From Candidatus Eiseniibacteriota bacterium (GTDB lineage Bacteria; Eisenbacteria; RBG-16-71-46; CAIMUX01; VGJL01): a stretch of DNA of 64,000 bases. The position numbers were made by a program, and so were the translations under genes. Where the stretch lies: NCBI GenBank assembly GCA_041946735.1, contig JBHGAY010000004.1, positions 64,001 through 128,000 of the forward strand, given 5' to 3'. Positions 1 to 64,000 of this stretch are shown piece by piece. Under the pieces are notes generated by a model. That model was not told the origin of the DNA. It saw nothing but the letters and a program-made list of their open reading frames with translations, and searched no databases. Position 1 is the first letter of the stretch, and each line of letters starts with the position of its first letter.

Positions 1-1440
1 GTGACCTGGTACGACAATCGCGAAGGAGGCGTGAACGCGGACGGAAACTATCTTCTCGACACCTACGCGGCCGTGAGCACGGATGGAGGAGCCTCGTTCC
101 TCGACGCCTTCCGCATCAGCGACGTCCCCTTCGACCCGGACCTGCGCGCGCCGTGCAGGTTCAACTGCCCGCCCCGCATCTTCACGTCATGGGACGGAGG
201 AGCGAACTGCGCCTACATCTGCGGCAACGCCGTCTACAAGTGGAACGGAACGAGCTGGGCGCCGGTGAACCCCGGCGGAACGGCTCAGAAGAACGGCGTT
301 TGGGGCGCCTCCCCCTCGGCGGTCTGGATCGTTGGGAACTCCGGCGAGATCCGCTTCTGGAACGGCACGCAGTGGTCGGGTCAGACGAGCCCTACCAGCT
401 TGAGCTTGTACAAAGTGCACGGACAATCGGCGACAAATGTGACAGCCGTGGGCAACGGCGGCGCGATCGTCCACTGGAACGGGACGAACTGGTCGTTGCA
501 GCCGAGCGGTTTCAACGGCAGTCTGCGCGGCATCTGGACGCTTCCCGGAGGTACCGCCTGGGCTGCCGGCCGCGCGGGCACCGTCCTCCATTTCGACGGC
601 GTGTCCTGGAGTCCCGCGACTCCGATCCCCACCGATCAGCACCTGCAGGACGTCTGGGCCACCTCCGACGCGAACGTCTGGACCGTCGGCCTGAACGGCG
701 GCATCTATCACTGGAACGGGTCGAGCTGGACCACGATCGAGTCCAACCTCTCGAGCCTCACCGCGGTCTGGGGCAGCGGACCCGACGACATCTACTTCGC
801 GGGATGGGGAAACGACGTCCTTCACTGGAACGGTCAGGAGATGGAGCGGCAGGCGATCGGCGGAGACGTGTTCGACATCAACGGCGCCGGTCCCGACGAC
901 ATCCTGATGTCTCGAAACCCGGGAAGGGCGACCCGCTTCGATGGAAACTCATGGGTCGAGCAGCCGGTGCCGGTCCTACCTGCGACGGCCGTGCTCCGAA
1001 TCGGCGAGTACACCGGCACCGCAGTTGCTGGTGTGCGCGGTCTCGCTACATGGACCGGAAATTCCACGAGAGGAGATTCCGACCCGCCCGCGCAGGCCGC
1101 CTTCTTCGACGTCTTCCCGGCCGGCGGGCCCGCTTCCGCCGGAGAGATCGCGGCCGGTCCCTCGCTTCTGCTGCTCGAGGGTGGGCATCCGAATCCATTC
1201 CGGTGGGTGACGGAGATCGGCTATTCGCTTCCCGAACCGAAGCACGTCTCCGTCCGCGTCTTCGACGTCTCCGGACGGCTGGTCGATCTGCTCGACTCCG
1301 GTATGCGCGACGCGGGGCCCCACGATGTGACGTGGGACGGGCGCGATGCTTCCGGGAGAGCCGCCCCGGCGGGCACATACTTCGTGAGGCTCGAGGCGGA
1401 GGGCAAGGCGAGCACCGCAACGATCGTCCTGTCGCGTTGA
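1..1440 (+). CDS. Secreted repeat (beta-propeller-like, W-x-G-x-x-W) protein with C-terminal FlgD-Ig/T9SS-like domain; 5' truncated by window
   Basis: Repeated 'vWg...vwavG..G.I.hwnG..W' units and an N-terminal Asp-box (STDGGASF). C-terminal 'PNPF...FDVSGRLV...WDGRDASGRAAPAGTYFVRL' CTD. Confidence 0.75.
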   Translation: MTWYDNREGGVNADGNYLLDTYAAVSTDGGASFLDAFRISDVPFDPDLRAPCRFNCPPRIFTSWDGGANCAYICGNAVYKWNGTSWAPVNPGGTAQKNGVWGASPSAVWIVGNSGEIRFWNGTQWSGQTSPTSLSLYKVHGQSATNVTAVGNGGAIVHWNGTNWSLQPSGFNGSLRGIWTLPGGTAWAAGRAGTVLHFDGVSWSPATPIPTDQHLQDVWATSDANVWTVGLNGGIYHWNGSSWTTIESNLSSLTAVWGSGPDDIYFAGWGNDVLHWNGQEMERQAIGGDVFDINGAGPDDILMSRNPGRATRFDGNSWVEQPVPVLPATAVLRIGEYTGTAVAGVRGLATWTGNSTRGDSDPPAQAAFFDVFPAGGPASAGEIAAGPSLLLLEGGHPNPFRWVTEIGYSLPEPKHVSVRVFDVSGRLVDLLDSGMRDAGPHDVTWDGRDASGRAAPAGTYFVRLEAEGKASTATIVLSR

Positions 1441-1692
1441 CCGCGGGTCGCCGGCCGCGACATGCCGTGATCGAGCAGTCGGCGCCCTGTTCCCGTTGCG
1501 GGAGAACCGCAGGGGATGGGGGCGCCGGCCCCTTTCCCAACGGCAAGCTGGCTCCGATATAGCGAAGTCCACCGTCCGAACCGGATACTTCGCGGCGCTT
1601 CGCCGGACACGGTCATCGGATCACAGCCACCGGATCTTGGACGGTCGGCGAGACGGCGATAGACTGGCACCGGTTCGGCATCGGGGGCCCTC

Positions 1693-4600
1693 GTGGACCA
1701 CTCCGCACACGACTCCCCCGGGAGCGAGCCGGCGAGAGGACATCGCTCCCGAGAGGGCAAGGAGATCCCGGCAGCCATCGGCCGCTATCCGGTCACCGGT
1801 GTGCTCGGCCGCGGCGGCATGGGGATCGTGTATGCCGGGGAAGATCCGCAGCTCGGGCGAGCGATCGCGATCAAGGTTCTGCATCCCAGGATCGCTGTCG
1901 ACTCTGCCGGTCGGACCTCGTTCGAGCGAGAGGCGCGGCTCCTCGCCGCTCTGAATCACCCGAACATCGCGACGATCTACTCGCTGGAGCGACAGGACGA
2001 GCGCGATTTCCTGACGATGGAGCTCGTGTCCGGCGATAGTCTCGCCGACCGGATCGCGCGTGGGCCGGTCTCTCCCAGCCAGTCGATCGAGTTCGCGCGC
2101 CAGATCGCCAGCGGCCTCGAAGCCGCTCACGCCGCGGGGATCCTCCATCTCGATCTGAAGCCGACCAACATCAAGATCACGCAGGACGAGCGGGTGAAAC
2201 TGGTCGATTTCGGACTGGCCCGCATTCGCTCATCTCAAGAAGCTGCGTCGAGCGAGCGGGCAGCGATCGCCCAACCGGCGACGATCGAGATGGAGATCCA
2301 GGGCTCTCCGGGATACATGAGTCCCGAGCAGCTCCGGGGAGGCCCGTTCGACACGAAGAGCGACATCTGGGCGCTCGGATGCGTGCTCTTCGAAATGTTC
2401 GCCGGGCGTCCCGCGTTTCCGGGCCCCACGGTTTCCGATCGGATCGCCGCGACCCTCCAGACCGTGCCCGACTGGGTGGCGCTCCCCACGGATACGCCGC
2501 TTCGGATCCGCTTCCTGATCCAGCAATGTCTCGAGCGGGACGTGGACCGCCGGCTCGATTCGATGACCCGCGCTCGTCGGATGCTGGAGGGGGAGATCGC
2601 ATCCGCCATGCAGGAGCCGATTCCCGAGCCTACTTCCCCGGAGGCCGGCCAACATCCGACCAACCTTCCGCTGGCTCTGACATCGTTCATCGGCCGTTCC
2701 GTCCTTCTCGAGGAACTGGCGCGGCGACTTGCGGAAGAGCGGCTCGTTACGCTGACGGGTCCGGGCGGCTGTGGAAAGACCCGGCTGGCGCGTGAGGCCG
2801 GCCGCAGGCTCCTCCCGGCGTTCCCGGATGGGGTCTGGCTGGTGGAGCTGGGGCCGGTCCGCGAGCCGGAGATGGTTCCGCACGCGGCCTGTGCAGCCCT
2901 CGGGATTCGCGAAGACTCCCAGCGCCCGCTGACGGAGACGCTGCGCCTCGAGCTCAAATCCAGGCAGATGCTCGTCATCCTGGACAACTGCGAGCACCTG
3001 GTCGATGCGAGCGCCCGCCTGGCCCAGTACCTGTTGGAGGTCTGCCCGAACCTCCGCGTTCTCGCCACCAGCCGGGAGCGGCTCGGCGTCGCAGGGGAGT
3101 CGCTCTGCCCGCTGCCGCCGCTGGCGATTCCCGGGAGCATGGAGTTCCGTTCCGTATCGGATCTTGAGCAGATCGAGTCCGTACGGCTCTTCCTGGATCG
3201 TGCGCAGGCCGCCGACGCGCGCTTCACGCTCACGCCGGACAACGCGGAGCTCGTCGCTCAGGTGTGTACAAGGCTCGATGGCATTCCCCTCGCCCTGGAG
3301 CTTGCGGCGGCTCGAGTCGGAGTGCTTCCGGTCGAGGAGATCGCTCAACGCCTCGACGATCGCTTCCACCTCCTCACGACGAGCACGCGGACATCGATCC
3401 CCCACCATCGGACGCTGCATGCGCTGATCGACTGGAGCCATGACACGCTCACGGATGCGGAGAGCCTCCTTTTCCGGCGGCTGGGGATCTTCAGCGGAGG
3501 TTGGTCGCTGGAGGCGGTGGAGGAGATCTGCGCTCCGGGCGACATCGAGCCGTGGAACGTCCTCGACCTGCACTCCCGCCTCGTCGAGAGATCGTTGATC
3601 GAACGGGACGTCGATGGCGAACGCCGGGCCGGTCAGGTCCGCTACAGGGCTCTCGAGACGATCCGTGAATACGCCCGGGAGAAGCTGCGCGAAGCGCTGG
3701 AAGAGGAGATGTTGCAGCTCCGGCATCGGGGCTTCTTCCTGGCCCTCGCGGTCGGGTCCTCGGCACATCTCGTCGGACCGGACCAACGGGTCTGGTCCCA
3801 GCGTCTGGAGGTCGATCACGACAACCTGCGATCCGCGATCGCAGGCGCCTGCGCTCCGGGGCCACAGCGCGACGTCGAGGCCGCCGTGAAGATTGCCGCT
3901 TCGCTCGGGCGGTACTGGTACGGACGCGGCCGCTGGACCGAGGGGCGCACCCTCATGAAGGAGGTGCTCGCGCTCCCCGGCGCCGCTACGAGAAACGCGT
4001 GTCGCGCGCAGGCGCTCGCCTGGACGGGCTGGATCGCGCTCTGGCAGGGCGATCTGGACGAGGCGTGGACGACGAATCAGGAGAGCCTGGCGATCCGGCG
4101 GGAGCTGGGGGATCGGATGGGCATCTCCCAGTCACTCAACAACCTCGGCGCCGTGGCACTGGAGCGGGCGGATTTCGCGGCATGCCGTGCGTTCTACGAA
4201 GAGAGCCTCGCGTTGCGGCGAGCCGAGGGGAACCTCCGCTATCAGGCGGTCTCCCTTCACAACCTCGCCGAGCTCTGCTTCCGCACCGGCGATCTCGAAG
4301 AAGCACGACGATTCAACGAGGAGAGCCTGGCGCTTCGACGGGAGGTGGGAGATCTGATGGGGATCGCCGACTCCCTCTGTGCGCTCGGCATGGTCGCGGA
4401 ACGAATGTCGGATCTCGCAGGGGCCCGCGAATTCCACGAAGCGAGCCTCGCAAACCGCATGGACAGGGAGGATCCGATGGGAATCGGCGAGTCCTTGCAC
4501 AATCTCGCAGGGATCGACGCGCAGGAAGGACGCTTCGACACCGCCCGGCTTCGTTACGCGCGAAGCCTGTCGATCCGGAAGGGCCTCGGAGATCGGCTTG

Positions 4601-4872
4601 GGATCATCGAATCGCTGGAGGCCATCGGGTTTCTCGAGATCGAGGCGGGCGACTATCGCAGGGCTGCGTGCGTTCTCGGGGCGGCGGCAGCCGTGCGGGC
4701 GGAGATCGAGGCGGCGGTTCCTCCTCCCCGTGAGAGACAGCTCGAGAAAGCGCTCGGCAGGGCTCGCCGGCAACTCGGGCATTCGGCCGTCGAAAGCGAG
4801 TGGGAGCGCGGCCGACGCATGACGATTCCGGAAGCGGTCGAATGCGCTGCGTCCGGTCTGCCGGGAACATGA
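1693..4872 (+). CDS. Ser/Thr protein kinase fused to STAND/NB-ARC-like ATPase and TPR repeats
   Basis: Kinase motifs GRGGMG, AIKVL, HLDLKPTN, DFG, GSPGYMSPEQ. P-loop GPGGCGKT, Walker B LVILDNCEH, GIPLALELAA. C-terminal TPRs (SLNNLG, SLHNLA). Confidence 0.9.
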   Translation: MDHSAHDSPGSEPARGHRSREGKEIPAAIGRYPVTGVLGRGGMGIVYAGEDPQLGRAIAIKVLHPRIAVDSAGRTSFEREARLLAALNHPNIATIYSLERQDERDFLTMELVSGDSLADRIARGPVSPSQSIEFARQIASGLEAAHAAGILHLDLKPTNIKITQDERVKLVDFGLARIRSSQEAASSERAAIAQPATIEMEIQGSPGYMSPEQLRGGPFDTKSDIWALGCVLFEMFAGRPAFPGPTVSDRIAATLQTVPDWVALPTDTPLRIRFLIQQCLERDVDRRLDSMTRARRMLEGEIASAMQEPIPEPTSPEAGQHPTNLPLALTSFIGRSVLLEELARRLAEERLVTLTGPGGCGKTRLAREAGRRLLPAFPDGVWLVELGPVREPEMVPHAACAALGIREDSQRPLTETLRLELKSRQMLVILDNCEHLVDASARLAQYLLEVCPNLRVLATSRERLGVAGESLCPLPPLAIPGSMEFRSVSDLEQIESVRLFLDRAQAADARFTLTPDNAELVAQVCTRLDGIPLALELAAARVGVLPVEEIAQRLDDRFHLLTTSTRTSIPHHRTLHALIDWSHDTLTDAESLLFRRLGIFSGGWSLEAVEEICAPGDIEPWNVLDLHSRLVERSLIERDVDGERRAGQVRYRALETIREYAREKLREALEEEMLQLRHRGFFLALAVGSSAHLVGPDQRVWSQRLEVDHDNLRSAIAGACAPGPQRDVEAAVKIAASLGRYWYGRGRWTEGRTLMKEVLALPGAATRNACRAQALAWTGWIALWQGDLDEAWTTNQESLAIRRELGDRMGISQSLNNLGAVALERADFAACRAFYEESLALRRAEGNLRYQAVSLHNLAELCFRTGDLEEARRFNEESLALRREVGDLMGIADSLCALGMVAERMSDLAGAREFHEASLANRMDREDPMGIGESLHNLAGIDAQEGRFDTARLRYARSLSIRKGLGDRLGIIESLEAIGFLEIEAGDYRRAACVLGAAAAVRAEIEAAVPPPRERQLEKALGRARRQLGHSAVESEWERGRRMTIPEAVECAASGLPGT

Positions 4873-4987
4873 CGACGCTGGGCGGGACGCCGTTTCTCCG
4901 GCGCCCCCACCCACCGTCCTGCTCGTTCTGCTCGTCAGAATCGCGCTTCTGGAGGCAAGCTACCGAAACGCGTTACCCCAGCCAAGG

Positions 4988-5359
4988 CTACCAGCGGCCG
5001 TGATCGGTATGGCCGTGGTGCCCGTGGTGGCCCGTAGAGTCGCAGCCTCCGCCGCCATGATGTCCGCCGTGGCCGGTTGTATCGCAGCCTCCTCCGCCGT
5101 CATGGCAGCCGCCGGGGCAGTTCGGATCGCAGTCCCCACCGCCCATCATGCAGTCCATGTGGTTCGGACAGGTGCAGCTATCGGCCGGGCAGCCCATGCA
5201 GTCGCCGCAGCCACCACCACCACCGCCTCCCGCTCCGTGAAGGCTCTCTGGAGTGATCACCGAGTTGCGACCGCCTGTGGAGCCCGGATCGTCCGCGCAT
5301 CCCCACGCGACCAGGAAGAGAAAGAGGACCGGAATCGACCAGGCCAGAACTCGACGCAT
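4988..5359 (-). CDS. Small Cys/His/Gly-rich putative lipoprotein (metallothionein-like)
   Basis: ATG at 5359 follows SD-like AAGGGGGA. Signal peptide MRRVLAWSIPVLFLFLVAWG-C. The mature part carries 11 further Cys and a GHH-repeat tail. Confidence 0.7.
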   Translation of the reverse strand: MRRVLAWSIPVLFLFLVAWGCADDPGSTGGRNSVITPESLHGAGGGGGGGCGDCMGCPADSCTCPNHMDCMMGGGDCDPNCPGGCHDGGGGCDTTGHGGHHGGGGCDSTGHHGHHGHTDHGRW

Positions 5360-5675
5360 CTCACTTCCCCCTTGTGGCTCGCCAGCGATATCGACACATG
5401 GAATGTCACCAGAGTGACGCCTGAAGATTTTCTCCGGCCTCGCGCGTAGATGGAATTTCATTCTTCTGAAGTTCAAGATGGCGTGGGCTTTTTGTGCTTA
5501 GCTTCACGACGTGCTCCGTCCTCATCTTCGCTGGGATCGGTCAGATCGGGTGTGCCGCCGAGGTGCCATCGCGGACGGATTTGACTCTGCCGGGCGGGCC
5601 GGCGTAGCGTCCGCTCCGGTGTGAGCGCCGCGCGAGGGCGAGGGCGCGGGCGGAGGAAGGGAGGCGGTTCCCCTC

Positions 5676-6638
5676 ATGCGACGACGTCGGTTCCTTTCGG
5701 CCAGCGCGGGGTGGGTCGCTGCGAGCCTGGCTCCTGCCTCGATTCCATTCGGGATCCCCGACTCGCCTGCCCGGGCCTTCGGAACGCCGGCCCTGGCGTC
5801 TGCTGCTTCTGGCGCCGATCCCACGTCGATTCCGCTTCTCGCCGTTGCGCACGGTCCTGATCCCGCGTCGATCGCGGCCGCGGCGATCGACGCGCTCGGC
5901 GGTGTCGGCCGTTTCGTCTCACTCGGCGATCGGGTGGTGCTGAAGGCGAACATCGGCTGGGACCGCACCCCCGAGCAGGCGGCGAACACGAACCCGGAGT
6001 TGCTCGCGGGTCTCGTCCGTCTTTGCCTGGGCGCGGGCGCGAAGTCGGTCCTCGTCTTGGACAATCCCTGCAACGATCCGCGCCGCTGTTACACGCGGTC
6101 GGGAATCGAAGCAGCCGTCAAGGCGGCGGGAGGACGGGTCGAGTTCTTCGAGGAAGCGCGCACGCGCAAGATGAGCGTCGGCGGATCGGCCGTGAAAGAG
6201 TGGCTCGTTCATCCCGCATTCGTCGAGCGGGACGTGCTGATCAACGTGCCGATCGCCAAGCACCACGGCCTCGCCGGAATCACCCTGGGGATGAAGAACT
6301 GGCTCGGCGCGCTCGGAGGCCCTCGCAACCGGCTGCATCGAGAGATCGACCGCTCGATCGTGGACCTGCAGGCGTTCTTCCGCCCCGACCTCACGCTGAT
6401 CGACGGCGTGCGGATCCTCAAGCGTGGCGGACCGCAGGGGGGAAGCCTCGACGACGTCGAGCGGCTGGACACCGTCGTCGCCTCCGCCGATCCGCTCGCG
6501 GCCGAAGCGCGCGGCGCGGCTCTCCACGGACGCCGCGCGGCAGATCTCCCTCACATCCGTATCGGCCTCGAGCGCGGTCTCGGCAGGATCCAGTGGGAGG
6601 CGGGCGAAGAGCGCGTGCTCGAGGTCCCTCGAGGCTGA
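5676..6638 (+). CDS. DUF362 family protein with Tat-like signal
   Basis: MRRRRFL twin-Arg leader, VVLKANIGWDR...ANTNP, INVPIAKHH...TLGMKN, DPLAAEA. SD GGAGG upstream. Confidence 0.85.
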   Translation: MRRRRFLSASAGWVAASLAPASIPFGIPDSPARAFGTPALASAASGADPTSIPLLAVAHGPDPASIAAAAIDALGGVGRFVSLGDRVVLKANIGWDRTPEQAANTNPELLAGLVRLCLGAGAKSVLVLDNPCNDPRRCYTRSGIEAAVKAAGGRVEFFEEARTRKMSVGGSAVKEWLVHPAFVERDVLINVPIAKHHGLAGITLGMKNWLGALGGPRNRLHREIDRSIVDLQAFFRPDLTLIDGVRILKRGGPQGGSLDDVERLDTVVASADPLAAEARGAALHGRRAADLPHIRIGLERGLGRIQWEAGEERVLEVPRG

Positions 6639-6642
6639 CCGG

Positions 6643-8250
6643 ATGCTGCGCCGCGTCCGGATCGCCGTGCAGCTCGCGAGCCTTGCGCTCTTCCTCTATC
6701 TGCTCGCGCGCACGGTCGGAATCGGCGAGGACCAGCTCGGCCCTCCCGTCCGGATCTTCCTCGAGATCGACCCGCTGATCGGCATCACGACCTGGCTCCG
6801 GACGGGCGCGCTGCATGGTCTGCTTCCGCTGTCGCTGGCGACGCTCGCCCTCGCCTTCCTGCTCGGCCGCTCCTTCTGCGGGTGGATCTGCCCTCTCGGG
6901 ACCCTCTCGCAAGCCAGCGGGCGCCTGCGGCGGCCGCGCGCCACGGAGAAGACCGCCGACCGTTACCGGCCATCTCAGCGATGGAAGGTCTGGATCCTCC
7001 TCGCGGTCCTTGCCAGCTCCGCGGCCGGCTTTCTCGTGACGGGGATCCTCGATCCCATCACGATCCTCGTTCGCTCGCTCGCCCTCGGCCTCGGGCCGGC
7101 GATGGAATCGACGATTCGCGCGGGGGCGAACGGGCTGGCCGCCACTCCGGCAGGGGGCGTGACCGACCGCGTCTACTTCTATATCCGTGACCACGCAATG
7201 GCGCCGCATCCTCCTCGCTTCGAGCAGGGGATGCTCCTCACCGGGATCCTGATCCTCCTTCTGGGGCTTGCCTGGATCCGGAAGCGCTTCTGGTGCCGGA
7301 CCCTGTGTCCGCTCGGAGCGCTCCTCGGGATCTGCGCGCACGCCGGGACACTGCGGCTGCGGCAAGATGACGTCACCTGCACGAGCTGCGCGCTCTGCAC
7401 ATTTCATTGCCAGGGGGCCGCCGATCCTCATAAGCCGGGCGGCTGGCGCGCCTCGGAATGTTTCGTCTGCGGCAACTGCACCGCGGCCTGCACGCGGAAC
7501 GGCCTCTCTTTTACGATCGGCTCGCCGAGGATAGCGCGGACTCTGGGGGGGTGGATCCCGCGCCGTCGCGCGCCCGCGAGACGCCCGCACCCGGCAGGCG
7601 CCGTCCTCGACATCGGACGCCGCCAGCTCCTGCTCGCCGGCGGCATCGGTCTTGCGGCCGGAGCGCTCGCTCCGCTCTCCCCTTCGCGCGCGCATCCGAG
7701 GGACGGCGTGATCCGGCCGCCGGGCGCGGGGCCCGAGCCGGAGTTCCTCGACCAGTGCATTCGCTGCGGGGAATGCATGAAGGTCTGCACCGGCAACGGC
7801 CTTCATCCCGCCGCTCTCGAGGAGGGCCTGCAGGGCCTGTGGGCGCCCATCCTGCGGCCGCGCCTTGGCTATTGCGAATACGAGTGCACGCTCTGCGGCC
7901 AGGTCTGCCCGACCGGTGCGATCCCGCTCCTCGATGCGGCCGAGAAGAAGCGGACGGTGATCGGCATCGCCTATGTCGATGCCGGCCGTTGCCTGCCGTT
8001 CGCCTCGCTCGCGCCGTGCATCGTGTGCGAGGAGCACTGCCCGACGTCGCCCAAGGCGATCCAGCTCGACGACATCGAAGCGGCGCGGCCCGGCGGCGAG
8101 CGCGTGCGGCTGAGGAGGCCGCGCGTAGTGACCGAGGCGTGCGTGGGATGCGGAATCTGCGAGTTCCGGTGCCCGATCGAGGGAAGCGCGGGAATCCGGA
8201 TCTCGGGAAGTGCCCGGACCGATCGGCTGGCGCCGGCCGCACAGGGCTAA
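6643..8250 (+). CDS. Membrane polyferredoxin (NapH/MauN + NapG/MauM-like 4Fe-4S fusion)
   Basis: TM segments with FCGWICPLG and WCRTLCPLG, multiple CxxCxxCxxxC motifs, IRPPGA...CIRCGECMKVC. Confidence 0.88.
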   Translation: MLRRVRIAVQLASLALFLYLLARTVGIGEDQLGPPVRIFLEIDPLIGITTWLRTGALHGLLPLSLATLALAFLLGRSFCGWICPLGTLSQASGRLRRPRATEKTADRYRPSQRWKVWILLAVLASSAAGFLVTGILDPITILVRSLALGLGPAMESTIRAGANGLAATPAGGVTDRVYFYIRDHAMAPHPPRFEQGMLLTGILILLLGLAWIRKRFWCRTLCPLGALLGICAHAGTLRLRQDDVTCTSCALCTFHCQGAADPHKPGGWRASECFVCGNCTAACTRNGLSFTIGSPRIARTLGGWIPRRRAPARRPHPAGAVLDIGRRQLLLAGGIGLAAGALAPLSPSRAHPRDGVIRPPGAGPEPEFLDQCIRCGECMKVCTGNGLHPAALEEGLQGLWAPILRPRLGYCEYECTLCGQVCPTGAIPLLDAAEKKRTVIGIAYVDAGRCLPFASLAPCIVCEEHCPTSPKAIQLDDIEAARPGGERVRLRRPRVVTEACVGCGICEFRCPIEGSAGIRISGSARTDRLAPAAQG

Positions 8251-8271
8251 CGCTCGGCCGGCCGCGGTAGA

Positions 8272-9477
8272 GTGATGCGCATGGGACTTCCCGGCCTGCG
8301 CCGCGCTTCCGTTCCCGCGACGCGCGGCGTTTCGATCCTCGATCTGCTCGGCGCGGTCCTGGCGCTCCTCGCCGGCGTTGCCGCGTCGCGGATCGCCACG
8401 ATCGACCGTCCCCTCGTCGAAAGCGTGTACGCGCGCGGCCTCTATCCTTGGATCGCCTTCGCCCTCGCCGTTCCGGCGCGAGCCGCCGCCTCGTTCTGCA
8501 TCGCCCCTTTCCTCACGGGCGCGCTCGCGATCGCGGCGATCGTGTGGATCGCTGCCGGCGTCCGGCCGGGCGGAGCGCCGCGGGCCGCGGTCCGGCTCCT
8601 CTCCGTGGCAGCGCTCGCGGTCTGGTTCTTCCTGCTCTTCTGGGGCTTCAACCATGCGCGACCGGCTCTGCTCGACCGCCTCGGCCTCCCGCGCGTCCCC
8701 GCCACGGCGGAAGCTCTCGCCCGGCTCTCCGCCTCCCTGTCGATCGAGCTGGAGCAGGCGCAGCGTGAGGCCGCCGCATCGGGCGAGATCGTCTGGCCCT
8801 CCGACGGCAGCGGAAGTCCGCTCGATCCTTCACCGGCGGGGACGGATCCCGGCGGCCGGGCGGAGACCGGCGGACGTCTCGCCATCCCGCTCGACAGGCT
8901 GTCCGAGCGCCTGGCGGCCGGCCACCGCTCGTTCACTCCGGTCGCGATCGGGCGCGTGCGCTACGCGCGGCCGAAGACGTCCCGCTTCCTGAGCTACCTC
9001 TATACGAGGATCGGGATCGCCGGCATCTACTCCCCCTTCACCGGCGAGGCGACCTACAACGGAGCGATGCCGGATGCGGCGATCCCCTTCGCGATCGCGC
9101 ACGAGATGGCGCACCAGCGCGCGACGGCGCGCGAGGATGAGTCGAACTTCTTGGCGTTCGTCGCTTGCCGGAAGAGCGGCTCGCCGGCCGCGCGATACAG
9201 CGCGGCGCTCGGCGCCTGGCGCACGGCGATCGCCGCGTACGCGAGCGTCGCGCCCGACTCCGCGCGAGCGCTCGCCGCTCGGATCCCCGAGCCTGCCCGC
9301 CGGGATCTTCGAGCGATCCGGTCGTTCTGGCAGCGTCACGCCGGACCGACCGCCGACGTCGCGGAGCGAGTGAACGACGCCTATCTGAAGGCGAGCGGGG
9401 ACCGGCGCGGGGTTCGGAGCTACGGCCGGATGATCGATCTCCTGCTGGCGTACGAGGAGACGGTCAACCGCCCGTAG
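8272..9477 (+). CDS. DUF3810-like membrane-anchored zinc metalloprotease-like protein
   Basis: N-terminal TM helices, LFWGFNH, GIYSPFTGEA, HEMAH + E motif, NDAYLKA. Start codon uncertain. Confidence 0.8.
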   Translation: MMRMGLPGLRRASVPATRGVSILDLLGAVLALLAGVAASRIATIDRPLVESVYARGLYPWIAFALAVPARAAASFCIAPFLTGALAIAAIVWIAAGVRPGGAPRAAVRLLSVAALAVWFFLLFWGFNHARPALLDRLGLPRVPATAEALARLSASLSIELEQAQREAAASGEIVWPSDGSGSPLDPSPAGTDPGGRAETGGRLAIPLDRLSERLAAGHRSFTPVAIGRVRYARPKTSRFLSYLYTRIGIAGIYSPFTGEATYNGAMPDAAIPFAIAHEMAHQRATAREDESNFLAFVACRKSGSPAARYSAALGAWRTAIAAYASVAPDSARALAARIPEPARRDLRAIRSFWQRHAGPTADVAERVNDAYLKASGDRRGVRSYGRMIDLLLAYEETVNRP

Positions 9478-9514
9478 CCCGGCGGCGATGCGCTCCCGCG
9501 GCGCCCGCACCGAA

Positions 9515-10699
9515 TCAGCGGATGGGCATCGCCCCCGCGATCGACGCGAGCCGGTGCAGGAGCGCTTCGCGATCGGCGGCGTAGAGGACGAGGAGCAGCT
9601 CGGCGCCCGATCGCGATCCTCCGCTCCATCGTCCCGCCTCGTCATGGCCGATCACGAAGACGTCGATCCCTTCGACCGCCTCCGGCTCCAGGGGAAAGAG
9701 AGCGAGCCGGACCTTCTCCCCCGCGCGCGCCGCTTCTTCGCCGCCGCCATACTCGATCCAGAGGACCGTCTCGGCGCGATCGCTGCTCCCGCCGCAAGGA
9801 GCCAGCAGGAGCTGCGAGCTCTCCGGATCGAGCTGGAGCAGATTGTCCCCGGCCGAGGCAAAGACGGGAAGGGCGCGGAGCGCCGGCCAGGAGCGGGCGA
9901 AGACGATCGAGTCGGCCTCGCAATCGGCGGCGGAGCGCCGCAGGGCGGCGGCGAACTCGCGAACGCGTTGCGGCGGGGCCACGACGTTGCGGCGTCCCAC
10001 GATTCCCCGGGCGATCTCGAGCACGGCGGCGCGCGAGGAGCCCGTGTCGCGCCAGGCCGCGATCTTGCCGTAGAGATCGGCCGACCAGAAACGCAGGGTC
10101 GCGCGATCGAGGAGCGCGTGGGGGAAGCTCGAGGAGTCCGCCGGGTCGCCGGAGGGAGCGAGGAGCGAGATCCGTTCGCCGCGCCAGTCGAGGGAGAGCA
10201 GGCCGAAGGCGTCGTCGGAGCTTCCCATCCAGTACAGCTCGACGACGATTGGGCCTTCGCCGGCCGCCTCGCCTTCCGGAGCCGCCTGGTACTGCCGCAC
10301 GTCGAGATGATCGAAGCGATAGCCGGTGTAGATCTCGCCCGCGCCGTCCATGTAGTCGTAGATCGTCCGCGCGTCGTAGGTCGCCGATGCCGAGTCGTCG
10401 AGCATCCACGCGCCGTCCGCCGCAACCGGCGGGACGACGACGGCGGGACGGCGAGGCGCGAAAGCCCGGCTCCCCGGCGCGGAGGGAGATGGCATCTCCT
10501 CGGGCGGGGCGGCTCGCGAGGGGAGAGGGAGCAACGCGGCGGCCGCGATGACTGCCACGATAGCCACCATGATGGCCGCCATGATGGCCGCCATGATGGC
10601 CTTCATGCCGGCGGCCACGTGGGCGGCCGCGGCGAGCCTCCGAAGCAGGCCGCCCCGCCACGGGCCGGCCTGCCGGCCGAGCCGGCGTGTCTTACGCAT
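9515..10699 (-). CDS. Hypothetical exported protein (DUF6599-like), DUF362-cluster associated
   Basis: 'TIYDYMDGAGEIYTGYRF' and 'ELYWMGSSDDAFGL' motifs plus a hydrophobic leader. Overlaps the stop of the upstream DUF362 gene. Start uncertain. Confidence 0.65.
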   Translation of the reverse strand: MRKTRRLGRQAGPWRGGLLRRLAAAAHVAAGMKAIMAAIMAAIMVAIVAVIAAAALLPLPSRAAPPEEMPSPSAPGSRAFAPRRPAVVVPPVAADGAWMLDDSASATYDARTIYDYMDGAGEIYTGYRFDHLDVRQYQAAPEGEAAGEGPIVVELYWMGSSDDAFGLLSLDWRGERISLLAPSGDPADSSSFPHALLDRATLRFWSADLYGKIAAWRDTGSSRAAVLEIARGIVGRRNVVAPPQRVREFAAALRRSAADCEADSIVFARSWPALRALPVFASAGDNLLQLDPESSQLLLAPCGGSSDRAETVLWIEYGGGEEAARAGEKVRLALFPLEPEAVEGIDVFVIGHDEAGRWSGGSRSGAELLLVLYAADREALLHRLASIAGAMPIR

Positions 10700-11654
10700 C
10701 GATCTCCCTTATCCGAAGCTTTCCGATGTCGATCTCCCCGACGCCGATCTCGTAGGCCGCGCCGATGTGAGCGACCGAACGAGGCTCGAGGTCGAAGAAG
10801 CGCGTCGCGAACGAATCGACGGCGACCGGATCGATCCCGGCGATCACCTGCTGCGGGGCGATGACCTTCCCTGGTCCGACCGGCCCGTTCGTCAGGAGGA
10901 CATGGTTCGCGTCCATCAGAACCAGGTCGTGGCGCACGGCGGAACTCGTCTCCGCGATGCAGCGATCGAGGTCGACGGCGTGGAAGTGCAGCCTGTCCCA
11001 GACGATCCCCATCAGATTCTTCATCGCTCCCGTGTAGCGCGTCGCCGCGTGATGCTTCGCGATCGGCATGTTGATGAAGACGTCCGACTCCAGGACTTCC
11101 TTCGCCAGGCCGACCTCCGGAAGCACGCGCCCGCGAGGGACGAGAATCCGCTCGAAGTGCTCCGCGAGGCCGAGCGGGCGCAGGATGCCTCCTTCTCGCG
11201 TGACCTCGGCCGCGGTGCCGTTCGCCTGCATCGCGCGGGGCTCGTCGTGACTCGCCACGACGACCCGTTGCGCGCCGACACGCAGGCACTCGCGCACGAC
11301 CGCGCCCACCATCTCCGGATGCGTGCAGACCGCCTGCTCGGGCGGCGCATTCCCCACGGGGTTTGCCTTGATCGTCACTCGATCCCCCGGCCGGACGAAC
11401 TTCGCCATCCCGCCGAGCGCGTCGATGGCGGCGAGGACGTTCCGTGCGGGAGAAGCGCCGCGCGCAATGACGAGGTCGATCTCCGGCAGGAAGCGTTCCC
11501 GGACCGAGCCAAGACCGAGGCCAAGGCCGAGACCGGAGCCGAGGCCGGAGCGGAAGCCGGAGGCGAAGGCGGGACGGAAGGGGAGCTGCGACGCGAAGAG
11601 TCCCGCGCCCACCGTCGCCGTCCGCTTCAGGAACGACCGCCTGTCGAGGAGCAT
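10692..11654 (-). CDS. DUF362 family protein with Tat signal (second copy)
   Basis: MLLDRRSFLK leader after SD GAAGGAGGGAGG, TIKANP...CTHPE, INMPIAKHH...TGAMKNLMG, DPVAVD. Confidence 0.85.
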   Translation of the reverse strand: MLLDRRSFLKRTATVGAGLFASQLPFRPAFASGFRSGLGSGLGLGLGLGSVRERFLPEIDLVIARGASPARNVLAAIDALGGMAKFVRPGDRVTIKANPVGNAPPEQAVCTHPEMVGAVVRECLRVGAQRVVVASHDEPRAMQANGTAAEVTREGGILRPLGLAEHFERILVPRGRVLPEVGLAKEVLESDVFINMPIAKHHAATRYTGAMKNLMGIVWDRLHFHAVDLDRCIAETSSAVRHDLVLMDANHVLLTNGPVGPGKVIAPQQVIAGIDPVAVDSFATRFFDLEPRSVAHIGAAYEIGVGEIDIGKLRIREIDA

Positions 11655-11752
11655 CCTCCCTCCTTCGATGGTCCCCGGCGTCTCGATTCCTGGCCTCCCG
11701 ATGGCACCTGGCCGCCCGGTGGCACCTGGCCTCCCGATCGTTCCTCGCCTCC

Positions 11753-13342
11753 TCATCGCTGCCCCGATCCCGCGGCGCGGAGCCGCTCCAGTCCCGCCTG
11801 CGCTTCGGCCGCCTGCGGCCCGGAGGGCACCAACTCCAGGAAACGCTCGAACGAGGCGATGGCCTGCTCCGTCCTTCCGAGCCTCTCGTAGATCGTGCCG
11901 AGCATGAAGTGGGAATTCGAGAAGTCGGCGTTCAGACGGACGGCGGTTTCGTACTCGCGCGCGGCCTCCTCGATCCTGCCCGCGCTGAGATATCCCTCGC
12001 CCAGGCTGTCATGCGAATTCGGATCCTCGGGAGCCAGCTGGGCGTAGCGCTGGAAGTAGGGAAGGGACGCGGTGGCGTCTCCCGCGGCGAGGCAGTTGTA
12101 GCCGATCAGATTGAGGACGAGCGTGTCGTCCGGGTGACGGTCGAGGTAGAAGCGGTACTCCCGCACCGCCTCCTCGCTGCGTCCCGCCTGCCCGTACGCG
12201 TAGCCGAGGTTGAGATGGGCCGCCTCGTCGCCGGGCCGTAGGGCGACCGCCTTCTCCAGCGCCTCCGCGGCGCGCGGCGAGCGCATCTGGAGCAGACTCG
12301 CGCCGAGGATCCCCCAGGTCTCGCCGTCCGCCGGATCGCTTCGCGTCTGCTGCTGGAGCTCGGCGATCGGGCGCCAGCTCTCCTCGACCGTCGTGCGGGC
12401 CAGGTCGCGGCGCGGGCTGTCCGGGTGCTCCTGGAGGAACAGGTCCAGCCGGCGGCACCCTTCGACGTAGTCGCCATCCCGGAGAGTCTCGAGCGTGATC
12501 TTCCGGTACTCGGCGCACTGCGCGAGCACCGCACCGGGACGGCCGGACAGAACGCTGTCCGCATTGGCGAGCGCTTCCTCGTAGCGCCGTGCGGCGATGA
12601 GATCGGATCCGCGCGCGTAGGCAAGGTAGGGAGCCCAATCGAGCGATTCGTGCTTGGAGATCCAAACGCGGCGGGCCAGCGAGGCGGCGAGGAGCGGCGA
12701 GGTGGGGTACGACTCGATCAGCCGGCGGAGGTGGGCGGCCGCCCGAGCGGAGTCGCCCTGGGCCGCGTACGCGGTTCCGAGCCGGAACTCCGCCACGGCC
12801 GCCGTCTCCGCGGACGGAGCGATCGAGAGCAGACGCTCGGCCGCCGCCACGCCGCGCGACGGGTCGCCAGTGCGGTCGTAGCAGCTTCCCGCGCGCTCCG
12901 TAACCTCGCGGAACCACGAGTCCGGCATGGCCGAAGCTCCGCCCGCCGGGGCACGCGACAGCGCCTCCATGTACAGGTCGCCCGCGGCGCCCCACTGCTT
13001 GCGCGCCTCGGCACAAGCGGCTTGCGCTCGCAGCGCCCCGGGGGCCCAGCCTCCGTCGCGGTCGATCGCCGCCACCCGACGGTAAGCATCAAGGGCCGCC
13101 TGCGTGTCGCGCTCGGCCGAGAGAAAGAGGTTCGCGATCGCCATCGCGGCGACCGGCGCGAGACGGTCATCGGGATTGCGGGTGAGAAAGTCCTCGTACT
13201 GACGGCGAGCTCCGGCCGCGTCGCCGGCCAACGCGAGGCGGGTCGCCCGGTCGAACTGCGCGGGCGCTCCGCTCTCCGCGAAGACCGAGCCGCACACGAC
13301 GACCGCGAGGACGGCGGCGCAAGCGAGCGGCCTTCCCTTCAT
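11753..13342 (-). CDS. Exported tetratricopeptide-repeat protein
   Basis: Signal peptide MKGRPLACAAVLAVVVCGSVFA and multiple TPRs (AHLNLGYAY, SHDSLGEGY, SHFMLGTIY). Confidence 0.8.
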   Translation of the reverse strand: MKGRPLACAAVLAVVVCGSVFAESGAPAQFDRATRLALAGDAAGARRQYEDFLTRNPDDRLAPVAAMAIANLFLSAERDTQAALDAYRRVAAIDRDGGWAPGALRAQAACAEARKQWGAAGDLYMEALSRAPAGGASAMPDSWFREVTERAGSCYDRTGDPSRGVAAAERLLSIAPSAETAAVAEFRLGTAYAAQGDSARAAAHLRRLIESYPTSPLLAASLARRVWISKHESLDWAPYLAYARGSDLIAARRYEEALANADSVLSGRPGAVLAQCAEYRKITLETLRDGDYVEGCRRLDLFLQEHPDSPRRDLARTTVEESWRPIAELQQQTRSDPADGETWGILGASLLQMRSPRAAEALEKAVALRPGDEAAHLNLGYAYGQAGRSEEAVREYRFYLDRHPDDTLVLNLIGYNCLAAGDATASLPYFQRYAQLAPEDPNSHDSLGEGYLSAGRIEEAAREYETAVRLNADFSNSHFMLGTIYERLGRTEQAIASFERFLELVPSGPQAAEAQAGLERLRAAGSGQR

Positions 13343-13751
13343 TCCTCGACCCCCATCGACCCTCGAGCACGTCCGGCCCTCCGCCGGCAGGAACGGAGCG
13401 AAACCGGCTTCTCCAACCCGAGCCGGCAGTGTACGCCTTCCGTTCGTCTCACGGAACGAGCGATCGAGACCGTCCGCCGGTTCGCGCTCCCGCACCCGTT
13501 CGGGATTCGGCAGTTCAGGTCGCCGCATCCCGGCTCGGGCACCGGCAAGCGTTCTGCACAAAACCGGGCGATTTCTTCGTCATTCCTTCGTGGAAGGAAT
13601 GTCATTCAATGCTCCACGACTAGAAGGTTCGCGCCGGTTAGGATCTTCTGGAGTGGTCGCTTTGCGAGGCGACGGAAGACAGTGGAACCACGCGGGGATC
13701 TCTCCGGTCCCCATCGATGAATACGAATGCACAGCAGGACAGGAGGAAAGC

Positions 13752-14441
13752 ATGAAGCTCATTGCGATCGCCAGCCTCGTTGGGTTGACGTTCGTCGCGG
13801 GCTCCGCATCGGCTACTTCCTATGAAATGGTGATCGAAAATCTCGTGCCAGGGGGACCGGCGACGGGGCAGCCGCTCTCGCCGCCGGTGGTCGCGATCCA
13901 CTCCAACGGTTACAGATTGTTCGAAGTCGGCCACGCGGGGACTCCCGGATTGGACCTTCTCGCCCGAGAGGGCATTCCGGACGATCTTGCTCTCGAAGCG
14001 GAGCAGCCCACATCGGTGTTCCAAGTGCTCGTGGGCAGCGGTCCATTCTACGATCCACAGACGATCCGCTTCGACGCGGATCCCGGCGACCTGCTCTCCG
14101 TCGCGATGATGCTCGGTAGGACCAACGACCTGTTCACGGGAATTTCCGCCGAGGAGCTTCCCTCGAGCGGTGAGCGCGTGTTCTATACCGACGCCTATGA
14201 TGCAGGAGCGGAGGTCAACTCCGGGCTCGTCCAGGACATTCCGTTCTACGGAAATCACAACGCGGGAGCCGACGAGCGCGGCACCGTGGCGGTCGTCAAC
14301 TCCTACTCTGTCTACGACGACCCGCTGTACGGGCAGCTCGACTGGACCTTCCCCCCCGCGGCTCGCATCACGGTCCGGGTCCTCGGTCCGACCGCCGCCC
14401 AGGAGACCACCTGGGGCGAGGTGCGCGCGCTGTACCGCTGA
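13752..14441 (+). CDS. Secreted spondin-domain protein with C-terminal TWG motif
   Basis: SD AGGAGG and a signal peptide. QPLSPPVVAIH, LAREG, SVAMMLGRTNDLFTG and AYDAGAEVN are spondin_N-like. Ends TTWGEVRALYR. Confidence 0.8.
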   Translation: MKLIAIASLVGLTFVAGSASATSYEMVIENLVPGGPATGQPLSPPVVAIHSNGYRLFEVGHAGTPGLDLLAREGIPDDLALEAEQPTSVFQVLVGSGPFYDPQTIRFDADPGDLLSVAMMLGRTNDLFTGISAEELPSSGERVFYTDAYDAGAEVNSGLVQDIPFYGNHNAGADERGTVAVVNSYSVYDDPLYGQLDWTFPPAARITVRVLGPTAAQETTWGEVRALYR

Positions 14442-14548
14442 TCGTCTTTCGAGAATGCGCATCGTCTATCGATGACGACGGGCCCCGGACGGGAGCGATC
14501 CGGCTGGAGCCTGAGGACGAGGAGGCGGGACCACCCGCCTCCTCGTTT

Positions 14549-14627
14549 TTCGTCTCCCGCTCCTTCGTCTCCCGCTCCTTCGTCTCCGGCTTCTTCGTCT
14601 CCGGCTTCTTCGTCTCCTGCTTCTTCG
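14549..14627. repeat. Intergenic tandem repeat, 15-bp unit TTCGTCTCC(C/G/T)GCT(C/T)C x5
   Basis: Five adjacent near-identical 15-mers read directly, with no spacers. Confidence 0.95.
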
Positions 14628-14634
14628 CCGCCCG

Positions 14635-15309
14635 TCAAGGCTGGACGATCGGCCGTCCCTCCTGCATCCTCACCCGCGCCGCGGCGATCCATCCGATCAC
14701 CTCGGGATACAGTTCCCGCTCGGCCGCCTGCACACGGGCGGCAAGCGTATCCGGCGTATCGTCCGGAAGGACCGGGACGATCCGGCGCGCGAGGACCGGG
14801 CCGTGGTCGTAGTCCGGGTCGACGAAATGAACCGAGCAGCCGGTCTCCGTCTCGCGCGCCGCGAGGACCGCCTCGTGCACGTGGTGCCCGTACATTCCGT
14901 GGCCGCCGAAGCGCGGGAGCAGCGCGGGGTGCACGTTGACGACCGGATATCGCTCGAACACTTCCGGTGAGAGCCGGCTCATGAATCCAGCCAGGACGAT
15001 CAGGTCGATCGGTCCGTGGCGGTCGAGCGCCTCGAGCAACGCTCTCGAGTATCCCTTCTCGTCGAAGACCTCGCCGGCGACGAAAGCCTTGCGCGGCAGG
15101 ACCGCGACGGGCAGCCCACGCTCGCAAGCCCGTTCGATCCCCGCTGCCTTCTCCCGACTGCTCACGACGACCCGGATCGTCGCGTCGAGCCGCCCTTCGG
15201 CGATGCGATCGGCCAGGTTCGCCATCGTCGTCCCGCCGCCGGAGAGCAGGACGGCAAGGCCCAACCTCTTGGGGCGGGTCGGAAGCTGATCGGGTCGCGG
15301 AATCTGCAT
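14635..15309 (-). CDS. purN: Phosphoribosylglycinamide formyltransferase
   Basis: AVLLSGGGTT, LIVLAGFM, NVHPALLPRFGGHGMYGHHVHEAVL, TGCSVHFVD..YDHGP. Confidence 0.95.
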   Translation of the reverse strand: MQIPRPDQLPTRPKRLGLAVLLSGGGTTMANLADRIAEGRLDATIRVVVSSREKAAGIERACERGLPVAVLPRKAFVAGEVFDEKGYSRALLEALDRHGPIDLIVLAGFMSRLSPEVFERYPVVNVHPALLPRFGGHGMYGHHVHEAVLAARETETGCSVHFVDPDYDHGPVLARRIVPVLPDDTPDTLAARVQAAERELYPEVIGWIAAARVRMQEGRPIVQP

Positions 15310-15388
15310 CACGACGCTCTCGGTCCTCTTCGCTCCGACGGACTCACCGCCCGCAGATCGGTCGCCTTCACTCGAACGTCGCTCGCCT

Positions 15389-16996
15389 TCACTCGAACAT
15401 CTCCTCGGCCGGCACGATCTCGCTGCGCACGATGCCGAAGGGCATCGCACGAATCTGCGCATCCTCCGCGCGAATCTCCTCGGAAGCGCTTCCGCCCGAG
15501 TAGACGATCGGAGTGTCTTCGTCGGAAGTCATGATGGCGCGGATCGAGTCGGCATGCGCGCATACCATGACGATCCCGATCTCGTGCCCGCTCAGGCGGC
15601 GGCGCAACGCTTCGTTCACCTGCTCCCGAGTCACGGTCTCCAGCGCGCGCTGCATCGACTCGACGACGTCCCCCTCGATGCCTTCGTGCCTCGCGTCGAT
15701 GGCGAATCCGAGCCGGCGTTGCAGCGTCTGCCTCCACAGCTGACTGACGTTGCGCAGGTGATCGCGGGAAGTTTCGAACTCTTCCGGCGTCAGACCCTGC
15801 TCGATCCATCGCCGCATTTCCCATAGCGCCTGGCGGACCGCGAACGGACCGTTCGCAGGCTGCACCGGCCGGATCCAGATCGAGAAGTGCGGGATCTCGC
15901 GCCACAGGTTCGGCCGGTTGAACCGCGACCAGCTGTCTTGATCGAACGCGTCGAGGTACGCGTAGTCGCCGTAGTTCAGCCCGCGAGCCGACCGCATTCG
16001 ATTCTGCAGCCGGCCGTGGAACGTCCGGTGCTCACCAAGCGCGGTCGTCGCAAGAAGGAGCAGGACGTAGTCGGGATCGGAGCGATGCACGTCGTGCAGG
16101 AAGCCGATCGAGACGGCGGTCGCCCGAGCCTCGGGCTTCTCTATCAGCAGAAGCTCGGCCGAGCCGGGAGGGTCAGCCGGGACATCGGCGGTCAAACGCG
16201 GCCGCGCAAGCGTCTCGCCGGCCGAGTCTCCATCCTGACCCGGCGCGATCCGGGAGAGGAGTGAGCGCAGCTCCCCGACAGCGGCCGGCTCGAAGCCCCC
16301 CGCGATCCCGACCACGACACCCTCGCGGTCGACCGCTGCATCGTGGAAGGCGCGCAAGTCGTCATCCTCGATCCCCTGGATCCCCGACTCGGTCCCGGCA
16401 GCCGGGTGAGCCCATCGTGTGTTCCGGAACAGGCGCGCCTCGAGACCCGCCTTGCCGAGCTGCTCGTCGTTGCCGCCGCGCAGCTCGTTGCGCAACCATC
16501 CCAGCGTGTTCTCGCGCACGCGCGCGATGTCTTCCGCCGCGTACCGGGGCCGGAAGATGAGATCGAAGAAGACCGGGATCATCGTGTCGAGATCGGCGCG
16601 CCGCACCGTCGTCTCGAAGACGACCGCCTCCTTGTCGACCTCCAGCCGAACCGAGGCCGCCATCGGATAGAGAAGGTCGGCCACCTCCTTTTGTGTGAGG
16701 CTCGGCGTCCCCCCCTCGGCTGCGGCGCGCATCGCGAGGTTGCATAGCCCTTCCTTCCCGGAGGGATCGTCCGCGGAGCCGACCGGGATCAGCACGCGCA
16801 AGGCGACGACCGGGGAGTCCTTCACCGGCATCTCGAGAATCTGGGGAGCGAGGGGCGCCGACGCGGAAGCGGCCGGCGACGAGCCGGGAGCCGCCGAGCC
16901 CGCCGCGTGCGAGCCGGGAGCCACGTAGGCACCGGACAGGAGACCAAGAACCAGCCCGAAGGCGATTCCTCGCCGGCGATGCGCCGCCGCCCTCAC
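15389..16996 (-). CDS. M16 family peptidase, non-catalytic subunit
   Basis: GSADDPSGKEGL, MRSARGLNYGDYAY, no HxxEH. GTG start overlaps the TGA of the upstream M16 gene (GTGA). Confidence 0.85.
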   Translation of the reverse strand: MRAAAHRRRGIAFGLVLGLLSGAYVAPGSHAAGSAAPGSSPAASASAPLAPQILEMPVKDSPVVALRVLIPVGSADDPSGKEGLCNLAMRAAAEGGTPSLTQKEVADLLYPMAASVRLEVDKEAVVFETTVRRADLDTMIPVFFDLIFRPRYAAEDIARVRENTLGWLRNELRGGNDEQLGKAGLEARLFRNTRWAHPAAGTESGIQGIEDDDLRAFHDAAVDREGVVVGIAGGFEPAAVGELRSLLSRIAPGQDGDSAGETLARPRLTADVPADPPGSAELLLIEKPEARATAVSIGFLHDVHRSDPDYVLLLLATTALGEHRTFHGRLQNRMRSARGLNYGDYAYLDAFDQDSWSRFNRPNLWREIPHFSIWIRPVQPANGPFAVRQALWEMRRWIEQGLTPEEFETSRDHLRNVSQLWRQTLQRRLGFAIDARHEGIEGDVVESMQRALETVTREQVNEALRRRLSGHEIGIVMVCAHADSIRAIMTSDEDTPIVYSGGSASEEIRAEDAQIRAMPFGIVRSEIVPAEEMFE

Positions 16997-18489
16997 GACC
17001 TCACCTCCTTCCCGGTGACCGTGATGGTGATCGAGTTCTTCTCGAGGAGGAACTGGCTCGCTGCGCGCCGGAGCTGCGATGGATCGGACGCCCGCAACGC
17101 GTCCACGAAGCGTTCGATTTCCTGCGGATCCCCTGTCAGCCCGATCCAATCCGAGAGGCGCCACGCGACGCCCGCCGGGGTTTCGAGCGACAGGGCGAGC
17201 TGCGCGAGATACCGCCGCTTGGCCGCTTCCAGCACCGCGCCATCGATCCCGGCGGGAGCGCTCGCTTCCTGCAAGGCAGCGAGGATCCGCGCGCGGACCG
17301 GCTCGAGCTGCCCGTCGTCGTACAGGCGCACCGAAACCGTGAAGAGGTACGGGTCGCGGTTCCGGCCGGCCGAGGCGGAGAGCGATTCGGCGAGCCTCCG
17401 GTCGAGGACCAGCTCGCGGTACAGCTTCGACGTGGGGCCGAAGACGGCTTCACGCAAAAGCTCCAGCGCAGCCGCGGTCGGCACCGATGTCGCGTAGGCG
17501 GGCGTGCGGAAGGAGATCTGGAGGATCGGCCGCGTCGGACCGTTCCACCGGATCGAATCCCTGATCGCCGAAGCGAGCGGCCGCTCCACGGGGATCTCCG
17601 TGCCGTATCCGCCGCGCTCCCAGCCGCCGTACGCCGCCCGCACCGCGTCGGCGGCCCGGGTAGGATCGAAATCACCACAGATCAGGATCGCGCAGTTCTC
17701 GGGGCGGTAGTAGCGGTCGTAGAACTGACGGCTGTACTGGTACCCGTCGGGCATCGCCCGGACGTCCGCTTCGGTTCCGAGGACGGTGTGCCCGTACGGA
17801 TGGCGGGGGAAGGCGTGCGCCAGAAGCCTCTCCTCGAGCAGCGTCTCGACATTGGCGTGACCGATCGCGAACTCGCCGAGCACGGCGCCGGCCTCCTTTC
17901 GGAACTGCTCCTCCGTGTACGAGAGATTCCGGAACCGGTCCGCTTCGATCTCGATGACCTGGTCGAGGCCGCTCGCCGGCAGGGTGTTGAAGTAGTTCGT
18001 CTCGTCCATTCCTGTCGACGCGTTGCCATCCGCCCCCAGCACGTCGAGGAGCCGCTGGTACTCGGCCTGCGGGAACCGCTTGGTTCCCCGAAACATCACG
18101 TGCTCGAAGAAATGGGCGTATCCCGTGCGCCCCGGCTCGATCTCGTTCCTCGATCCCGCGCGCACCACCGTCTGGTAGTGCACGACGCCGGGCGACGCCA
18201 TCGGAACCATCACGAGCAGCAGTCCGTTGTCGAGCTTCACCGTCTGGATGGTGTAGGGGAATCGATCTCCGGCCGCCACACTGCCCGCGGCCGCGAAACC
18301 GGCGGGGACGAGGGCGCCGAGCAGGCAGGCGAGCAGCACGGCAAGGGGCGCGGCGAGTGGCCGCAGGCGGCAGGCGAAGAGGGAGATGAGGGAGATGAGG
18401 GAAGGCGGCGAGATGCGCAGCGAGACGGGCGGCGAGATGCGCAGCGAGACGGGCGGCGAGACGGGCGGCGAGATGCGTCGATCCAACAT
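16993..18489 (-). CDS. M16 family zinc peptidase (pitrilysin-like), catalytic subunit
   Basis: GSRNE..GRTGYAHFFEHVMFRGT, NAST..DETNY, HPYGH, YYRPEN. SD GGAGG. Confidence 0.92.
   Translation of the reverse strand: MLDRRISPPVSPPVSLRISPPVSLRISPPSLISLISLFACRLRPLAAPLAVLLACLLGALVPAGFAAAGSVAAGDRFPYTIQTVKLDNGLLLVMVPMASPGVVHYQTVVRAGSRNEIEPGRTGYAHFFEHVMFRGTKRFPQAEYQRLLDVLGADGNASTGMDETNYFNTLPASGLDQVIEIEADRFRNLSYTEEQFRKEAGAVLGEFAIGHANVETLLEERLLAHAFPRHPYGHTVLGTEADVRAMPDGYQYSRQFYDRYYRPENCAILICGDFDPTRAADAVRAAYGGWERGGYGTEIPVERPLASAIRDSIRWNGPTRPILQISFRTPAYATSVPTAAALELLREAVFGPTSKLYRELVLDRRLAESLSASAGRNRDPYLFTVSVRLYDDGQLEPVRARILAALQEASAPAGIDGAVLEAAKRRYLAQLALSLETPAGVAWRLSDWIGLTGDPQEIERFVDALRASDPSQLRRAASQFLLEKNSITITVTGKEVRS
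18404..18477. repeat. 24/12-bp tandem repeat encoding ISPPVSLR repeats in the M16 leader
   Basis: GGCGGCGAGATGCGCAGCGAGACG x2 followed by two shorter copies. Confidence 0.9.
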
Positions 18490-18536
18490 CGGACCTCCAT
18501 GGAAGCGGGTCGCGGGCGTTTCGATCCTCTCGCGCG

Positions 18537-19436
18537 TCACTCTCCGGCGTCCCAGACGGCCGCCCCGGCGACCTGATCGAGACGGACCTTGCCCGGCTGG
18601 ATCCGCTCGAGGCTGCGCCGCAGCTTCTCGAGCGCCTCCTCGAAATCCGGCATTCCCTTGCGTGCCCGCGTGAGGGGATTCGCGCGCGCGACGAGATAGC
18701 TCTTCAGGTACGGATGCTTGACCCCGCGCGATTGGATCTCTTTCACCTTCTCGCTCAGGATCTCCTCGGCCTGCAGCACCATCGCCGCCCGTTCGAGACG
18801 CTGCGGGTAGGCGTTGCGCAGGGAGGACCGGAGGAACCGGTCGACCCTCCGCAGGATCGGCGTGAAGGCCGACCCGGGGAAGCGGGCCCGCTCTTCGTAT
18901 ACGAAGCCGAGCGTGATGAAGTGGGCCTGCTCCAGCTCGAACGCGAACTCGTTCTCGCGGCGCGAACCGTCCTGTTCGAGAAGCGCTTTGTACATTCGAG
19001 CGACTTCGAGCGCCTTCTCCTTGAGGTTGTGCGCCTTCTCCGTGTTCAGGGCGAGGATCTGGAACGCGACCTGGACCTCGGGGATCAGGATCGCCGGAAT
19101 GTATTTGCCGCCGCGAGACTCGAGGGCCGAACGCCGGTGATTGCCGTTGGGAGTCCAGTAGACGCCTGGTTCGGGAGAGACGACGACGATCGGATCGACG
19201 AAGCGTTGCAGCCGCTCCAATACATCGGCGAGCCGCTTCTGGTGGGCGGGGGAGAGATCGCGCTGGAACGGAGTCGGGGAGACCTTCTCCATCGGTAGCA
19301 GGACGAAGAGATGCCACTTGCCGGCGACCGGCTCGCGGTAGCCGGCGAGGAACCTGCCTCCGTCCTTCTCGACCTGGTCTGCGAGCGGCTGCAGCGCGCG
19401 CGGCAGTTCGCGTTCGGGCGTTGGAGAGGGGGCCAT
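18537..19436 (-). CDS. ParB/Srx N-terminal domain protein (orphan)
   Basis: PTPFQRDLS, FVDPIVVV, TPNGNHRR, ALNTEKAHNLKEKALE. SD AGGAGG. Confidence 0.75.
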   Translation of the reverse strand: MAPSPTPERELPRALQPLADQVEKDGGRFLAGYREPVAGKWHLFVLLPMEKVSPTPFQRDLSPAHQKRLADVLERLQRFVDPIVVVSPEPGVYWTPNGNHRRSALESRGGKYIPAILIPEVQVAFQILALNTEKAHNLKEKALEVARMYKALLEQDGSRRENEFAFELEQAHFITLGFVYEERARFPGSAFTPILRRVDRFLRSSLRNAYPQRLERAAMVLQAEEILSEKVKEIQSRGVKHPYLKSYLVARANPLTRARKGMPDFEEALEKLRRSLERIQPGKVRLDQVAGAAVWDAGE

Positions 19437-19594
19437 GCTTCCTCCTAGCCGCCCCATGATACCCGCTCCGCCGCGCAAGCGGGGCTCGAACGAGTCCCGG
19501 GAACGCGGAACGCGGGACGCGGGAGCGGGGATGCGCGGGCGACCTGCCCCGGCCGGCCGCCCGCCCGCCCACCTCGGCCGAGAAGCAGGGCTGG

Positions 19595-20710
19595 TCAGCG
19601 AACGAGGCGGTAGAGCCCGACTTCCTCCGCGATCCGGAGCGCCTCGCAGTGTTCGTCGCGTGTGAGCCGCCGGTCGATCTCCGAGTATCGGCCGCGCCCG
19701 ACGAGCGCGGCGGGGCGGTAGCCGTTCATCACGTGCGTCATCGTCGCGGGCGAGATCTCCTTCGCGACGAAGGAGAGCACGGCGCGCGTCTCGTCGAGGA
19801 GGTTCGGCATGACGAGATGGCGGACCAGCAGCCCCCGAATCGCCAGACCGTCCTCGCCGAGCACGAGATCGCCCACCTGGCGATGCATCTCGCGCAGCGC
19901 CTCGCGGGCGACGCGCGGATAGTCCGCGCGGCCGAGATAGCGCGCGCTCCGCTCCTCGCTCCAGAGCTTGAAGTCCGGGAGGTAGACGTCGATGCGGCCC
20001 TCGAGGCGGCGCAGCGCCTCGACCGAATCGTAACCACCCGAGTTGTAGACCACCGGGACCGTGAGGCCCAGGTCGCGCGCCCGGTCGAGGCTCTCGAGGA
20101 TCTGCGGAAGGACGTGCGACGGGCTCACGAGATGGACGTTGTGAGCTCCGTTGCGCTGCATCCGCAGCATCAACTCGGCCAGATCGCCGGCCGTCCGCTC
20201 CGCGCCGTTTCCCCAGTGGCTGATCTCGTCCTCCTTGCAGAAGACGCACCGAAGGTTGCAGCCGGAAAAGTACAGGAGCCCACTCCCCTTCCAGCCGCTG
20301 AGGCACTTCTCTTGCGCCAGGTCGGGGCCATACGAAGCGATCCTCGCCGTCCTCCCTACGCCACAGAATCCGTGCCGCGTCTCGGTCGTCCGGTCGATGC
20401 CGCAGGAGACCGGGCAGACCTGACAGGACGGACCGGCGTCCGCGGCGGCGAGCGACGCGGAAGCGAGCGACGCGGAAGCCGGAGAAGGCCCGGCGGCGAA
20501 GGCAACCGGCCCGCCATCCGCCGGTCTTGCAGCGCGCCGGCGCCCGGCCGCTGGCGCGGAGGGCCTTACAGCCGGGGCAGACGGCCTGATGACGGGCGGC
20601 GTATCGGTCGCGGGCAATGCGGACGCCATGGGCGGCAGAGAGGCGGCCATGCGCGCGGCGGTCGAAGTGGAAGGGAGAAGGGGCGGCGCGATCCGACTGT
20701 GAGGATTCAT
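19595..20710 (-). CDS. Radical SAM protein, PflX-like
   Basis: CQVCPVSCG auxiliary motif, FSGCNLRCVFC, VYNSGGYDS, IDVYLPDFK, RGLLVRHLVMP. Start uncertain. Confidence 0.9.
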   Translation of the reverse strand: MNPHSRIAPPLLPSTSTAARMAASLPPMASALPATDTPPVIRPSAPAVRPSAPAAGRRRAARPADGGPVAFAAGPSPASASLASASLAAADAGPSCQVCPVSCGIDRTTETRHGFCGVGRTARIASYGPDLAQEKCLSGWKGSGLLYFSGCNLRCVFCKEDEISHWGNGAERTAGDLAELMLRMQRNGAHNVHLVSPSHVLPQILESLDRARDLGLTVPVVYNSGGYDSVEALRRLEGRIDVYLPDFKLWSEERSARYLGRADYPRVAREALREMHRQVGDLVLGEDGLAIRGLLVRHLVMPNLLDETRAVLSFVAKEISPATMTHVMNGYRPAALVGRGRYSEIDRRLTRDEHCEALRIAEEVGLYRLVR

Positions 20711-21143
20711 CTGTTCGAAGCCTGCTTCCTCGGCCGTTTCGATCGTTATTCGTTGCGTCGCGCTCGTTCACCGGCTTCGGTGGCGTCTCACAGCGGCGAA
20801 GATCCTCATGATCGCCATCGGCCGTGATTCGAATCTTACAAGCGGATCATGAAACCGCGTACACAATTCAACTCGATATTTGCTAGCCATAACGAGTTGC
20901 GGCGTTCGATCGTTCGTGACGAATCGTTCATGGAGGTGCCGCGGGGCTGTGGCCGGCGAAGGCGGGCGTCCAGGCAGATGTGTGCGGATCCACGGATGAC
21001 TGGGGCGCACATGGCTTCCGCCGGGACCGGAAGAAGCTGCCGGCCGACACGCCCCCGCCGGCCTCGAAGCACCACGCGGCAACGAGTTGCGAGCGCGGAG
21101 CCCCGCCCCCGGCAAGGCATGCATCGTGCTACCCCCACGTCAG

Positions 21144-22811
21144 ATGCCCATCTCGATGCAAGACCCCGGCGACATGTCGCGCGGTGCCTGCGGGCCGTCG
21201 CCTTCCGGACGGCTGCACGCGGTTAGCGCGGTACTGGCCGTCTCGTTGCCGCTTTCGCTGCTACTTCTGCTGCTGCTCCTCCTCTTCTCCTTCTCCACGA
21301 GCTGCGCGGCGGCAGACGCGGCGGCCACCGGACTTCCGCCGCAGGCGGGCGGGATGCGCGCGGATGCCGCGTCGCCCGGCGAGCGACCACCGCTCTCGTC
21401 CGCGGCGCCCGAGCCCGCACAGGCGACACTCCTCGGCAGCCAGGAGGGCGGAGAGGGCGGCCTGGACCTCACGGCTTTTCAGTCCCACCCGCGAGTGGCC
21501 GCTTATCTGAAGTGGTTCCAGGGACCGGGGCGCGCGAGCATGGATGCCTGGCTCTCGCGCGGTTCGGGGTACGTGCCGTGGATCGTGAGGGAGCTGCGAG
21601 ATGCCGGCCTGCCGCCGGAGCTGAGCACCATCCCGATGATCGAGAGCGGGTTTTCGAATACCGCGGTGAGCAGGGCCGGAGCTGTCGGCCTCTGGCAGTT
21701 GATGCCCGGCACCGCCCGCTCCTATGGACTGCAGGTCGACCGGTTCGTGGACGAGCGACGCGACCCGGTGCTGGCCACGCGGGCGGCAGTGCGTCATCTT
21801 CGCGACCTGGCCGAGCGCTTCGAGTCCCCGTACCTGGCCGCTGCCGCATACAACGCAGGGGCCGGTCGCGTCCTCGACGGCTTGAAGCGGCTGCCGCTCG
21901 CCGACAGGGCGTCCGAGCCGCTGCCTTCTCAGCGGCTGCCTTCCGAGCGGGAGCCGTCCGAGTGGGAAGATCTCTCTCTTCCCGGCTCCGCCGCCGCGAC
22001 CCCGTTCTTTCGTCTAGCCGACAAAGCGCTCCTCGCTCGCGAGACTCGCAACTACGTCCCGCAGTGGATCGCGGCCTCCCTGATCGCCCGCGACCCGCGC
22101 CGATTCGGCTTTGACGTCGCCGCCGCGCGCGCGGCGCCCGCATCCGATTCGCTCGTCTTCGAAAGAGCGGTGCGACTGGACGAGATCGCCGAACAGCTCG
22201 GCCTCTCGCCCACAGCCCTGCGCCTCGCCAATCCTCAGTTCCTCCGCGGCATGACGGCGCCCGGCCGGCGCTCGGTCGTGCGGATTCCCGGCGCGGTTTC
22301 GAGCGATCTGGCGGAGCGCCTCCGCACGATCCCCGACGCGAGGATTCCGTCCATGGCTCCCCGCCTCTTTGGAGGAACGAGCCGGCTGCGTGGAGTTGCG
22401 CGCTCGGCATCGAGCGCTCGCACGCCCTTCGATGAGGAGCAAGTCCGGTCGAGGCTCGAAGCGACCGCGCGCCGCCTCTCCAGCTGGGGCGACGTCACCT
22501 CATCCGCCGGCTTCTCCGCGGCCTACTCCGCCGCCTCGTCCGGCGCTTCGTCCGGCGCTTCGTCCATCTCGTACGCCTCGTCCCGCGCGCCGTCCGTCTC
22601 CTCCGCCTCGTCCCGCGCCTCGTACGCCTCGTCCCGCGCCGCCACCGAGACGACCGGCTCGCACGCTCCCCACCGGATTCGTGCACGTCGAGGAGAGACG
22701 CTCTCCGCAGTGGCGACGAGATACGGAGTCTCCGAAGAGGATCTGCGGCGGGCCAACGCCCTGCCCCCCGCCTTCCGGCTTCGCCCCGGACAGCTCCTCC
22801 TCATCCCCTGA
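21144..22811 (+). CDS. MltD-like lytic murein transglycosylase with C-terminal LysM
   Basis: IESGF..AVSRAGAVGLWQLMPGTA, AAAYNAG, ETRNYV. C-terminal RGETLSAVATRYGVS...N...LRPGQLLLIP. Start uncertain. Confidence 0.88.
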   Translation: MPISMQDPGDMSRGACGPSPSGRLHAVSAVLAVSLPLSLLLLLLLLLFSFSTSCAAADAAATGLPPQAGGMRADAASPGERPPLSSAAPEPAQATLLGSQEGGEGGLDLTAFQSHPRVAAYLKWFQGPGRASMDAWLSRGSGYVPWIVRELRDAGLPPELSTIPMIESGFSNTAVSRAGAVGLWQLMPGTARSYGLQVDRFVDERRDPVLATRAAVRHLRDLAERFESPYLAAAAYNAGAGRVLDGLKRLPLADRASEPLPSQRLPSEREPSEWEDLSLPGSAAATPFFRLADKALLARETRNYVPQWIAASLIARDPRRFGFDVAAARAAPASDSLVFERAVRLDEIAEQLGLSPTALRLANPQFLRGMTAPGRRSVVRIPGAVSSDLAERLRTIPDARIPSMAPRLFGGTSRLRGVARSASSARTPFDEEQVRSRLEATARRLSSWGDVTSSAGFSAAYSAASSGASSGASSISYASSRAPSVSSASSRASYASSRAATETTGSHAPHRIRARRGETLSAVATRYGVSEEDLRRANALPPAFRLRPGQLLLIP

Positions 22812-22954
22812 CCGTCGCGGGGCGACCGCAAGCCTCGGGCCGCAAAGTCCCTCCAAGATCGAGAGGTAGGCGACCGGCGGGTTGCGGAGGCTGCCTTCAG
22901 CCTGTTAGCGTCCCTGCCGGACAGGGTGGAAGCAGGCGGAAACCAGGGGGACGA

Positions 22955-23962
22955 TTGAACCAGTTTCAGAAGTTCGAACAGGTCACGACACGCCATCGAA
23001 GCTCCGTCTTCTGGACGCTGACCCTCTTCGGCCTTTTCGTCCTCTGGTCGAACTCCTTCCATGCGATCGCCTGGCTGCGCCGCTCGCTCGGCGCCTACGA
23101 GCTCTTGCTCGCCCGGTTTGCGCCGGTCGGGGCGTTCGCGCTCGCATGGGGGGTGTCCTCGGGCCTCCGCGAAAACCTGCGGCTGCTGGCCCGCTACCCG
23201 ATCCGGCTCCTCGTCCTCGGCCTCCTGCAGGTGCCGGTCTACAACCTGCTCCTGAACTGGGGGCAGGGGCAGGTACCGGCGGGAACCGCTTCGCTTCTGA
23301 TCGCGATGAACCCGCTCTTCACCTATCTGCTGGCGCTTGTGATCGGCCAGGAATCGCACCGGATCCGAAAAACGATCGGGCTTCTGGTCTCGTTCACCGG
23401 CGTCTACGTCCTGCTCGTAGCGCAGGGGAGGTCCTTCGGGGCAGGATATGGGCTCCACGCGTTGTCGGTCCTCGGCGCCCCGCTCTCCTGGGCTACGGCC
23501 ACGGTCGTCTGCAAGCCGCTCGTGAGCCGGCATTCGCCGATGCGCATCACCTTCCTCTCCCTCGCGATCGGCAGCATCCCGTTTCTCTTCATCGCTCCGT
23601 TCGACCACTCGTTCCGCGAGGCCCTCGGGCGGTTCGGCCTCGCCGACTGGGTGGCGATCACGCACCTCGGGCTGATGTGCACAGTGGTGGGCTTCGCCGT
23701 CTGGTACGTCGCGCTGAGCCACCTCCCCGCCAGCAGCGTCGCCGCGTTCGTCCTGCTGAACCCTCCGCTGACGATCGCCTTCGGCCCCATCTGGGGGACC
23801 GACCAGCCTTCTCTCTCTCTGCTCGGCTTCGGCGCCTGGATCCTGGCCGGCGTGATCCTCAGCAGCTATCGCTTCGGAGATCGGGTCGTTCGGATCGGGG
23901 CCAGAGCGGCGACCGAGGTGCTCGAGTCGGCCCGATCGACGATCCATCGATCCGGATCCTGA
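22955..23962 (+). CDS. DMT/EamA family transporter
   Basis: About 10 TM segments in two EamA repeats (AGTASLLIAMNPLF; ASSVAAFVLLNP). TTG start after GGGGGA. Confidence 0.88.
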   Translation: MNQFQKFEQVTTRHRSSVFWTLTLFGLFVLWSNSFHAIAWLRRSLGAYELLLARFAPVGAFALAWGVSSGLRENLRLLARYPIRLLVLGLLQVPVYNLLLNWGQGQVPAGTASLLIAMNPLFTYLLALVIGQESHRIRKTIGLLVSFTGVYVLLVAQGRSFGAGYGLHALSVLGAPLSWATATVVCKPLVSRHSPMRITFLSLAIGSIPFLFIAPFDHSFREALGRFGLADWVAITHLGLMCTVVGFAVWYVALSHLPASSVAAFVLLNPPLTIAFGPIWGTDQPSLSLLGFGAWILAGVILSSYRFGDRVVRIGARAATEVLESARSTIHRSGS

Positions 23963-23984
23963 CGAGGGATCGGGCCGCCCCGCC

Positions 23985-25547
23985 GTGACGAAATCGACCG
24001 TCCGGGAGGTCTCTCGAGGCAGCCTGTACCTGGGGCTCGAGCAGCTCACCTCCGTCTTCGGCGGGGTCCTCTACTCGATCATGGTGCTCCGCATGCTCGG
24101 TCCTTCCACCTACGGCGTGCTCAACCTCGGGCAAGCAGCAATCGGACTCGCGGGCGCGCTCACCACGAACATCGAGACCTACCTGGAGCGCTTCGTGGCG
24201 GAACTGCACGCGAGGGGCAAGGGGGGATCGCTCCGGCGTCTGGTCGCGAAGGTCCTCGGCCTGAAAACGGTCCTCGCGCTGATCGCCGGGATCCTCGTCG
24301 CGCTCCTCGCCGACGCGATCGCCGGCCTCTATGGATACCGCGATCTCCGCCGGCTCCTCCCCGTGCTCGCCCCGCTGATCTTCCTCGAAGCGGCGAGCTA
24401 CGGCCTGCGCCAGACGCTCTTTGGGCTCCAGCGATTCCGCTCGATCTGGCTCGTCGCCCTCGGGAACAACCTCCTCAAGCTGGTCCTCGTCTTCGCCCTC
24501 TGGAGCATGAAGGAGGGGGTCGTCGCTCTCGTCGCCGCGATCGTGGTGGTCCAGATCATGACAGTGCTCGTGCAGATCCTCCTCGTCCTGCGCTTCCTGC
24601 CTCCCACCAGCGGGCCGGCCGACGAGGTGCCGACCTACCGCCGCATCTGGGCCTACGTCCTGCCGCTCTATGGAGGACGGATCTTCTTCCTGTCCGGCCA
24701 GCATCTGAACCGGCTGATCCTGGGAGCGCTGCTCTCCGCGCATCAGCTCGGCCTCGTTTCCTTCGCCCTGCTCACCATCGAACGGTTCATCGCGCTCGCG
24801 GGCGCAGTGCCGAATGCCCTGCTGCCCGCCCTTTCGCGGTTGAAGGGGGAGGGGAAGGACGAGGCGATCGAGCAGGTGGTCACCGAAGGGTATCGTGTGG
24901 TCGCTGCCGTCTCCGTCGTGCTGACGATCGGGATCTTCGCCCTCGCCCGCGAGGTGACCCTGATCACCGGGGGCCCGGAGTTTTTGCCCGCGCTGATTCC
25001 GCTGCAGGTGCTCGCGCTCGTCCCTCTGTTCCGGACGATGCAGCAGCCGCTGAACATGGGCTTCTACACCTACGAGAGGACGCACGTCGTCTTCTGGCTC
25101 GCCCTGCTGAAGTTCGTGGTCGAGCCGGCCCTCTATCCGCTCCTGATTCCGAAGTTCGGCATCGCCGGCGTCGCGGCGGCGAGCCTCCTTTCGTCCGTCG
25201 CCGTCTTTGGGCCGTCGCTCCGGATCGCGGGGCGCATGTTCCCCCGTACCGCCGCCGTCCGCTCGCGCGTCACGTGGAGAGCCTGGGGCGTCGCCGCTCC
25301 CGTCCTGCTCCTCGGGGCCACCATGCACCGGCTGGCCGAGCCCTGGCCCGGACTGGCGGCGCGCGCCGTCCTCGTCCTCTTGGGGATCGCCCTCACGCTC
25401 CGATTCGGCGGGATGGTCGCGGGCGACGACCTGCGGCGGCTCGCGGAGACGACGATGCGGCCCGGGATCCGGCGCGGCCTCGACGCTTCGGCCGCCTGGC
25501 TCGATCGGGCCCAGGGCCGTCGCGCCCCCGCTTCGCGTTCCGCCTGA
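23985..25547 (+). CDS. Wzx/MOP-family flippase-like polysaccharide/lipid exporter
   Basis: About 12-14 TM segments, RMLGPSTYGVL, ALLPALSRL, LIPKFGIAGVAAA. Confidence 0.8.
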   Translation: MTKSTVREVSRGSLYLGLEQLTSVFGGVLYSIMVLRMLGPSTYGVLNLGQAAIGLAGALTTNIETYLERFVAELHARGKGGSLRRLVAKVLGLKTVLALIAGILVALLADAIAGLYGYRDLRRLLPVLAPLIFLEAASYGLRQTLFGLQRFRSIWLVALGNNLLKLVLVFALWSMKEGVVALVAAIVVVQIMTVLVQILLVLRFLPPTSGPADEVPTYRRIWAYVLPLYGGRIFFLSGQHLNRLILGALLSAHQLGLVSFALLTIERFIALAGAVPNALLPALSRLKGEGKDEAIEQVVTEGYRVVAAVSVVLTIGIFALAREVTLITGGPEFLPALIPLQVLALVPLFRTMQQPLNMGFYTYERTHVVFWLALLKFVVEPALYPLLIPKFGIAGVAAASLLSSVAVFGPSLRIAGRMFPRTAAVRSRVTWRAWGVAAPVLLLGATMHRLAEPWPGLAARAVLVLLGIALTLRFGGMVAGDDLRRLAETTMRPGIRRGLDASAAWLDRAQGRRAPASRSA

Positions 25548-25643
25548 TTGCGATCGCGCATGCGTGCGGGGCTCGAGGCCAGGGCCAGCGCCGCCCTGGG
25601 CACGCCTGCGTGCGAGCGTCGAGATGACGCCGCACTAGCTAGA

Positions 25644-25675
25644 GGAAGCGGCCGGCGTTTCCGCCGACCGCTTCC
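25644..25675 (-). terminator. Hairpin after the C25 gene (GAAA tetraloop on minus strand)
   Basis: Minus strand GGAAGCGGTCGGCG-GAAA-CGCCGGCCGCTTCC lies between convergent genes. The U-tract is weak. Confidence 0.55.
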
Positions 25676-25714
25676 ATCATGGGGATAGGACCGCGCGCGA
25701 TCGATCCGCTCCCG

Positions 25715-28700
25715 TCACTGCAATAGCATCATCTTACGCGTCGCGCCGCGCTCCGTGGAGTCCAGACGATAGAGATAGATTCCGGAAGGCAGCGGATGGC
25801 CCGAGTCGTCGCGTCCGTCCCAAACAGCCGAGTGGCTGCCGGCCGCGAGAGGCCCTTCGACGAGGTGGCGGCGGGCGCGTCCCTGCACGTCGAAGATCAC
25901 CAGGCTCGCGGGGCCGGCGCTCGGGAGCGAGAATCGGATCGTCGTCCGTGGATTGAACGGATTCGGCCGATTCTGCTCGAGGGCGAATCGCAGCTCCTGC
26001 TCCTCCCCGGCGCTCGCAAGTTGGATCCCCGTGAAGAGGACCTCCACGTCGTCGATCGCCGCCTCCACCACGGACGGTTCTCCGGTGTCCGAAGCCACGA
26101 AGCGGATGCGAACGGCGTCCGTGTAGTCGATGTAGCGGCTCAGATCGAACTCGAACAGCCGCCAGGAGCGATCGCTTTGCGTCGTCCGCTCGAGATCGAC
26201 CCATGTCTGTCCGTCGTCGTCCGAGGCTTGGACGACCCAGGGGTCGTCCGAGGGACCGGTGCCGGTGTCGTTGCTGAACCACCGCCAGTAGCGAAGGATC
26301 ACGATGCCGTCGACGTCGAGGAAGATCCTGGGGGAGGTGAGCGTGGTCCGGCCGTTGTCGACGTCGGCCGAGGTTTCCGGAAGGCCGGGGAGCGCGTTCC
26401 CCGTCACCCAGGCGGTCACTCCAGGGTCGGCGCTGTGATCGTCTTCCGGCTGCACGAGACCGCCTTCATGGTACGTCCCGTTCGGATCGACCCGCACCCA
26501 ACGACCGCCCGTCGCGTCGTCTTCGGGCGACACGTTCGACCATCCCGGGTTCTCCACCTCCATGTCGTCCGCAAGGACTTGCAGGGTCGGAGCAACGTAG
26601 AAGACATAGAGCGATTCGGGAGCGCCGGTCGGATCCGTCCCTACGTTCTCGCCAACGTCGGCCGCCTCGACGTAGTACTCGACCTTCGTCGGCCAGCTCT
26701 GGCCGGGGATCTCCCCCCTGTAGAAGACGCCCGCGAGATGCGTCAGCGGGACCGCGACGAAGTCCCCACCGTTGGTCCGGTAGTACAACGTCGCCGACGC
26801 GAGCGGAGAAGGATCGGAGATCTGAACGTCCACCCTGTACGGTCCGATCGAATCGTTCGTCGTCGGCACTTGCGCGGCATGGATGCTCGGAGGGGCGATG
26901 TCGCGAAGCGAGAAATCGACCTGCACGGCCCCTCCCGCCAGGACGACCACCGCCGAGACCGTGTCGGGCGCGAAGCCATCGTGCGCGGCGGTCAGGGTGT
27001 AGACCCCCGTCGTCTCGGCGGCCAGGTACCCCCCATTCCCGCCGCTCACGTATTCGTGGCCGTTCTCGAGGACGGTGACCGTCGCCCCCGGCAGCCCGGC
27101 GCCCCCCGCGGTCTCGTTCGTCACCGTGCCGTAGATCGTCCCGGTCACCACCTCGCGCGTCGGAACGAAGCGAACCGCCCGGTTCGCCGCGAGCGTCGCC
27201 GCGCCGGCCGGATACTGGCCGAAGAACGTGTAGAGCAGGCCGTCGCTGTGATCGGCGTTCTCGATCCCGACGGTGCAGTATCCGTCGACCGGATCGGGGT
27301 TCGAAACCGTGTTGTACTGAAAGACGATCACTCCGTCGCCGGTCTCCGTCGTGACGTAGGCGGGATCGTAGAAGATCGCCTCGACCACCTCCGGCTGATT
27401 GTTGTAGGCGTTGCGCAGGCGGCTCCATTCGACGATCCATCGGTGCTCCGCCGCATCGTAGCGCTGGAGCACCTTCGAGCCGCCCCCCTGGTACAGATCG
27501 TCCCAGAAGAGCGCGATCAAATTCTCCGGCCCGCCCGCCGCCGGGATCGTCCAGTTCCGGTACTCGGCCAGGTACGTGGAGCCCATCGCGATCCACCCGT
27601 TCGAGCAGATCGTCGCCCGCGTGAAGCCCTTGCCGTAGAACTGGAACGGGAACGGGATGTCTACGGTGATCGACTTGTCCTGCCCGTCGCCGTAGTCGTT
27701 CAGCGGCACCTCGACGCCGCCGCTTCCTCCGTAGGCCGGATCCAGCTCGATCCAGTTGTAGACCGGCGCCTCGGGGTAGGAGACGTCCGTGTTGTCGAAT
27801 GCGTAGTAGCCATACCGGTCCGGACCGATCGGGTCGGTCGAGGCGCGCGTCCCAACGGGAATCGTGACGTACGTGGTGTCGCGCAGTCCGCCGGAACACT
27901 CCGTCACGATCTTGAAGTGCGCCTGGTAGCCGGGATAGGTCGCCGCATCCGCCTGGATCGTGAAAGTGTCGCTGGTGTTCTCCCCCTGCGCGCCTCCAGG
28001 AATGGTCGGATACGTGCCGGTCGCGTCCTGGATCGTGGCGAACTCGCTCATCGACAGGAGAGTCGCCACCGGACTCACCGCTGCCACGTTCCCTTCATTC
28101 GTGAGCTTGACGGAGACGCGCACCGTCTCGCCTGGATCAAGCTTTCCATTGGCGCCCGCGTCGAAGAGCGTGTAGCCGCCGTCGCAGACGAGGTCGGGAG
28201 CGGAGACCGGGACGTCGATGAGCGAGTGCCAGACATCCGTGCCCGAGGAGATGTCGAGGCCGAGCCGGACCACGTGAGCGTTCGGGCAGGCGGCGGAGAC
28301 GGTGAGCCCGAAATCGTCCGCCGACCAGGCGCTTCCCCCGCCCGGAATGTCTCCGAAAGTTTCGGCGTCGTCGTCGATCGATACATACGGATCGGCGCAT
28401 GTCAGCGTCGCGTTCACGCCGGAGGCCGAGAGAATGCCGTAGTTGCGTAGCTGAACGCGAAGCTCGATCGACTCCCCTGGATTCAGGATGCCGTCGCCAT
28501 CCCCTTGGCTCTCCCCGACCGCGTCGTCATCGATCTGCGACGCCACATACGCGACGTACCTCTGCTGCCCCTGCACCGGAACGGTCGCGAGGTAGGGGTA
28601 CTGATCGTGCTTGGTGACGGTGAGGAGCATGTTTCCCGCCGAAGCGGCGTGGATCGGCAGTTCCGCCCGTCCCTCGGCGTCCGTGAGGCCGACCGCAAAG

Positions 28701-30553
28701 GTCTCTTCGCCCTTGTACAGGCAGACCTGCGCCCCCGCCTCCGGCACTCCATGGTCGGAGACCTGGACTACGAACGAGTTCGCCCCGAGCGGGATCGACG
28801 CCTCGTGCTGGACGGCCATCTCGTACGGATAGCCGGTGAAGCACTCGAGCGCCGGATCGCCCATCAAGTTGTTCCAGTGCGACCAGATAATGACACGGTT
28901 CGGATCGACCGTCTGGTAGTTCAGCCAGAGCTCGAGCTTGCCGCGCGTCAGCGCCGCCCCCAGCTCGTAGTCCTCGTTGTAGAGCAGGCCATAGAGAATC
29001 CCGTAGTGGATGCAGTTGTTGAACCGGGTGTGCGTTCCGATGGTGGCGGTCCCGATCGCCCCGATTCCGCCCCTCGGCGTCGTGGGGGTTCCGGCGCGCA
29101 AAAACCCCTCGCTCCTCGACGTTCCATTCGCGAACGATCCGGTGTCGCATGTGATGGTGACGACGAAGGGCAGCTTCCACCCGTTCGTGAGCGCGTAGGT
29201 GTTGTTGTTCCCCCAACCGCTCATGTTGTAGTAGCCGCGATAGCTGAAGACCGTGTCGCCCCGGTTGAGGGCAGTCGCCATCTGCGGAACGAAATCGCCG
29301 CTGAAGACGGTGTCGATCTGCGTGTATCCCAGCTGGCGGAGCCGCACCTTCGCCCATTGCTGGATTTGCACGCAGCTCGGGCCGGAGGGGTACGGGTCGC
29401 CGACGAGGCAAGCCCGCTGGAACCAGTTGGGATCGGCCAGGGAGGGAGCGCTTTCGTACCCGACGATCTTGGCGACGATCGTTTCCAGCTCCGTATAGCT
29501 GGAGAAGGAGAGGCGCCCGACGTGCGCGTCCGCGAGGACGTCACTCCCTTCGAGCTGCGTGTACGGATGGTCCCCTTCGCCGTAATAGCCCGAGACGTTC
29601 TCGTAGAACGTCGGAACCGAATACGACCCGTTGGCGTCGCCCGCGAGGACGATGAACTCGGGAGGGTTCGGCCAAGTGTTGTACGCGTTCTGGATGTACG
29701 CCTTGATCTGTTCGGCTGTCGTCCCGGTCTGCTGCGTCGTGACCGACACGACCGGCATCCCCTTTCGCTTGCGCCACTCGATCAGAGGCTGCAGGCGCGT
29801 GAGGACCCCCGCATCGCTGGAACTGATCAATAGCCAGGTGCCGTTCTCGACCACCAGGTTCTCGCCGCCGCCGGGCGCCGGATAGTTCATGACGACATCG
29901 CGGTAGATCCGGTCGAAGCTTCGCGGGATCGCGCTGCCCGGCAGGCCGCTCTCGAGGCTCCCCGGCTTTCCGCCGACGAAACGCACCTCGACCGACATTC
30001 GCTCCGTCACTCGCAGCGCGCGGCGGGCCGCGTCGTAGGCGATCGGGCGGAACGTGACCGGGACGAGCCGCAGCCCGCGCATCCGGGCCTGCTCCCCCGC
30101 TGCCGCCAGGTCTTCGTCTCCGTACCCGGGCCTCTCGTAGGCCGCCCGGTCGATCGTGAACGATCCCCCTTCGTCGGGTTGAAGCGGCGCGAGCAGGACT
30201 CCCGGCATCTCCTCGACCGTCTCGGCGCGCGCCTCGACCTGGACTTCGGCGTCCTCCGGCACCATCACGAGCCGGGTGAAGACAGGGATCGCAGGCTGGC
30301 CCACCTCCCCGATCCGAGCCCCTCCCGGGATCGTGACGGCCTGGAACCGCTCGCTTCCCTCTACGACGTCCACGACCTCCAGGACTGGGACGTCGAACCG
30401 CAGACGCACGCCGGAGTCATCCGATGAAAGGACTTCGATCGCCGGAAGGCTTCCTGGATCGGAGCCCGCCTCGCTTCGAATCTCGGGGAGGGCGGAAGCC
30501 GATCCGGAAACGACCAGGACGCCGAGCAGGCCCAGAAGTGGGAGCAGACGCAT
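25715..30553 (-). CDS. Gingipain-like C25 family protein with propeptide, Ig-like domains and FlgD-Ig CTD
   Basis: Signal peptide, IPVFTRLVMVP propeptide, EWRKRKG, IVLAGD, GDHPY, HVGRLS, NLMGDP. C-terminal QNRPNPFNPRT...WDGRDDSG..LPSGIYLYRL. Confidence 0.88.
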   Translation of the reverse strand: MRLLPLLGLLGVLVVSGSASALPEIRSEAGSDPGSLPAIEVLSSDDSGVRLRFDVPVLEVVDVVEGSERFQAVTIPGGARIGEVGQPAIPVFTRLVMVPEDAEVQVEARAETVEEMPGVLLAPLQPDEGGSFTIDRAAYERPGYGDEDLAAAGEQARMRGLRLVPVTFRPIAYDAARRALRVTERMSVEVRFVGGKPGSLESGLPGSAIPRSFDRIYRDVVMNYPAPGGGENLVVENGTWLLISSSDAGVLTRLQPLIEWRKRKGMPVVSVTTQQTGTTAEQIKAYIQNAYNTWPNPPEFIVLAGDANGSYSVPTFYENVSGYYGEGDHPYTQLEGSDVLADAHVGRLSFSSYTELETIVAKIVGYESAPSLADPNWFQRACLVGDPYPSGPSCVQIQQWAKVRLRQLGYTQIDTVFSGDFVPQMATALNRGDTVFSYRGYYNMSGWGNNNTYALTNGWKLPFVVTITCDTGSFANGTSRSEGFLRAGTPTTPRGGIGAIGTATIGTHTRFNNCIHYGILYGLLYNEDYELGAALTRGKLELWLNYQTVDPNRVIIWSHWNNLMGDPALECFTGYPYEMAVQHEASIPLGANSFVVQVSDHGVPEAGAQVCLYKGEETFAVGLTDAEGRAELPIHAASAGNMLLTVTKHDQYPYLATVPVQGQQRYVAYVASQIDDDAVGESQGDGDGILNPGESIELRVQLRNYGILSASGVNATLTCADPYVSIDDDAETFGDIPGGGSAWSADDFGLTVSAACPNAHVVRLGLDISSGTDVWHSLIDVPVSAPDLVCDGGYTLFDAGANGKLDPGETVRVSVKLTNEGNVAAVSPVATLLSMSEFATIQDATGTYPTIPGGAQGENTSDTFTIQADAATYPGYQAHFKIVTECSGGLRDTTYVTIPVGTRASTDPIGPDRYGYYAFDNTDVSYPEAPVYNWIELDPAYGGSGGVEVPLNDYGDGQDKSITVDIPFPFQFYGKGFTRATICSNGWIAMGSTYLAEYRNWTIPAAGGPENLIALFWDDLYQGGGSKVLQRYDAAEHRWIVEWSRLRNAYNNQPEVVEAIFYDPAYVTTETGDGVIVFQYNTVSNPDPVDGYCTVGIENADHSDGLLYTFFGQYPAGAATLAANRAVRFVPTREVVTGTIYGTVTNETAGGAGLPGATVTVLENGHEYVSGGNGGYLAAETTGVYTLTAAHDGFAPDTVSAVVVLAGGAVQVDFSLRDIAPPSIHAAQVPTTNDSIGPYRVDVQISDPSPLASATLYYRTNGGDFVAVPLTHLAGVFYRGEIPGQSWPTKVEYYVEAADVGENVGTDPTGAPESLYVFYVAPTLQVLADDMEVENPGWSNVSPEDDATGGRWVRVDPNGTYHEGGLVQPEDDHSADPGVTAWVTGNALPGLPETSADVDNGRTTLTSPRIFLDVDGIVILRYWRWFSNDTGTGPSDDPWVVQASDDDGQTWVDLERTTQSDRSWRLFEFDLSRYIDYTDAVRIRFVASDTGEPSVVEAAIDDVEVLFTGIQLASAGEEQELRFALEQNRPNPFNPRTTIRFSLPSAGPASLVIFDVQGRARRHLVEGPLAAGSHSAVWDGRDDSGHPLPSGIYLYRLDSTERGATRKMMLLQ

Positions 30554-30783
30554 GCAGTCCTCCTGCGGTCTCGCCGAGAGCGGAACAGCAACACACGATG
30601 GGGCCGGACGCGGTCCGCGTGGAGCCGCATCAGGACGGTTGCCATCAAGGATAACCGATTCGGCGCATGCCCGGAAGCCGCCCGTGAGGCCGCTCGCGAG
30701 ATCGCTCGTGAGGTCGCCGCGCTTGCGGGGCCGGCCAAATCGCAGCGGGAGGAGAGGTTGCCTGCCGGAGGAGAGGGGCGATG

Positions 30784-30792
30784 TGGTAGAAT
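30784..30792 (+). promoter_or_regulatory. Putative extended -10 element (TGGTAGAAT)
   Basis: TGnTAnAAT match about 48 bp upstream of the ATG at 30840. Confidence 0.4.
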
Positions 30793-30839
30793 TGGCGTGC
30801 TCACTACGAGGTCGAGGCATTCATCTGGGGGATCCACGA

Positions 30840-32510
30840 ATGAAGAGATCGGTCGCTCTCGCGGCTCTGCTCCTTGCGTACGTGGGCGTCGCTCACGGCG
30901 TGATCCGGCAAGTGCCCTCGCAGTACCCGACGATCCAGGCGGCAGTCGATGCGTGCAATCCGGGGGACATCGTGCAGGTCGCCGCCGGAACCTACTCCGA
31001 CGTCACGCACCTTCCCGGCGGGCCGGACACGACCCTCTGCGCCGTCGTGATGAAGTCCGGAATCACCGTCCAGGGAGCCGGTCCCAATCTCACGATCGTC
31101 GATGCGGACTCGGCCGGACGCATCTTCCACTGCGACGGCGTCACCAACTCCACGATCCGCGACCTGAAGATCCGCCGGGCCTTCGCCCAGGCCCACGGCT
31201 GCGGGATCTTCTGCATCAACGGGTCGACCCCGACGATCGTCAACTGCGACATCGTGGAGAATGGCGATGGCGCGATCATCTGCCTGAACTCCTCTCCCAC
31301 GATCACGAACTGCAGGATCAACGACAACTCCTCCAAGCAGGGCGGCGGGCTGGCCTTCGAAGTGGGCTCGGCGCCGAGCGTGACCGATTGCCAGATCCTG
31401 CGGAATCAGGCGCCGGTCGCCGGCGGCGTATTCGTGCGAGGCGGCTCGGCCGCGATCTTCACGAACTGCGACATCAGCGACAACTTCGTAAACGCGCCGC
31501 TTGGACCCGGGGGAGGGCTCCAGGTGGTCAGCGCCCAGGCGACCCTGAACAACTGCCAGATCACCGGAAACCGGTCCGGAGGACCGGGGGGAGGACTCGC
31601 GATCTACGACGACGCCTCCGTCACCCTGAACACCTGCAACGTCTCGAGAAACAGGACCGTGGCGGCCGCTCCGTACACGCACGGCGGCGGATTCTTCATC
31701 GACAACTCGAACGTCACGCTGGAGGACTGCCTCATCACGCGCAACAAGGTCACGAGCGCCCAGTCCGAGGGCGCCGGCATCTACGTGACCGACTACATCG
31801 ATCCGACCCACTGGATCCTGAACGTCCACCAGTGCACGATCGCGCAGAATGAGAACCTCGCGAACCATCATGGGGGAGGCGGGATCACGACGGAGATGGC
31901 GTCACCCATCATTCAGCACTCGATCATCGCCGGGAACTTCGTCGCGATGCACTGCATCGATCCGGCCGACGACCCGGTGGTCTCGTGCAGCGACATCTTC
32001 GGCAACTACGTCTCGAACACGATCTGCGGGACGGACGGGGGAGACAACTTCTCCCTCGATCCGAAGTTCTGCAACATGTACCTGGACAACTACGAGCTGA
32101 TCCCCAACTCCCCGTGCGCCCCCGGGCACCATCCGAACGGCCCCTCGGCGTGCGGAGGACAGAGGATCGGCGCGAAGGACGTCGGAAGCTGCAACCTCGC
32201 AGATGCCGGAGAGGAGACGTGGACCTCTGGGGCGGCGGCCCGGCTGATAGGCAACATCCCGAATCCCTCGCGCCCGGCCACATCGATCCTCTTCGATCTG
32301 CCTCGCGCGGCGAGCGTGCGCCTCGACGTCTTCGACGTGTCCGGGCGCCTCGTCCGCAGGCTCGCGGAGGGTCCTTTCGAGGCCGGTTCGCACGCGGTCG
32401 CATGGGACGCGCGCGACGGATCGGGCAACCCCGCGCCAAGCGGCGTGTACTTCTACCGGCTCTTCGTCGAGGGGGCGCAGCAGACGCGGACTCTGGTCCT
32501 GGCTCGTTGA
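30840..32510 (+). CDS. Secreted right-handed beta-helix (pectin-lyase-like) protein with FlgD-Ig CTD
   Basis: VPSQYPTIQAAVD..GDIVQVAAGTY, repeated 'I.NC.I..N....GGG' coils, DPKFC, C-terminal CTD. Confidence 0.85.
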   Translation: MKRSVALAALLLAYVGVAHGVIRQVPSQYPTIQAAVDACNPGDIVQVAAGTYSDVTHLPGGPDTTLCAVVMKSGITVQGAGPNLTIVDADSAGRIFHCDGVTNSTIRDLKIRRAFAQAHGCGIFCINGSTPTIVNCDIVENGDGAIICLNSSPTITNCRINDNSSKQGGGLAFEVGSAPSVTDCQILRNQAPVAGGVFVRGGSAAIFTNCDISDNFVNAPLGPGGGLQVVSAQATLNNCQITGNRSGGPGGGLAIYDDASVTLNTCNVSRNRTVAAAPYTHGGGFFIDNSNVTLEDCLITRNKVTSAQSEGAGIYVTDYIDPTHWILNVHQCTIAQNENLANHHGGGGITTEMASPIIQHSIIAGNFVAMHCIDPADDPVVSCSDIFGNYVSNTICGTDGGDNFSLDPKFCNMYLDNYELIPNSPCAPGHHPNGPSACGGQRIGAKDVGSCNLADAGEETWTSGAAARLIGNIPNPSRPATSILFDLPRAASVRLDVFDVSGRLVRRLAEGPFEAGSHAVAWDARDGSGNPAPSGVYFYRLFVEGAQQTRTLVLAR

Positions 32511-32597
32511 GGGCCGCCGGGCGCCTGGCGCCGGGACACCCGCGCTCGAGCGCCGCGCACGAAGGTCCCTCGGTCCGCAGAAGGCCCGAATAGAAAG

Positions 32598-32631
32598 TCC
32601 CCCGGCCCCGACGGCCGGGGGATCTTCTCTT
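32598..32631 (+). terminator. Rho-independent terminator
   Basis: TCCCCCGGCC-CCGAC-GGCCGGGGGA followed by TCTTCTCTT. Confidence 0.7.
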
Positions 32632-32812
32632 GGTCCGCCAGGGCCGGACCCGTCCGATCCTCATGGCCGCCTGCGCTTTCCCGGTAGGCGTTTCCGCGCA
32701 GCGCATGCTACCATCCCCCACGCGACCGAGGCTCGACGACCGTGGCGGAATGTCGTGGTGGTGAGGTTCTCATCATGGCGGTGAGGTTCTCAGGAGGACG
32801 AGGGGGGGAGAG

Positions 32813-35800
32813 ATGCGTGTCGTCCTGATCTTGTCGTGGCTCTTCTGGCTCCTGGCGGGCAGCGGCGTTACTCGAGCGGCAGAAGTGGAGACAGCGGAAC
32901 AGGCCGCGCTCGACGCGCGGACCGCGCGAGCGCCCGTCGCCGTTCGTTCCGTTTCCTCGCCCGGATCGACGTTGCTGACGATCCGCGACTCGTCCGATCT
33001 TCCGTTCTCGACGCCTGCCGGCGTGTTCGTCGTGCTGCCCCCCGGCGCGGCCCAGCCTCGCGTCCGGCTGGCCGGCGCGGAAGAAGAAGGGTCGCTCCCT
33101 TCTCTGTCCGTCGGGGAACCGATGATCCTGCGCGGCCTGCGGGTGCTCCCGATCACCGTCCGAGCGGCGGAGTCGAAGAACGGGGACCAGCCCGCCTCCG
33201 CGGCGCGCGAGATCGCCGTCGACGTCCGCTATCAGGAGAGCGGCCTGGAGCCCGCGGCCGCATCGCGCCCCCTTTCGCATGCTCGGGGATTCCTCGACGC
33301 GCTCGGCCCACTCGTCCCCGCCGAGCAGCAAGCCCTTCTCCGGTCCGATCGTGAAGGAAGCTACCTGATCATCACCGCTCCGCAGTACGTCGACGCGCTT
33401 GCGCCTCTCGTCGCCTGGAAGACCGAGAAGGGGTTGCGCGTCACGGTGGCGACAACCGACGAGACAGGAACTCGAAACGACCTGATTCGCGACTACATCG
33501 CCCAGCGCTATCACGACGATCCGATCCCTCCCGAGTACGTGCTCCTCGTCGGCGACGTGGACAAGGTCCCGTCCTGGGACTTCCACCAGAGCGTGTCGGA
33601 CCATCCCTACGCGATGGTCGACGGGGACGACTTCCTGCCCGACCTCTTCGTCGGCCGTCTCTCGGTCGCCGACGCGGCGCAGGCGCAAGTCGTCGTCGAT
33701 AAGATCATCGGCTACGAGCGCGATCCATTCGTCGACGCGGGCAGCGACTGGTTCCGCCACGGCCTCATGGTGGCGGGGAACTCGCCCGCCACGACACCGA
33801 CCAAGGTCTGTAACTGGGTCGCCCAGGAGCTTGGCCAGATCGGCTACAGCCAGGTGGATTCGGTCTATAATCCGCCGTACTACAACGGGGCCGCCCTGAT
33901 TCGGCAGAAGATCGATCGGGGCGTCACGATCGTGACCTATCGCGGCTGGGCGCAGTCGATCTTCGGATGGGAGACTCCTCGCTTCCTCAACGCCGACGTC
34001 TATTCGCTCTCCAACGACCGGATGCTGCCGGTCGTCTTCAGCTTCGTATGCAACAACAACTCCTTCAACGATCCGCAGAGCGAGTGCTTCGGGGAGGCCT
34101 GGCTCCGTGCGGGAGATCGGATCACCGGACTGAAGGGCGCGGTCGCCTTCATCGGCAACAGCGAGCCGTGGTCGCACACCATGCTCAACGACGCGATCTG
34201 CATCGCGACGACGGACGCGATCTGCCGTGACGGCGTGCGGAAGCTCGGCGCCATCCTGAACGCGTCGAAGGTGGGACTCCTCGCCGCGCTGCCCAATCAG
34301 GTCTACTACGCGGACTACGAGGACTGGTCCGTCGAGCAGAACTTCTACATCTACAACCTGCTCGGCGATCCGGAGATGGAGATGCTCGTCTCGCCGCCGG
34401 ACACCGTCCATGTTTCCCACGTCGATCCGATCCCGCTCGGGAGCAACTTCCTGGACGTAACGGTCACCGACGAGGGGGGAGCGCCGGTCGCCGGAGCGCG
34501 GGTGGCGGTCAGCTCCGAGTCGGCGATGCTCGGCTGCGCCTGGACGGACGAAGCGGGCGTCGCTCACGTGCCCGCGACGTTCGCCGCGACCGGAGCGGTT
34601 CGCGTCACTGTCACCGGCTCGGGAGTCTTCCCCTATCGCGGCACGGCGCAGGTGGCGGTTGCGCAGAGCTTCCTCGCCGTCGAGGGATGGACGATCGACG
34701 ACGACGCCAGCGGCCAGAGCGCCGGCAACGGCGACGGCGCTCTGAATCCCGGGGAGACGGTCGAACTGTCGTTGACGATCCGGAACCAGGGATCGGCGAA
34801 TGCCGACGCCGTCACGGCCTCGCTCAACGCGCTTCACGGGGCCGAGGTGGTCACCGGGTCAGCCGACTACGGCGACCTCCCGGCGGGCGCGCAGGGGGAA
34901 CCCGCCACACCGTTCGTCATCCGGATTCCGAAGGACGCTGAGAACGCTTCCGCCGTGCAGCTTCAGCTCGAGGTGACGGCGGGCGGCCAGCGCTCGTCGA
35001 CCGATGCGACGCTGAACGTCGTCGCTCCTTCCCTTATCCACGAGAGCGCCGCGTATGCCGGCGACGGAGTGCTCCTGCCTGGCGAGACGTCGGACCTCGC
35101 CGTCACGGTCCGCAACGACGGAGCGGTCGGGACGGACGGATTCGAGGCGGTGTTGCGGACGCTCGATCCCGCGCTCGTCGCGATCGTCGACTCGACGGTT
35201 TCGTACGGCGCGGCCGCGCCCGGCGCCTCGATCACGGGATCCGAAGCGTTCGTCGTCGAGGCGAGCGATGAAGCGGCGCAAGGCCAGGCGGCTCGTTTCA
35301 CGCTGCGCGTGACGACCGCGGAGGGATTCGAGAGCGAAACGAGCTTCTCGGCCATGGTCGGGACGGCGAACGTGTTCGCGCCGCTTGGACCGGACACGTA
35401 CGGCTACTACGCCTACGACAGCGCCGACACCGACTATCCCGACACCGCCCCGGTGTACGACTGGATCTCCTGCTCGACCGCCTATGGCGGTACCGGCACG
35501 AAGATCATGACCGGCGGGAACGCTACGATGGGCGACAACACCTTGAAGCTCATCGATCTTCCGTTCCCCTTCACGTTCTATCGCGAGGCGCACAATCAGA
35601 TCCTGGTGAGCGACAACGGCTGGGTCTCGTTCGAGACGACTCCCTACTACGACTACTACAACTGGCACATGCCGACGACGTATGGCAACGGGTCGACGAT
35701 CGCGGTCTTCTGGGATAACCTCGATCCGGTCCACACCGTCAACGATCGCATGATCTGCGACGGCGTCTATACATTCTACGATCCCGACCGGCACGCCTTC

Positions 35801-36679
35801 GTGATCGAATGGAGCCGCCTGGCGAACTACGAGCCGGATTACGACGATCTGCAAACGTTCGAGCTCATCCTGTTCGATCCCGCATTCCACCCGACTCCGA
35901 CCGGGGATGGGATGTTCCAGATGCAGTACAAGCAAGTGAAGAACAATGACAACGGACGCGCGTTCTCGACCGTCGGGATCGAGGACCCGACGGAGCAGAT
36001 CGGGCTCGAGTACACGTTCGGAAACCTCTATCCGGCCACGGCCGCGCCGCTCTCGTCCGGGCTCGCGATCCGTTTCACGACGCAGCCGCCTCGTTACAGC
36101 CCGTTCCGCTTCGCTTCGTTCCGGGCGGAGCCGGCGGGGGGGAGCGGCGTCGCGCTCTCATGGGAGCCGATCGACGAACGTCCCCGGGCCGGAACGCGCA
36201 TCTACCGCGCGAGGCCGGGAGGCGATTTCGCTCTCGTGAGCGGCCCCGTCCGGCTCGATCCGGCGACTCGATCGTTCGTCGACGAGGCGGCGGATCCCGA
36301 CTCGACGTACTCCTACAAGGTCGGATCTCTCGACACCTATGGGCGCGAGACGATCGTGGGACCGTTCGAGTACGCGCCGGGCGCGAGCGGCTCCTCGCAT
36401 CTCGCTCTCTCGCTCGTCGCGAAGACGGCCGTGCCGTTCCGCGGCTCGTGCGATTTGACGTATCAGCTGCCGCGCGCCGCGACGGTTCAGCTGCGCGTTC
36501 ACGATCTCTCCGGTCGCGTCGTCCGGACGCTCGTTTCCGAGCGGCACAACGCTGGGAAGTGGGACGTGACATGGGACGGCCGTGACGATGCTGGCCGCGA
36601 CCTTCCGAGCGGAATCTATTACTGCAAGCTGGCCGCGGGCTCCGAGCTGAGGACGATGAAACTGACGCTTCTGCGTTAG
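32813..36679 (+). CDS. Second gingipain-like C25 family protein with FlgD-Ig CTD
   Basis: Signal peptide, AWKTEKG, YVLLVGD, SDHPY, FVGRLS, YNLLGDP, GPDTYGYYAYD (paralogous to 25715-30553). C-terminal WDGRDDAG..LPSGIYY. Confidence 0.88.
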   Translation: MRVVLILSWLFWLLAGSGVTRAAEVETAEQAALDARTARAPVAVRSVSSPGSTLLTIRDSSDLPFSTPAGVFVVLPPGAAQPRVRLAGAEEEGSLPSLSVGEPMILRGLRVLPITVRAAESKNGDQPASAAREIAVDVRYQESGLEPAAASRPLSHARGFLDALGPLVPAEQQALLRSDREGSYLIITAPQYVDALAPLVAWKTEKGLRVTVATTDETGTRNDLIRDYIAQRYHDDPIPPEYVLLVGDVDKVPSWDFHQSVSDHPYAMVDGDDFLPDLFVGRLSVADAAQAQVVVDKIIGYERDPFVDAGSDWFRHGLMVAGNSPATTPTKVCNWVAQELGQIGYSQVDSVYNPPYYNGAALIRQKIDRGVTIVTYRGWAQSIFGWETPRFLNADVYSLSNDRMLPVVFSFVCNNNSFNDPQSECFGEAWLRAGDRITGLKGAVAFIGNSEPWSHTMLNDAICIATTDAICRDGVRKLGAILNASKVGLLAALPNQVYYADYEDWSVEQNFYIYNLLGDPEMEMLVSPPDTVHVSHVDPIPLGSNFLDVTVTDEGGAPVAGARVAVSSESAMLGCAWTDEAGVAHVPATFAATGAVRVTVTGSGVFPYRGTAQVAVAQSFLAVEGWTIDDDASGQSAGNGDGALNPGETVELSLTIRNQGSANADAVTASLNALHGAEVVTGSADYGDLPAGAQGEPATPFVIRIPKDAENASAVQLQLEVTAGGQRSSTDATLNVVAPSLIHESAAYAGDGVLLPGETSDLAVTVRNDGAVGTDGFEAVLRTLDPALVAIVDSTVSYGAAAPGASITGSEAFVVEASDEAAQGQAARFTLRVTTAEGFESETSFSAMVGTANVFAPLGPDTYGYYAYDSADTDYPDTAPVYDWISCSTAYGGTGTKIMTGGNATMGDNTLKLIDLPFPFTFYREAHNQILVSDNGWVSFETTPYYDYYNWHMPTTYGNGSTIAVFWDNLDPVHTVNDRMICDGVYTFYDPDRHAFVIEWSRLANYEPDYDDLQTFELILFDPAFHPTPTGDGMFQMQYKQVKNNDNGRAFSTVGIEDPTEQIGLEYTFGNLYPATAAPLSSGLAIRFTTQPPRYSPFRFASFRAEPAGGSGVALSWEPIDERPRAGTRIYRARPGGDFALVSGPVRLDPATRSFVDEAADPDSTYSYKVGSLDTYGRETIVGPFEYAPGASGSSHLALSLVAKTAVPFRGSCDLTYQLPRAATVQLRVHDLSGRVVRTLVSERHNAGKWDVTWDGRDDAGRDLPSGIYYCKLAAGSELRTMKLTLLR

Positions 36680-36727
36680 CATTTCAGCGCCGCGCCGCGA
36701 CAGTAGCTCGAGCGGCGCTCGTCAGCC

Positions 36728-36762
36728 GGCCGGTCCCCGTCCGTGGGACCGGCCCTTCTTTT
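36728..36762 (+). terminator. Rho-independent terminator
   Basis: GGCCGGTCCC-7nt-GGGACCGGCC followed by CTTCTTTT. Confidence 0.75.
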
Positions 36763-36835
36763 CGTCCTCCCGGGTCCCGACGGCCATGTCCGAAAACGGC
36801 ACGCCGCCCGCGCCCGCCCCTGCTATACCTGAGCC

Positions 36836-38500
36836 ATGGAGATAGATGTCCGGCGCCTCTACCGCGCCGTCGTTGCCCGCGATTCGCGGTTCGACGGTCG
36901 GTTTTTCACGGCAGTCATCACGACGGGAGTCTACTGCCGCCCGATTTGTCCGGCCCCGACGCCGCGCGCGGAGCACGTCCGCTTCTTCCCTTGCGCGGCG
37001 GCCGCGGAAGCGGCCGGCTTTCGCCCGTGCCGGCGTTGCCGGCCCGAGACGGCGCCCGGCACTCCCGCGTGGCTGGGCACGTCGGCGACGGTCGCGCGCG
37101 CCCTGCGTCTGATCGGCGAAGGCGCGCTCGACGAGGGCGGCGTGGAGGACCTTGCCGTTCGCCTCGGGATCGGCTCGCGCCACTTGCGAAGGCTCTTCGA
37201 CGAGCATCTGGGCGCCTCGCCGCTCGACGTCGCTCTCACGCGGCGCCTGCACTTCGCGCGCGCGTTGCTCGACCAGACCGACATGCCGGTGACGGAGATC
37301 GCGTTCGCTTCGGGATTCGGGAGCGTCCGGCGCTTCTATGCCGCGGTCGTCGCCGGCTTCGGCCGTCCTCCCCGTGAGCTGCGGACTGCCGCTCGACCGG
37401 ACGGCCGGCCTGCCGGTGACACCCGGCCTACCGGCGACGCCCGACCTGCCGGCGTCGCCCGGTCGCGGGCCGGCGGCAAGCGCCACGCGGACGGCCGCTC
37501 GTGGCGGCTGAAGGTCGCGTACCGTCCCCCTTACCACTGGGAGACGACGCTCGCATTCCTCGCGGCTCGCGCAGTGCCGGGCATCGAGGAGGTCGAGGAC
37601 GGCGCCTACCGCCGCTCGATCCGAACCGATGGCGGGGACGGGTCTCCGGACGGCGCTCCCGGCGGGACGATCGAGGTTCGAGACGACACGGCCGCGCGCG
37701 CGCTCGCGATCGAGATCCGGGCGGGATCGAGCCGGGAGCTGACGCGTCTGGTCGAGCGTGTTCGCCGTCTCTTCGACCTGGACGCCGATCCGCTCGCCAT
37801 CGCCGCCGTTCTCGGAAGCGACCCGATGCTCGCTCGTTCGGTCGCGGCGCATCCCGGCATGCGATCGATGGGCGCTTGGGATCCGTTCGAGTACGCGATC
37901 CGTGCCATCATCGGACAGCAGGTGTCCATCGCGGCAGCGCGGCGATTGGCCGGACGGCTCGTCGAAACCTACGGCACGCCTCTGGCGTGGTCGCTTGGAA
38001 CGCTCCGCTTCCTCTTTCCCCTGCCGGAAGACCTCGCGCGAGCCCGCCTCGCGTCGATCGGGATACCGCAGTCGCGGGCGGAAGCGATTCGCAAGATCTC
38101 GCGAGCGGTCGCGGAAGGACTGCGTCTCGATGCGAGCGACGGTCCGGAACTGGCTATCCAGCGGATCTCGGCGCTGCCGGGAGTCGGACGGTGGACGGCC
38201 GAGATGATCCTGATCCGAGGAGCGGGAGAGCCGGACGTCCTCCCGATCTCGGACCTCGGAATCCGGCGGGCGTTCCCTCCGGACTGGACTCGCGCAAGGA
38301 TCGAGGAGCGGTCGCGCGCGTGGAGTCCGTGGCGTTCCTATGCGGCGATGCACATCTGGATGGGCGGCGCGGAGCCGCACGCAGCCGCGCGGCCGCACAC
38401 CGCCGCGGAGCCGCACGCGGCCGTCGAGAAGCGGACGCCGGCCCGCCAGCCCCGTGCGGACAAGGCTCGAAGCGGCCATAGCAGGAGGAGGAAGGGATGA
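36836..38500 (+). CDS. alkA: Ada-AlkA fusion: Ada Zn-binding/AraC regulator + DNA-3-methyladenine glycosylase
   Basis: RDSRFDGRFF, GVYCRPICP, FRPCRRCRP, AraC HTH, YRPPYHW, HhH LPGVGRWTA, D..P..DLGI, WSPWRSYA. Confidence 0.92.
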   Translation: MEIDVRRLYRAVVARDSRFDGRFFTAVITTGVYCRPICPAPTPRAEHVRFFPCAAAAEAAGFRPCRRCRPETAPGTPAWLGTSATVARALRLIGEGALDEGGVEDLAVRLGIGSRHLRRLFDEHLGASPLDVALTRRLHFARALLDQTDMPVTEIAFASGFGSVRRFYAAVVAGFGRPPRELRTAARPDGRPAGDTRPTGDARPAGVARSRAGGKRHADGRSWRLKVAYRPPYHWETTLAFLAARAVPGIEEVEDGAYRRSIRTDGGDGSPDGAPGGTIEVRDDTAARALAIEIRAGSSRELTRLVERVRRLFDLDADPLAIAAVLGSDPMLARSVAAHPGMRSMGAWDPFEYAIRAIIGQQVSIAAARRLAGRLVETYGTPLAWSLGTLRFLFPLPEDLARARLASIGIPQSRAEAIRKISRAVAEGLRLDASDGPELAIQRISALPGVGRWTAEMILIRGAGEPDVLPISDLGIRRAFPPDWTRARIEERSRAWSPWRSYAAMHIWMGGAEPHAAARPHTAAEPHAAVEKRTPARQPRADKARSGHSRRRKG

Positions 38501-39042
38501 AGATCGACTATCAACGGCTCGAATCGCCCATCGGTCCGCTCGCGCTCTTCGCGCGCGGATCGACGCTGCTCGCCCTCGAATTCCTCGGCGCGGCGGAGCA
38601 TCCGGCGGAATCGGAACCAGCCCGGCGGCTCGCCGCGCGCATCGGTCCCTTCGACCTCGAGCGGAAGGATCGCCTCCCCGGCATCTCCGACGCTCTCGCC
38701 GCCTACTTCGCGGGCGATCCCCGGGCGATCGAATCGATCGCCGTCGACACGGGAGGGACCGTGTTCCAGCAGAAAGTCTGGAAGGAGCTGCGCCGGATCG
38801 ACCCGGCCCGGCCGATTTCCTACGCCGAGCTGGCGCGTCGCGTCGGCTCGCCGAAGGCGGTGCGTGCGGTCGGGGCGGCGAACGGGCGCAACCCCATCGC
38901 GATCGTGGTACCGTGCCACCGCGTGATTGCCTCGGACGGGACGCTGGGCGGCTACGGAGGGGGACTGCCCGCCAAACGCTGGCTCCTCGAACACGAGGCG
39001 GGACGAAACTCGATCCAGGCCGCTCCGGCAAGGACGGCCTGA
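38497..39042 (+). CDS. ogt: Methylated-DNA--protein-cysteine methyltransferase
   Basis: GTVFQQKVW, SYAELA, RAVGAANGRNP, PCHRV active site. ATGA overlap with alkA. Confidence 0.93.
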   Translation: MKIDYQRLESPIGPLALFARGSTLLALEFLGAAEHPAESEPARRLAARIGPFDLERKDRLPGISDALAAYFAGDPRAIESIAVDTGGTVFQQKVWKELRRIDPARPISYAELARRVGSPKAVRAVGAANGRNPIAIVVPCHRVIASDGTLGGYGGGLPAKRWLLEHEAGRNSIQAAPARTA

Positions 39043-39101
39043 ACCAAGCCGGGGCGAAGGCGGCGCCCCCTCGCGCGCCCGCCCCGGAGGAGGGGCGGGC
39101 G

Positions 39102-39401
39102 ATGCCTTATCCGATCCACGTCACGGCGGAATATCCGAACGAACAATCCCGGGGACTCTTGATCCTTCGGGTCCTCACGATGGGGCTCTACGTCGCGATC
39201 CCGCACGGCATCATCCTGGGGGTGTACGGGATGGCGGCGTTCTTCGCGACGATCGTCGCCGGCTTTTCGATCCTCTTCACGAAGCGCTATCCGAAGGGGA
39301 TGTTCGACTTCGTCGTGGGCTACCATCGCTGGTATACGCGCGTGCAGGCTTACATGACGCTGCTCACCGACAAGTACCCGCCGTTCCGGGCGGAAGAGTA
39401 G
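39102..39401 (+). CDS. DUF4389-like small membrane protein
   Basis: AIPH..IL, FSILFTKRYPKGMFDF, RVQAY..LLTDKYPPF. Confidence 0.8.
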   Translation: MPYPIHVTAEYPNEQSRGLLILRVLTMGLYVAIPHGIILGVYGMAAFFATIVAGFSILFTKRYPKGMFDFVVGYHRWYTRVQAYMTLLTDKYPPFRAEE

Positions 39402-39592
39402 CCCGCCCGGCCGCTACCGAACCGCCGGGCGGGCGGCGGCGCACGCGGGCAGGCGGTGGCCGCCATGAGCGGGCTGCGGGCGCCCGCGGTCGGGTCGCGG
39501 TCCGAGAGCAGCGGCCGGCCCAGCCGCGAGCGGAGGCGGACGAAATCGCTTGCGCCGCGAACGCGGCGCGGGTTACACAAGGCGGCGAGAAG

Positions 39593-40321
39593 ATGCCCCG
39601 GAGGAAGGGAATTCCAAGCATCGGCACCTCGGGGTACCAGTACGACCACTGGCGGGGCATCTTCTATCCACCGGAGATCCCCAAGAAAGACTGGTTCGGC
39701 TACTACGCGACGCGCTTCGACACGGTCGAGATCAACAACACCTTCTACAACCTCCCCTCGGCCCAAACCTTCGACGCATGGAGGGAGCGCGCCCCTCGAC
39801 CGTTCTGCTACGCGCTGAAGTTCAGCCGGTACGGCACGCATCTCAAGCGGCTGCGGGAACCGGAAGAGACGATCTCGCTCTTCCTCGAGCGGGCGGAGCG
39901 CCTCGACGGCCTCCTCGGTCCGATCCTGGTGCAGCTGCCGCCGCGATTCGCTCCTGACGCCGGACGTCTCGACGCGTTCCTCGCTGCCGCGCCCAAGCGC
40001 CACCGGTGGGCGGTCGAATTCCGCGATCCGGCCTGGCTCCGCGACGACGTCTACGCGATCCTCCGGCATCATGGGAGCGCGCTCTGCCTGCATGACATGA
40101 TCCCGAACCATCCGCGCATCCGGACGGCCGACTGGTTCTACCTGCGCTTCCACGGCGACCGCTATGCGGGGAGCTATTCGCCGCAGAAGCTCTCGTCGGC
40201 CGCGCGCTGGATCGCCCGGCGTCTGGAGGAGGGATGCGACGTCTACGCCTACTTCAACAACGACGTGCACGGTCACGCCGTCCATAACGCGGCCGACCTG
40301 CGCCGCTACGTGTTGCGGTAG
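39593..40321 (+). CDS. DUF72 (YecE-like) protein
   Basis: IGTSGYQY..W.G.FYP, TVEINNTFY, ILVQLPP, AVEFR..W, YLRFHG, YAYFNND. Confidence 0.92.
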   Translation: MPRRKGIPSIGTSGYQYDHWRGIFYPPEIPKKDWFGYYATRFDTVEINNTFYNLPSAQTFDAWRERAPRPFCYALKFSRYGTHLKRLREPEETISLFLERAERLDGLLGPILVQLPPRFAPDAGRLDAFLAAAPKRHRWAVEFRDPAWLRDDVYAILRHHGSALCLHDMIPNHPRIRTADWFYLRFHGDRYAGSYSPQKLSSAARWIARRLEEGCDVYAYFNNDVHGHAVHNAADLRRYVLR

Positions 40322-40333
40322 CGGGGATCGGGG

Positions 40334-41584
40334 ATGAGACCTCCGGCCACGTTCGTCGCCCTCCAGCATCGCAACTTCAGGCTTCTCTGGGCGGGTCAGA
40401 TCATCTCGATCACCGGCTCGATGATGCAGAACGCCGCGATTCTGTGGCACGTCGCGCTTCTCGCGCCGCCCGACCGCAAGGGACTCGCCCTCGGTCTCGT
40501 CGGCCTCGTGCGAATCCTGCCGATCCTGCTCTTCTCGGCGGTCGGCGGCGTGATGGCCGACGCGCGCGACCGGCGCCGCCTGCTCCTCGTCACGCAGTCG
40601 TGCCTGACGCTCGTCGCGGCGACCCTCGCCTGGACCGCCTGGACGGGACACGCCCGCCTCTGGACCGTCTACGTCCTCGCCGCTCTCGGATCGGCCGCCG
40701 GAGCGTTCGATGGGCCCGCTCGCCAATCGCTCCTGCCCAATCTCGTTCCTCGGGAGCACCTGCCGAATGCGATCGGATTGATGACGATCCTCTTCCAGGT
40801 CGGGGCGGTCGCCGGCCCCTCCCTCGGCGGGATCGTCATTGCGGCCTCCGGCGTCGCCGCGGCCTACCTCGTCAATGCCGTCTCGTTCCTCGCCGTCATC
40901 CTCGCGCTGCTTTTGATGCGAGGCGTGCCGCGCCGCGCGGAAGGATCGACCGGCGAGGTCACTCTTCACGCCGCGCTCGAAGGGTTCCGCTTCGTCTTCC
41001 GCACGCCGACCATCCGCGGGTCGATGCTCCTCGATTTCTTCGCCACGTTCTTCTCTTCGGCGACCGCGCTCCTGCCGATCTTCGCGCAGGACATCCTCAG
41101 GGTCGGTCCGCTCGCCTACGGATGGCTCTACGCCTCGACCTCCGTCGGGGCGCTCTTCGCCGGCGCGGTGATGGTGCGCGCGGTCGACAGGATCCACAGG
41201 CGGGGACGCGTCCTCTTCGGCGCCGTGTTCGCCTACGGGGTCGCAACGATCGCCTTCGGGCTCTCCCGGCAGTTCTGGCTCACGTTCCTGTGCCTCGCGC
41301 TCGTGGGCGCGAGCGATACCGTGAGCACCGTTCTGCGTAACGTGATCCGCCAGCTCAGCACGCCCGACTCGCTGCGCGGCAGGATGACGAGCGTCAACAT
41401 GATGTTCTTCATGGGAGGGCCGCAGCTGGGAGAGATGGAGGCGGGGCTGATCGCGCAGGGATTCGGCGCCCCCGTCTCGGTGGTCTCGGGCGGCCTCGCA
41501 TGCATCCTTGCGACCGGCTGGCTGGCGGCGAAGACGCCGGAGCTCCGGCGATACGAGCGCGAGGAGACCGAGGCTCGATGCTGA
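40334..41584 (+). CDS. MFS transporter (EntS/DHA3-like)
   Basis: HRNFRLLW, GGVMADARDRRRLL, PARQSLLPNLV, TPDSLRGR. About 12 TM segments. Confidence 0.9.
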   Translation: MRPPATFVALQHRNFRLLWAGQIISITGSMMQNAAILWHVALLAPPDRKGLALGLVGLVRILPILLFSAVGGVMADARDRRRLLLVTQSCLTLVAATLAWTAWTGHARLWTVYVLAALGSAAGAFDGPARQSLLPNLVPREHLPNAIGLMTILFQVGAVAGPSLGGIVIAASGVAAAYLVNAVSFLAVILALLLMRGVPRRAEGSTGEVTLHAALEGFRFVFRTPTIRGSMLLDFFATFFSSATALLPIFAQDILRVGPLAYGWLYASTSVGALFAGAVMVRAVDRIHRRGRVLFGAVFAYGVATIAFGLSRQFWLTFLCLALVGASDTVSTVLRNVIRQLSTPDSLRGRMTSVNMMFFMGGPQLGEMEAGLIAQGFGAPVSVVSGGLACILATGWLAAKTPELRRYEREETEARC

Positions 41585-41673
41585 ACCGCCCGCCTCCGGC
41601 GATCGAGCCGGGGCGGGCGGCGGGCGATTCGTGCCCGGCTTCCTCCCTTGCCTACCTACTCCCGCAGGACGTC

Positions 41674-44109
41674 CTACTCCTCGGCGTTCCTGCAGACGCG
41701 GAAGCCGACGATGTCGTCCCTCGAGTTCGGGAAATAGGGAGCGCGCGCAGCGGACCGGCAGTCGCGCGCGTAGTAGTACCAGCTGCCGCCCCGGATGACG
41801 CGCTGTGCGCCCATCTCGGGCCCGGCAGGATCCGCTTCGGTCTGCGAGGTGGGAACCGAATAGAAGTCCCAGCACCACTCCCAGACATTTCCATGCATGT
41901 CGTAGAGGCCGCCCGGGTTCGGCGCCTTCCCCTTGACTTCGTGGGTTGTGCCGCCCGCGTTGCCGCAGTACCAGCCGAGCGGATCGAGCGTCGCATCGAT
42001 TCCGCATGTCTGGCTGTTCGCCGCCAGCTCCCCGGTGGGGAATGCTCCTGACGTCCCGGCGCGCGCGGCGATCTCCCATTCCGCCTCGGTCGGCAGGCGC
42101 CAGCCCTCCGCGTCGCGGTTCCACGTCACCTGGTCGCCGAGGATCGTGTACGCCGGCTCCAGGCCATCGCGCGCGGAAATCGCGTTGCAGTAGGCGACCG
42201 CGTCGAACCAGCTCACCCGCTCGACCGGGCGCTGGTCCGAGCCGACGAAACGAGACGGGTTCGTTCCCATCACCGCCTGGTACTCGGCCTGCGTGACCTC
42301 GTGGTCGGCCATGAGAACGGCCCGGCGCGTCAGAACCACCTTGTGGAGCGTCTCGTCCGTGTCGCGTCCCACCTCTCCCGGAGGGCTTCCGACCGTGTAG
42401 ACGTCGCCGATGAACGGTCCCGGGAACGGTCCGAGCTCGACGCGGTTCTGGTGTCCATCCTCGAAGACGAAGAGGTGCTCGTAGCGGCCCTTCGGGAAGG
42501 TGGACTCGTAGCGGTAGACCGCGCCGTCGCGAGGATTGCCGCTCTCGAGTTCCATCGGGAAGGCGTTCCCCCCGATCTGCACGTCGTGGACGGCCGGAGC
42601 CTCTCCCTCTCCATCCTCGTAGGTCACGCGGAACACGATCGCCTCGCTTTCGCTCGCCGCCTCGGGCGCGACCGAGTTGCCGAGGAGTGTCGGCGGGACG
42701 TTGCCGCTCGGCGTCGTGCTGGTGGCAACACGCGAGAGCTTCGAGGCGTTGCCGGCATCGTCGATCGCGCGAAGAGCGAAGGCGTAGGTCGTCCCCGGTT
42801 GCAGACCGGTGACGCGGAAGCTCTCGGCCGATCGGCTCACGGCCGGCGACGGCTCCCCTTCGCACTCGATCGCCGCGTCCCAGCTGGAGTCGTCGATCGT
42901 GCCGGTCGAGTACCGGATATCGTAGGCGCTCGCCGTCCCCAGGTATTCGTCGTCGCCCGGCGCGTTCCACGTCAGGCGAACGCTCGAGGAGTCGGTCGCC
43001 ACCGCGGCGAGGTCCTCGACGATTCCCGGAGCGGTGCGGTCCTGAAACGCTCCGCCGCCACCGAGGATTACGAGGCCCTCGGTCCTGTCGGAAACGACGA
43101 CAGCCCCGGAGGCGCAGCAGGCGACACCCGTCGCATACGTCGTCACGACGGTGCCGGCGAGAACCGGATTTGTCGGGTCGCTGATGTCGACCATGTGGAC
43201 GCCGCCGTCCTGAGCGGCGAGGAACGCCGTCTCGTCGCGGATCGTGATCGAGCGCGCAAAGCCGCCAAGCGCGAGGTGCGCCACCTCGATCGGCTTGTCT
43301 CCTTCATGGATCCGCATCACGACGAGACCGTTCGGTCCATCCGCGACGAACGCGTAGTCCCCCATCAGGTCTACGGCGCGCGCGAACCCGGGAGTGTCGG
43401 TGTTCCCCGTCACGACGACGGAGTTGAGGTCGGGGACTCGAGCATCGATGACCGTGAGGCCCATCTCGTCATCCGCCACGTACAGCCATCCATCTCGCGG
43501 CATGCTGTCTCTCGCGTACCCGGGCGTGTCGCAGAACGCGGTGCTCTGCGCGATGCGTCCCGGAATCGATGGGTCCGCGAAGAAGATGCGGACTCCATGC
43601 CAGCTCTCGGCTTGATAGAGCGTGTACATTCCCCCCGAAACGCGGGGCGGTTCGATGGAGACCCCCATGGCGTCGACCGCCGCGCCTCCGCCCGATTCGA
43701 ACCGGACCAGACTGTCGGGCTTCGTGACGTCGAAGCTCAGGAGCCCTTCCGTCCCGTCGATCGTGTAGGCGATGTCGTAGATCCCCAAGACCGTCGGGAT
43801 GCTCGCGACCACGAGCGACTCGACGAACTTCTGAGTACCGATGCCCATCAGGTATCGCGGGTTGGCCGGATCGGAGATGTCGACCGAATGAAGCCCCGAC
43901 TGCCCGGCGACGACGAAGGCGGTGTTGCCGAGCACGGCAACGTCCTCCGCTCCGCTTGGGAGCGGTACGCGGGCGATCACCTCGTAGACGGACTTGGGCG
44001 GCTTGTAGAGGTCCTGCTCGCCGCATCCACCTAGGAGCACGGCGCAGGCCAGGATCCACGCCGCGATCCAGAGTTGCCGACCACTTCTCGACGTCCGCAT
44101 CCGCGCCAT
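41674..44109 (-). CDS. Lipoprotein with LVIVD repeats, FN3 domain and C-terminal SUMF1/FGE-sulfatase (CLec) domain
   Basis: Lipobox LLGGC, LVIVD-like 'GLHSVDISDPANP' and 'YAFVADG..GL', FN3 'VRLTWNAPGDD', RLPTEAEWE, LYDMHGNVWEW, RVIRGGSW, GFRVCR. Confidence 0.85.
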   Translation of the reverse strand: MARMRTSRSGRQLWIAAWILACAVLLGGCGEQDLYKPPKSVYEVIARVPLPSGAEDVAVLGNTAFVVAGQSGLHSVDISDPANPRYLMGIGTQKFVESLVVASIPTVLGIYDIAYTIDGTEGLLSFDVTKPDSLVRFESGGGAAVDAMGVSIEPPRVSGGMYTLYQAESWHGVRIFFADPSIPGRIAQSTAFCDTPGYARDSMPRDGWLYVADDEMGLTVIDARVPDLNSVVVTGNTDTPGFARAVDLMGDYAFVADGPNGLVVMRIHEGDKPIEVAHLALGGFARSITIRDETAFLAAQDGGVHMVDISDPTNPVLAGTVVTTYATGVACCASGAVVVSDRTEGLVILGGGGAFQDRTAPGIVEDLAAVATDSSSVRLTWNAPGDDEYLGTASAYDIRYSTGTIDDSSWDAAIECEGEPSPAVSRSAESFRVTGLQPGTTYAFALRAIDDAGNASKLSRVATSTTPSGNVPPTLLGNSVAPEAASESEAIVFRVTYEDGEGEAPAVHDVQIGGNAFPMELESGNPRDGAVYRYESTFPKGRYEHLFVFEDGHQNRVELGPFPGPFIGDVYTVGSPPGEVGRDTDETLHKVVLTRRAVLMADHEVTQAEYQAVMGTNPSRFVGSDQRPVERVSWFDAVAYCNAISARDGLEPAYTILGDQVTWNRDAEGWRLPTEAEWEIAARAGTSGAFPTGELAANSQTCGIDATLDPLGWYCGNAGGTTHEVKGKAPNPGGLYDMHGNVWEWCWDFYSVPTSQTEADPAGPEMGAQRVIRGGSWYYYARDCRSAARAPYFPNSRDDIVGFRVCRNAEE

Positions 44110-44183
44110 CGTCGTCTCCCCTTCCTCTTCCTCTCCTCGTGCCGTTCGCCGCCTGTCCCGCTGCCCCCTGCGCCGGTGGCCCT

Positions 44184-45404
44184 CTAGAAGGTGTACGTCG
44201 CCCCGAGCCACGTCCGGTTGTCCTTGTAGTCCTTCTCCTCGTCCTCGATGCTCGGGTCGAGGTGCCCGGGGAGCGTGCTCACCCGCTGCGAGTACCGGTA
44301 GCCGAGCTGCAGGGCGATGCTTCGATAGAGCGGCGAGGTGTCGACGGTCAGTTCGCCGACGTAGACCTCGTCCTTCCGTCCGACGTGCAGCGGATCGTCG
44401 AGGACGGACCGATTCGTCGTAAAGTAGTACGCTTGGTACTGGCCCATCAGGCCGACTCCGGAGACGAAAGCGAGCGCGCCGCGCGGGGAATAGTCGAGCG
44501 AGAGCTCGAACATGTCCCGTTTGTACGACGCGTCCCCATTGTCGGACGTCTCGCGCTTCTCTCCTACCGTGTCCGTCCCGCGCGCCTCGACATCGCTGTA
44601 CGTGTACTCTCCGGCGACGCGGAACGCCTTCGAAAGGCCGTACGACAGGGCCGCAGCCCCGTTCCATTCCCAGTTGTCGTCCTCGATGAAGGGCCGGTTG
44701 TAATAGCGGATCGTCCGGCCGACGTCGAAGCGCCCCAGGATCCCTTTCGGGAAGCGATGCCAGTAGGAGACGAGAAAGGCATTGCGAGTCGACTTGAAAG
44801 GAAGCCAGACGAGCGGGGTGCTCGAACGCGGCTGGAACGGCGGCCGATCGGACAGAGGCCGGATCAGCGAGGCCGGCGCGTACGAGTAGGACAGATCGAG
44901 GTTGTCACGCCCCCAGGTGGGCTGACGGAGCCGGAACGTCCACGACTCGTTGTTCTTCTCGCCGTTCTGGTAGTACTGCCACTTGGTGTAGCCGATCCGG
45001 AACTCCGTGTCGCGGCTCCCGATCCATCTATGGCCGATGGAGAGCTGGATGCGCGGGCTGACGATCAGATCGTCGTACGTCTCGTACGTGAACTTCAGGG
45101 GGTTCGTGTTGGCGCGGAATTCGTCGATGACGAAATCCGGCGAACGGAAGACGTTGTCGTCGTAGATCACCTGCAGGCCGAAGGAGCCGGAGATGCGGAT
45201 CGCGGGCTTCGCCTGCGCACGCTTCTTCGAAGGCGCCTTCTTCTTCGTGGTCGTGGTCGCGCCGAGCGCCTGCTCCAGCCTCTCCTGTGCCCGGGCGGAG
45301 CTGGCCTCCTGCCGCAACATCGAAGCCGCCGCCGCGGTCGCTGCGATGGACGACACCACGGAGGCGACGAGCCAGAGAAGGACCGGGACCGACAGCTTCC
45401 TCAA
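44184..45404 (-). CDS. Putative outer-membrane beta-barrel protein
   Basis: Signal peptide, alternating amphipathic Tyr-rich strands, 'YDDNVFRS' and a C-terminal beta-signal WLGATYTF. TTG start inferred. Confidence 0.75.
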   Translation of the reverse strand: MRKLSVPVLLWLVASVVSSIAATAAAASMLRQEASSARAQERLEQALGATTTTKKKAPSKKRAQAKPAIRISGSFGLQVIYDDNVFRSPDFVIDEFRANTNPLKFTYETYDDLIVSPRIQLSIGHRWIGSRDTEFRIGYTKWQYYQNGEKNNESWTFRLRQPTWGRDNLDLSYSYAPASLIRPLSDRPPFQPRSSTPLVWLPFKSTRNAFLVSYWHRFPKGILGRFDVGRTIRYYNRPFIEDDNWEWNGAAALSYGLSKAFRVAGEYTYSDVEARGTDTVGEKRETSDNGDASYKRDMFELSLDYSPRGALAFVSGVGLMGQYQAYYFTTNRSVLDDPLHVGRKDEVYVGELTVDTSPLYRSIALQLGYRYSQRVSTLPGHLDPSIEDEEKDYKDNRTWLGATYTF

Positions 45405-45639
45405 AGGTGAACCCCCTCGCACCTCACCCCGCCTGGGGAAAGACCAGCCTGTCGTGCTCGATTGCTCGAGAGACGATCGGAACGCCTCCCTCACCCCGTC
45501 CGGCTACCCGACCCCATGGGGAAGCGCCGGGGAAAGAATACTAGATCGCGGCGGTCCGGGAAAGGATTCGACTTCCACCGGTGGCCTTCTCGAAACCGTT
45601 CTTGCAGAACTCCGACGCCTCTGGCAAAATCTCCTCGCC

Positions 45640-46827
45640 ATGGTTGCCCAGACACAGGCTGTTCCGGTGGGTAAGGGGACGGCGGTCGCGGAGGGGAAGG
45701 GCGAGGCCCAGGCACCGGGAGCCCGGGGCAAAGGCAAGACCCGATTCCTCTTCATCGACCAGTTCCGCGGTTTGGTCGGGATCATGATGGCCCTCGGCCA
45801 CAGTTCCTACTACTTCAACGCGGTCTGGAGGAGCCTCGATCCCCTCGATCCTTTCTTCTCGAACTTCGGCCAATTCGCGCTCCGCTACATGGGGTATCTC
45901 TGCGCGCCCGGCTTTCTGATGATGAACGGCGCGATGAGCTGGTATTCCTACACGCGGCGCATCCAGTCCGGCAAGTCGGAGTGGAGCTCCAAGTGGCACC
46001 TGATCCAGAGAGGGCTCTTCCTAGTGCTGGTCCAGGTGACCTGGGTCAACTCTTCCTGGGGAGGATTCCGGACCTTCCGTCCGGATCACATCGGGATCAT
46101 CGCGTGCATCGGCCTCTCGATGGTCCTGCTCTCCCTGTTCGTCAACGCCCGAGTCCAGATCCGGCTGGCAATCGGACTCCTCGCATTCGCGATCCACCCC
46201 CTGCTGCTTCAGATCCACTACGACCCGAAGGTGGCCTGGCAACTCGTGCTGATGCAGACCTTCGTCGACGCCGGGTCGTTCAACAAGTATCCGGTGATCC
46301 CATGGTTCGGCCTTGCCACCATGGGCTCGGTGATGGCGGAGGGGTGGCTTTCGAAGTGGAAGACGTACGGCGCCCGCGTGCAGTGGAGCCTTCTCATCGC
46401 AGTGTCGGCCTTCGTCCTCGCGACGATCGTCCGGATGGCGCGCGGCTACGGCAATATCGACCCGTTCTACACCTTCGGCCACTACTCGTTCTTCCTCGAC
46501 CAGAAGTATCCGCCGAGCCTCTATCACAATCTCTGGTTCTTCGGCGCGGTCGTCTTCATGGTGACGGTGATCATGTCGATCGGCCAGATCCTCCCTTGGC
46601 TGACCAAGCCGCTTGGGACGGTCGGCCGCGTCCCTCTCTTCTTCTATTGCGTGCATATCGCGCTGCTCGGAATCATCTCGAAGAGGATGGGGCTCTACTA
46701 TCACCAGGGAGGCGTCGCCGCTTCGTTCATCGGCTGGGTAGCGCTCCTGATCGTGATGTACCCACTCGCCCTCTGGTTCGGAAAGGTCAAACAGAAAAGC
46801 AAGAATCACATCATCCAGATGATCTAG
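45640..46827 (+). CDS. DUF1624 / HGSNAT-like membrane acyltransferase-family protein
   Basis: RFLFIDQFRGLVGIMMALGH, CAPGFL, YPVIPW, KYPPSL, GRVPLFFY..H. Confidence 0.8.
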   Translation: MVAQTQAVPVGKGTAVAEGKGEAQAPGARGKGKTRFLFIDQFRGLVGIMMALGHSSYYFNAVWRSLDPLDPFFSNFGQFALRYMGYLCAPGFLMMNGAMSWYSYTRRIQSGKSEWSSKWHLIQRGLFLVLVQVTWVNSSWGGFRTFRPDHIGIIACIGLSMVLLSLFVNARVQIRLAIGLLAFAIHPLLLQIHYDPKVAWQLVLMQTFVDAGSFNKYPVIPWFGLATMGSVMAEGWLSKWKTYGARVQWSLLIAVSAFVLATIVRMARGYGNIDPFYTFGHYSFFLDQKYPPSLYHNLWFFGAVVFMVTVIMSIGQILPWLTKPLGTVGRVPLFFYCVHIALLGIISKRMGLYYHQGGVAASFIGWVALLIVMYPLALWFGKVKQKSKNHIIQMI

Positions 46828-46868
46828 CTCGCCCACCCCGCGCTCGGGCGGATCGCTGGAACCCGCGT

Positions 46869-46901
46869 CGAAGGTCGGCTCACGGAGCCGACCTTCGCTT
46901 T
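46869..46901 (+). terminator. Terminator hairpin
   Basis: Perfect 13-bp stem CGAAGGTCGGCTC-ACG-GAGCCGACCTTCG followed by CTTT. Confidence 0.65.
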
Positions 46902-47138
46902 CCCGTGGCCGCATCCCCCCCCCGCGACGATGCGACCCGCCAGGGAGGCTTCTGTCGCCTTGAAAACCGGACCTCGGCGGCGCACAATTGTCAGCGCTGG
47001 AAAGTGGGGCCACCGGCGAGAGCAAGCATGAGGCCGCTTCTCTCAGGCTCCGTACGGAGTTGATTCGGATGGGGCCGGTCCTTCTCAAGGAGGGCCGCCT
47101 GACTCTCGAAACGAATCCGGAAGGATTCGGGAGGAATC

Positions 47139-48272
47139 ATGCGACTTGCGATCCGCCTTTCCACCCTGGCGCTCTTCGTGCTCGCCTTTCCGGGAACGAG
47201 CCTGGCGGGAAAGAACGCGAACGGCGCCATGATCGTCCACACCAACGACGCCGTGAACTACACGGTCACCGGTGCGAACTTCTGCGAGGATTCGTACAAC
47301 CCCGTCGACTGTATTTCGGCCGTGACGCAGTCGAACAAGGGTCCAGACGACGAGGCGATGATCTGGTTCCTCGCGTCGTTCTACGAGGGAACGAACCCGG
47401 CCGTCGCAGGTGTCCAGTTCGGCGTTCGACACAATCTGCCGCCCGGGCAAGGCTACGTCCCGCATTGGCACCAGTGCCCGCCGGATGCTCTCGTGCTTCC
47501 GGATGAGGGATTCCCCGACGTACCGGGCGGTACGCTCATCGGTTTCCTGGCTCCCGTCTACGATCGGCTTCTCACGTTCGCGTGGTTCGGCGTCTACCAG
47601 GCCGGCCCGGGAAGCTTCTTCGGTTCGGGCGTGTACCCGGGTGACGGTCTTGCGAAGTTTGCCGACGACTCTGTCCCGCCGGTCGAGGACCTCTGTCACT
47701 CCTTCGGCGAGGTTCATTGGATGGAGCCGGGATCCAACGACTGCCCGGTCGTCGTTGAGGGCGCTTGCTGCTATCCGGACGGTTCCTGCGAGGTCCTCTT
47801 GGAGGAGCAGTGCACCGGGGTTTGGGTCGAAGGCGTCACCTGCGACCCGAATCCATGCGAGCAGCCGCAGGCGTGCTGCTTCGTGGACGGCTCCTGCCAG
47901 GAACTGCTGCAGGCCGATTGCGACGCGCAGGGCGGCGTTCCGATGGGTCAGGGCACCAATTGCGATCCGAGTCCCTGCGGCCCGCCGTATCGCGCCTGCT
48001 GCCTGCCCAACGGGCAATGCGAGGTGGTGACGGTCGCCGAGTGCGAGGCGGCCGGCGGCGTCTTCGTCTGGGACGCCTTCGGATGCGAGCCGTTCCCTTG
48101 CTCGGAGGCGTGCTGCTTCTCGGACGGCTCCTGTCTGATGCTGATGCAGGAAGAATGCGCGGCCGAGGGAGGCCAGGCGATGGGTGATGGAACGGTGTGC
48201 GACGACGTCGAGTGCATTCCGGTCGCCACCGAGCCGACGACCTGGGGGAAGATCAAGGCGCGCTACCGCTGA
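47139..48272 (+). CDS. Secreted Cys-rich protein with four 'ACC..DG.C' repeats and C-terminal TWG motif
   Basis: SD GGGAGG and a signal peptide. Repeats GACCYPDGSC, QACCFVDGSC, RACCLPNGQC, EACCFSDGSC. Ends PVATEPTTWGKIKARYR. Confidence 0.85.
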   Translation: MRLAIRLSTLALFVLAFPGTSLAGKNANGAMIVHTNDAVNYTVTGANFCEDSYNPVDCISAVTQSNKGPDDEAMIWFLASFYEGTNPAVAGVQFGVRHNLPPGQGYVPHWHQCPPDALVLPDEGFPDVPGGTLIGFLAPVYDRLLTFAWFGVYQAGPGSFFGSGVYPGDGLAKFADDSVPPVEDLCHSFGEVHWMEPGSNDCPVVVEGACCYPDGSCEVLLEEQCTGVWVEGVTCDPNPCEQPQACCFVDGSCQELLQADCDAQGGVPMGQGTNCDPSPCGPPYRACCLPNGQCEVVTVAECEAAGGVFVWDAFGCEPFPCSEACCFSDGSCLMLMQEECAAEGGQAMGDGTVCDDVECIPVATEPTTWGKIKARYR

Positions 48273-48318
48273 GTCCGGAACCGAGGTCGAAGTCGAAGCG
48301 CCGGGGGGCGCGAGGGGA

Positions 48319-48879
48319 TCACATCTCCCCGCCGTCCCCCTTCTTCTCCATCTGGATCGCCTCGCCGCGGAGCTCGAACTGCTTCTCGGCGATCAGCTCC
48401 CGGAAAAGATAGACGCGGAAGGTGTAGAAGCCGGGCTGCCGCTTGCCGGGCGTCGCGGTGAAGGTGCTCATCAAGGATGTCACCGAGTCGCTCGGCATGT
48501 AGCGGATCGTCTTCTTGAAGGCGGTCTCGTCGTCGGGATCGAGCCAGACCATGTGGAAGATCAGCTCCCGATCCTTCCCCCGCGCGAACTGGTCTTGAAG
48601 CTCCGCGAACGCGTAGACCTTCGCGCCTTCCTCGATGTCGAAGGCGGTCCGGGCGCCGAGATGTTTGCCGGTGCGCTTGCTCGTCTTGTTCCGGTCCGAA
48701 AAGACGATGCTGGCAGAGACGTCGCCGGCCTGCTTGCCGGCATAGACGAAGGTGGAGTCGGGACCGAGCGCCGGATTCGACTCGCGCGTCGAGCAGCCGG
48801 AAAGAAGCCCCAGGAGCGACGCCGCCCCCGCCACCGTCACCAGACCGCACAGAGTGAGGATCGCCTTCGACCGCATCAC
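48319..48879 (-). CDS. Hypothetical lipoprotein, likely co-transcribed with the CapA gene
   Basis: Lipobox LLSGC and a beta-rich body. Starts 20 bp after the CapA stop, with SD-like GGAGGG. Confidence 0.7.
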   Translation of the reverse strand: MMRSKAILTLCGLVTVAGAASLLGLLSGCSTRESNPALGPDSTFVYAGKQAGDVSASIVFSDRNKTSKRTGKHLGARTAFDIEEGAKVYAFAELQDQFARGKDRELIFHMVWLDPDDETAFKKTIRYMPSDSVTSLMSTFTATPGKRQPGFYTFRVYLFRELIAEKQFELRGEAIQMEKKGDGGEM

Positions 48880-48898
48880 ACCAGCCCTCCGCCGCCCC

Positions 48899-51800
48899 CT
48901 ACCTCAGGAGCAAGACCTTCTCGACCCGCACCTCGCTGCCCGCCTCGACCCTGCAGAAGTAGAGCCCCGAGGCGAGACGGTCCGCAATGAAGTCGCTCCG
49001 ATGGCGTCCCGCCGCTTGCGCACCGTCGAACAGCACCGCCACTCTGCGTCCGCCCAGATCGAACATCTCGATCCGCACGTGAGCAGCACGCGGCAGATGA
49101 TACTCGATCGCGACGCGATCGGCGAACGGATTCGGCCGCGGAGGCGCCATCCAGAGCGACCGACCCGCGTCCGCCCCGGATCGATCGTCGCCGGCGGCTG
49201 CCGTGCTGGAGATCGAGCGCTCCTCCCACTCGACGCGTATCGAGTCGGTCACGCTCGACGAGCGCGCCTGCACGAATCGATAGTTGTTCGGATGTTCGAT
49301 CTGCCCAGCGTCCGCCGCCGGCCGCCACGGCTCCCACTCGATCAGCCGGACCTCGTCGAACCATGAATAGCCATCGCCGGAGAGCGGGCGGTCGGTCACG
49401 CAGCGCGGCATGAAGAAGACCCCCTCCTCCGGGACCGCCCCGCTCCCTTCGATCGGCGTCCAGCCCTGCGTCCCCGCAGGGACGGGTCCGGCCACGATCG
49501 TCGCGACCGCCTGCCCGCCTCGCCCCGCGCAAAAGCGCGCTTCGATGCGCGCCTCGCCGGCATTCTCCGTCCGCACTTTGCCGAGGACCGTGTACTCGCG
49601 CCCGCCCAGGCAAGCGGGATAGCCCTCGAAGTCCGTCGTGACCGGGCCGACGTTTTGCGGTGTTCGATGCTGGCGCAGCGAGCGCAGCCCCGCGCTCACG
49701 ACCGTCTCGTCGTAGCGCTCATCGCCGCTGTTCAGGTTCCAGAGCGTCGCGCCTTCGTCCTCGAAGTCGCCGTGCCACAGGATCTCGCGACCCACCCGGA
49801 CTTCGGCGTCCCCGGGCGCCGCGACGTCCACGACCGCCGAGATCGTCCCGGCGCCGCGATGCTCGATCGGCTCGGAGACCCACCATCCTCCTTCGGATTC
49901 TTTGGCCGGGACGGTGCGCGCCACGCCGGTCACCTGCCAGGCGAGCCCGCCCGGGTCGAGATGGATCGTTGCGAGCAGGCGGGCGGGGTCGACGGTGACG
50001 GTCGTCGCCAGCTCGCGCGAGTAGTCGGCCATCCGGTCGAGGATCTCGCGCCCGAGCCGGCCTGTCGCGATCCGCGGGATCGTGTCGTCGATGAAGACGG
50101 GACGGAACGTGAAGGCCTGGAACGCGTCCTTCGTGCACTCGGCATAGAGGATCACCGAGGGGAACGTCTCGGCGAAGCTCTGATCGAACGCGAAGTTGCC
50201 GAGGCTGTGCGCGATGAGGACTCCCTGGTACACCTCGAAGCCTTGAAGGACATGAGGATGGTGGGCGATGACCAGGTCGGCCCCCTCCTCGATCGCGCGC
50301 CAGCGTAGCTGGCGGTCGATCTCGTGGGGGCGCGTCGGGAATCGGAAGCGCGAGACGTTCTCGTCCTCGTCCTCGTTTTCGCCCGCGGCCGCGCCTTCGG
50401 CGCCGGCGCCTCGCACACTTTGGTCGTCCTGAACGCCCTCGCCGCCGTCGTCGATCGCGGGCAGAGGGCCTACCGCATCGAGCGGCGGCTCGGCCGGCCA
50501 GCCGCCCGCCCCTGCCCCAGCGCCGGCGCCCGGACCGCTCTCCTTCGGGAAGGTCACGTACTCGTGCCCGGCGTGCATCTGGATCACGAGCTGATCGACG
50601 AGGGGGCGCAGGCCGGCGATCGCATCGCCCAGGTTCGGCTCGCGCAGGTAAGCGAACCCCGCCTTGTCGTAGGCGGCGTCGAGAAACGGCTGCTGGTTGT
50701 ACTCCCGCCCGGTGCGGTTGCACTGCGAGAGGAATCCGAACGAGACGCCGCGCTCGGTCCGGATGGTCGGTTGAAGCGCGGCGTACTCATCGTCTCCCGC
50801 TCCGGACCACTGGATTCCCGCCGTATCGAGCACGCGGATCGTCTCGTCGAGGCCGGGCTGGCCATAGTCGACGATGTGGTTGTTGCCGAGCCCGACGACG
50901 TCGATCCCCGCATAGAGGAGCCCTGCGACGTTCTCCGGTTTACCGCGGAAGACGTACGGCTTCGTCGGGTGCGGCTCTCCCTCGTCCGTCAACGGACATT
51001 CGAGGTTACAGATCGCCATCTCCGCCTCGTCGCCATAGAACGGTCGGGTCGGGACGAAGATCGCCTCGGGCCCGCGGTCGTGGATGACGCCGCCCGGAGC
51101 CTCGTAGCGACGCGCCAGCATGACGTCGCCGACGAATGCGAGGGTGACCGGCGCTTCCTCGCCGCCCGGCTCCACGGTGACCTGCGCGCTGTCGCGCCCC
51201 CAGAGTCCCGTTTCGTCCTGCACGCCGAGCGTGACCGCGTAGGTGTGATCGGAGGCGACCACGAACTCGTGAAACGGATCGGGGATCGCGCTCGTCCCGC
51301 CGTCGCCGAAGTCCCACGCGTAGGAGAGGCTGTCCGGGTCGCTGTCGGGGTCCTCGACCTGGGCATGGAACTGCACGCCCACGCGGTACAGCCCGCGGTC
51401 GAGCGGCACGACGCGCTGCAGCCCGCGAACGATCTCCGCCTCCGGCGCGATCGGGAGATCGGCCGTGACGTCCCGCACGTCGTCGAAGACCGTGATCCCG
51501 TCGGTCGCGTCGTCCCGGTCGTTGACGTAGACCAGCGCCGTCAGCGCCGGCTCGTAGCCGTAGCGGCTGACGAAGTCGCGGCCGACAGGAAGGTAGTAGA
51601 CGTTCCAGACTCCGGTGGGGAACGCCCCCTGGTAGGCGACCTCCCACTCCGGGTCGGCCGGCAGCTGCGAGCCGGCGAACGTGTAGAGGAGCGCGTTCGT
51701 CCCGTCGGTCACGCCGAAGGCCTGCATCTCGCCGATCTCCTCGACGAAGACCGCGACGGTGAGAACCGTGCCCGCGTCGATCGCGTAGGGGACGATCGGC

Positions 51801-52084
51801 TGGGCTTTCCAGCAGTTGCCGTAGAGGCGGAGCGCGTAGGAGCTGCCGTCGTGGGTGTTGTCCGGCTCGATCTCCCAGCGATCCGGCTCCAGGTCCTGCC
51901 CGGAACCGTAGGAGACGAGGTCGGCCTCGCCCGACTCGAAATCGGCGAGCACCTCCGCCCGCGCCGATGCGCCTACCGTGCCGCTGGCTACGCCGAACGA
52001 GGCGAGCGTGAATGCCAGGGCGAAGACGAGCGCTCCGCCGGCGTCGAGTCGGCGGATGCAGGCGGCGCGAGCGATACGTCTCAT
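48899..52084 (-). CDS. capA: CapA/PgsA-family metallophosphoesterase fused to PKD, carbohydrate-binding-like domains and FlgD-Ig CTD
   Basis: FVGDVM, CNLECPL, GNNHIVDYG, HAGHEY, HHPHVLQG, HSLGNFAF. PKD motif YAWDFGDG. C-terminal PNPF...FDLGGR...LASGLYFCR. Confidence 0.85.
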   Translation of the reverse strand: MRRIARAACIRRLDAGGALVFALAFTLASFGVASGTVGASARAEVLADFESGEADLVSYGSGQDLEPDRWEIEPDNTHDGSSYALRLYGNCWKAQPIVPYAIDAGTVLTVAVFVEEIGEMQAFGVTDGTNALLYTFAGSQLPADPEWEVAYQGAFPTGVWNVYYLPVGRDFVSRYGYEPALTALVYVNDRDDATDGITVFDDVRDVTADLPIAPEAEIVRGLQRVVPLDRGLYRVGVQFHAQVEDPDSDPDSLSYAWDFGDGGTSAIPDPFHEFVVASDHTYAVTLGVQDETGLWGRDSAQVTVEPGGEEAPVTLAFVGDVMLARRYEAPGGVIHDRGPEAIFVPTRPFYGDEAEMAICNLECPLTDEGEPHPTKPYVFRGKPENVAGLLYAGIDVVGLGNNHIVDYGQPGLDETIRVLDTAGIQWSGAGDDEYAALQPTIRTERGVSFGFLSQCNRTGREYNQQPFLDAAYDKAGFAYLREPNLGDAIAGLRPLVDQLVIQMHAGHEYVTFPKESGPGAGAGAGAGGWPAEPPLDAVGPLPAIDDGGEGVQDDQSVRGAGAEGAAAGENEDEDENVSRFRFPTRPHEIDRQLRWRAIEEGADLVIAHHPHVLQGFEVYQGVLIAHSLGNFAFDQSFAETFPSVILYAECTKDAFQAFTFRPVFIDDTIPRIATGRLGREILDRMADYSRELATTVTVDPARLLATIHLDPGGLAWQVTGVARTVPAKESEGGWWVSEPIEHRGAGTISAVVDVAAPGDAEVRVGREILWHGDFEDEGATLWNLNSGDERYDETVVSAGLRSLRQHRTPQNVGPVTTDFEGYPACLGGREYTVLGKVRTENAGEARIEARFCAGRGGQAVATIVAGPVPAGTQGWTPIEGSGAVPEEGVFFMPRCVTDRPLSGDGYSWFDEVRLIEWEPWRPAADAGQIEHPNNYRFVQARSSSVTDSIRVEWEERSISSTAAAGDDRSGADAGRSLWMAPPRPNPFADRVAIEYHLPRAAHVRIEMFDLGGRRVAVLFDGAQAAGRHRSDFIADRLASGLYFCRVEAGSEVRVEKVLLLR

Positions 52085-52197
52085 CGATCCTCCGTGGTCA
52101 AGGCGAGGTGTGGAAACAGCGCCAATCAAGGATATCATGATCGCGGCTCCCTTCGACAGGGGGACCGTGCGAGGCGCAGAGCAGGAGGAGCGAGAGA

Positions 52198-52902
52198 TTG
52201 GCCAGGCTCCATCAAATCTTCATCGGATGTCCGTTTCGCCCATCGATCCGCAAGCGTTACGACCGGCTGAAAGAGGAGATCGAGCGCGAGACGCCGCTCT
52301 CGGTGGTCCTCGCCGACACGACCTCCATTCGGTCCACCGAGTCGCTCTTGCGGCACATCACCGATCGCATCCGTGAGTCTGCCGGCTGCATCTTCGACGT
52401 CACGGGCGGCAATCCCAACGTCTCGCTCGAGGTCGGGATCGCCCACGCCCTCGCGGTCGACTTCGTCCTGACGCTCGACACGCGCAGGCCGGGGCGAGCC
52501 CAAGCGAGCCGGGGCGGCCGCGGCAAGGCCGTTTCGGCCGGCGCTCCCGCGTCGCAGTCCTCGGACGCGCGCGCGATCATCTCGGATCTGCAGGGACGTA
52601 ACCGGATCGAGTACAAGACCTACGCGGGGCTTCGCGAGTCTCTGCGTGCCCGATACCTGGCCCGCCTGCCGTTCCTTCGCCGGTGGCATGAGTTCCGCAG
52701 GAGGAACCGCGCGATGGAGGCACAGGCGCTCCAGCTGCTCCACGAGATCCGCGCCGACGGTCCGGTCCCGCAGGCCCGGGTCGCGGCGCTTCTCGATGGA
52801 AGCGGAGTCGATGCGAGGCGCTTTCTCGACGCGCTCTCGAAGGCGGGGCTAGTCGCTCGCGAGCGTGGCCGGAAGGGGACGATCGGCATTGCCGATCATT
52901 GA
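52198..52902 (+). CDS. Nucleoside 2-deoxyribosyltransferase/TIR-like domain protein with C-terminal winged-helix-like segment
   Basis: IFIGCPF, I...IRES...IFDVTGGNPNVSLEVGIAHAL, IISDLQG..RIEY. C-terminal 'RFLDALSKAGLVARE.GRKGTI'. TTG start after AGGAGG. Confidence 0.65.
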   Translation: MARLHQIFIGCPFRPSIRKRYDRLKEEIERETPLSVVLADTTSIRSTESLLRHITDRIRESAGCIFDVTGGNPNVSLEVGIAHALAVDFVLTLDTRRPGRAQASRGGRGKAVSAGAPASQSSDARAIISDLQGRNRIEYKTYAGLRESLRARYLARLPFLRRWHEFRRRNRAMEAQALQLLHEIRADGPVPQARVAALLDGSGVDARRFLDALSKAGLVARERGRKGTIGIADH

Positions 52903-52917
52903 GGAGGATCGAAGACC

Positions 52918-53442
52918 ATGCGAAGACCGCCCGAGATCCACGTGGCTCCGACGACAGCCGCCGACCTCCCGGATCTGATGGCCCTTTGGAACGACGGTCG
53001 TGTGATGCGATGGGTCGGCTTCCCTGATGGGCTCGGCTACGACGAGGCCAGGATTGCGCGCTGGTTCGCCGGAATCTCCGCGAAGCCCGACCGGCGCCAC
53101 TGGACCGTGCGCTCGCCGGACGTCGGGTTCTGTGGGGAGCTGTACGCCGAGATCGATCGCGTCCACCGCCGGGCCGGGCTCGACATCAAGTTTCGCCCGG
53201 ATGCGCAGGGTTGCGGCCGCTCGGCGGCCGCCATGCTTTCCCTCATCGACGGGATCTTCGAGACGGAGCCCGAGGTCCACGCGGTCTGGACCGAGCCTTG
53301 GGAGGAGAACCTGGCCGCTCGCACTCTCTACTACCGTTGCGGGCTTCGACCCGCCGAGCGGCCGGCGGATCTGGAGCCGTTTCCGTCCTATTGGGAGCTG
53401 AGACGCGAGCGCTGGGAGGCCGCGCGCGCCGGCCGAGGTTGA
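52918..53442 (+). CDS. GNAT family N-acetyltransferase (RimJ/RimL-like)
   Basis: DLMALWND..VMRWVG, AQGCGRS acetyl-CoA motif, ENLAARTLYYRCG. SD GAGGAGG. Confidence 0.8.
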   Translation: MRRPPEIHVAPTTAADLPDLMALWNDGRVMRWVGFPDGLGYDEARIARWFAGISAKPDRRHWTVRSPDVGFCGELYAEIDRVHRRAGLDIKFRPDAQGCGRSAAAMLSLIDGIFETEPEVHAVWTEPWEENLAARTLYYRCGLRPAERPADLEPFPSYWELRRERWEAARAGRG

Positions 53443-53495
53443 TCGCGCCTCCGCTTGTCCGCTTCGACCCCAGCCGCCTAGAATGGTTGGGCGCG

Positions 53496-55169
53496 ATGAA
53501 AGGCTGCATCTTCGTCACTCGCGGGCGCGCCGTCCTGGGGCTCGTCCGCCCGCTCCCGCCGATCCCGGCGCTTGCGACGCTCGGCGCGCTCGGCGCTTTG
53601 CTCCTGCTCGCTCTGGGACTTCTCTCCGTCCCTGCGCGCGCCGGATCGCCCCCCGCGGCGCGGGTCTCTCTCCTTCCCTTCTCCGAGGAAGGTGAAGAGT
53701 GCACGATTGCGGTGGCGTCCGGGCTGGCGACTGCGGACGGCCGCCCCATCCTGTGGAAGAATCGCGATACCGGCTACCAGGACAACGAAGCGGTCTACTT
53801 CGATGACGGTCTCTATCGCTACGTGACGCTCGTCAACGCCGGGCAGACGGACGAGGCATGGATCGGGGTCAACGAGCGGGGATTCGCGATCGCGAACGCG
53901 CTCTCTCACAATCTCCCGGACAGCCTCTACATTGGGATCACGAACGGCGAGCTGATGAAGCGGGCGCTGCAGATCTGCGGGACGGTCGAGGATTTCGAGG
54001 GGTATCTCAAGACGACGAACAAGCTCGGCCGCCAGAACCCCGCGAATTTCGCAGTCCTCGATGCCGCGGGCGGCGCCGCGATGTTCGAAGCCGGCAACCG
54101 CCACTACCTTCGCTACGATGCCGCGGTCGCGCCACGCGGTGTTCTCGTCCGCACGAACTTCTCCTTCTGGGCAGACACGACCGGCTACGAGACGTGGAGA
54201 TTCCGTCGGTGCTCGCAGCTCGTCGGGCAGGCCATTCAGATGCACCGCCTGATGGTCCGGACGTTTCTGCAGGAGATCGCGCGCGACATCCGGCCCGCCG
54301 ATCTCGATCCCTACCCGCTACCGTTCGAGGGAACGCCTCCCGAGGATCCGAAGGCGCATGGGTACGTTTGCACCGCGAACACGATCAATCGGCGCAACAC
54401 GGTGGCCGGGGGCGCCGTGCTGGGGGTGCGCGCCGGAGAAGACCCCATGCTCAGCGCGTTCTTCGCGGCGCTCGGCCAGCCGGTCTCCACCATCCCGCTC
54501 CCGGTGTGGGTCGCCGCCGGCGCGACGCCGCCGGAGATGGACGGAGCGCTGACGTCGCCGGTCTGCGACGAGGCGAAGGAGCGGATGGAGCGGATCTACG
54601 ACTATCTCCCGAACTTCACGCTGCTGAACACCTACGAGCTCCGATCCCCTTCGCGTGGCTGCTACCTGGCGCAGGCCGAAAGGGTCGAGCGCTGGATCTT
54701 CGATCAGGCCGATCTCGAGCTGAATCGCTGGCGGCGCGAGGGGGCGACTCCGGAGGAGATGCGCCAGGCGGAGCAATGGATCGCGCAGCGGGCTTTCCGC
54801 GCATGGCAGAAGGGAGAGCCTCTTCCGGGGGAGGTTCGTCTCGATCTCTACGCGTATGCCTCCCCGAATCCTTCGCGCGGTGCGACGATCCTCCGGATCG
54901 AATCCGAGCGCGCGCTGCCGGCGGGGCTCGCGCTCGAGCTGTTGGACGTCCAGGGACGGCGGGTCGTCCGCCTGCCGGCCGGACCCGAGACGGCGGACCA
55001 TTCGCCGGGCGGGCAGGCTTGGCCCGCGAACGCGCGCAGCGTCCTTTGGGATGGCCGGGATGCCAGCGGGCGGAGGGTCTCGGCCGGCATCTACTTCTAC
55101 CGCCCCGTGCTCGCGAACGGGGAGGCCTCCGCCAGCGCTCCCGCCGGTTCCGTCGTGCTCGTTCCCTGA
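53496..55169 (+). CDS. Secreted Cys-nucleophile Ntn hydrolase (C45/C69-like) with FlgD-Ig CTD
   Basis: Hydrophobic leader, EE-CT.AVASG.ATADGRPILWKNRD, GVNERGFAIAN, VRTNFS. C-terminal SPNPS...DVQGRRV...WDGRDASG..VSAGIYF. Start uncertain. Confidence 0.8.
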   Translation: MKGCIFVTRGRAVLGLVRPLPPIPALATLGALGALLLLALGLLSVPARAGSPPAARVSLLPFSEEGEECTIAVASGLATADGRPILWKNRDTGYQDNEAVYFDDGLYRYVTLVNAGQTDEAWIGVNERGFAIANALSHNLPDSLYIGITNGELMKRALQICGTVEDFEGYLKTTNKLGRQNPANFAVLDAAGGAAMFEAGNRHYLRYDAAVAPRGVLVRTNFSFWADTTGYETWRFRRCSQLVGQAIQMHRLMVRTFLQEIARDIRPADLDPYPLPFEGTPPEDPKAHGYVCTANTINRRNTVAGGAVLGVRAGEDPMLSAFFAALGQPVSTIPLPVWVAAGATPPEMDGALTSPVCDEAKERMERIYDYLPNFTLLNTYELRSPSRGCYLAQAERVERWIFDQADLELNRWRREGATPEEMRQAEQWIAQRAFRAWQKGEPLPGEVRLDLYAYASPNPSRGATILRIESERALPAGLALELLDVQGRRVVRLPAGPETADHSPGGQAWPANARSVLWDGRDASGRRVSAGIYFYRPVLANGEASASAPAGSVVLVP

Positions 55170-55354
55170 CGGCTCTGCTGCCGGGCCGGAAACGTGGAGC
55201 CGCGGACGAGGCCGGCCGGCGGCGTCGTCCCGGACTCCTCGGGCCCGGAACAGGGGCGCCGCGGAGCGCGGGCACCGCGGGGGCGGGGGCGCTGCGGGGG
55301 GCGGCGCGGCGATCTTCCTGCCCGGTCATTCTTTGCACCGGGGGGCGCGGGCGC

Positions 55355-55360
55355 TATGAT
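55355..55360 (+). promoter_or_regulatory. Putative -10 (TATGAT) for pgsBCW
   Basis: Near-consensus hexamer in an AT-richer patch about 190 bp upstream of pgsB. Confidence 0.35.
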
Positions 55361-55552
55361 TAGAAGGGTTTCTTTCGACCGCCCGGGGGCTGGGGATCGG
55401 CTGGAGCGACGGGATCCGGACGGGCCGTGGTCCCATGCGCGCGATTCCCCGGCTCCTCGAGGTCAGAACCGCTTGGAGTCTGGCCAGCCGGGCCGGCGCG
55501 GGGTCCGCGTCGCCGGAAGACGCCACAAGGTCCGTCGGAAGGTAGGTCAAGC

Positions 55553-56722
55553 TTGGCAGTCCTGCTGCTGATGCTCGCTCTCGTGCTCGTTCTGTGGGGG
55601 CACGAGGCGATCCGGCATCGCCGCGCCCTGCGGGCGCTGGAGATCCGGATCCACGTCAACGGGACTCGGGGGAAGTCCTCCGTTACCCGTCTGCTCGCCG
55701 GCGCGCTTCGCGAGGCGAACATCCCGACCTTCGCCAAGACGACCGGCTCCACGGCGCGACTGATCTTCCCGGACGGTCACGAGGAGCCGATCGTGCGCGT
55801 GGGCAGCCCGAACATCTGCGAGCAGATCGGCGTGCTCGACCAGGCGCGACGCTCCGGGGCGCGGGCGATCGTCATGGAGTGCATGGCGGTTCGTCCCGAC
55901 CTGCAGAAGGTCTGCGAGCATTCGATCATGAAGTCCTCGATCGGCGTCTGCACCAACGTGCGGCCCGACCACCTCGACGTCATGGGGCCGACGGTCGACG
56001 ACGTCGCCGTGGCGCTTTCCTCGACGGTGCCGAAGAGAGCCACCGCCGTCCTGGGCGACGCCCGCTTCCGCTCCGTCTACCGGAAAGTGGCGGCGGCGCG
56101 CCGCTCGGAGCTGATCGTCAGCGGTCCGTCCGACCTTCCGCCTGGGGCGATGGACGGCTTCCGCTACGTCGAGCACGAGGAGAACGTCGCCACGGCGCTC
56201 GCCGTCACACGGAGGCTTCACATTCCGGACGAGACGGCGCTGCGCGGCATGTACCGCGCCACCCCGGACGTCGGAGCGTGCACGCGCTGGACGCTCGAGC
56301 GTTCGGGCCGGCCGATCGAGTTCGTGAACATTTTCGCCGCGAACGATCTCGAATCGACGATCCAGATCTGGCGGATGCTGGGGCTGCAGAGCCTGCCGGA
56401 GGAGACGACCTTCGCGTTGATCAATCTTCGCGGCGATCGCGTCGATCGCTCGCTGCAGTACGCGGCCGCGGTCGAAGGCGGGCTGCGGGCCGACTTCTAC
56501 GTCTTGGTCGGCGACTTCCCGGATACCGTGCTGCAGCAGTTCCGCCGGCAGGTGCCGGAAGAGCGGCTGGTGCCGATTGGGCGAGAGGTGCCGCAAGCGA
56601 TCTTCGACCGGATCGCGTCTCTGAGCGACCGGCGCGCGCGCGTCGGAGGGGTGGGGAACATCGGCGGGTTGGGTCACGAGATCCTGCGGTACGTGGCCCA
56701 GGAAGGAGGACCGACGTGCTGA
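55553..56722 (+). CDS. pgsB: Poly-gamma-glutamate synthase (Mur-ligase family)
   Basis: N-terminal TM, RIHVNGTRGKSSVTRL, AKTTG, NICEQ, ECMAVRP, TNVRPDHLDVMGPT, EHEENVA, FAAND, R.DRVDRS, GVGNIGG. Start TTG 55553 or ATG 55571. Confidence 0.95.
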   Translation: MAVLLLMLALVLVLWGHEAIRHRRALRALEIRIHVNGTRGKSSVTRLLAGALREANIPTFAKTTGSTARLIFPDGHEEPIVRVGSPNICEQIGVLDQARRSGARAIVMECMAVRPDLQKVCEHSIMKSSIGVCTNVRPDHLDVMGPTVDDVAVALSSTVPKRATAVLGDARFRSVYRKVAAARRSELIVSGPSDLPPGAMDGFRYVEHEENVATALAVTRRLHIPDETALRGMYRATPDVGACTRWTLERSGRPIEFVNIFAANDLESTIQIWRMLGLQSLPEETTFALINLRGDRVDRSLQYAAAVEGGLRADFYVLVGDFPDTVLQQFRRQVPEERLVPIGREVPQAIFDRIASLSDRRARVGGVGNIGGLGHEILRYVAQEGGPTC

Positions 56723-57180
56723 TCGCGGAAGCGATCGGTATTGGGATCGTCGCCAGTCTGCTCTTCACCGAGGCGATCGGATTCGCGGCGGGCGGATTCG
56801 TCGTCCCCGGCTACATCGCTCTCTACCTCGACCGTCCCATGCAGGTCATCGGGACGGTCCTGGCCGCGCTCGTGACCTACGGGTGCCTGAAGCTGACCGG
56901 ACGATTCCTGCTGATCTACGGGCGGAGGAACCTCGTTCTCGCCGTCCTGCTCGGCTTCGTCTTCGGCGCGCTGACCGCCCAGATCCCGACCGAGCCGCTC
57001 GGCTCGCTCGAGGGTGGCCTGGCGGCGATCGGCTTCATCATCCCGGGCCTGCTCGCCTATTGGATGACGCGGCAAGGGATCGTGCGAACGCTCGCCGCGA
57101 TGGCGGTCGCCGCCGTGCTCGTGCGGCTGGCCCTCATCGTCCTTCATGGAGGTGCGCTCCTTGAGACGGCTACTCTCTAG
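56716..57180 (+). CDS. pgsC: Poly-gamma-glutamate biosynthesis membrane protein
   Basis: AGGFVVPGYIAL, LLIYGRR, IGFIIPGLLAYWM.RQG. GTG start overlaps the pgsB end, SD GGAGG. Confidence 0.93.
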   Translation: MLIAEAIGIGIVASLLFTEAIGFAAGGFVVPGYIALYLDRPMQVIGTVLAALVTYGCLKLTGRFLLIYGRRNLVLAVLLGFVFGALTAQIPTEPLGSLEGGLAAIGFIIPGLLAYWMTRQGIVRTLAAMAVAAVLVRLALIVLHGGALLETATL

Positions 57181-58342
57181 CGCTCGCGGCGCCTCCTGGA
57201 CGCGAAGGGCGGATCTGTTTCTCGTCGCTCTCGCTGTGCTCGGCCTCGGGATCCATACGCTGACCGAGTCGACCCGACGGATGAATCCGAGACCCTACCT
57301 CGCGGAGAAGATGGGGGCGGCCACGCGCGCGATCCGTTGTTTCGAGGCGATCCGCGAGGCGCGGCTCGGCACACCGTCCTCCCAGGATACGGAGAACGAC
57401 CCGGAGGGCAGCGGGCTGATCGGGCAGGAGTTCACGCTGACGACGACGGACCGTGGAGTGCTGGAGGCGAAGCTCACCTCGGTCAATCCGAACTTCGCCG
57501 CGGTCTTCGTCGAGTACTTCAAGGACATGGGACTCGAGAGGGGCGACGCGGTCGCGATCGCGCTGACCGGCTCCTTCCCTGCCTTGAACGTCACCGTGCT
57601 CGCGGCGGCCGAGGAGTTGGGGCTGCGCGCTCTGCCGATCACCTCCGTGGGAGCGTCGATGTGGGGCGCCAACGATCCCTCCTTCACCTGGCTCGACATG
57701 GAAACGCTCCTGAACAGGCAGGGGCTGCTTGCGACGCGTTCGATCGGGGCGTCGATCGGGGGAAGCAACGACCGCGGGAGGGGCTTGAGCCCGCGCGGGC
57801 GCGCCTTGCTGCGCGAGGCGATCGAGCGCAACGGTGTCGCGCTGATCCGCGAGCCGACGCTCGACGAGTCGGTGAAGAAGAGGCTCGAGATGTACCGCGA
57901 GGCGGCGGGACCGGCCGGCGTCAGGGCGTTCGTGAACGTCGGAGGCGGCGCGGCGGCCACCGGCACCCAGCAGAACTCGGACCTGATCCCGCCTGGGGTG
58001 AACCGGTCGCTGAAGCCCTACAACTGGACTCAGAGAGGCGTGATCCACTACTTCGGCCGCGAGCGCATTCCGTTCGTGCATGTCCTGAACATCGAATCGA
58101 TCGCGCAGGCGAATGGCCTTCCGACCGTCCCGGAGCGGGTGCCGCCGGTCGGCGAGGGAGAGGTCTTCTACCGCGAGATGTACGATCTGCGGATCGCCGG
58201 GCCGGCCCTGGCGGTCTATCTCGTGCTCTGCTTCGGAGTCCTGCGCGCGCGGCATCGCGCGGCCCAGGCGGCGCGGGTCGTGGAGGTGCCGGCGGCGATC
58301 ACGGCCATCGGCGCCGAGCCGGTCTCTCAAAGTCGCGGATGA
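57161..58342 (+). CDS. pgsW: Poly-gamma-glutamate system protein
   Basis: GLIGQEFT..TTDRG.LEAKLTSVNPNFAA, TGSFPALN, SVGASMWGANDP.FTWLDME, FVNVGGG. N- and C-terminal TM segments. Start TTG 57161 (SD GGAGG) or ATG 57146. Confidence 0.85.
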   Translation: MRRLLSSARGASWTRRADLFLVALAVLGLGIHTLTESTRRMNPRPYLAEKMGAATRAIRCFEAIREARLGTPSSQDTENDPEGSGLIGQEFTLTTTDRGVLEAKLTSVNPNFAAVFVEYFKDMGLERGDAVAIALTGSFPALNVTVLAAAEELGLRALPITSVGASMWGANDPSFTWLDMETLLNRQGLLATRSIGASIGGSNDRGRGLSPRGRALLREAIERNGVALIREPTLDESVKKRLEMYREAAGPAGVRAFVNVGGGAAATGTQQNSDLIPPGVNRSLKPYNWTQRGVIHYFGRERIPFVHVLNIESIAQANGLPTVPERVPPVGEGEVFYREMYDLRIAGPALAVYLVLCFGVLRARHRAAQAARVVEVPAAITAIGAEPVSQSRG

Positions 58343-58379
58343 CGGCGACAGAGACCGGAGGGAACGTGGAGGGAAAGGA

Positions 58380-59363
58380 ATGATTCCGATGCGTAGCGGC
58401 GGTTCGAGCGATCCGAGCGATTCGAGGTCCCGGTGGCGGCGGGACTGCCAGGGCTTGCGTCTCGCCGCGATCCTCGCCGTCCTCTGCCTTGCCGCGACGC
58501 CGCTGCTGTCCGATGCCGCCGCGGGGAACCGGATCCAGCCGCTTCGCGACGCGGGCGTCGCCAAGATCAAGGTCGGGCGGAAGACGTCCACCTACCACCG
58601 GGCGACGGCGGCGGAGCCGATCGAGTTTCGCGTGACCGGCCCGACACCGGTTCGAATCCTGAGCCGTTACCTGTACGCGAAGGGACAGGCTTCCGCGCCG
58701 GTCTCCTACAGGCTGGAGGTTTCGATCGATGGCGTGGCCCTTCCTTCCCCTCCCGAAAGGGCGAAGCCGAGCAAGAGCACCTGGAAGGGCAGGCCGGTCG
58801 GTACGCTCGAGCGGGAGATCGTCCGGATTCCCGCCGGCAGCCATCGGGTCCTCGTACGACCGGTGAATCCGAAGGCGACCGTCGCGGTCCGGATCTTCCT
58901 CGGAGGCGGAGAGCGGGCGAGAGTCAACTGGATCGACTTCGCCCCCGAGACCTATCCAAAATCCCTCCGCTTGCATCGGAGCGATCAGGAGATCGCGTGC
59001 TACCGCCTGGAGCCCGGCAGTCCCGTGGAGATGCCGCCGATCCATGGTCCGCTGCGCCTGCGCATCGAGAGTCGGATCGATTTCGGCTTCGCGAACGGCT
59101 ACACGCAAAGCTACATCGTCAAGACCCTGCTCGATGGCAAGCCATGGCACAGCTTCGCGCTCAAGTCCCGGGCGAGCCACACCACGAGCTACCCGGATCT
59201 GCCCGAGGTGACGCCTGGCCTGCTGCGTCAGTTCGAGGTCGAGGTGCCGCCTGGAACGCACGTCGTCACCTTCGAGCTCGACGGGACGACGGCAGGCGGC
59301 GCGACGCTTCGGATCCGCGCGCCGCAGAGCGAGATCAACGAAGGGATCAGGCGGGCCGGATAG
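58380..59363 (+). CDS. Hypothetical secreted basic protein with two tandem beta-sandwich-like repeats; last gene of the pgs operon
   Basis: Signal-like segment. Duplicated 'GP..RI.SR...Y.....DG...P.G.H.V' pattern. Lys/Arg rich. Confidence 0.75.
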   Translation: MIPMRSGGSSDPSDSRSRWRRDCQGLRLAAILAVLCLAATPLLSDAAAGNRIQPLRDAGVAKIKVGRKTSTYHRATAAEPIEFRVTGPTPVRILSRYLYAKGQASAPVSYRLEVSIDGVALPSPPERAKPSKSTWKGRPVGTLEREIVRIPAGSHRVLVRPVNPKATVAVRIFLGGGERARVNWIDFAPETYPKSLRLHRSDQEIACYRLEPGSPVEMPPIHGPLRLRIESRIDFGFANGYTQSYIVKTLLDGKPWHSFALKSRASHTTSYPDLPEVTPGLLRQFEVEVPPGTHVVTFELDGTTAGGATLRIRAPQSEINEGIRRAG

Positions 59364-59371
59364 GCGATCTC

Positions 59372-59405
59372 CCCGCATCTTCCTCGCCTGTGCGGGCTTT
59401 TATTT
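59372..59405 (+). terminator. Putative terminator of the pgs operon
   Basis: CCCGCA...TGCGGG stem followed by CTTTTATTT. Confidence 0.55.
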
Positions 59406-59822
59406 GTCTGCACAAACGATGAGAATGACCGAGTCGAACGAATGTCATTTATTCATTCGCAGCCGGCGTCCGCTCGCTCTATTCTGATTCCACTGACGTC
59501 GAGACTCTCTAGGCGTTCTCTGCCGAGACAAAGATCGACAGCAAGAGCTTCGTAGTGCGGGAGAGGGGCGGATTGCGTGTCTTCGGATCTTCGATCGCGT
59601 ATTGAATCCTACTGCGCTGTAGCCGATACCACTCCAGCGAGCCACAACCGATAGCCACTCGACATCGGCCACGCAGATCCGGAATCCACCGCCGCCCCTC
59701 TTCTTTCCATCGCCGCGCGTGCGCGGCGATGTTTCCGGAGGGTACGGGAGAATCGAAGGCAAGCGAGGCATCGAAGCCGCTTGCCTTTCCTCATCGGGTC
59801 AGCAGACGGACACTGCCACTGC

Positions 59823-61703
59823 TTACCGGCCGGGCAGGAGCAGGACCTTTCGGGTTCCCGGGGCAGACGCTCCATCGATGCGGTAGAAGTAGAGGCCGGA
59901 CGGAAGCCGGTCTCCCCCGCCGCTTCCGCTTCGCCCGTCCCAGAAGACGCCCCTGGCGCCGGCCGTGAAAGGAATCTCCCGTACGATTCGTCCTTGCAGA
60001 TCGTAAAGGATCAGATTCCCGCCGGACCTCGCCGCCACGTCCCTGGCCAGCCAGGCCCCCGTGCAGGGGACGATCGTCGTGCCGCCTGAAGCGAGGGAGC
60101 CGGGGTCTCCCGCCGCCGCCTCCTCGCTCCCTCCCCTGTAGACCACGGCGAACGGCTGCTGATCGAGATGCGGAGTGCCGGCCGACTCTGGCCAAGGGCT
60201 GCCCTGAAGTTCGAAGCGGTAGTTCCCCGCGGGAACGAGGAGCCCCTGCTCATCGCGTCCATCCCAGAGGATCTGGTGGTACCCGCTCGCGATCTGTCCC
60301 TCGAGGAGCAGGCGAACGATGTTGCCCGCCTCGTTGCGGATCAGGATTCGAGCGAAGCCATCCGTCGGCGCGATCACCGAGGCCGTGACGACCGCTCCGG
60401 GATCGCCCGGATCGAATGGATCGGGAGCGACGCTCACGATCGCCCAGCGGTCGAACCAAGGGAAGAGCCCCTTCTCATTCATGCTGCGGATCGCTCGCGT
60501 TTGCGCCTTCAGGCACGCGACCGATGCGGCATCCGAGTCGTCCTGGCCGATGACGAGCGCGCAGCGGATCGAATCGGTCTGCCCCGGCTCGAGCGTGAAG
60601 GGCCCGGCGCTCAGCATGCATCGCTTGTCGGCAGGCGAATCGTCCCGCCATCCCTCGTCGATGTCCCATCGGCCGGCATGCCAGAAGCGCGTAGGGAGGC
60701 CGGTCGTTGGATCGATGACCGGCTCTCCCTGCGCGGTCAGACCGCGGAAGACGTTGTAGGACGCCTGTGCCGAGGACGGATCCTGACCGTTGACGAAATC
60801 GACCGCGGCGTATGCGCCCGCGTCGGGATCGCCCGGCGCTCGCAGAAGCGCAATGCCGACGGCGGGTGGCTGGTCCTCGTACACGTCGTCCCATGCGGTG
60901 CTGACGACGAAGGAGAGATCGAGGAGCGAATCGCAGCCGGCGAGATCATTGCCGGCGTCGCCTACGTCCGGGTCCATCCAGAGTCCAATGCGAGCGTTTT
61001 CGATCGTCTGCGCGCCGCGATTCCAGATCCGGTATTCCATGACGATCACGCGCCCGAGCGGCCATGGCCCATCGAATGCATAGGTAAGATGGGTCACCTC
61101 GATGCCCAGCGGAGCGGTCCCTCCCGGGAGGTTCGTGTGCACTGCGGGATTCGCGTCATGGAAAACCGACCAGAGTGTCTGGTCCGCGACGTGGAGCGGG
61201 AGGCCGCCGCGATCGACCGGCGCGCCGTCGTCGACCGGCCACTCGTCGTAGTCAGCATCGCCGGGACCGGATCCCGGCTCGAGCTTGTAGACCCGATAGC
61301 GCGGGTCGGCCGGATCCGTCCACCCGCCACCGGGCAGCATGCGTCCCGGCTGATATTCCAGGCTGTACTCCGCGGTCGTCACGCGGAGCTCGCCTCCCAC
61401 GTATCCCCCGATCCAGAGTCCGGCGGCGTAGAGGCAGGTCTTGTCGGTGCCGCGCGGGAAGAAGGTCCCTGCCGGACCGCCCGGGGATTCGAGATCCCTG
61501 CCGAAACCGCCGGAGTTCGTCAGGAACATGGCGATCTCATTCGCGTCGACCATCGTCCCGTAGTCGAAGTCGCGCAGAAGCGGCGCTGGATCGCCGGCGC
61601 GCGCGACGGAGGGAAACTTCGGTTCTCGGGGACCGGCGAAGACGAGCGCAGCGGTGAGCGAAAGAGCGAGCAGCACGGCGAGAGAGACGGCCAGGGTGCG
61701 CAT
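59823..61703 (-). CDS. Secreted protein with two tandem FlgD-Ig-like C-terminal domains
   Basis: SD GAAGGAGG and a signal peptide. DANEIAMFLTN...FPRGT...AAGLWIGG, DPDVGD..NDL.GCD. Two 'WDGR' CTD-like units. Confidence 0.8.
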   Translation of the reverse strand: MRTLAVSLAVLLALSLTAALVFAGPREPKFPSVARAGDPAPLLRDFDYGTMVDANEIAMFLTNSGGFGRDLESPGGPAGTFFPRGTDKTCLYAAGLWIGGYVGGELRVTTAEYSLEYQPGRMLPGGGWTDPADPRYRVYKLEPGSGPGDADYDEWPVDDGAPVDRGGLPLHVADQTLWSVFHDANPAVHTNLPGGTAPLGIEVTHLTYAFDGPWPLGRVIVMEYRIWNRGAQTIENARIGLWMDPDVGDAGNDLAGCDSLLDLSFVVSTAWDDVYEDQPPAVGIALLRAPGDPDAGAYAAVDFVNGQDPSSAQASYNVFRGLTAQGEPVIDPTTGLPTRFWHAGRWDIDEGWRDDSPADKRCMLSAGPFTLEPGQTDSIRCALVIGQDDSDAASVACLKAQTRAIRSMNEKGLFPWFDRWAIVSVAPDPFDPGDPGAVVTASVIAPTDGFARILIRNEAGNIVRLLLEGQIASGYHQILWDGRDEQGLLVPAGNYRFELQGSPWPESAGTPHLDQQPFAVVYRGGSEEAAAGDPGSLASGGTTIVPCTGAWLARDVAARSGGNLILYDLQGRIVREIPFTAGARGVFWDGRSGSGGGDRLPSGLYFYRIDGASAPGTRKVLLLPGR

Positions 61704-61747
61704 CGGAAGCTCCTCCTTCACGAGTTGTGGGAATTCCCGGCGCAAGG

Positions 61748-61756
61748 ATTGTAGCA
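61748..61756 (-). promoter_or_regulatory. Putative extended -10 element (TGCTACAAT)
   Basis: TGnTACAAT about 45 bp upstream of the ATG at 61703. Confidence 0.45.
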
Positions 61757-61863
61757 GGCGGGGAACGAGCCGGCGAAGGGCACCCTTTGGCGATGCCCCT
61801 CAGCGAAGCGCCCTTCGGCGAAGCGCCGGCTTGGACGCTGCGCCGCCGTACGGGACGGGACAG

Positions 61864-63294
61864 TCAGCGCAGGCGCAGCACCAGCAACTTCAGCTCGGTC
61901 ATCTCCTCGATCGCCCAGCGGATCCCTTCGCGGCCGAAGCCGGAGTGCTTCACGCCACCGTAGGGCATGTGGTCGACGCGCCAGGTCGGGACCTCGTTGA
62001 TCGTCACGCCGCCGGCCTCGACGTCGCGGTAGAAGCGGAAGGCTCGATCGAGATCGTGGGTGAACAATCCCGCCTGCAGTCCGAACTCCGAGTCGTTCAC
62101 CTTCTCGATCGCCTGCTCGAGCGACTCGTGGGAGTCGACCACGGCGACCGGGCCGAACGCTTCCTGGCAGGAGATGCGGAGGCGCGGATCCACGTCCCTC
62201 AGGATCGTCGGCTCGACGACGTTCCCGCTGCGGTGCCCGCCGCAGGCGATCTCCGCTCCGCGGTCGCGCGCCTCGGCGATCCAACCCATGAGGCGGTCCG
62301 CTTCTTCGCTGCGGATCAGCGGTCCGACGACCGTCTCCTCGAGAGCGGGATCGCCGTGGGGGATCTGCTCCCGGGCGTAGGCGGCGAACGCGTCGACGAA
62401 AGCCCTCTCGTCCCGAGCAGGGACGAGCACGCGCTGCACCGAGATGCAGCTCTGCCCCGCGTAGCCGAAGGCGGAGGCGGCGATCTTCGGGATCTCCCGG
62501 AGCGGGTCGTAGCCCTCGTCGAGGACGACCGCGGCGTTGCCGCCGAGCTCGAGCACGACCTTGCGGTGGGCGGCGCGGCTCTTGAGCGGCCAGCCGACGA
62601 GCGGGCTGCCGGTGAAGGTCACGAGCTTCACGCGCGGATCGACCACCATCGACTCGGCGAGCTGCACCGGGCTGGGCACCACGTTCAACAGTCCCGCCGG
62701 GAGCCTGGCCGCCTCCGCCGCTTCGGCGAGCAGGAGCGAGGTGAGCGGCGTCTGGGAGGCGGGACGGAGGACGATGGCGCATCCGGCCGCGATCGCCGGG
62801 CCGACCTTGTGGCAGACGAGATTCAGTGGGAAGTTGAACGGCGTGATCGCCAGCACGACGCCGACAGGGAAGCGGCGCGTGAAGCCGGTGTGCCCTCTGC
62901 CGACGTCGACCACGTCCAGGGGGAGCAGCTCGCCTCCGATCCGTTTCGACTCCTCTGCGGACCAGCGCAGCGTGTGGAGGCTCCGCTCCACCTCGGCGCG
63001 CGCGAGCCGGATCGGCTTGCCCGCCTCCGCGCAGATCGTCTGCGCGAACTCCTCCCGGCGCTCCTCGACGGCCGCCGCGATCCTTTCGAGCCAGCCGGCC
63101 CGGTCGACCGGCGCATCGTGGCGATGCTCGCGGAAGGCGCGTTCGGCGGCTGCCAGGGCCGCCTCGATCTCGGCAGGGCCGGCGCGGTGGTGCCGTCCCA
63201 CGATCGAGGAGTCGAACGGGGAGCGGACCTCGACGATCTCCGCCCCATCGATCCAGCGGCCGTCGACGTAGAGGTGGCACGTCTTGCGCTTCAT
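61864..63294 (-). CDS. NAD(P)-dependent aldehyde dehydrogenase
   Basis: ITPFNFP, TFTGS, LELGGNA, AGQSCIS (catalytic Cys), EAFGPV, PYGGVKHSGFGREG. Confidence 0.93.
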   Translation of the reverse strand: MKRKTCHLYVDGRWIDGAEIVEVRSPFDSSIVGRHHRAGPAEIEAALAAAERAFREHRHDAPVDRAGWLERIAAAVEERREEFAQTICAEAGKPIRLARAEVERSLHTLRWSAEESKRIGGELLPLDVVDVGRGHTGFTRRFPVGVVLAITPFNFPLNLVCHKVGPAIAAGCAIVLRPASQTPLTSLLLAEAAEAARLPAGLLNVVPSPVQLAESMVVDPRVKLVTFTGSPLVGWPLKSRAAHRKVVLELGGNAAVVLDEGYDPLREIPKIAASAFGYAGQSCISVQRVLVPARDERAFVDAFAAYAREQIPHGDPALEETVVGPLIRSEEADRLMGWIAEARDRGAEIACGGHRSGNVVEPTILRDVDPRLRISCQEAFGPVAVVDSHESLEQAIEKVNDSEFGLQAGLFTHDLDRAFRFYRDVEAGGVTINEVPTWRVDHMPYGGVKHSGFGREGIRWAIEEMTELKLLVLRLR

Positions 63295-63361
63295 CGGATC
63301 CTCCCAGGATCACGCGCGACGAACCGCCCCCGCGGTCCGCAAGCCGGACCCCGTCCTCCGG

Positions 63362-64000
63362 TCAGCTTCCCGAGACGGCGAGCTCCTTCACCCGGAAGCT
63401 CGGCGTCTTCAGCGGGCCATCCCAGACGAGATCGTCGGCGATCGCTTCGATGCCCCGGAAGATCTCCGGGATCGAGCCGGCGACCGTGACGCGGGCGACC
63501 GGCCGCACCGGCTTTCCCTTCTCGATCCAGAGGCCGAAGGCCGCGCTCGAGAAGTCCGAGTTCGACGGATCGAGGCCGATCCACCACCCGGAGAGCCCCC
63601 AGACCCAGAGGCCGCGGTCGATGCCGGCCACGATCTCCTCGAGCTTCTGCGTCCCCGGCGCGATCGAAATGTTCCCGCCTCCGATCTCCGGAAGCGATTC
63701 ATATCCTCCGCGCCGCGAGCTGCCGGTCGATTGCGCCCCCAGCCGCTTCGCCGCGGCCAGGTCGCACATCCGCCCCGCGATCTTCCCCTGTTCGAGGAGA
63801 GTCAGGTCGCGTGTGTCGATCCCCTCGCCGTCGAACGGGACGGTCGCCGGCCCGCCCGGCATGCGCATCGCGTCGTGGACGGTGACGAGCGGGCTGGCGA
63901 GGAGCGGATCGGCGCGGTCCGCGAGCCATGAGCGGCCGCGCGCGATATGGTCGCCGCGGAGGGCGACGGTGAGATAGACGAGCGGAGCGAATCCCGCCTC
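63362..64000 (-). CDS. TldD/PmbA (TldE-like) family protein, 5' part outside window
   Basis: Frame open to the window edge. ASPLVTVHD, PFDGEG, STGSSRRG, DFSSAAFG.WIEKG, TVAG, TPS. Confidence 0.85.
   Translation of the reverse strand, partial: EAGFAPLVYLTVALRGDHIARGRSWLADRADPLLASPLVTVHDAMRMPGGPATVPFDGEGIDTRDLTLLEQGKIAGRMCDLAAAKRLGAQSTGSSRRGGYESLPEIGGGNISIAPGTQKLEEIVAGIDRGLWVWGLSGWWIGLDPSNSDFSSAAFGLWIEKGKPVRPVARVTVAGSIPEIFRGIEAIADDLVWDGPLKTPSFRVKELAVSGS

Follow-up and report, generated by a model that had tools for sequence, protein, structure and literature searches.

The 64 000-nucleotide stretch of DNA analysed here (the window) carries a rearranged copy of an operon composed of pgsB, pgsC, pgsW, a gene for a protein that we call X and a gene for an outer-membrane β-barrel. 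In our view, these genes probably encode a synthase-dependent secretion system for poly-γ-glutamate (PGA) in two-membrane bacteria of the FCB group. Gene content, linkage, co-loss, gene fusions and predicted folds are the direct observations behind this model; export, polymer identity and anchoring are what we infer from them. The synthesis of PGA has been worked out in Bacillus, which has one membrane, and X, the barrel and several secreted enzymes are the best candidates for its exit and processing in cells with two.

All of the genes named in the first-pass annotation were found where it had placed them. The Mur-ligase-type PGA synthase gene pgsB/capB (55553–56722, forward strand) lies in an open reading frame of 55427–56722, its start being inferred from a probable TTG codon at 55553, and its product scores 374.6 bits against TIGR04012 (cut-off 222.7). 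The membrane subunit encoded by pgsC/capC (56716–57180, forward) scores 119.8 against TIGR04011 (cut-off 96.45) and also exceeds the cut-off of PF14102, and pgsW (57146–58342, forward) scores 309.9 against TIGR04332 (cut-off 100). The reading frames of pgsB and pgsC overlap, as do those of pgsC and pgsW. Adjacent CapB/PgsB and CapC/PgsC genes, which define a PGA synthesis system in the CapsuleFinder PGA model (PMC5542703), are present in the window. A sigma-70-like promoter match (55332–55360, forward) precedes pgsB and a terminator-like hairpin (59383–59396, forward) follows the gene for X; both are consensus matches only. Promoter matches number four in 19 kb, compared with 1.4 ± 1.0 in shuffled sequences, while the terminator count in the region (five) is not above chance (8.3).

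Hydropathy indicates that PgsW is an inner-membrane-anchored α/β domain between two membrane helices. It has no clear solved relative by sequence and no informative Pfam match, and its Atlas neighbours are PgsW clusters only. Its structure was taken from the model of a natural fusion homologue (PgsW plus X); among the matches listed for this two-part model, which mostly involve the X part, the PgsW fold reaches only Z = 7.6. PgsW is probably the 'PgsF' of a preprint on Cloacimonadota (10.1101/2025.11.11.687785).

Protein X (58380–59363, forward) has a signal peptide followed by two tandem jelly-roll domains. The window protein falls into no Pfam or NCBIfam family, its Atlas neighbours are all unnamed and it shows no likeness to the small lipoprotein encoded at 48319–48879. 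The model is a basic tandem jelly-roll with a CBM- and BcsB-like fold (Z up to 9.8), the match to BcsB (Z = 9.1) spanning both domains, but scores of 8–10 barely exceed the level expected for common sandwiches. The net charge of the window protein lies at the 95th percentile among 1280 open reading frames of the genome, and 42 of 52 family members are net positive. From the predicted fold and charge, X is a candidate periplasmic guide for the polymer.

The barrel gene (44184–45494, reverse strand; probable TTG start at 45404) is displaced 10 kb from pgsB, and where the operon splits in the family to which the window belongs, the barrel stays with the lipoprotein gene and not with pgsBCW-X. The AlphaFold model (pLDDT 92.6) has 14 strands. 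Its closest folds are the monomeric uptake porins CymA (Z = 24.7) and OmpG (Z = 20.4), which share strand number and overall fold but differ in having 8–10% identity, other conserved loops and another gene context. Lower scores were obtained with the polymer exporters BcsC (14.2), PelB (13.7), PgaA (13.2; entry 4y25) and AlgE (11.9). No sequence match was found among solved structures, and the detectable homology and 16–18 strands of an AlgE/BcsC/PgaA-type barrel are lacking. PF10082 matches 4 of 46 barrels weakly (best E = 0.0035), and the TIGR03014 match (E = 0.027) covers 21 residues only. With lumen positions guessed from strand alternation and not from coordinates, 36 of 46 barrels have a lumen of net positive charge (mean +3.2; +1 in the window protein). 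Relatives of the barrel without pgs genes exist, some of them beside cytochrome oxidase operons (L091, L092 and L095). We also note a paralogous barrel in the same genome, which sits in a glycosyltransferase/Wzc-like operon and is followed by a propeller protein. In our model the 14-stranded barrel is a putative exit pore for PGA.

Synteny was compared at 60 PgsW loci from several phyla, of which 57 contain pgsB, 58 pgsC, 56 the X family and 51 the barrel family. Four of the nine loci without the barrel lie at contig ends, two have the barrel elsewhere and one has a different predicted barrel; a second barrel type occupies the slot in L058 and L159. Searches with a profile built from pgs-linked barrels gave matches in 113/113 PgsW-positive versus 1/8 PgsW-negative genomes of the Cloacimonadota, the sole exception being a 2.8 kb contig which bears X and the barrel. 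In 106 of these 113 genomes (counted by eye), about 2.6 kb or less separates the barrel from pgsW. The corresponding figures are 14/21 versus 1/280 for the Bacteroidales, with no strong match in the 280 negative genomes, and 62/65 versus 21/136 for the phylum of the window. Fisher tests on these counts overstate the co-occurrence, since the genomes include kin and are not independent. Loss is also shared within genera: G021 (97% complete) and G163 (95%) lack pgsB, pgsW, X, the barrel, the YRG-type C25 (YRG-C25) and HGSNAT-like genes described below and the full-length lipoprotein, all of which are kept by their congeners G051, G099 and G129. Association with pgsBCW, on which the first-pass annotation had staked its proposal, is strong across phyla for the barrel and X families, and within lineages it holds for the LVIVD lipoprotein, the small lipoprotein, the C25 proteins, CapA and the Ntn hydrolase. 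Since pgsBCW is found without X and the barrel in some two-membrane genomes (L073, L088, L120, L158, L161 and L162, and the nearly closed genome G037), the X–barrel route is one way among others and not the sole route.

Natural fusions join PgsW to X, X to the barrel and all three together. The PgsW–X fusion occurs at 6 of the 60 loci; among the best 150 barrel representatives, 22 carry X-like domains and three carry PgsW on the same chain. Most fusions contain internal signal-peptide-like stretches, which suggests that the parts are cut apart after export, and the fusions consequently indicate co-expression more than contact.

The remaining genes are lineage-limited accessories. Downstream of the barrel and in the same orientation is a lipoprotein gene (41674–44109, reverse) with LVIVD propeller, FN3 and FGE-sulfatase (SUMF1) domains according to Pfam; lipoboxes are present in this protein and in the small lipoprotein. 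The LVIVD part occurs at 21/60 loci and the SUMF1 part at 10/60, and a full-length orthologue is found in 25 (plus one partial) of the 27 PgsW-positive genomes of the order versus none of six negative genomes. The HGSNAT-like multi-pass membrane acyltransferase gene (45640–46827, forward; PF07786; start inferred) occurs at 13/60 loci and in 26/27 versus 0/6 genomes of the order. The locus had been described as interrupted by unrelated genes; this does not apply to the HGSNAT-like gene, a conserved member that the first-pass annotation had overlooked, but stands for the others, which we treat as insertions. These are the Cys-rich protein at 47139, which has many paralogues, 52198, the GNAT gene at 52918, alkA/ogt/DUF72/MFS and 59823, none of which was seen in the other loci tested. 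The small lipoprotein (48319–48879, reverse), which belongs to no known family, begins 19 bases past the stop of the CapA gene. It occurs at 5/60 loci, has matches in 5/5 PgsW-positive (two weak) versus 0/5 negative genomes tested and follows HGSNAT in six of seven barrel-bearing Bacteroidales loci, cut or rearranged loci being left out.

The CapA protein (48899–52138, reverse) is a fusion of PGA_cap, PKD and Por_Secre_tail domains (Pfam) with its motifs present; it is a candidate epimerase or hydrolase of metallophosphatase fold with a C-terminal sorting domain, and it scores 57.6 with the MslH model, far below the cut-off of 700. It is found at 2/60 loci and in 23/27 versus 0/6 genomes of the order, and CapA is also near pgs genes in L046 and L163. 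The proposal of CapA as an export factor was overstated, since PMC8179263 proposes an epimerase role. The C45/AAT-like Ntn hydrolase or acyltransferase (53496–55169, forward), with a predicted N-terminal Cys nucleophile and a sorting domain resembling many others in the genome, is below both cut-offs (21.3 versus 23.2 bits; 57.5 versus 85). It is found at 1/60 loci and in 11/27 versus 0/6 genomes of the order, in eight of the 11 beside module genes, and in L162 it is directly 5′ of pgsB. A β-helix protein with a sorting domain (30840–32510, forward; Pfam) is encoded between the two C25 genes; it occurs at 6/60 loci and its position is kept in relatives.

The secreted accessories have the signal peptide and C-terminal sorting domain of T9SS-type cargo, and the genome encodes SprA (over its cut-off) and eight PorV-family matches over theirs, which makes the pgs barrel an unlikely exporter of such proteins. 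The sorting domain ends 237 open reading frames of the genome, so that the tags say little alone and were rejected as a sign of membership. The flippase (23985–25547) was likewise rejected: it is found at 0/60 loci, has a C25 gene as its neighbour in just two relatives, both at the family level, and has no orthologue in five genomes of the order, three of them PgsW-positive. With no link beyond the family, its suggested membership is not supported. The first-pass reading of the whole locus therefore stands as regards genomic association, but not as regards the flippase or the union of all parts in one dedicated machine, which the sparse occurrence of CapA and the Ntn hydrolase shows to be overstated.

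Two genes encode YRG-C25 (gingipain-fold) proteins with sorting domains (32813–36679, forward; 25715–30553, reverse and divergently transcribed). C25 genes occur at 23/60 loci; the first type is the leading operon gene in many relatives, and the second, of which the genome has three further close paralogues at other sites, keeps its position in L036, L041, L044, L048, L050, L079, L131, L132, L135 and L142. YRG-C25 was found in 31/65 PgsW-positive versus 0/136 negative genomes of the phylum and in 14/21 versus 0/280 Bacteroidales genomes. These proteins share the C25 fold, propeptide, catalytic Cys position and C-terminal sorting domain of gingipains and PorU, and the Cys is kept in 27/27 aligned sequences. 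They differ in that the catalytic His of the Y-x-G-H-G motif, which RgpB, Kgp and PorU possess, is found in 0/27, with Trp, Tyr or Glu in its place; the position of RgpB Thr209 is Arg in 27/27 and Asp163 is lost. All 27 have a His in the loop that corresponds to RgpB 282–288 (23 in the same column, four two residues earlier). In RgpB, these positions line the S1 pocket. Judged from the alignment, loss of the gingipain catalytic His with retention of Cys and an invariant putative pocket Arg, in proteins found only in PgsW genomes among those searched, is a new feature of the linked C25 family. The genome also encodes C25 proteins that bear the His.

Bacillus PgsBCA(E)/CapBCADE shares with the window PgsB and PgsC over their cut-offs, and a CapA-family domain and an Ntn-fold enzyme are nearby. 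However, the window has PgsW in third position instead of CapA after capC, its CapA is a secreted 1079-residue fusion 3.4 kb upstream that is not universal, its Ntn enzyme is C45-like with Cys and not of CapD type, and X and the barrel have no counterpart in Bacillus. The locus contains no CapD-type γ-glutamyltranspeptidase, the only PF01019 match of the genome being on contig C23. The window has the same genes in the same order as the known TIGR04012/TIGR04011/TIGR04332 cassette, with TIGR04332 after pgsC. The 'CapB, CapC, PgsF' operon in the Cloacimonadota preprint has three genes, to which X and the barrel are added here; the words 'barrel' and 'gingipain' are absent from its main text. With BcsA–BcsB–BcsC, AlgK–AlgE, PgaA and PelB–PelC the system shares an inner-membrane synthase, a periplasmic jelly-roll guide, a dedicated barrel, a lipoprotein and modifying enzymes, and the genetic tie between outer-membrane barrel and synthase is that of synthase-dependent exopolymer secretion. 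It differs from them in its polypeptide-type polymer, in its 14 strands compared with 16–18 and in having no TPR scaffold as a rule.

In the mechanism that we propose, PgsB and PgsC, by family membership, would use ATP to polymerize glutamate at the inner membrane, as is established for their homologues. PgsW would serve as the synthase's periplasmic face, a position occupied by CapA/CapE in Bacillus. Fold, charge and fusions suggest that X would bind the polyanion and guide it through the periplasm in the way that BcsB guides cellulose, and fold and linkage that the barrel would be the outer-membrane exit, in some lineages with the propeller lipoprotein; the lipoproteins may serve as a scaffold and the secreted enzymes as anchoring factors. 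In the last, weakest and lineage-limited step, YRG-C25, the CapA fusion and the Ntn hydrolase, secreted separately via SprA/PorV, and the HGSNAT-like acyltransferase might epimerize, trim, acylate or tether the chain. A DAPI-stained PGA-like matrix is reported around enriched Cloacimonadota in the preprint (10.1101/2025.11.11.687785). Against dedicated export, PMC5542703 reports that capABC alone yields PGA in E. coli.

It is unlikely, taken as one joint reading, that PGA leaves through its own 14-stranded barrel and is then tethered to surface proteins or lipid by a rewired gingipain-fold enzyme, its C25 His lost or relocated and its basic pocket receiving glutamate. We regard as quite unlikely the alternative that PGA acts as a covalent anchor or as a modification of proteins. 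The YRG-C25 proteins, lacking the His, would then be glutamyl-specific transpeptidases which join it to sorting-domain proteins or surface lipid, and the HGSNAT-like protein would make a lipid or acyl end. The purpose would be a different one, but PGA could still be exported through the barrel. PorU is known to attach cargo to A-LPS, and the invariant Cys, Arg and loop His, the loss of Asp163, the restriction to PgsW genomes and the lack of a CapD-like gene at the locus fit such a role. Without the catalytic His, however, these proteins may be inactive binders; their 4–9 paralogues per genome are more cargo-like than a single sortase, 34/65 PgsW-positive genomes in the phylum lack them, often with a BNR propeller protein in the slot, and His-bearing C25 proteins are available in the genome.

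The other alternatives concern the barrel and the product. Salvage, with the barrel as a CymA-like inward channel for γ-glutamyl oligomers that the secreted enzymes set free, X as a periplasmic binding protein and PGA leaving by another route, would explain the best structural match, the hydrolase-type neighbours (M14 at 11/60 loci, Ntn and CapA) and the occurrence of pgsBCW without the barrel. We consider it very unlikely: cells that make no PGA would also profit from uptake, but the 280 PgsW-negative Bacteroidales have no strong barrel match, no inner-membrane transporter is conserved in barrel-type loci and the barrel is fused to the synthase partner PgsW. We give little probability to the possibility that PgsBCW adds short γ-glutamyl chains to an envelope acceptor, with X and the barrel handling the conjugate. 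The 20 invariant PgsW columns, in which Gly, Asp, Asn and Trp are frequent, resemble a ligand or active site, the conserved barrel residues cluster in loops and the literature examined holds no chemically characterized product of any PgsW system; PgsB and PgsC nevertheless exceed equivalog cut-offs, and the reported matrix is PGA-like. Very little probability attaches to the idea that the barrel is a Slam-like translocon whose cargo, the lipoprotein encoded downstream or X, would bind the polymer at the cell surface. Slam also has 14 strands, many barrel members have soluble N-terminal domains (TPR-like repeats in one, P0030, by eye) and the barrel keeps with the lipoprotein where the operon splits, but the LVIVD lipoprotein is at far fewer loci than the barrel, in the majority of Cloacimonadota loci the barrel is not followed by a conserved lipoprotein and none of 46 members matches the Slam models at E = 0.05.

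In the openly accessible literature searched, we found no description of the five-gene core, and no outer-membrane PGA exporter by title or opening of the abstract. The searched passages of the reviews PMC3815933, PMC5542703 and PMC13721041 name no outer-membrane step for PGA. TIGR04332 had no mention and 'pgsW' with glutamate gave nothing relevant, while 'pgsF' in a glutamate context gave one relevant preprint among the matches listed. For PGA export in two-membrane bacteria, the module gives two concrete candidate proteins for the outer-membrane step. It is near-universal in the Cloacimonadota, which matter in anaerobic digesters, and Gram-negative hosts used to produce PGA could secrete it better with its help. 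The C25 proteins that lack the His make it possible to test whether a protease fold was rewired to serve a polymer pathway; if the tethering reading were true, PGA would play the role of A-LPS for the T9SS cargo of Bacteroidota.

The host genome of the window measures 4.9 Mb with 68% GC, and the closest titled relatives of its PgsW, at 62-66% identity, are labelled Candidatus Eisenbacteria. T9SS parts (SprA and eight PorV-family matches over the cut-off) are present, as are 15 C25-like open reading frames (ORFs). A FlgD/Por-type sorting domain terminates 237 ORFs of this genome, so that such genes are expected in any 20 kb and each gene's membership of the module needed its own test. The genes pgsB (55553..56722), pgsC (56716..57180) and pgsW (57146..58342) exceed the NCBIfam cut-offs; the next gene on this plus strand, X (58380..59363), was assigned no family in domain-family searches. 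Domain searches, lipoboxes and a barrel model bear out the identities that the first-pass annotation gave to the CapA-PKD fusion (48899..52138), the C45-like Ntn protein (53496..55169), two lipoproteins (41674..44109 and 48319..48879) and the barrel (44184..45494, minus strand). According to tblastn, pgsB, pgsC, pgsW, X, the full-length CapA fusion, the Ntn domain, the HGSNAT-like gene (45640..46827) and the small lipoprotein are single-copy in the genome, and the barrel has one distant paralogue. We also note two secreted proteins: a Cys-rich one (47139-48272) ending in a TWGxIK-type motif, which terminates 38 ORFs of the genome and is a possible second sorting signal, and one with a FlgD-type domain (59823-61745), which has a close paralogue on contig C11 and an N-terminal part without a family.

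A scan that used PgsW of the window as query found 60 loci, taken with flanks of up to 10 kb and titled Eisenbacteria, Krumholzibacteriota, Bacteroidales, Fibrobacteraceae, Cloacimonadota, Marinimicrobia, Ignavibacteria, Caldithrix and others. The set is weighted to close relatives; loci L066 and L067 lie on one contig, and five loci reappear in the genome samples. Profiles built from these very loci, whose tallies thus describe the set and are no independent test, detected PgsB in 57, PgsC in 58, X in 56 and the barrel in 51, together with C25 (23), LVIVD lipoprotein (21), HGSNAT-like (13), M14 peptidase (11), SUMF1 domain (10), beta-helix (6), small lipoprotein (5), BNR propeller (3), CapA (2) and Ntn (1). 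The flippase (23985-25547), once suggested as a partner, occurs in none of the 60. Of the nine loci that lack the barrel, four (L057, L066, L067, L075) are truncated, two (L031, L033) carry it at another place in the genome, L058 has a predicted barrel of a different kind, and neither X nor barrel is present in L073 and L088. The usual order is C25, pgsB, pgsC, pgsW, X, barrel, LVIVD lipoprotein, HGSNAT-like and small lipoprotein. The window keeps this gene set with the barrel-lipoprotein pair inverted and unrelated genes inserted, a split arrangement also found in family-level relatives. Its insertion between C25 gene and lipoprotein (36836-41584; AlkA/Ada, Ogt, DUF72, MFS) was not found in related loci. 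In Marinimicrobia-labelled and some other loci (L054:14115-17084, L069:4783-8331, L059:5998-8205), a dockerin-like domain takes the C-terminal place of the FlgD-type sorting domain on the secreted partners.

Co-occurrence of the barrel with pgsW, by which the first-pass annotation proposed to test the association, holds in the window's own phylum, in Cloacimonadota and in a Bacteroidales order. Among 201 genomes of the phylum, barrel matches at E 0.001 or better were found in 62 of the 65 with PgsW and in 21 of the 136 others, where some are paralogues. The 121 Cloacimonadota gave 113/113 against 1/8, the sole exception being a 2.8 kb contig bearing X and barrel; in 106 of the 113, counted by eye, pgsW and barrel share a contig and are no more than about 2.6 kb apart. 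In the Bacteroidales order (301 genomes, seven candidates scored per genome), 14 of 21 positives and one of 280 negatives have the barrel, the latter match being weak and partial. Four of the seven barrel-less positives were opened: L159 has X and an alternative barrel, and L158, L161 and L162 lack both; in a further one pgsW lies at a contig edge.

PgsW status was available for 33 genomes of the window's order (27 positive, six negative; G201 and G202 excluded). Strong barrel, HGSNAT and YRG-type C25 matches each occur in 26 positives, full-length LVIVD-SUMF1 in 25 plus one partial, the CapA fusion in 23 and Ntn in 11, and none occurs in the negatives. The usual exception among the positives is genome G130, whose X is truncated at the end of a contig. 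Five of the negatives were searched for PgsB, X and the small lipoprotein, with positive controls run, and had none of them. All six negatives belong to one family, but two have PgsW-positive relatives in their own genus, an indication that the whole module was lost at least twice.

Around a barrel paralogue, a conserved operon (G000:C45:87943-103560, loci L171 and L172; L173-L179) encodes a GT28-like protein, the barrel, a PQQ-type propeller with sorting domain, a small carboxypeptidase-regulatory-domain protein, a multi-domain GT4, an ABC transporter and a Wzc-like protein; the layout was Pfam-verified in L171, L172, L176 and L178 and, judged by ORF size, is the same in the remaining five loci. 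This operon, built along the same lines as the module, may serve the export of a polysaccharide. Three of nine pgs-less barrel relatives examined (L091:10224-16398, L092:5362-10566, L095:4906-10661) directly precede a di-haem cytochrome c and cytochrome c oxidase operon; others adjoin unrelated genes. A smaller, unrelated predicted barrel without a Pfam match fills the slot next to pgsBCW-X in L058:11976-12830 and L159:11360-12208. A second type of pgsBCW, without X or barrel (L158:7128-11932, L161:9185-14116, L088:8278-13509), adjoins a DctM-like transporter and, in L158, also DUF6305.

The pgs-linked C25 proteins (in the window 32813..36679, plus strand, and 25715..30553, minus strand) differ from RgpB, Kgp and PorU. 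In the 27 aligned cores, Y-R-G-(W/Y/E) stands at the Y-x-G/A-H-G site, so that the motif His is gone while the Cys is common to all; every core has also lost the equivalent of RgpB Asp163 and has a His within the loop aligned to RgpB 282-288. In RgpB the S1 pocket is formed by Thr209, Asp163, Trp284 and Met288 (PMC9559808, PMC4357240); an acidic pocket has thus probably turned basic, judging from the alignment, and would suit glutamate. At E values under 1e-97, a level well apart from that of the His-bearing paralogues (as confirmed by motif in the window's genome), matches occur in 31 of 65 PgsW-positive and none of 136 negative genomes of the phylum, eight of the 31 having supplied profile rows. 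Bacteroidales orthologues at 58% or closer occur in 14 of 21 positives, one being the query, against 0/280 negatives, and these 14 may form one clade. The protein is absent from families f5 and f8, where a BNR propeller with sorting domain precedes pgsB, and elsewhere multiplies to several paralogues, both of which argue against a core role. This BNR/sortilin swap (L112:5223-7673, L113-L119, L129, L059, L068) is seen in large families of the window's class; L119:7484-8248 is a small, possibly haem-binding lipoprotein downstream of the barrel. Six YRG-type genes stand in tandem directly upstream of pgsB in G444:C45:19245-40541 (L155 and beyond), with similar arrays in G398, G560 and G628.

The export role first given to CapA is uncertain, since CapA has been proposed, from its likeness to MslH, to be an epimerase (PMC8179263, part of the text). 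The CapA fusion retains its motifs and is found close to pgs in L046 and L163 too. The expected cleavage site of the Ntn protein carries a Cys, and in L162 the Ntn gene is flanked by a gamma-glutamyltranspeptidase gene and pgsB. Both are plausible as optional polymer-processing enzymes.

PgsW is fused to X in six of the 60 loci, and among the top 150 barrel representatives, drawn from 1275 hits, X-like domains occur in 22 and PgsW in three. In most PgsW fusions a hydrophobic, signal-peptide-like stretch follows the last PgsW helix; they are probably processed polyproteins and so speak more strongly for joint expression and a shared function than for direct contact. A model of the natural L045 fusion (pLDDT 92.1) has PgsW as an alpha/beta domain flanked by two long helices and X as a pair of jelly-rolls similar to CBM35/36/51 and BcsB (Z 8-9.8). 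X carries a net positive charge in 42 of 52 members, and the window's copy ranks at the 95th percentile within its genome; the secreted enzymes, unlike X, are acidic. The barrel model has 14 strands (pLDDT 92.6), with conserved residues mainly at strand ends and in loops. By Z it is nearer to CymA (24.7; r.m.s.d. 3.3, 285 aligned) and OmpG (20.4) than to the polymer exporters BcsC, PelB and PgaA (13-14); FadL-like folds score 16-17.

Uptake of oligomers by the module seems to us quite improbable. Slightly better, if still unlikely, is poly-gamma-glutamate (PGA) serving as an anchor formed by putative YRG-C25 transpeptidation, a reading to be set against the families without that protein. A short-chain conjugate is marginally more doubtful than uptake, and a Slam-like role is the least likely of the four. 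An operon of three genes, CapB-CapC-PgsF, with a PGA-like matrix has been reported (10.1101/2025.11.11.687785); the text covered names no outer-membrane component. Literature searches found no published description of the present module, which is real and conserved and, as far as these searches reach, apparently undescribed in print. The simplest reading, which we propose and consider reasonably likely, is synthase-dependent PGA export, in which PgsBC would make the chain, PgsW and X would guide it, the barrel would be its outlet and the accessory enzymes would modify it.
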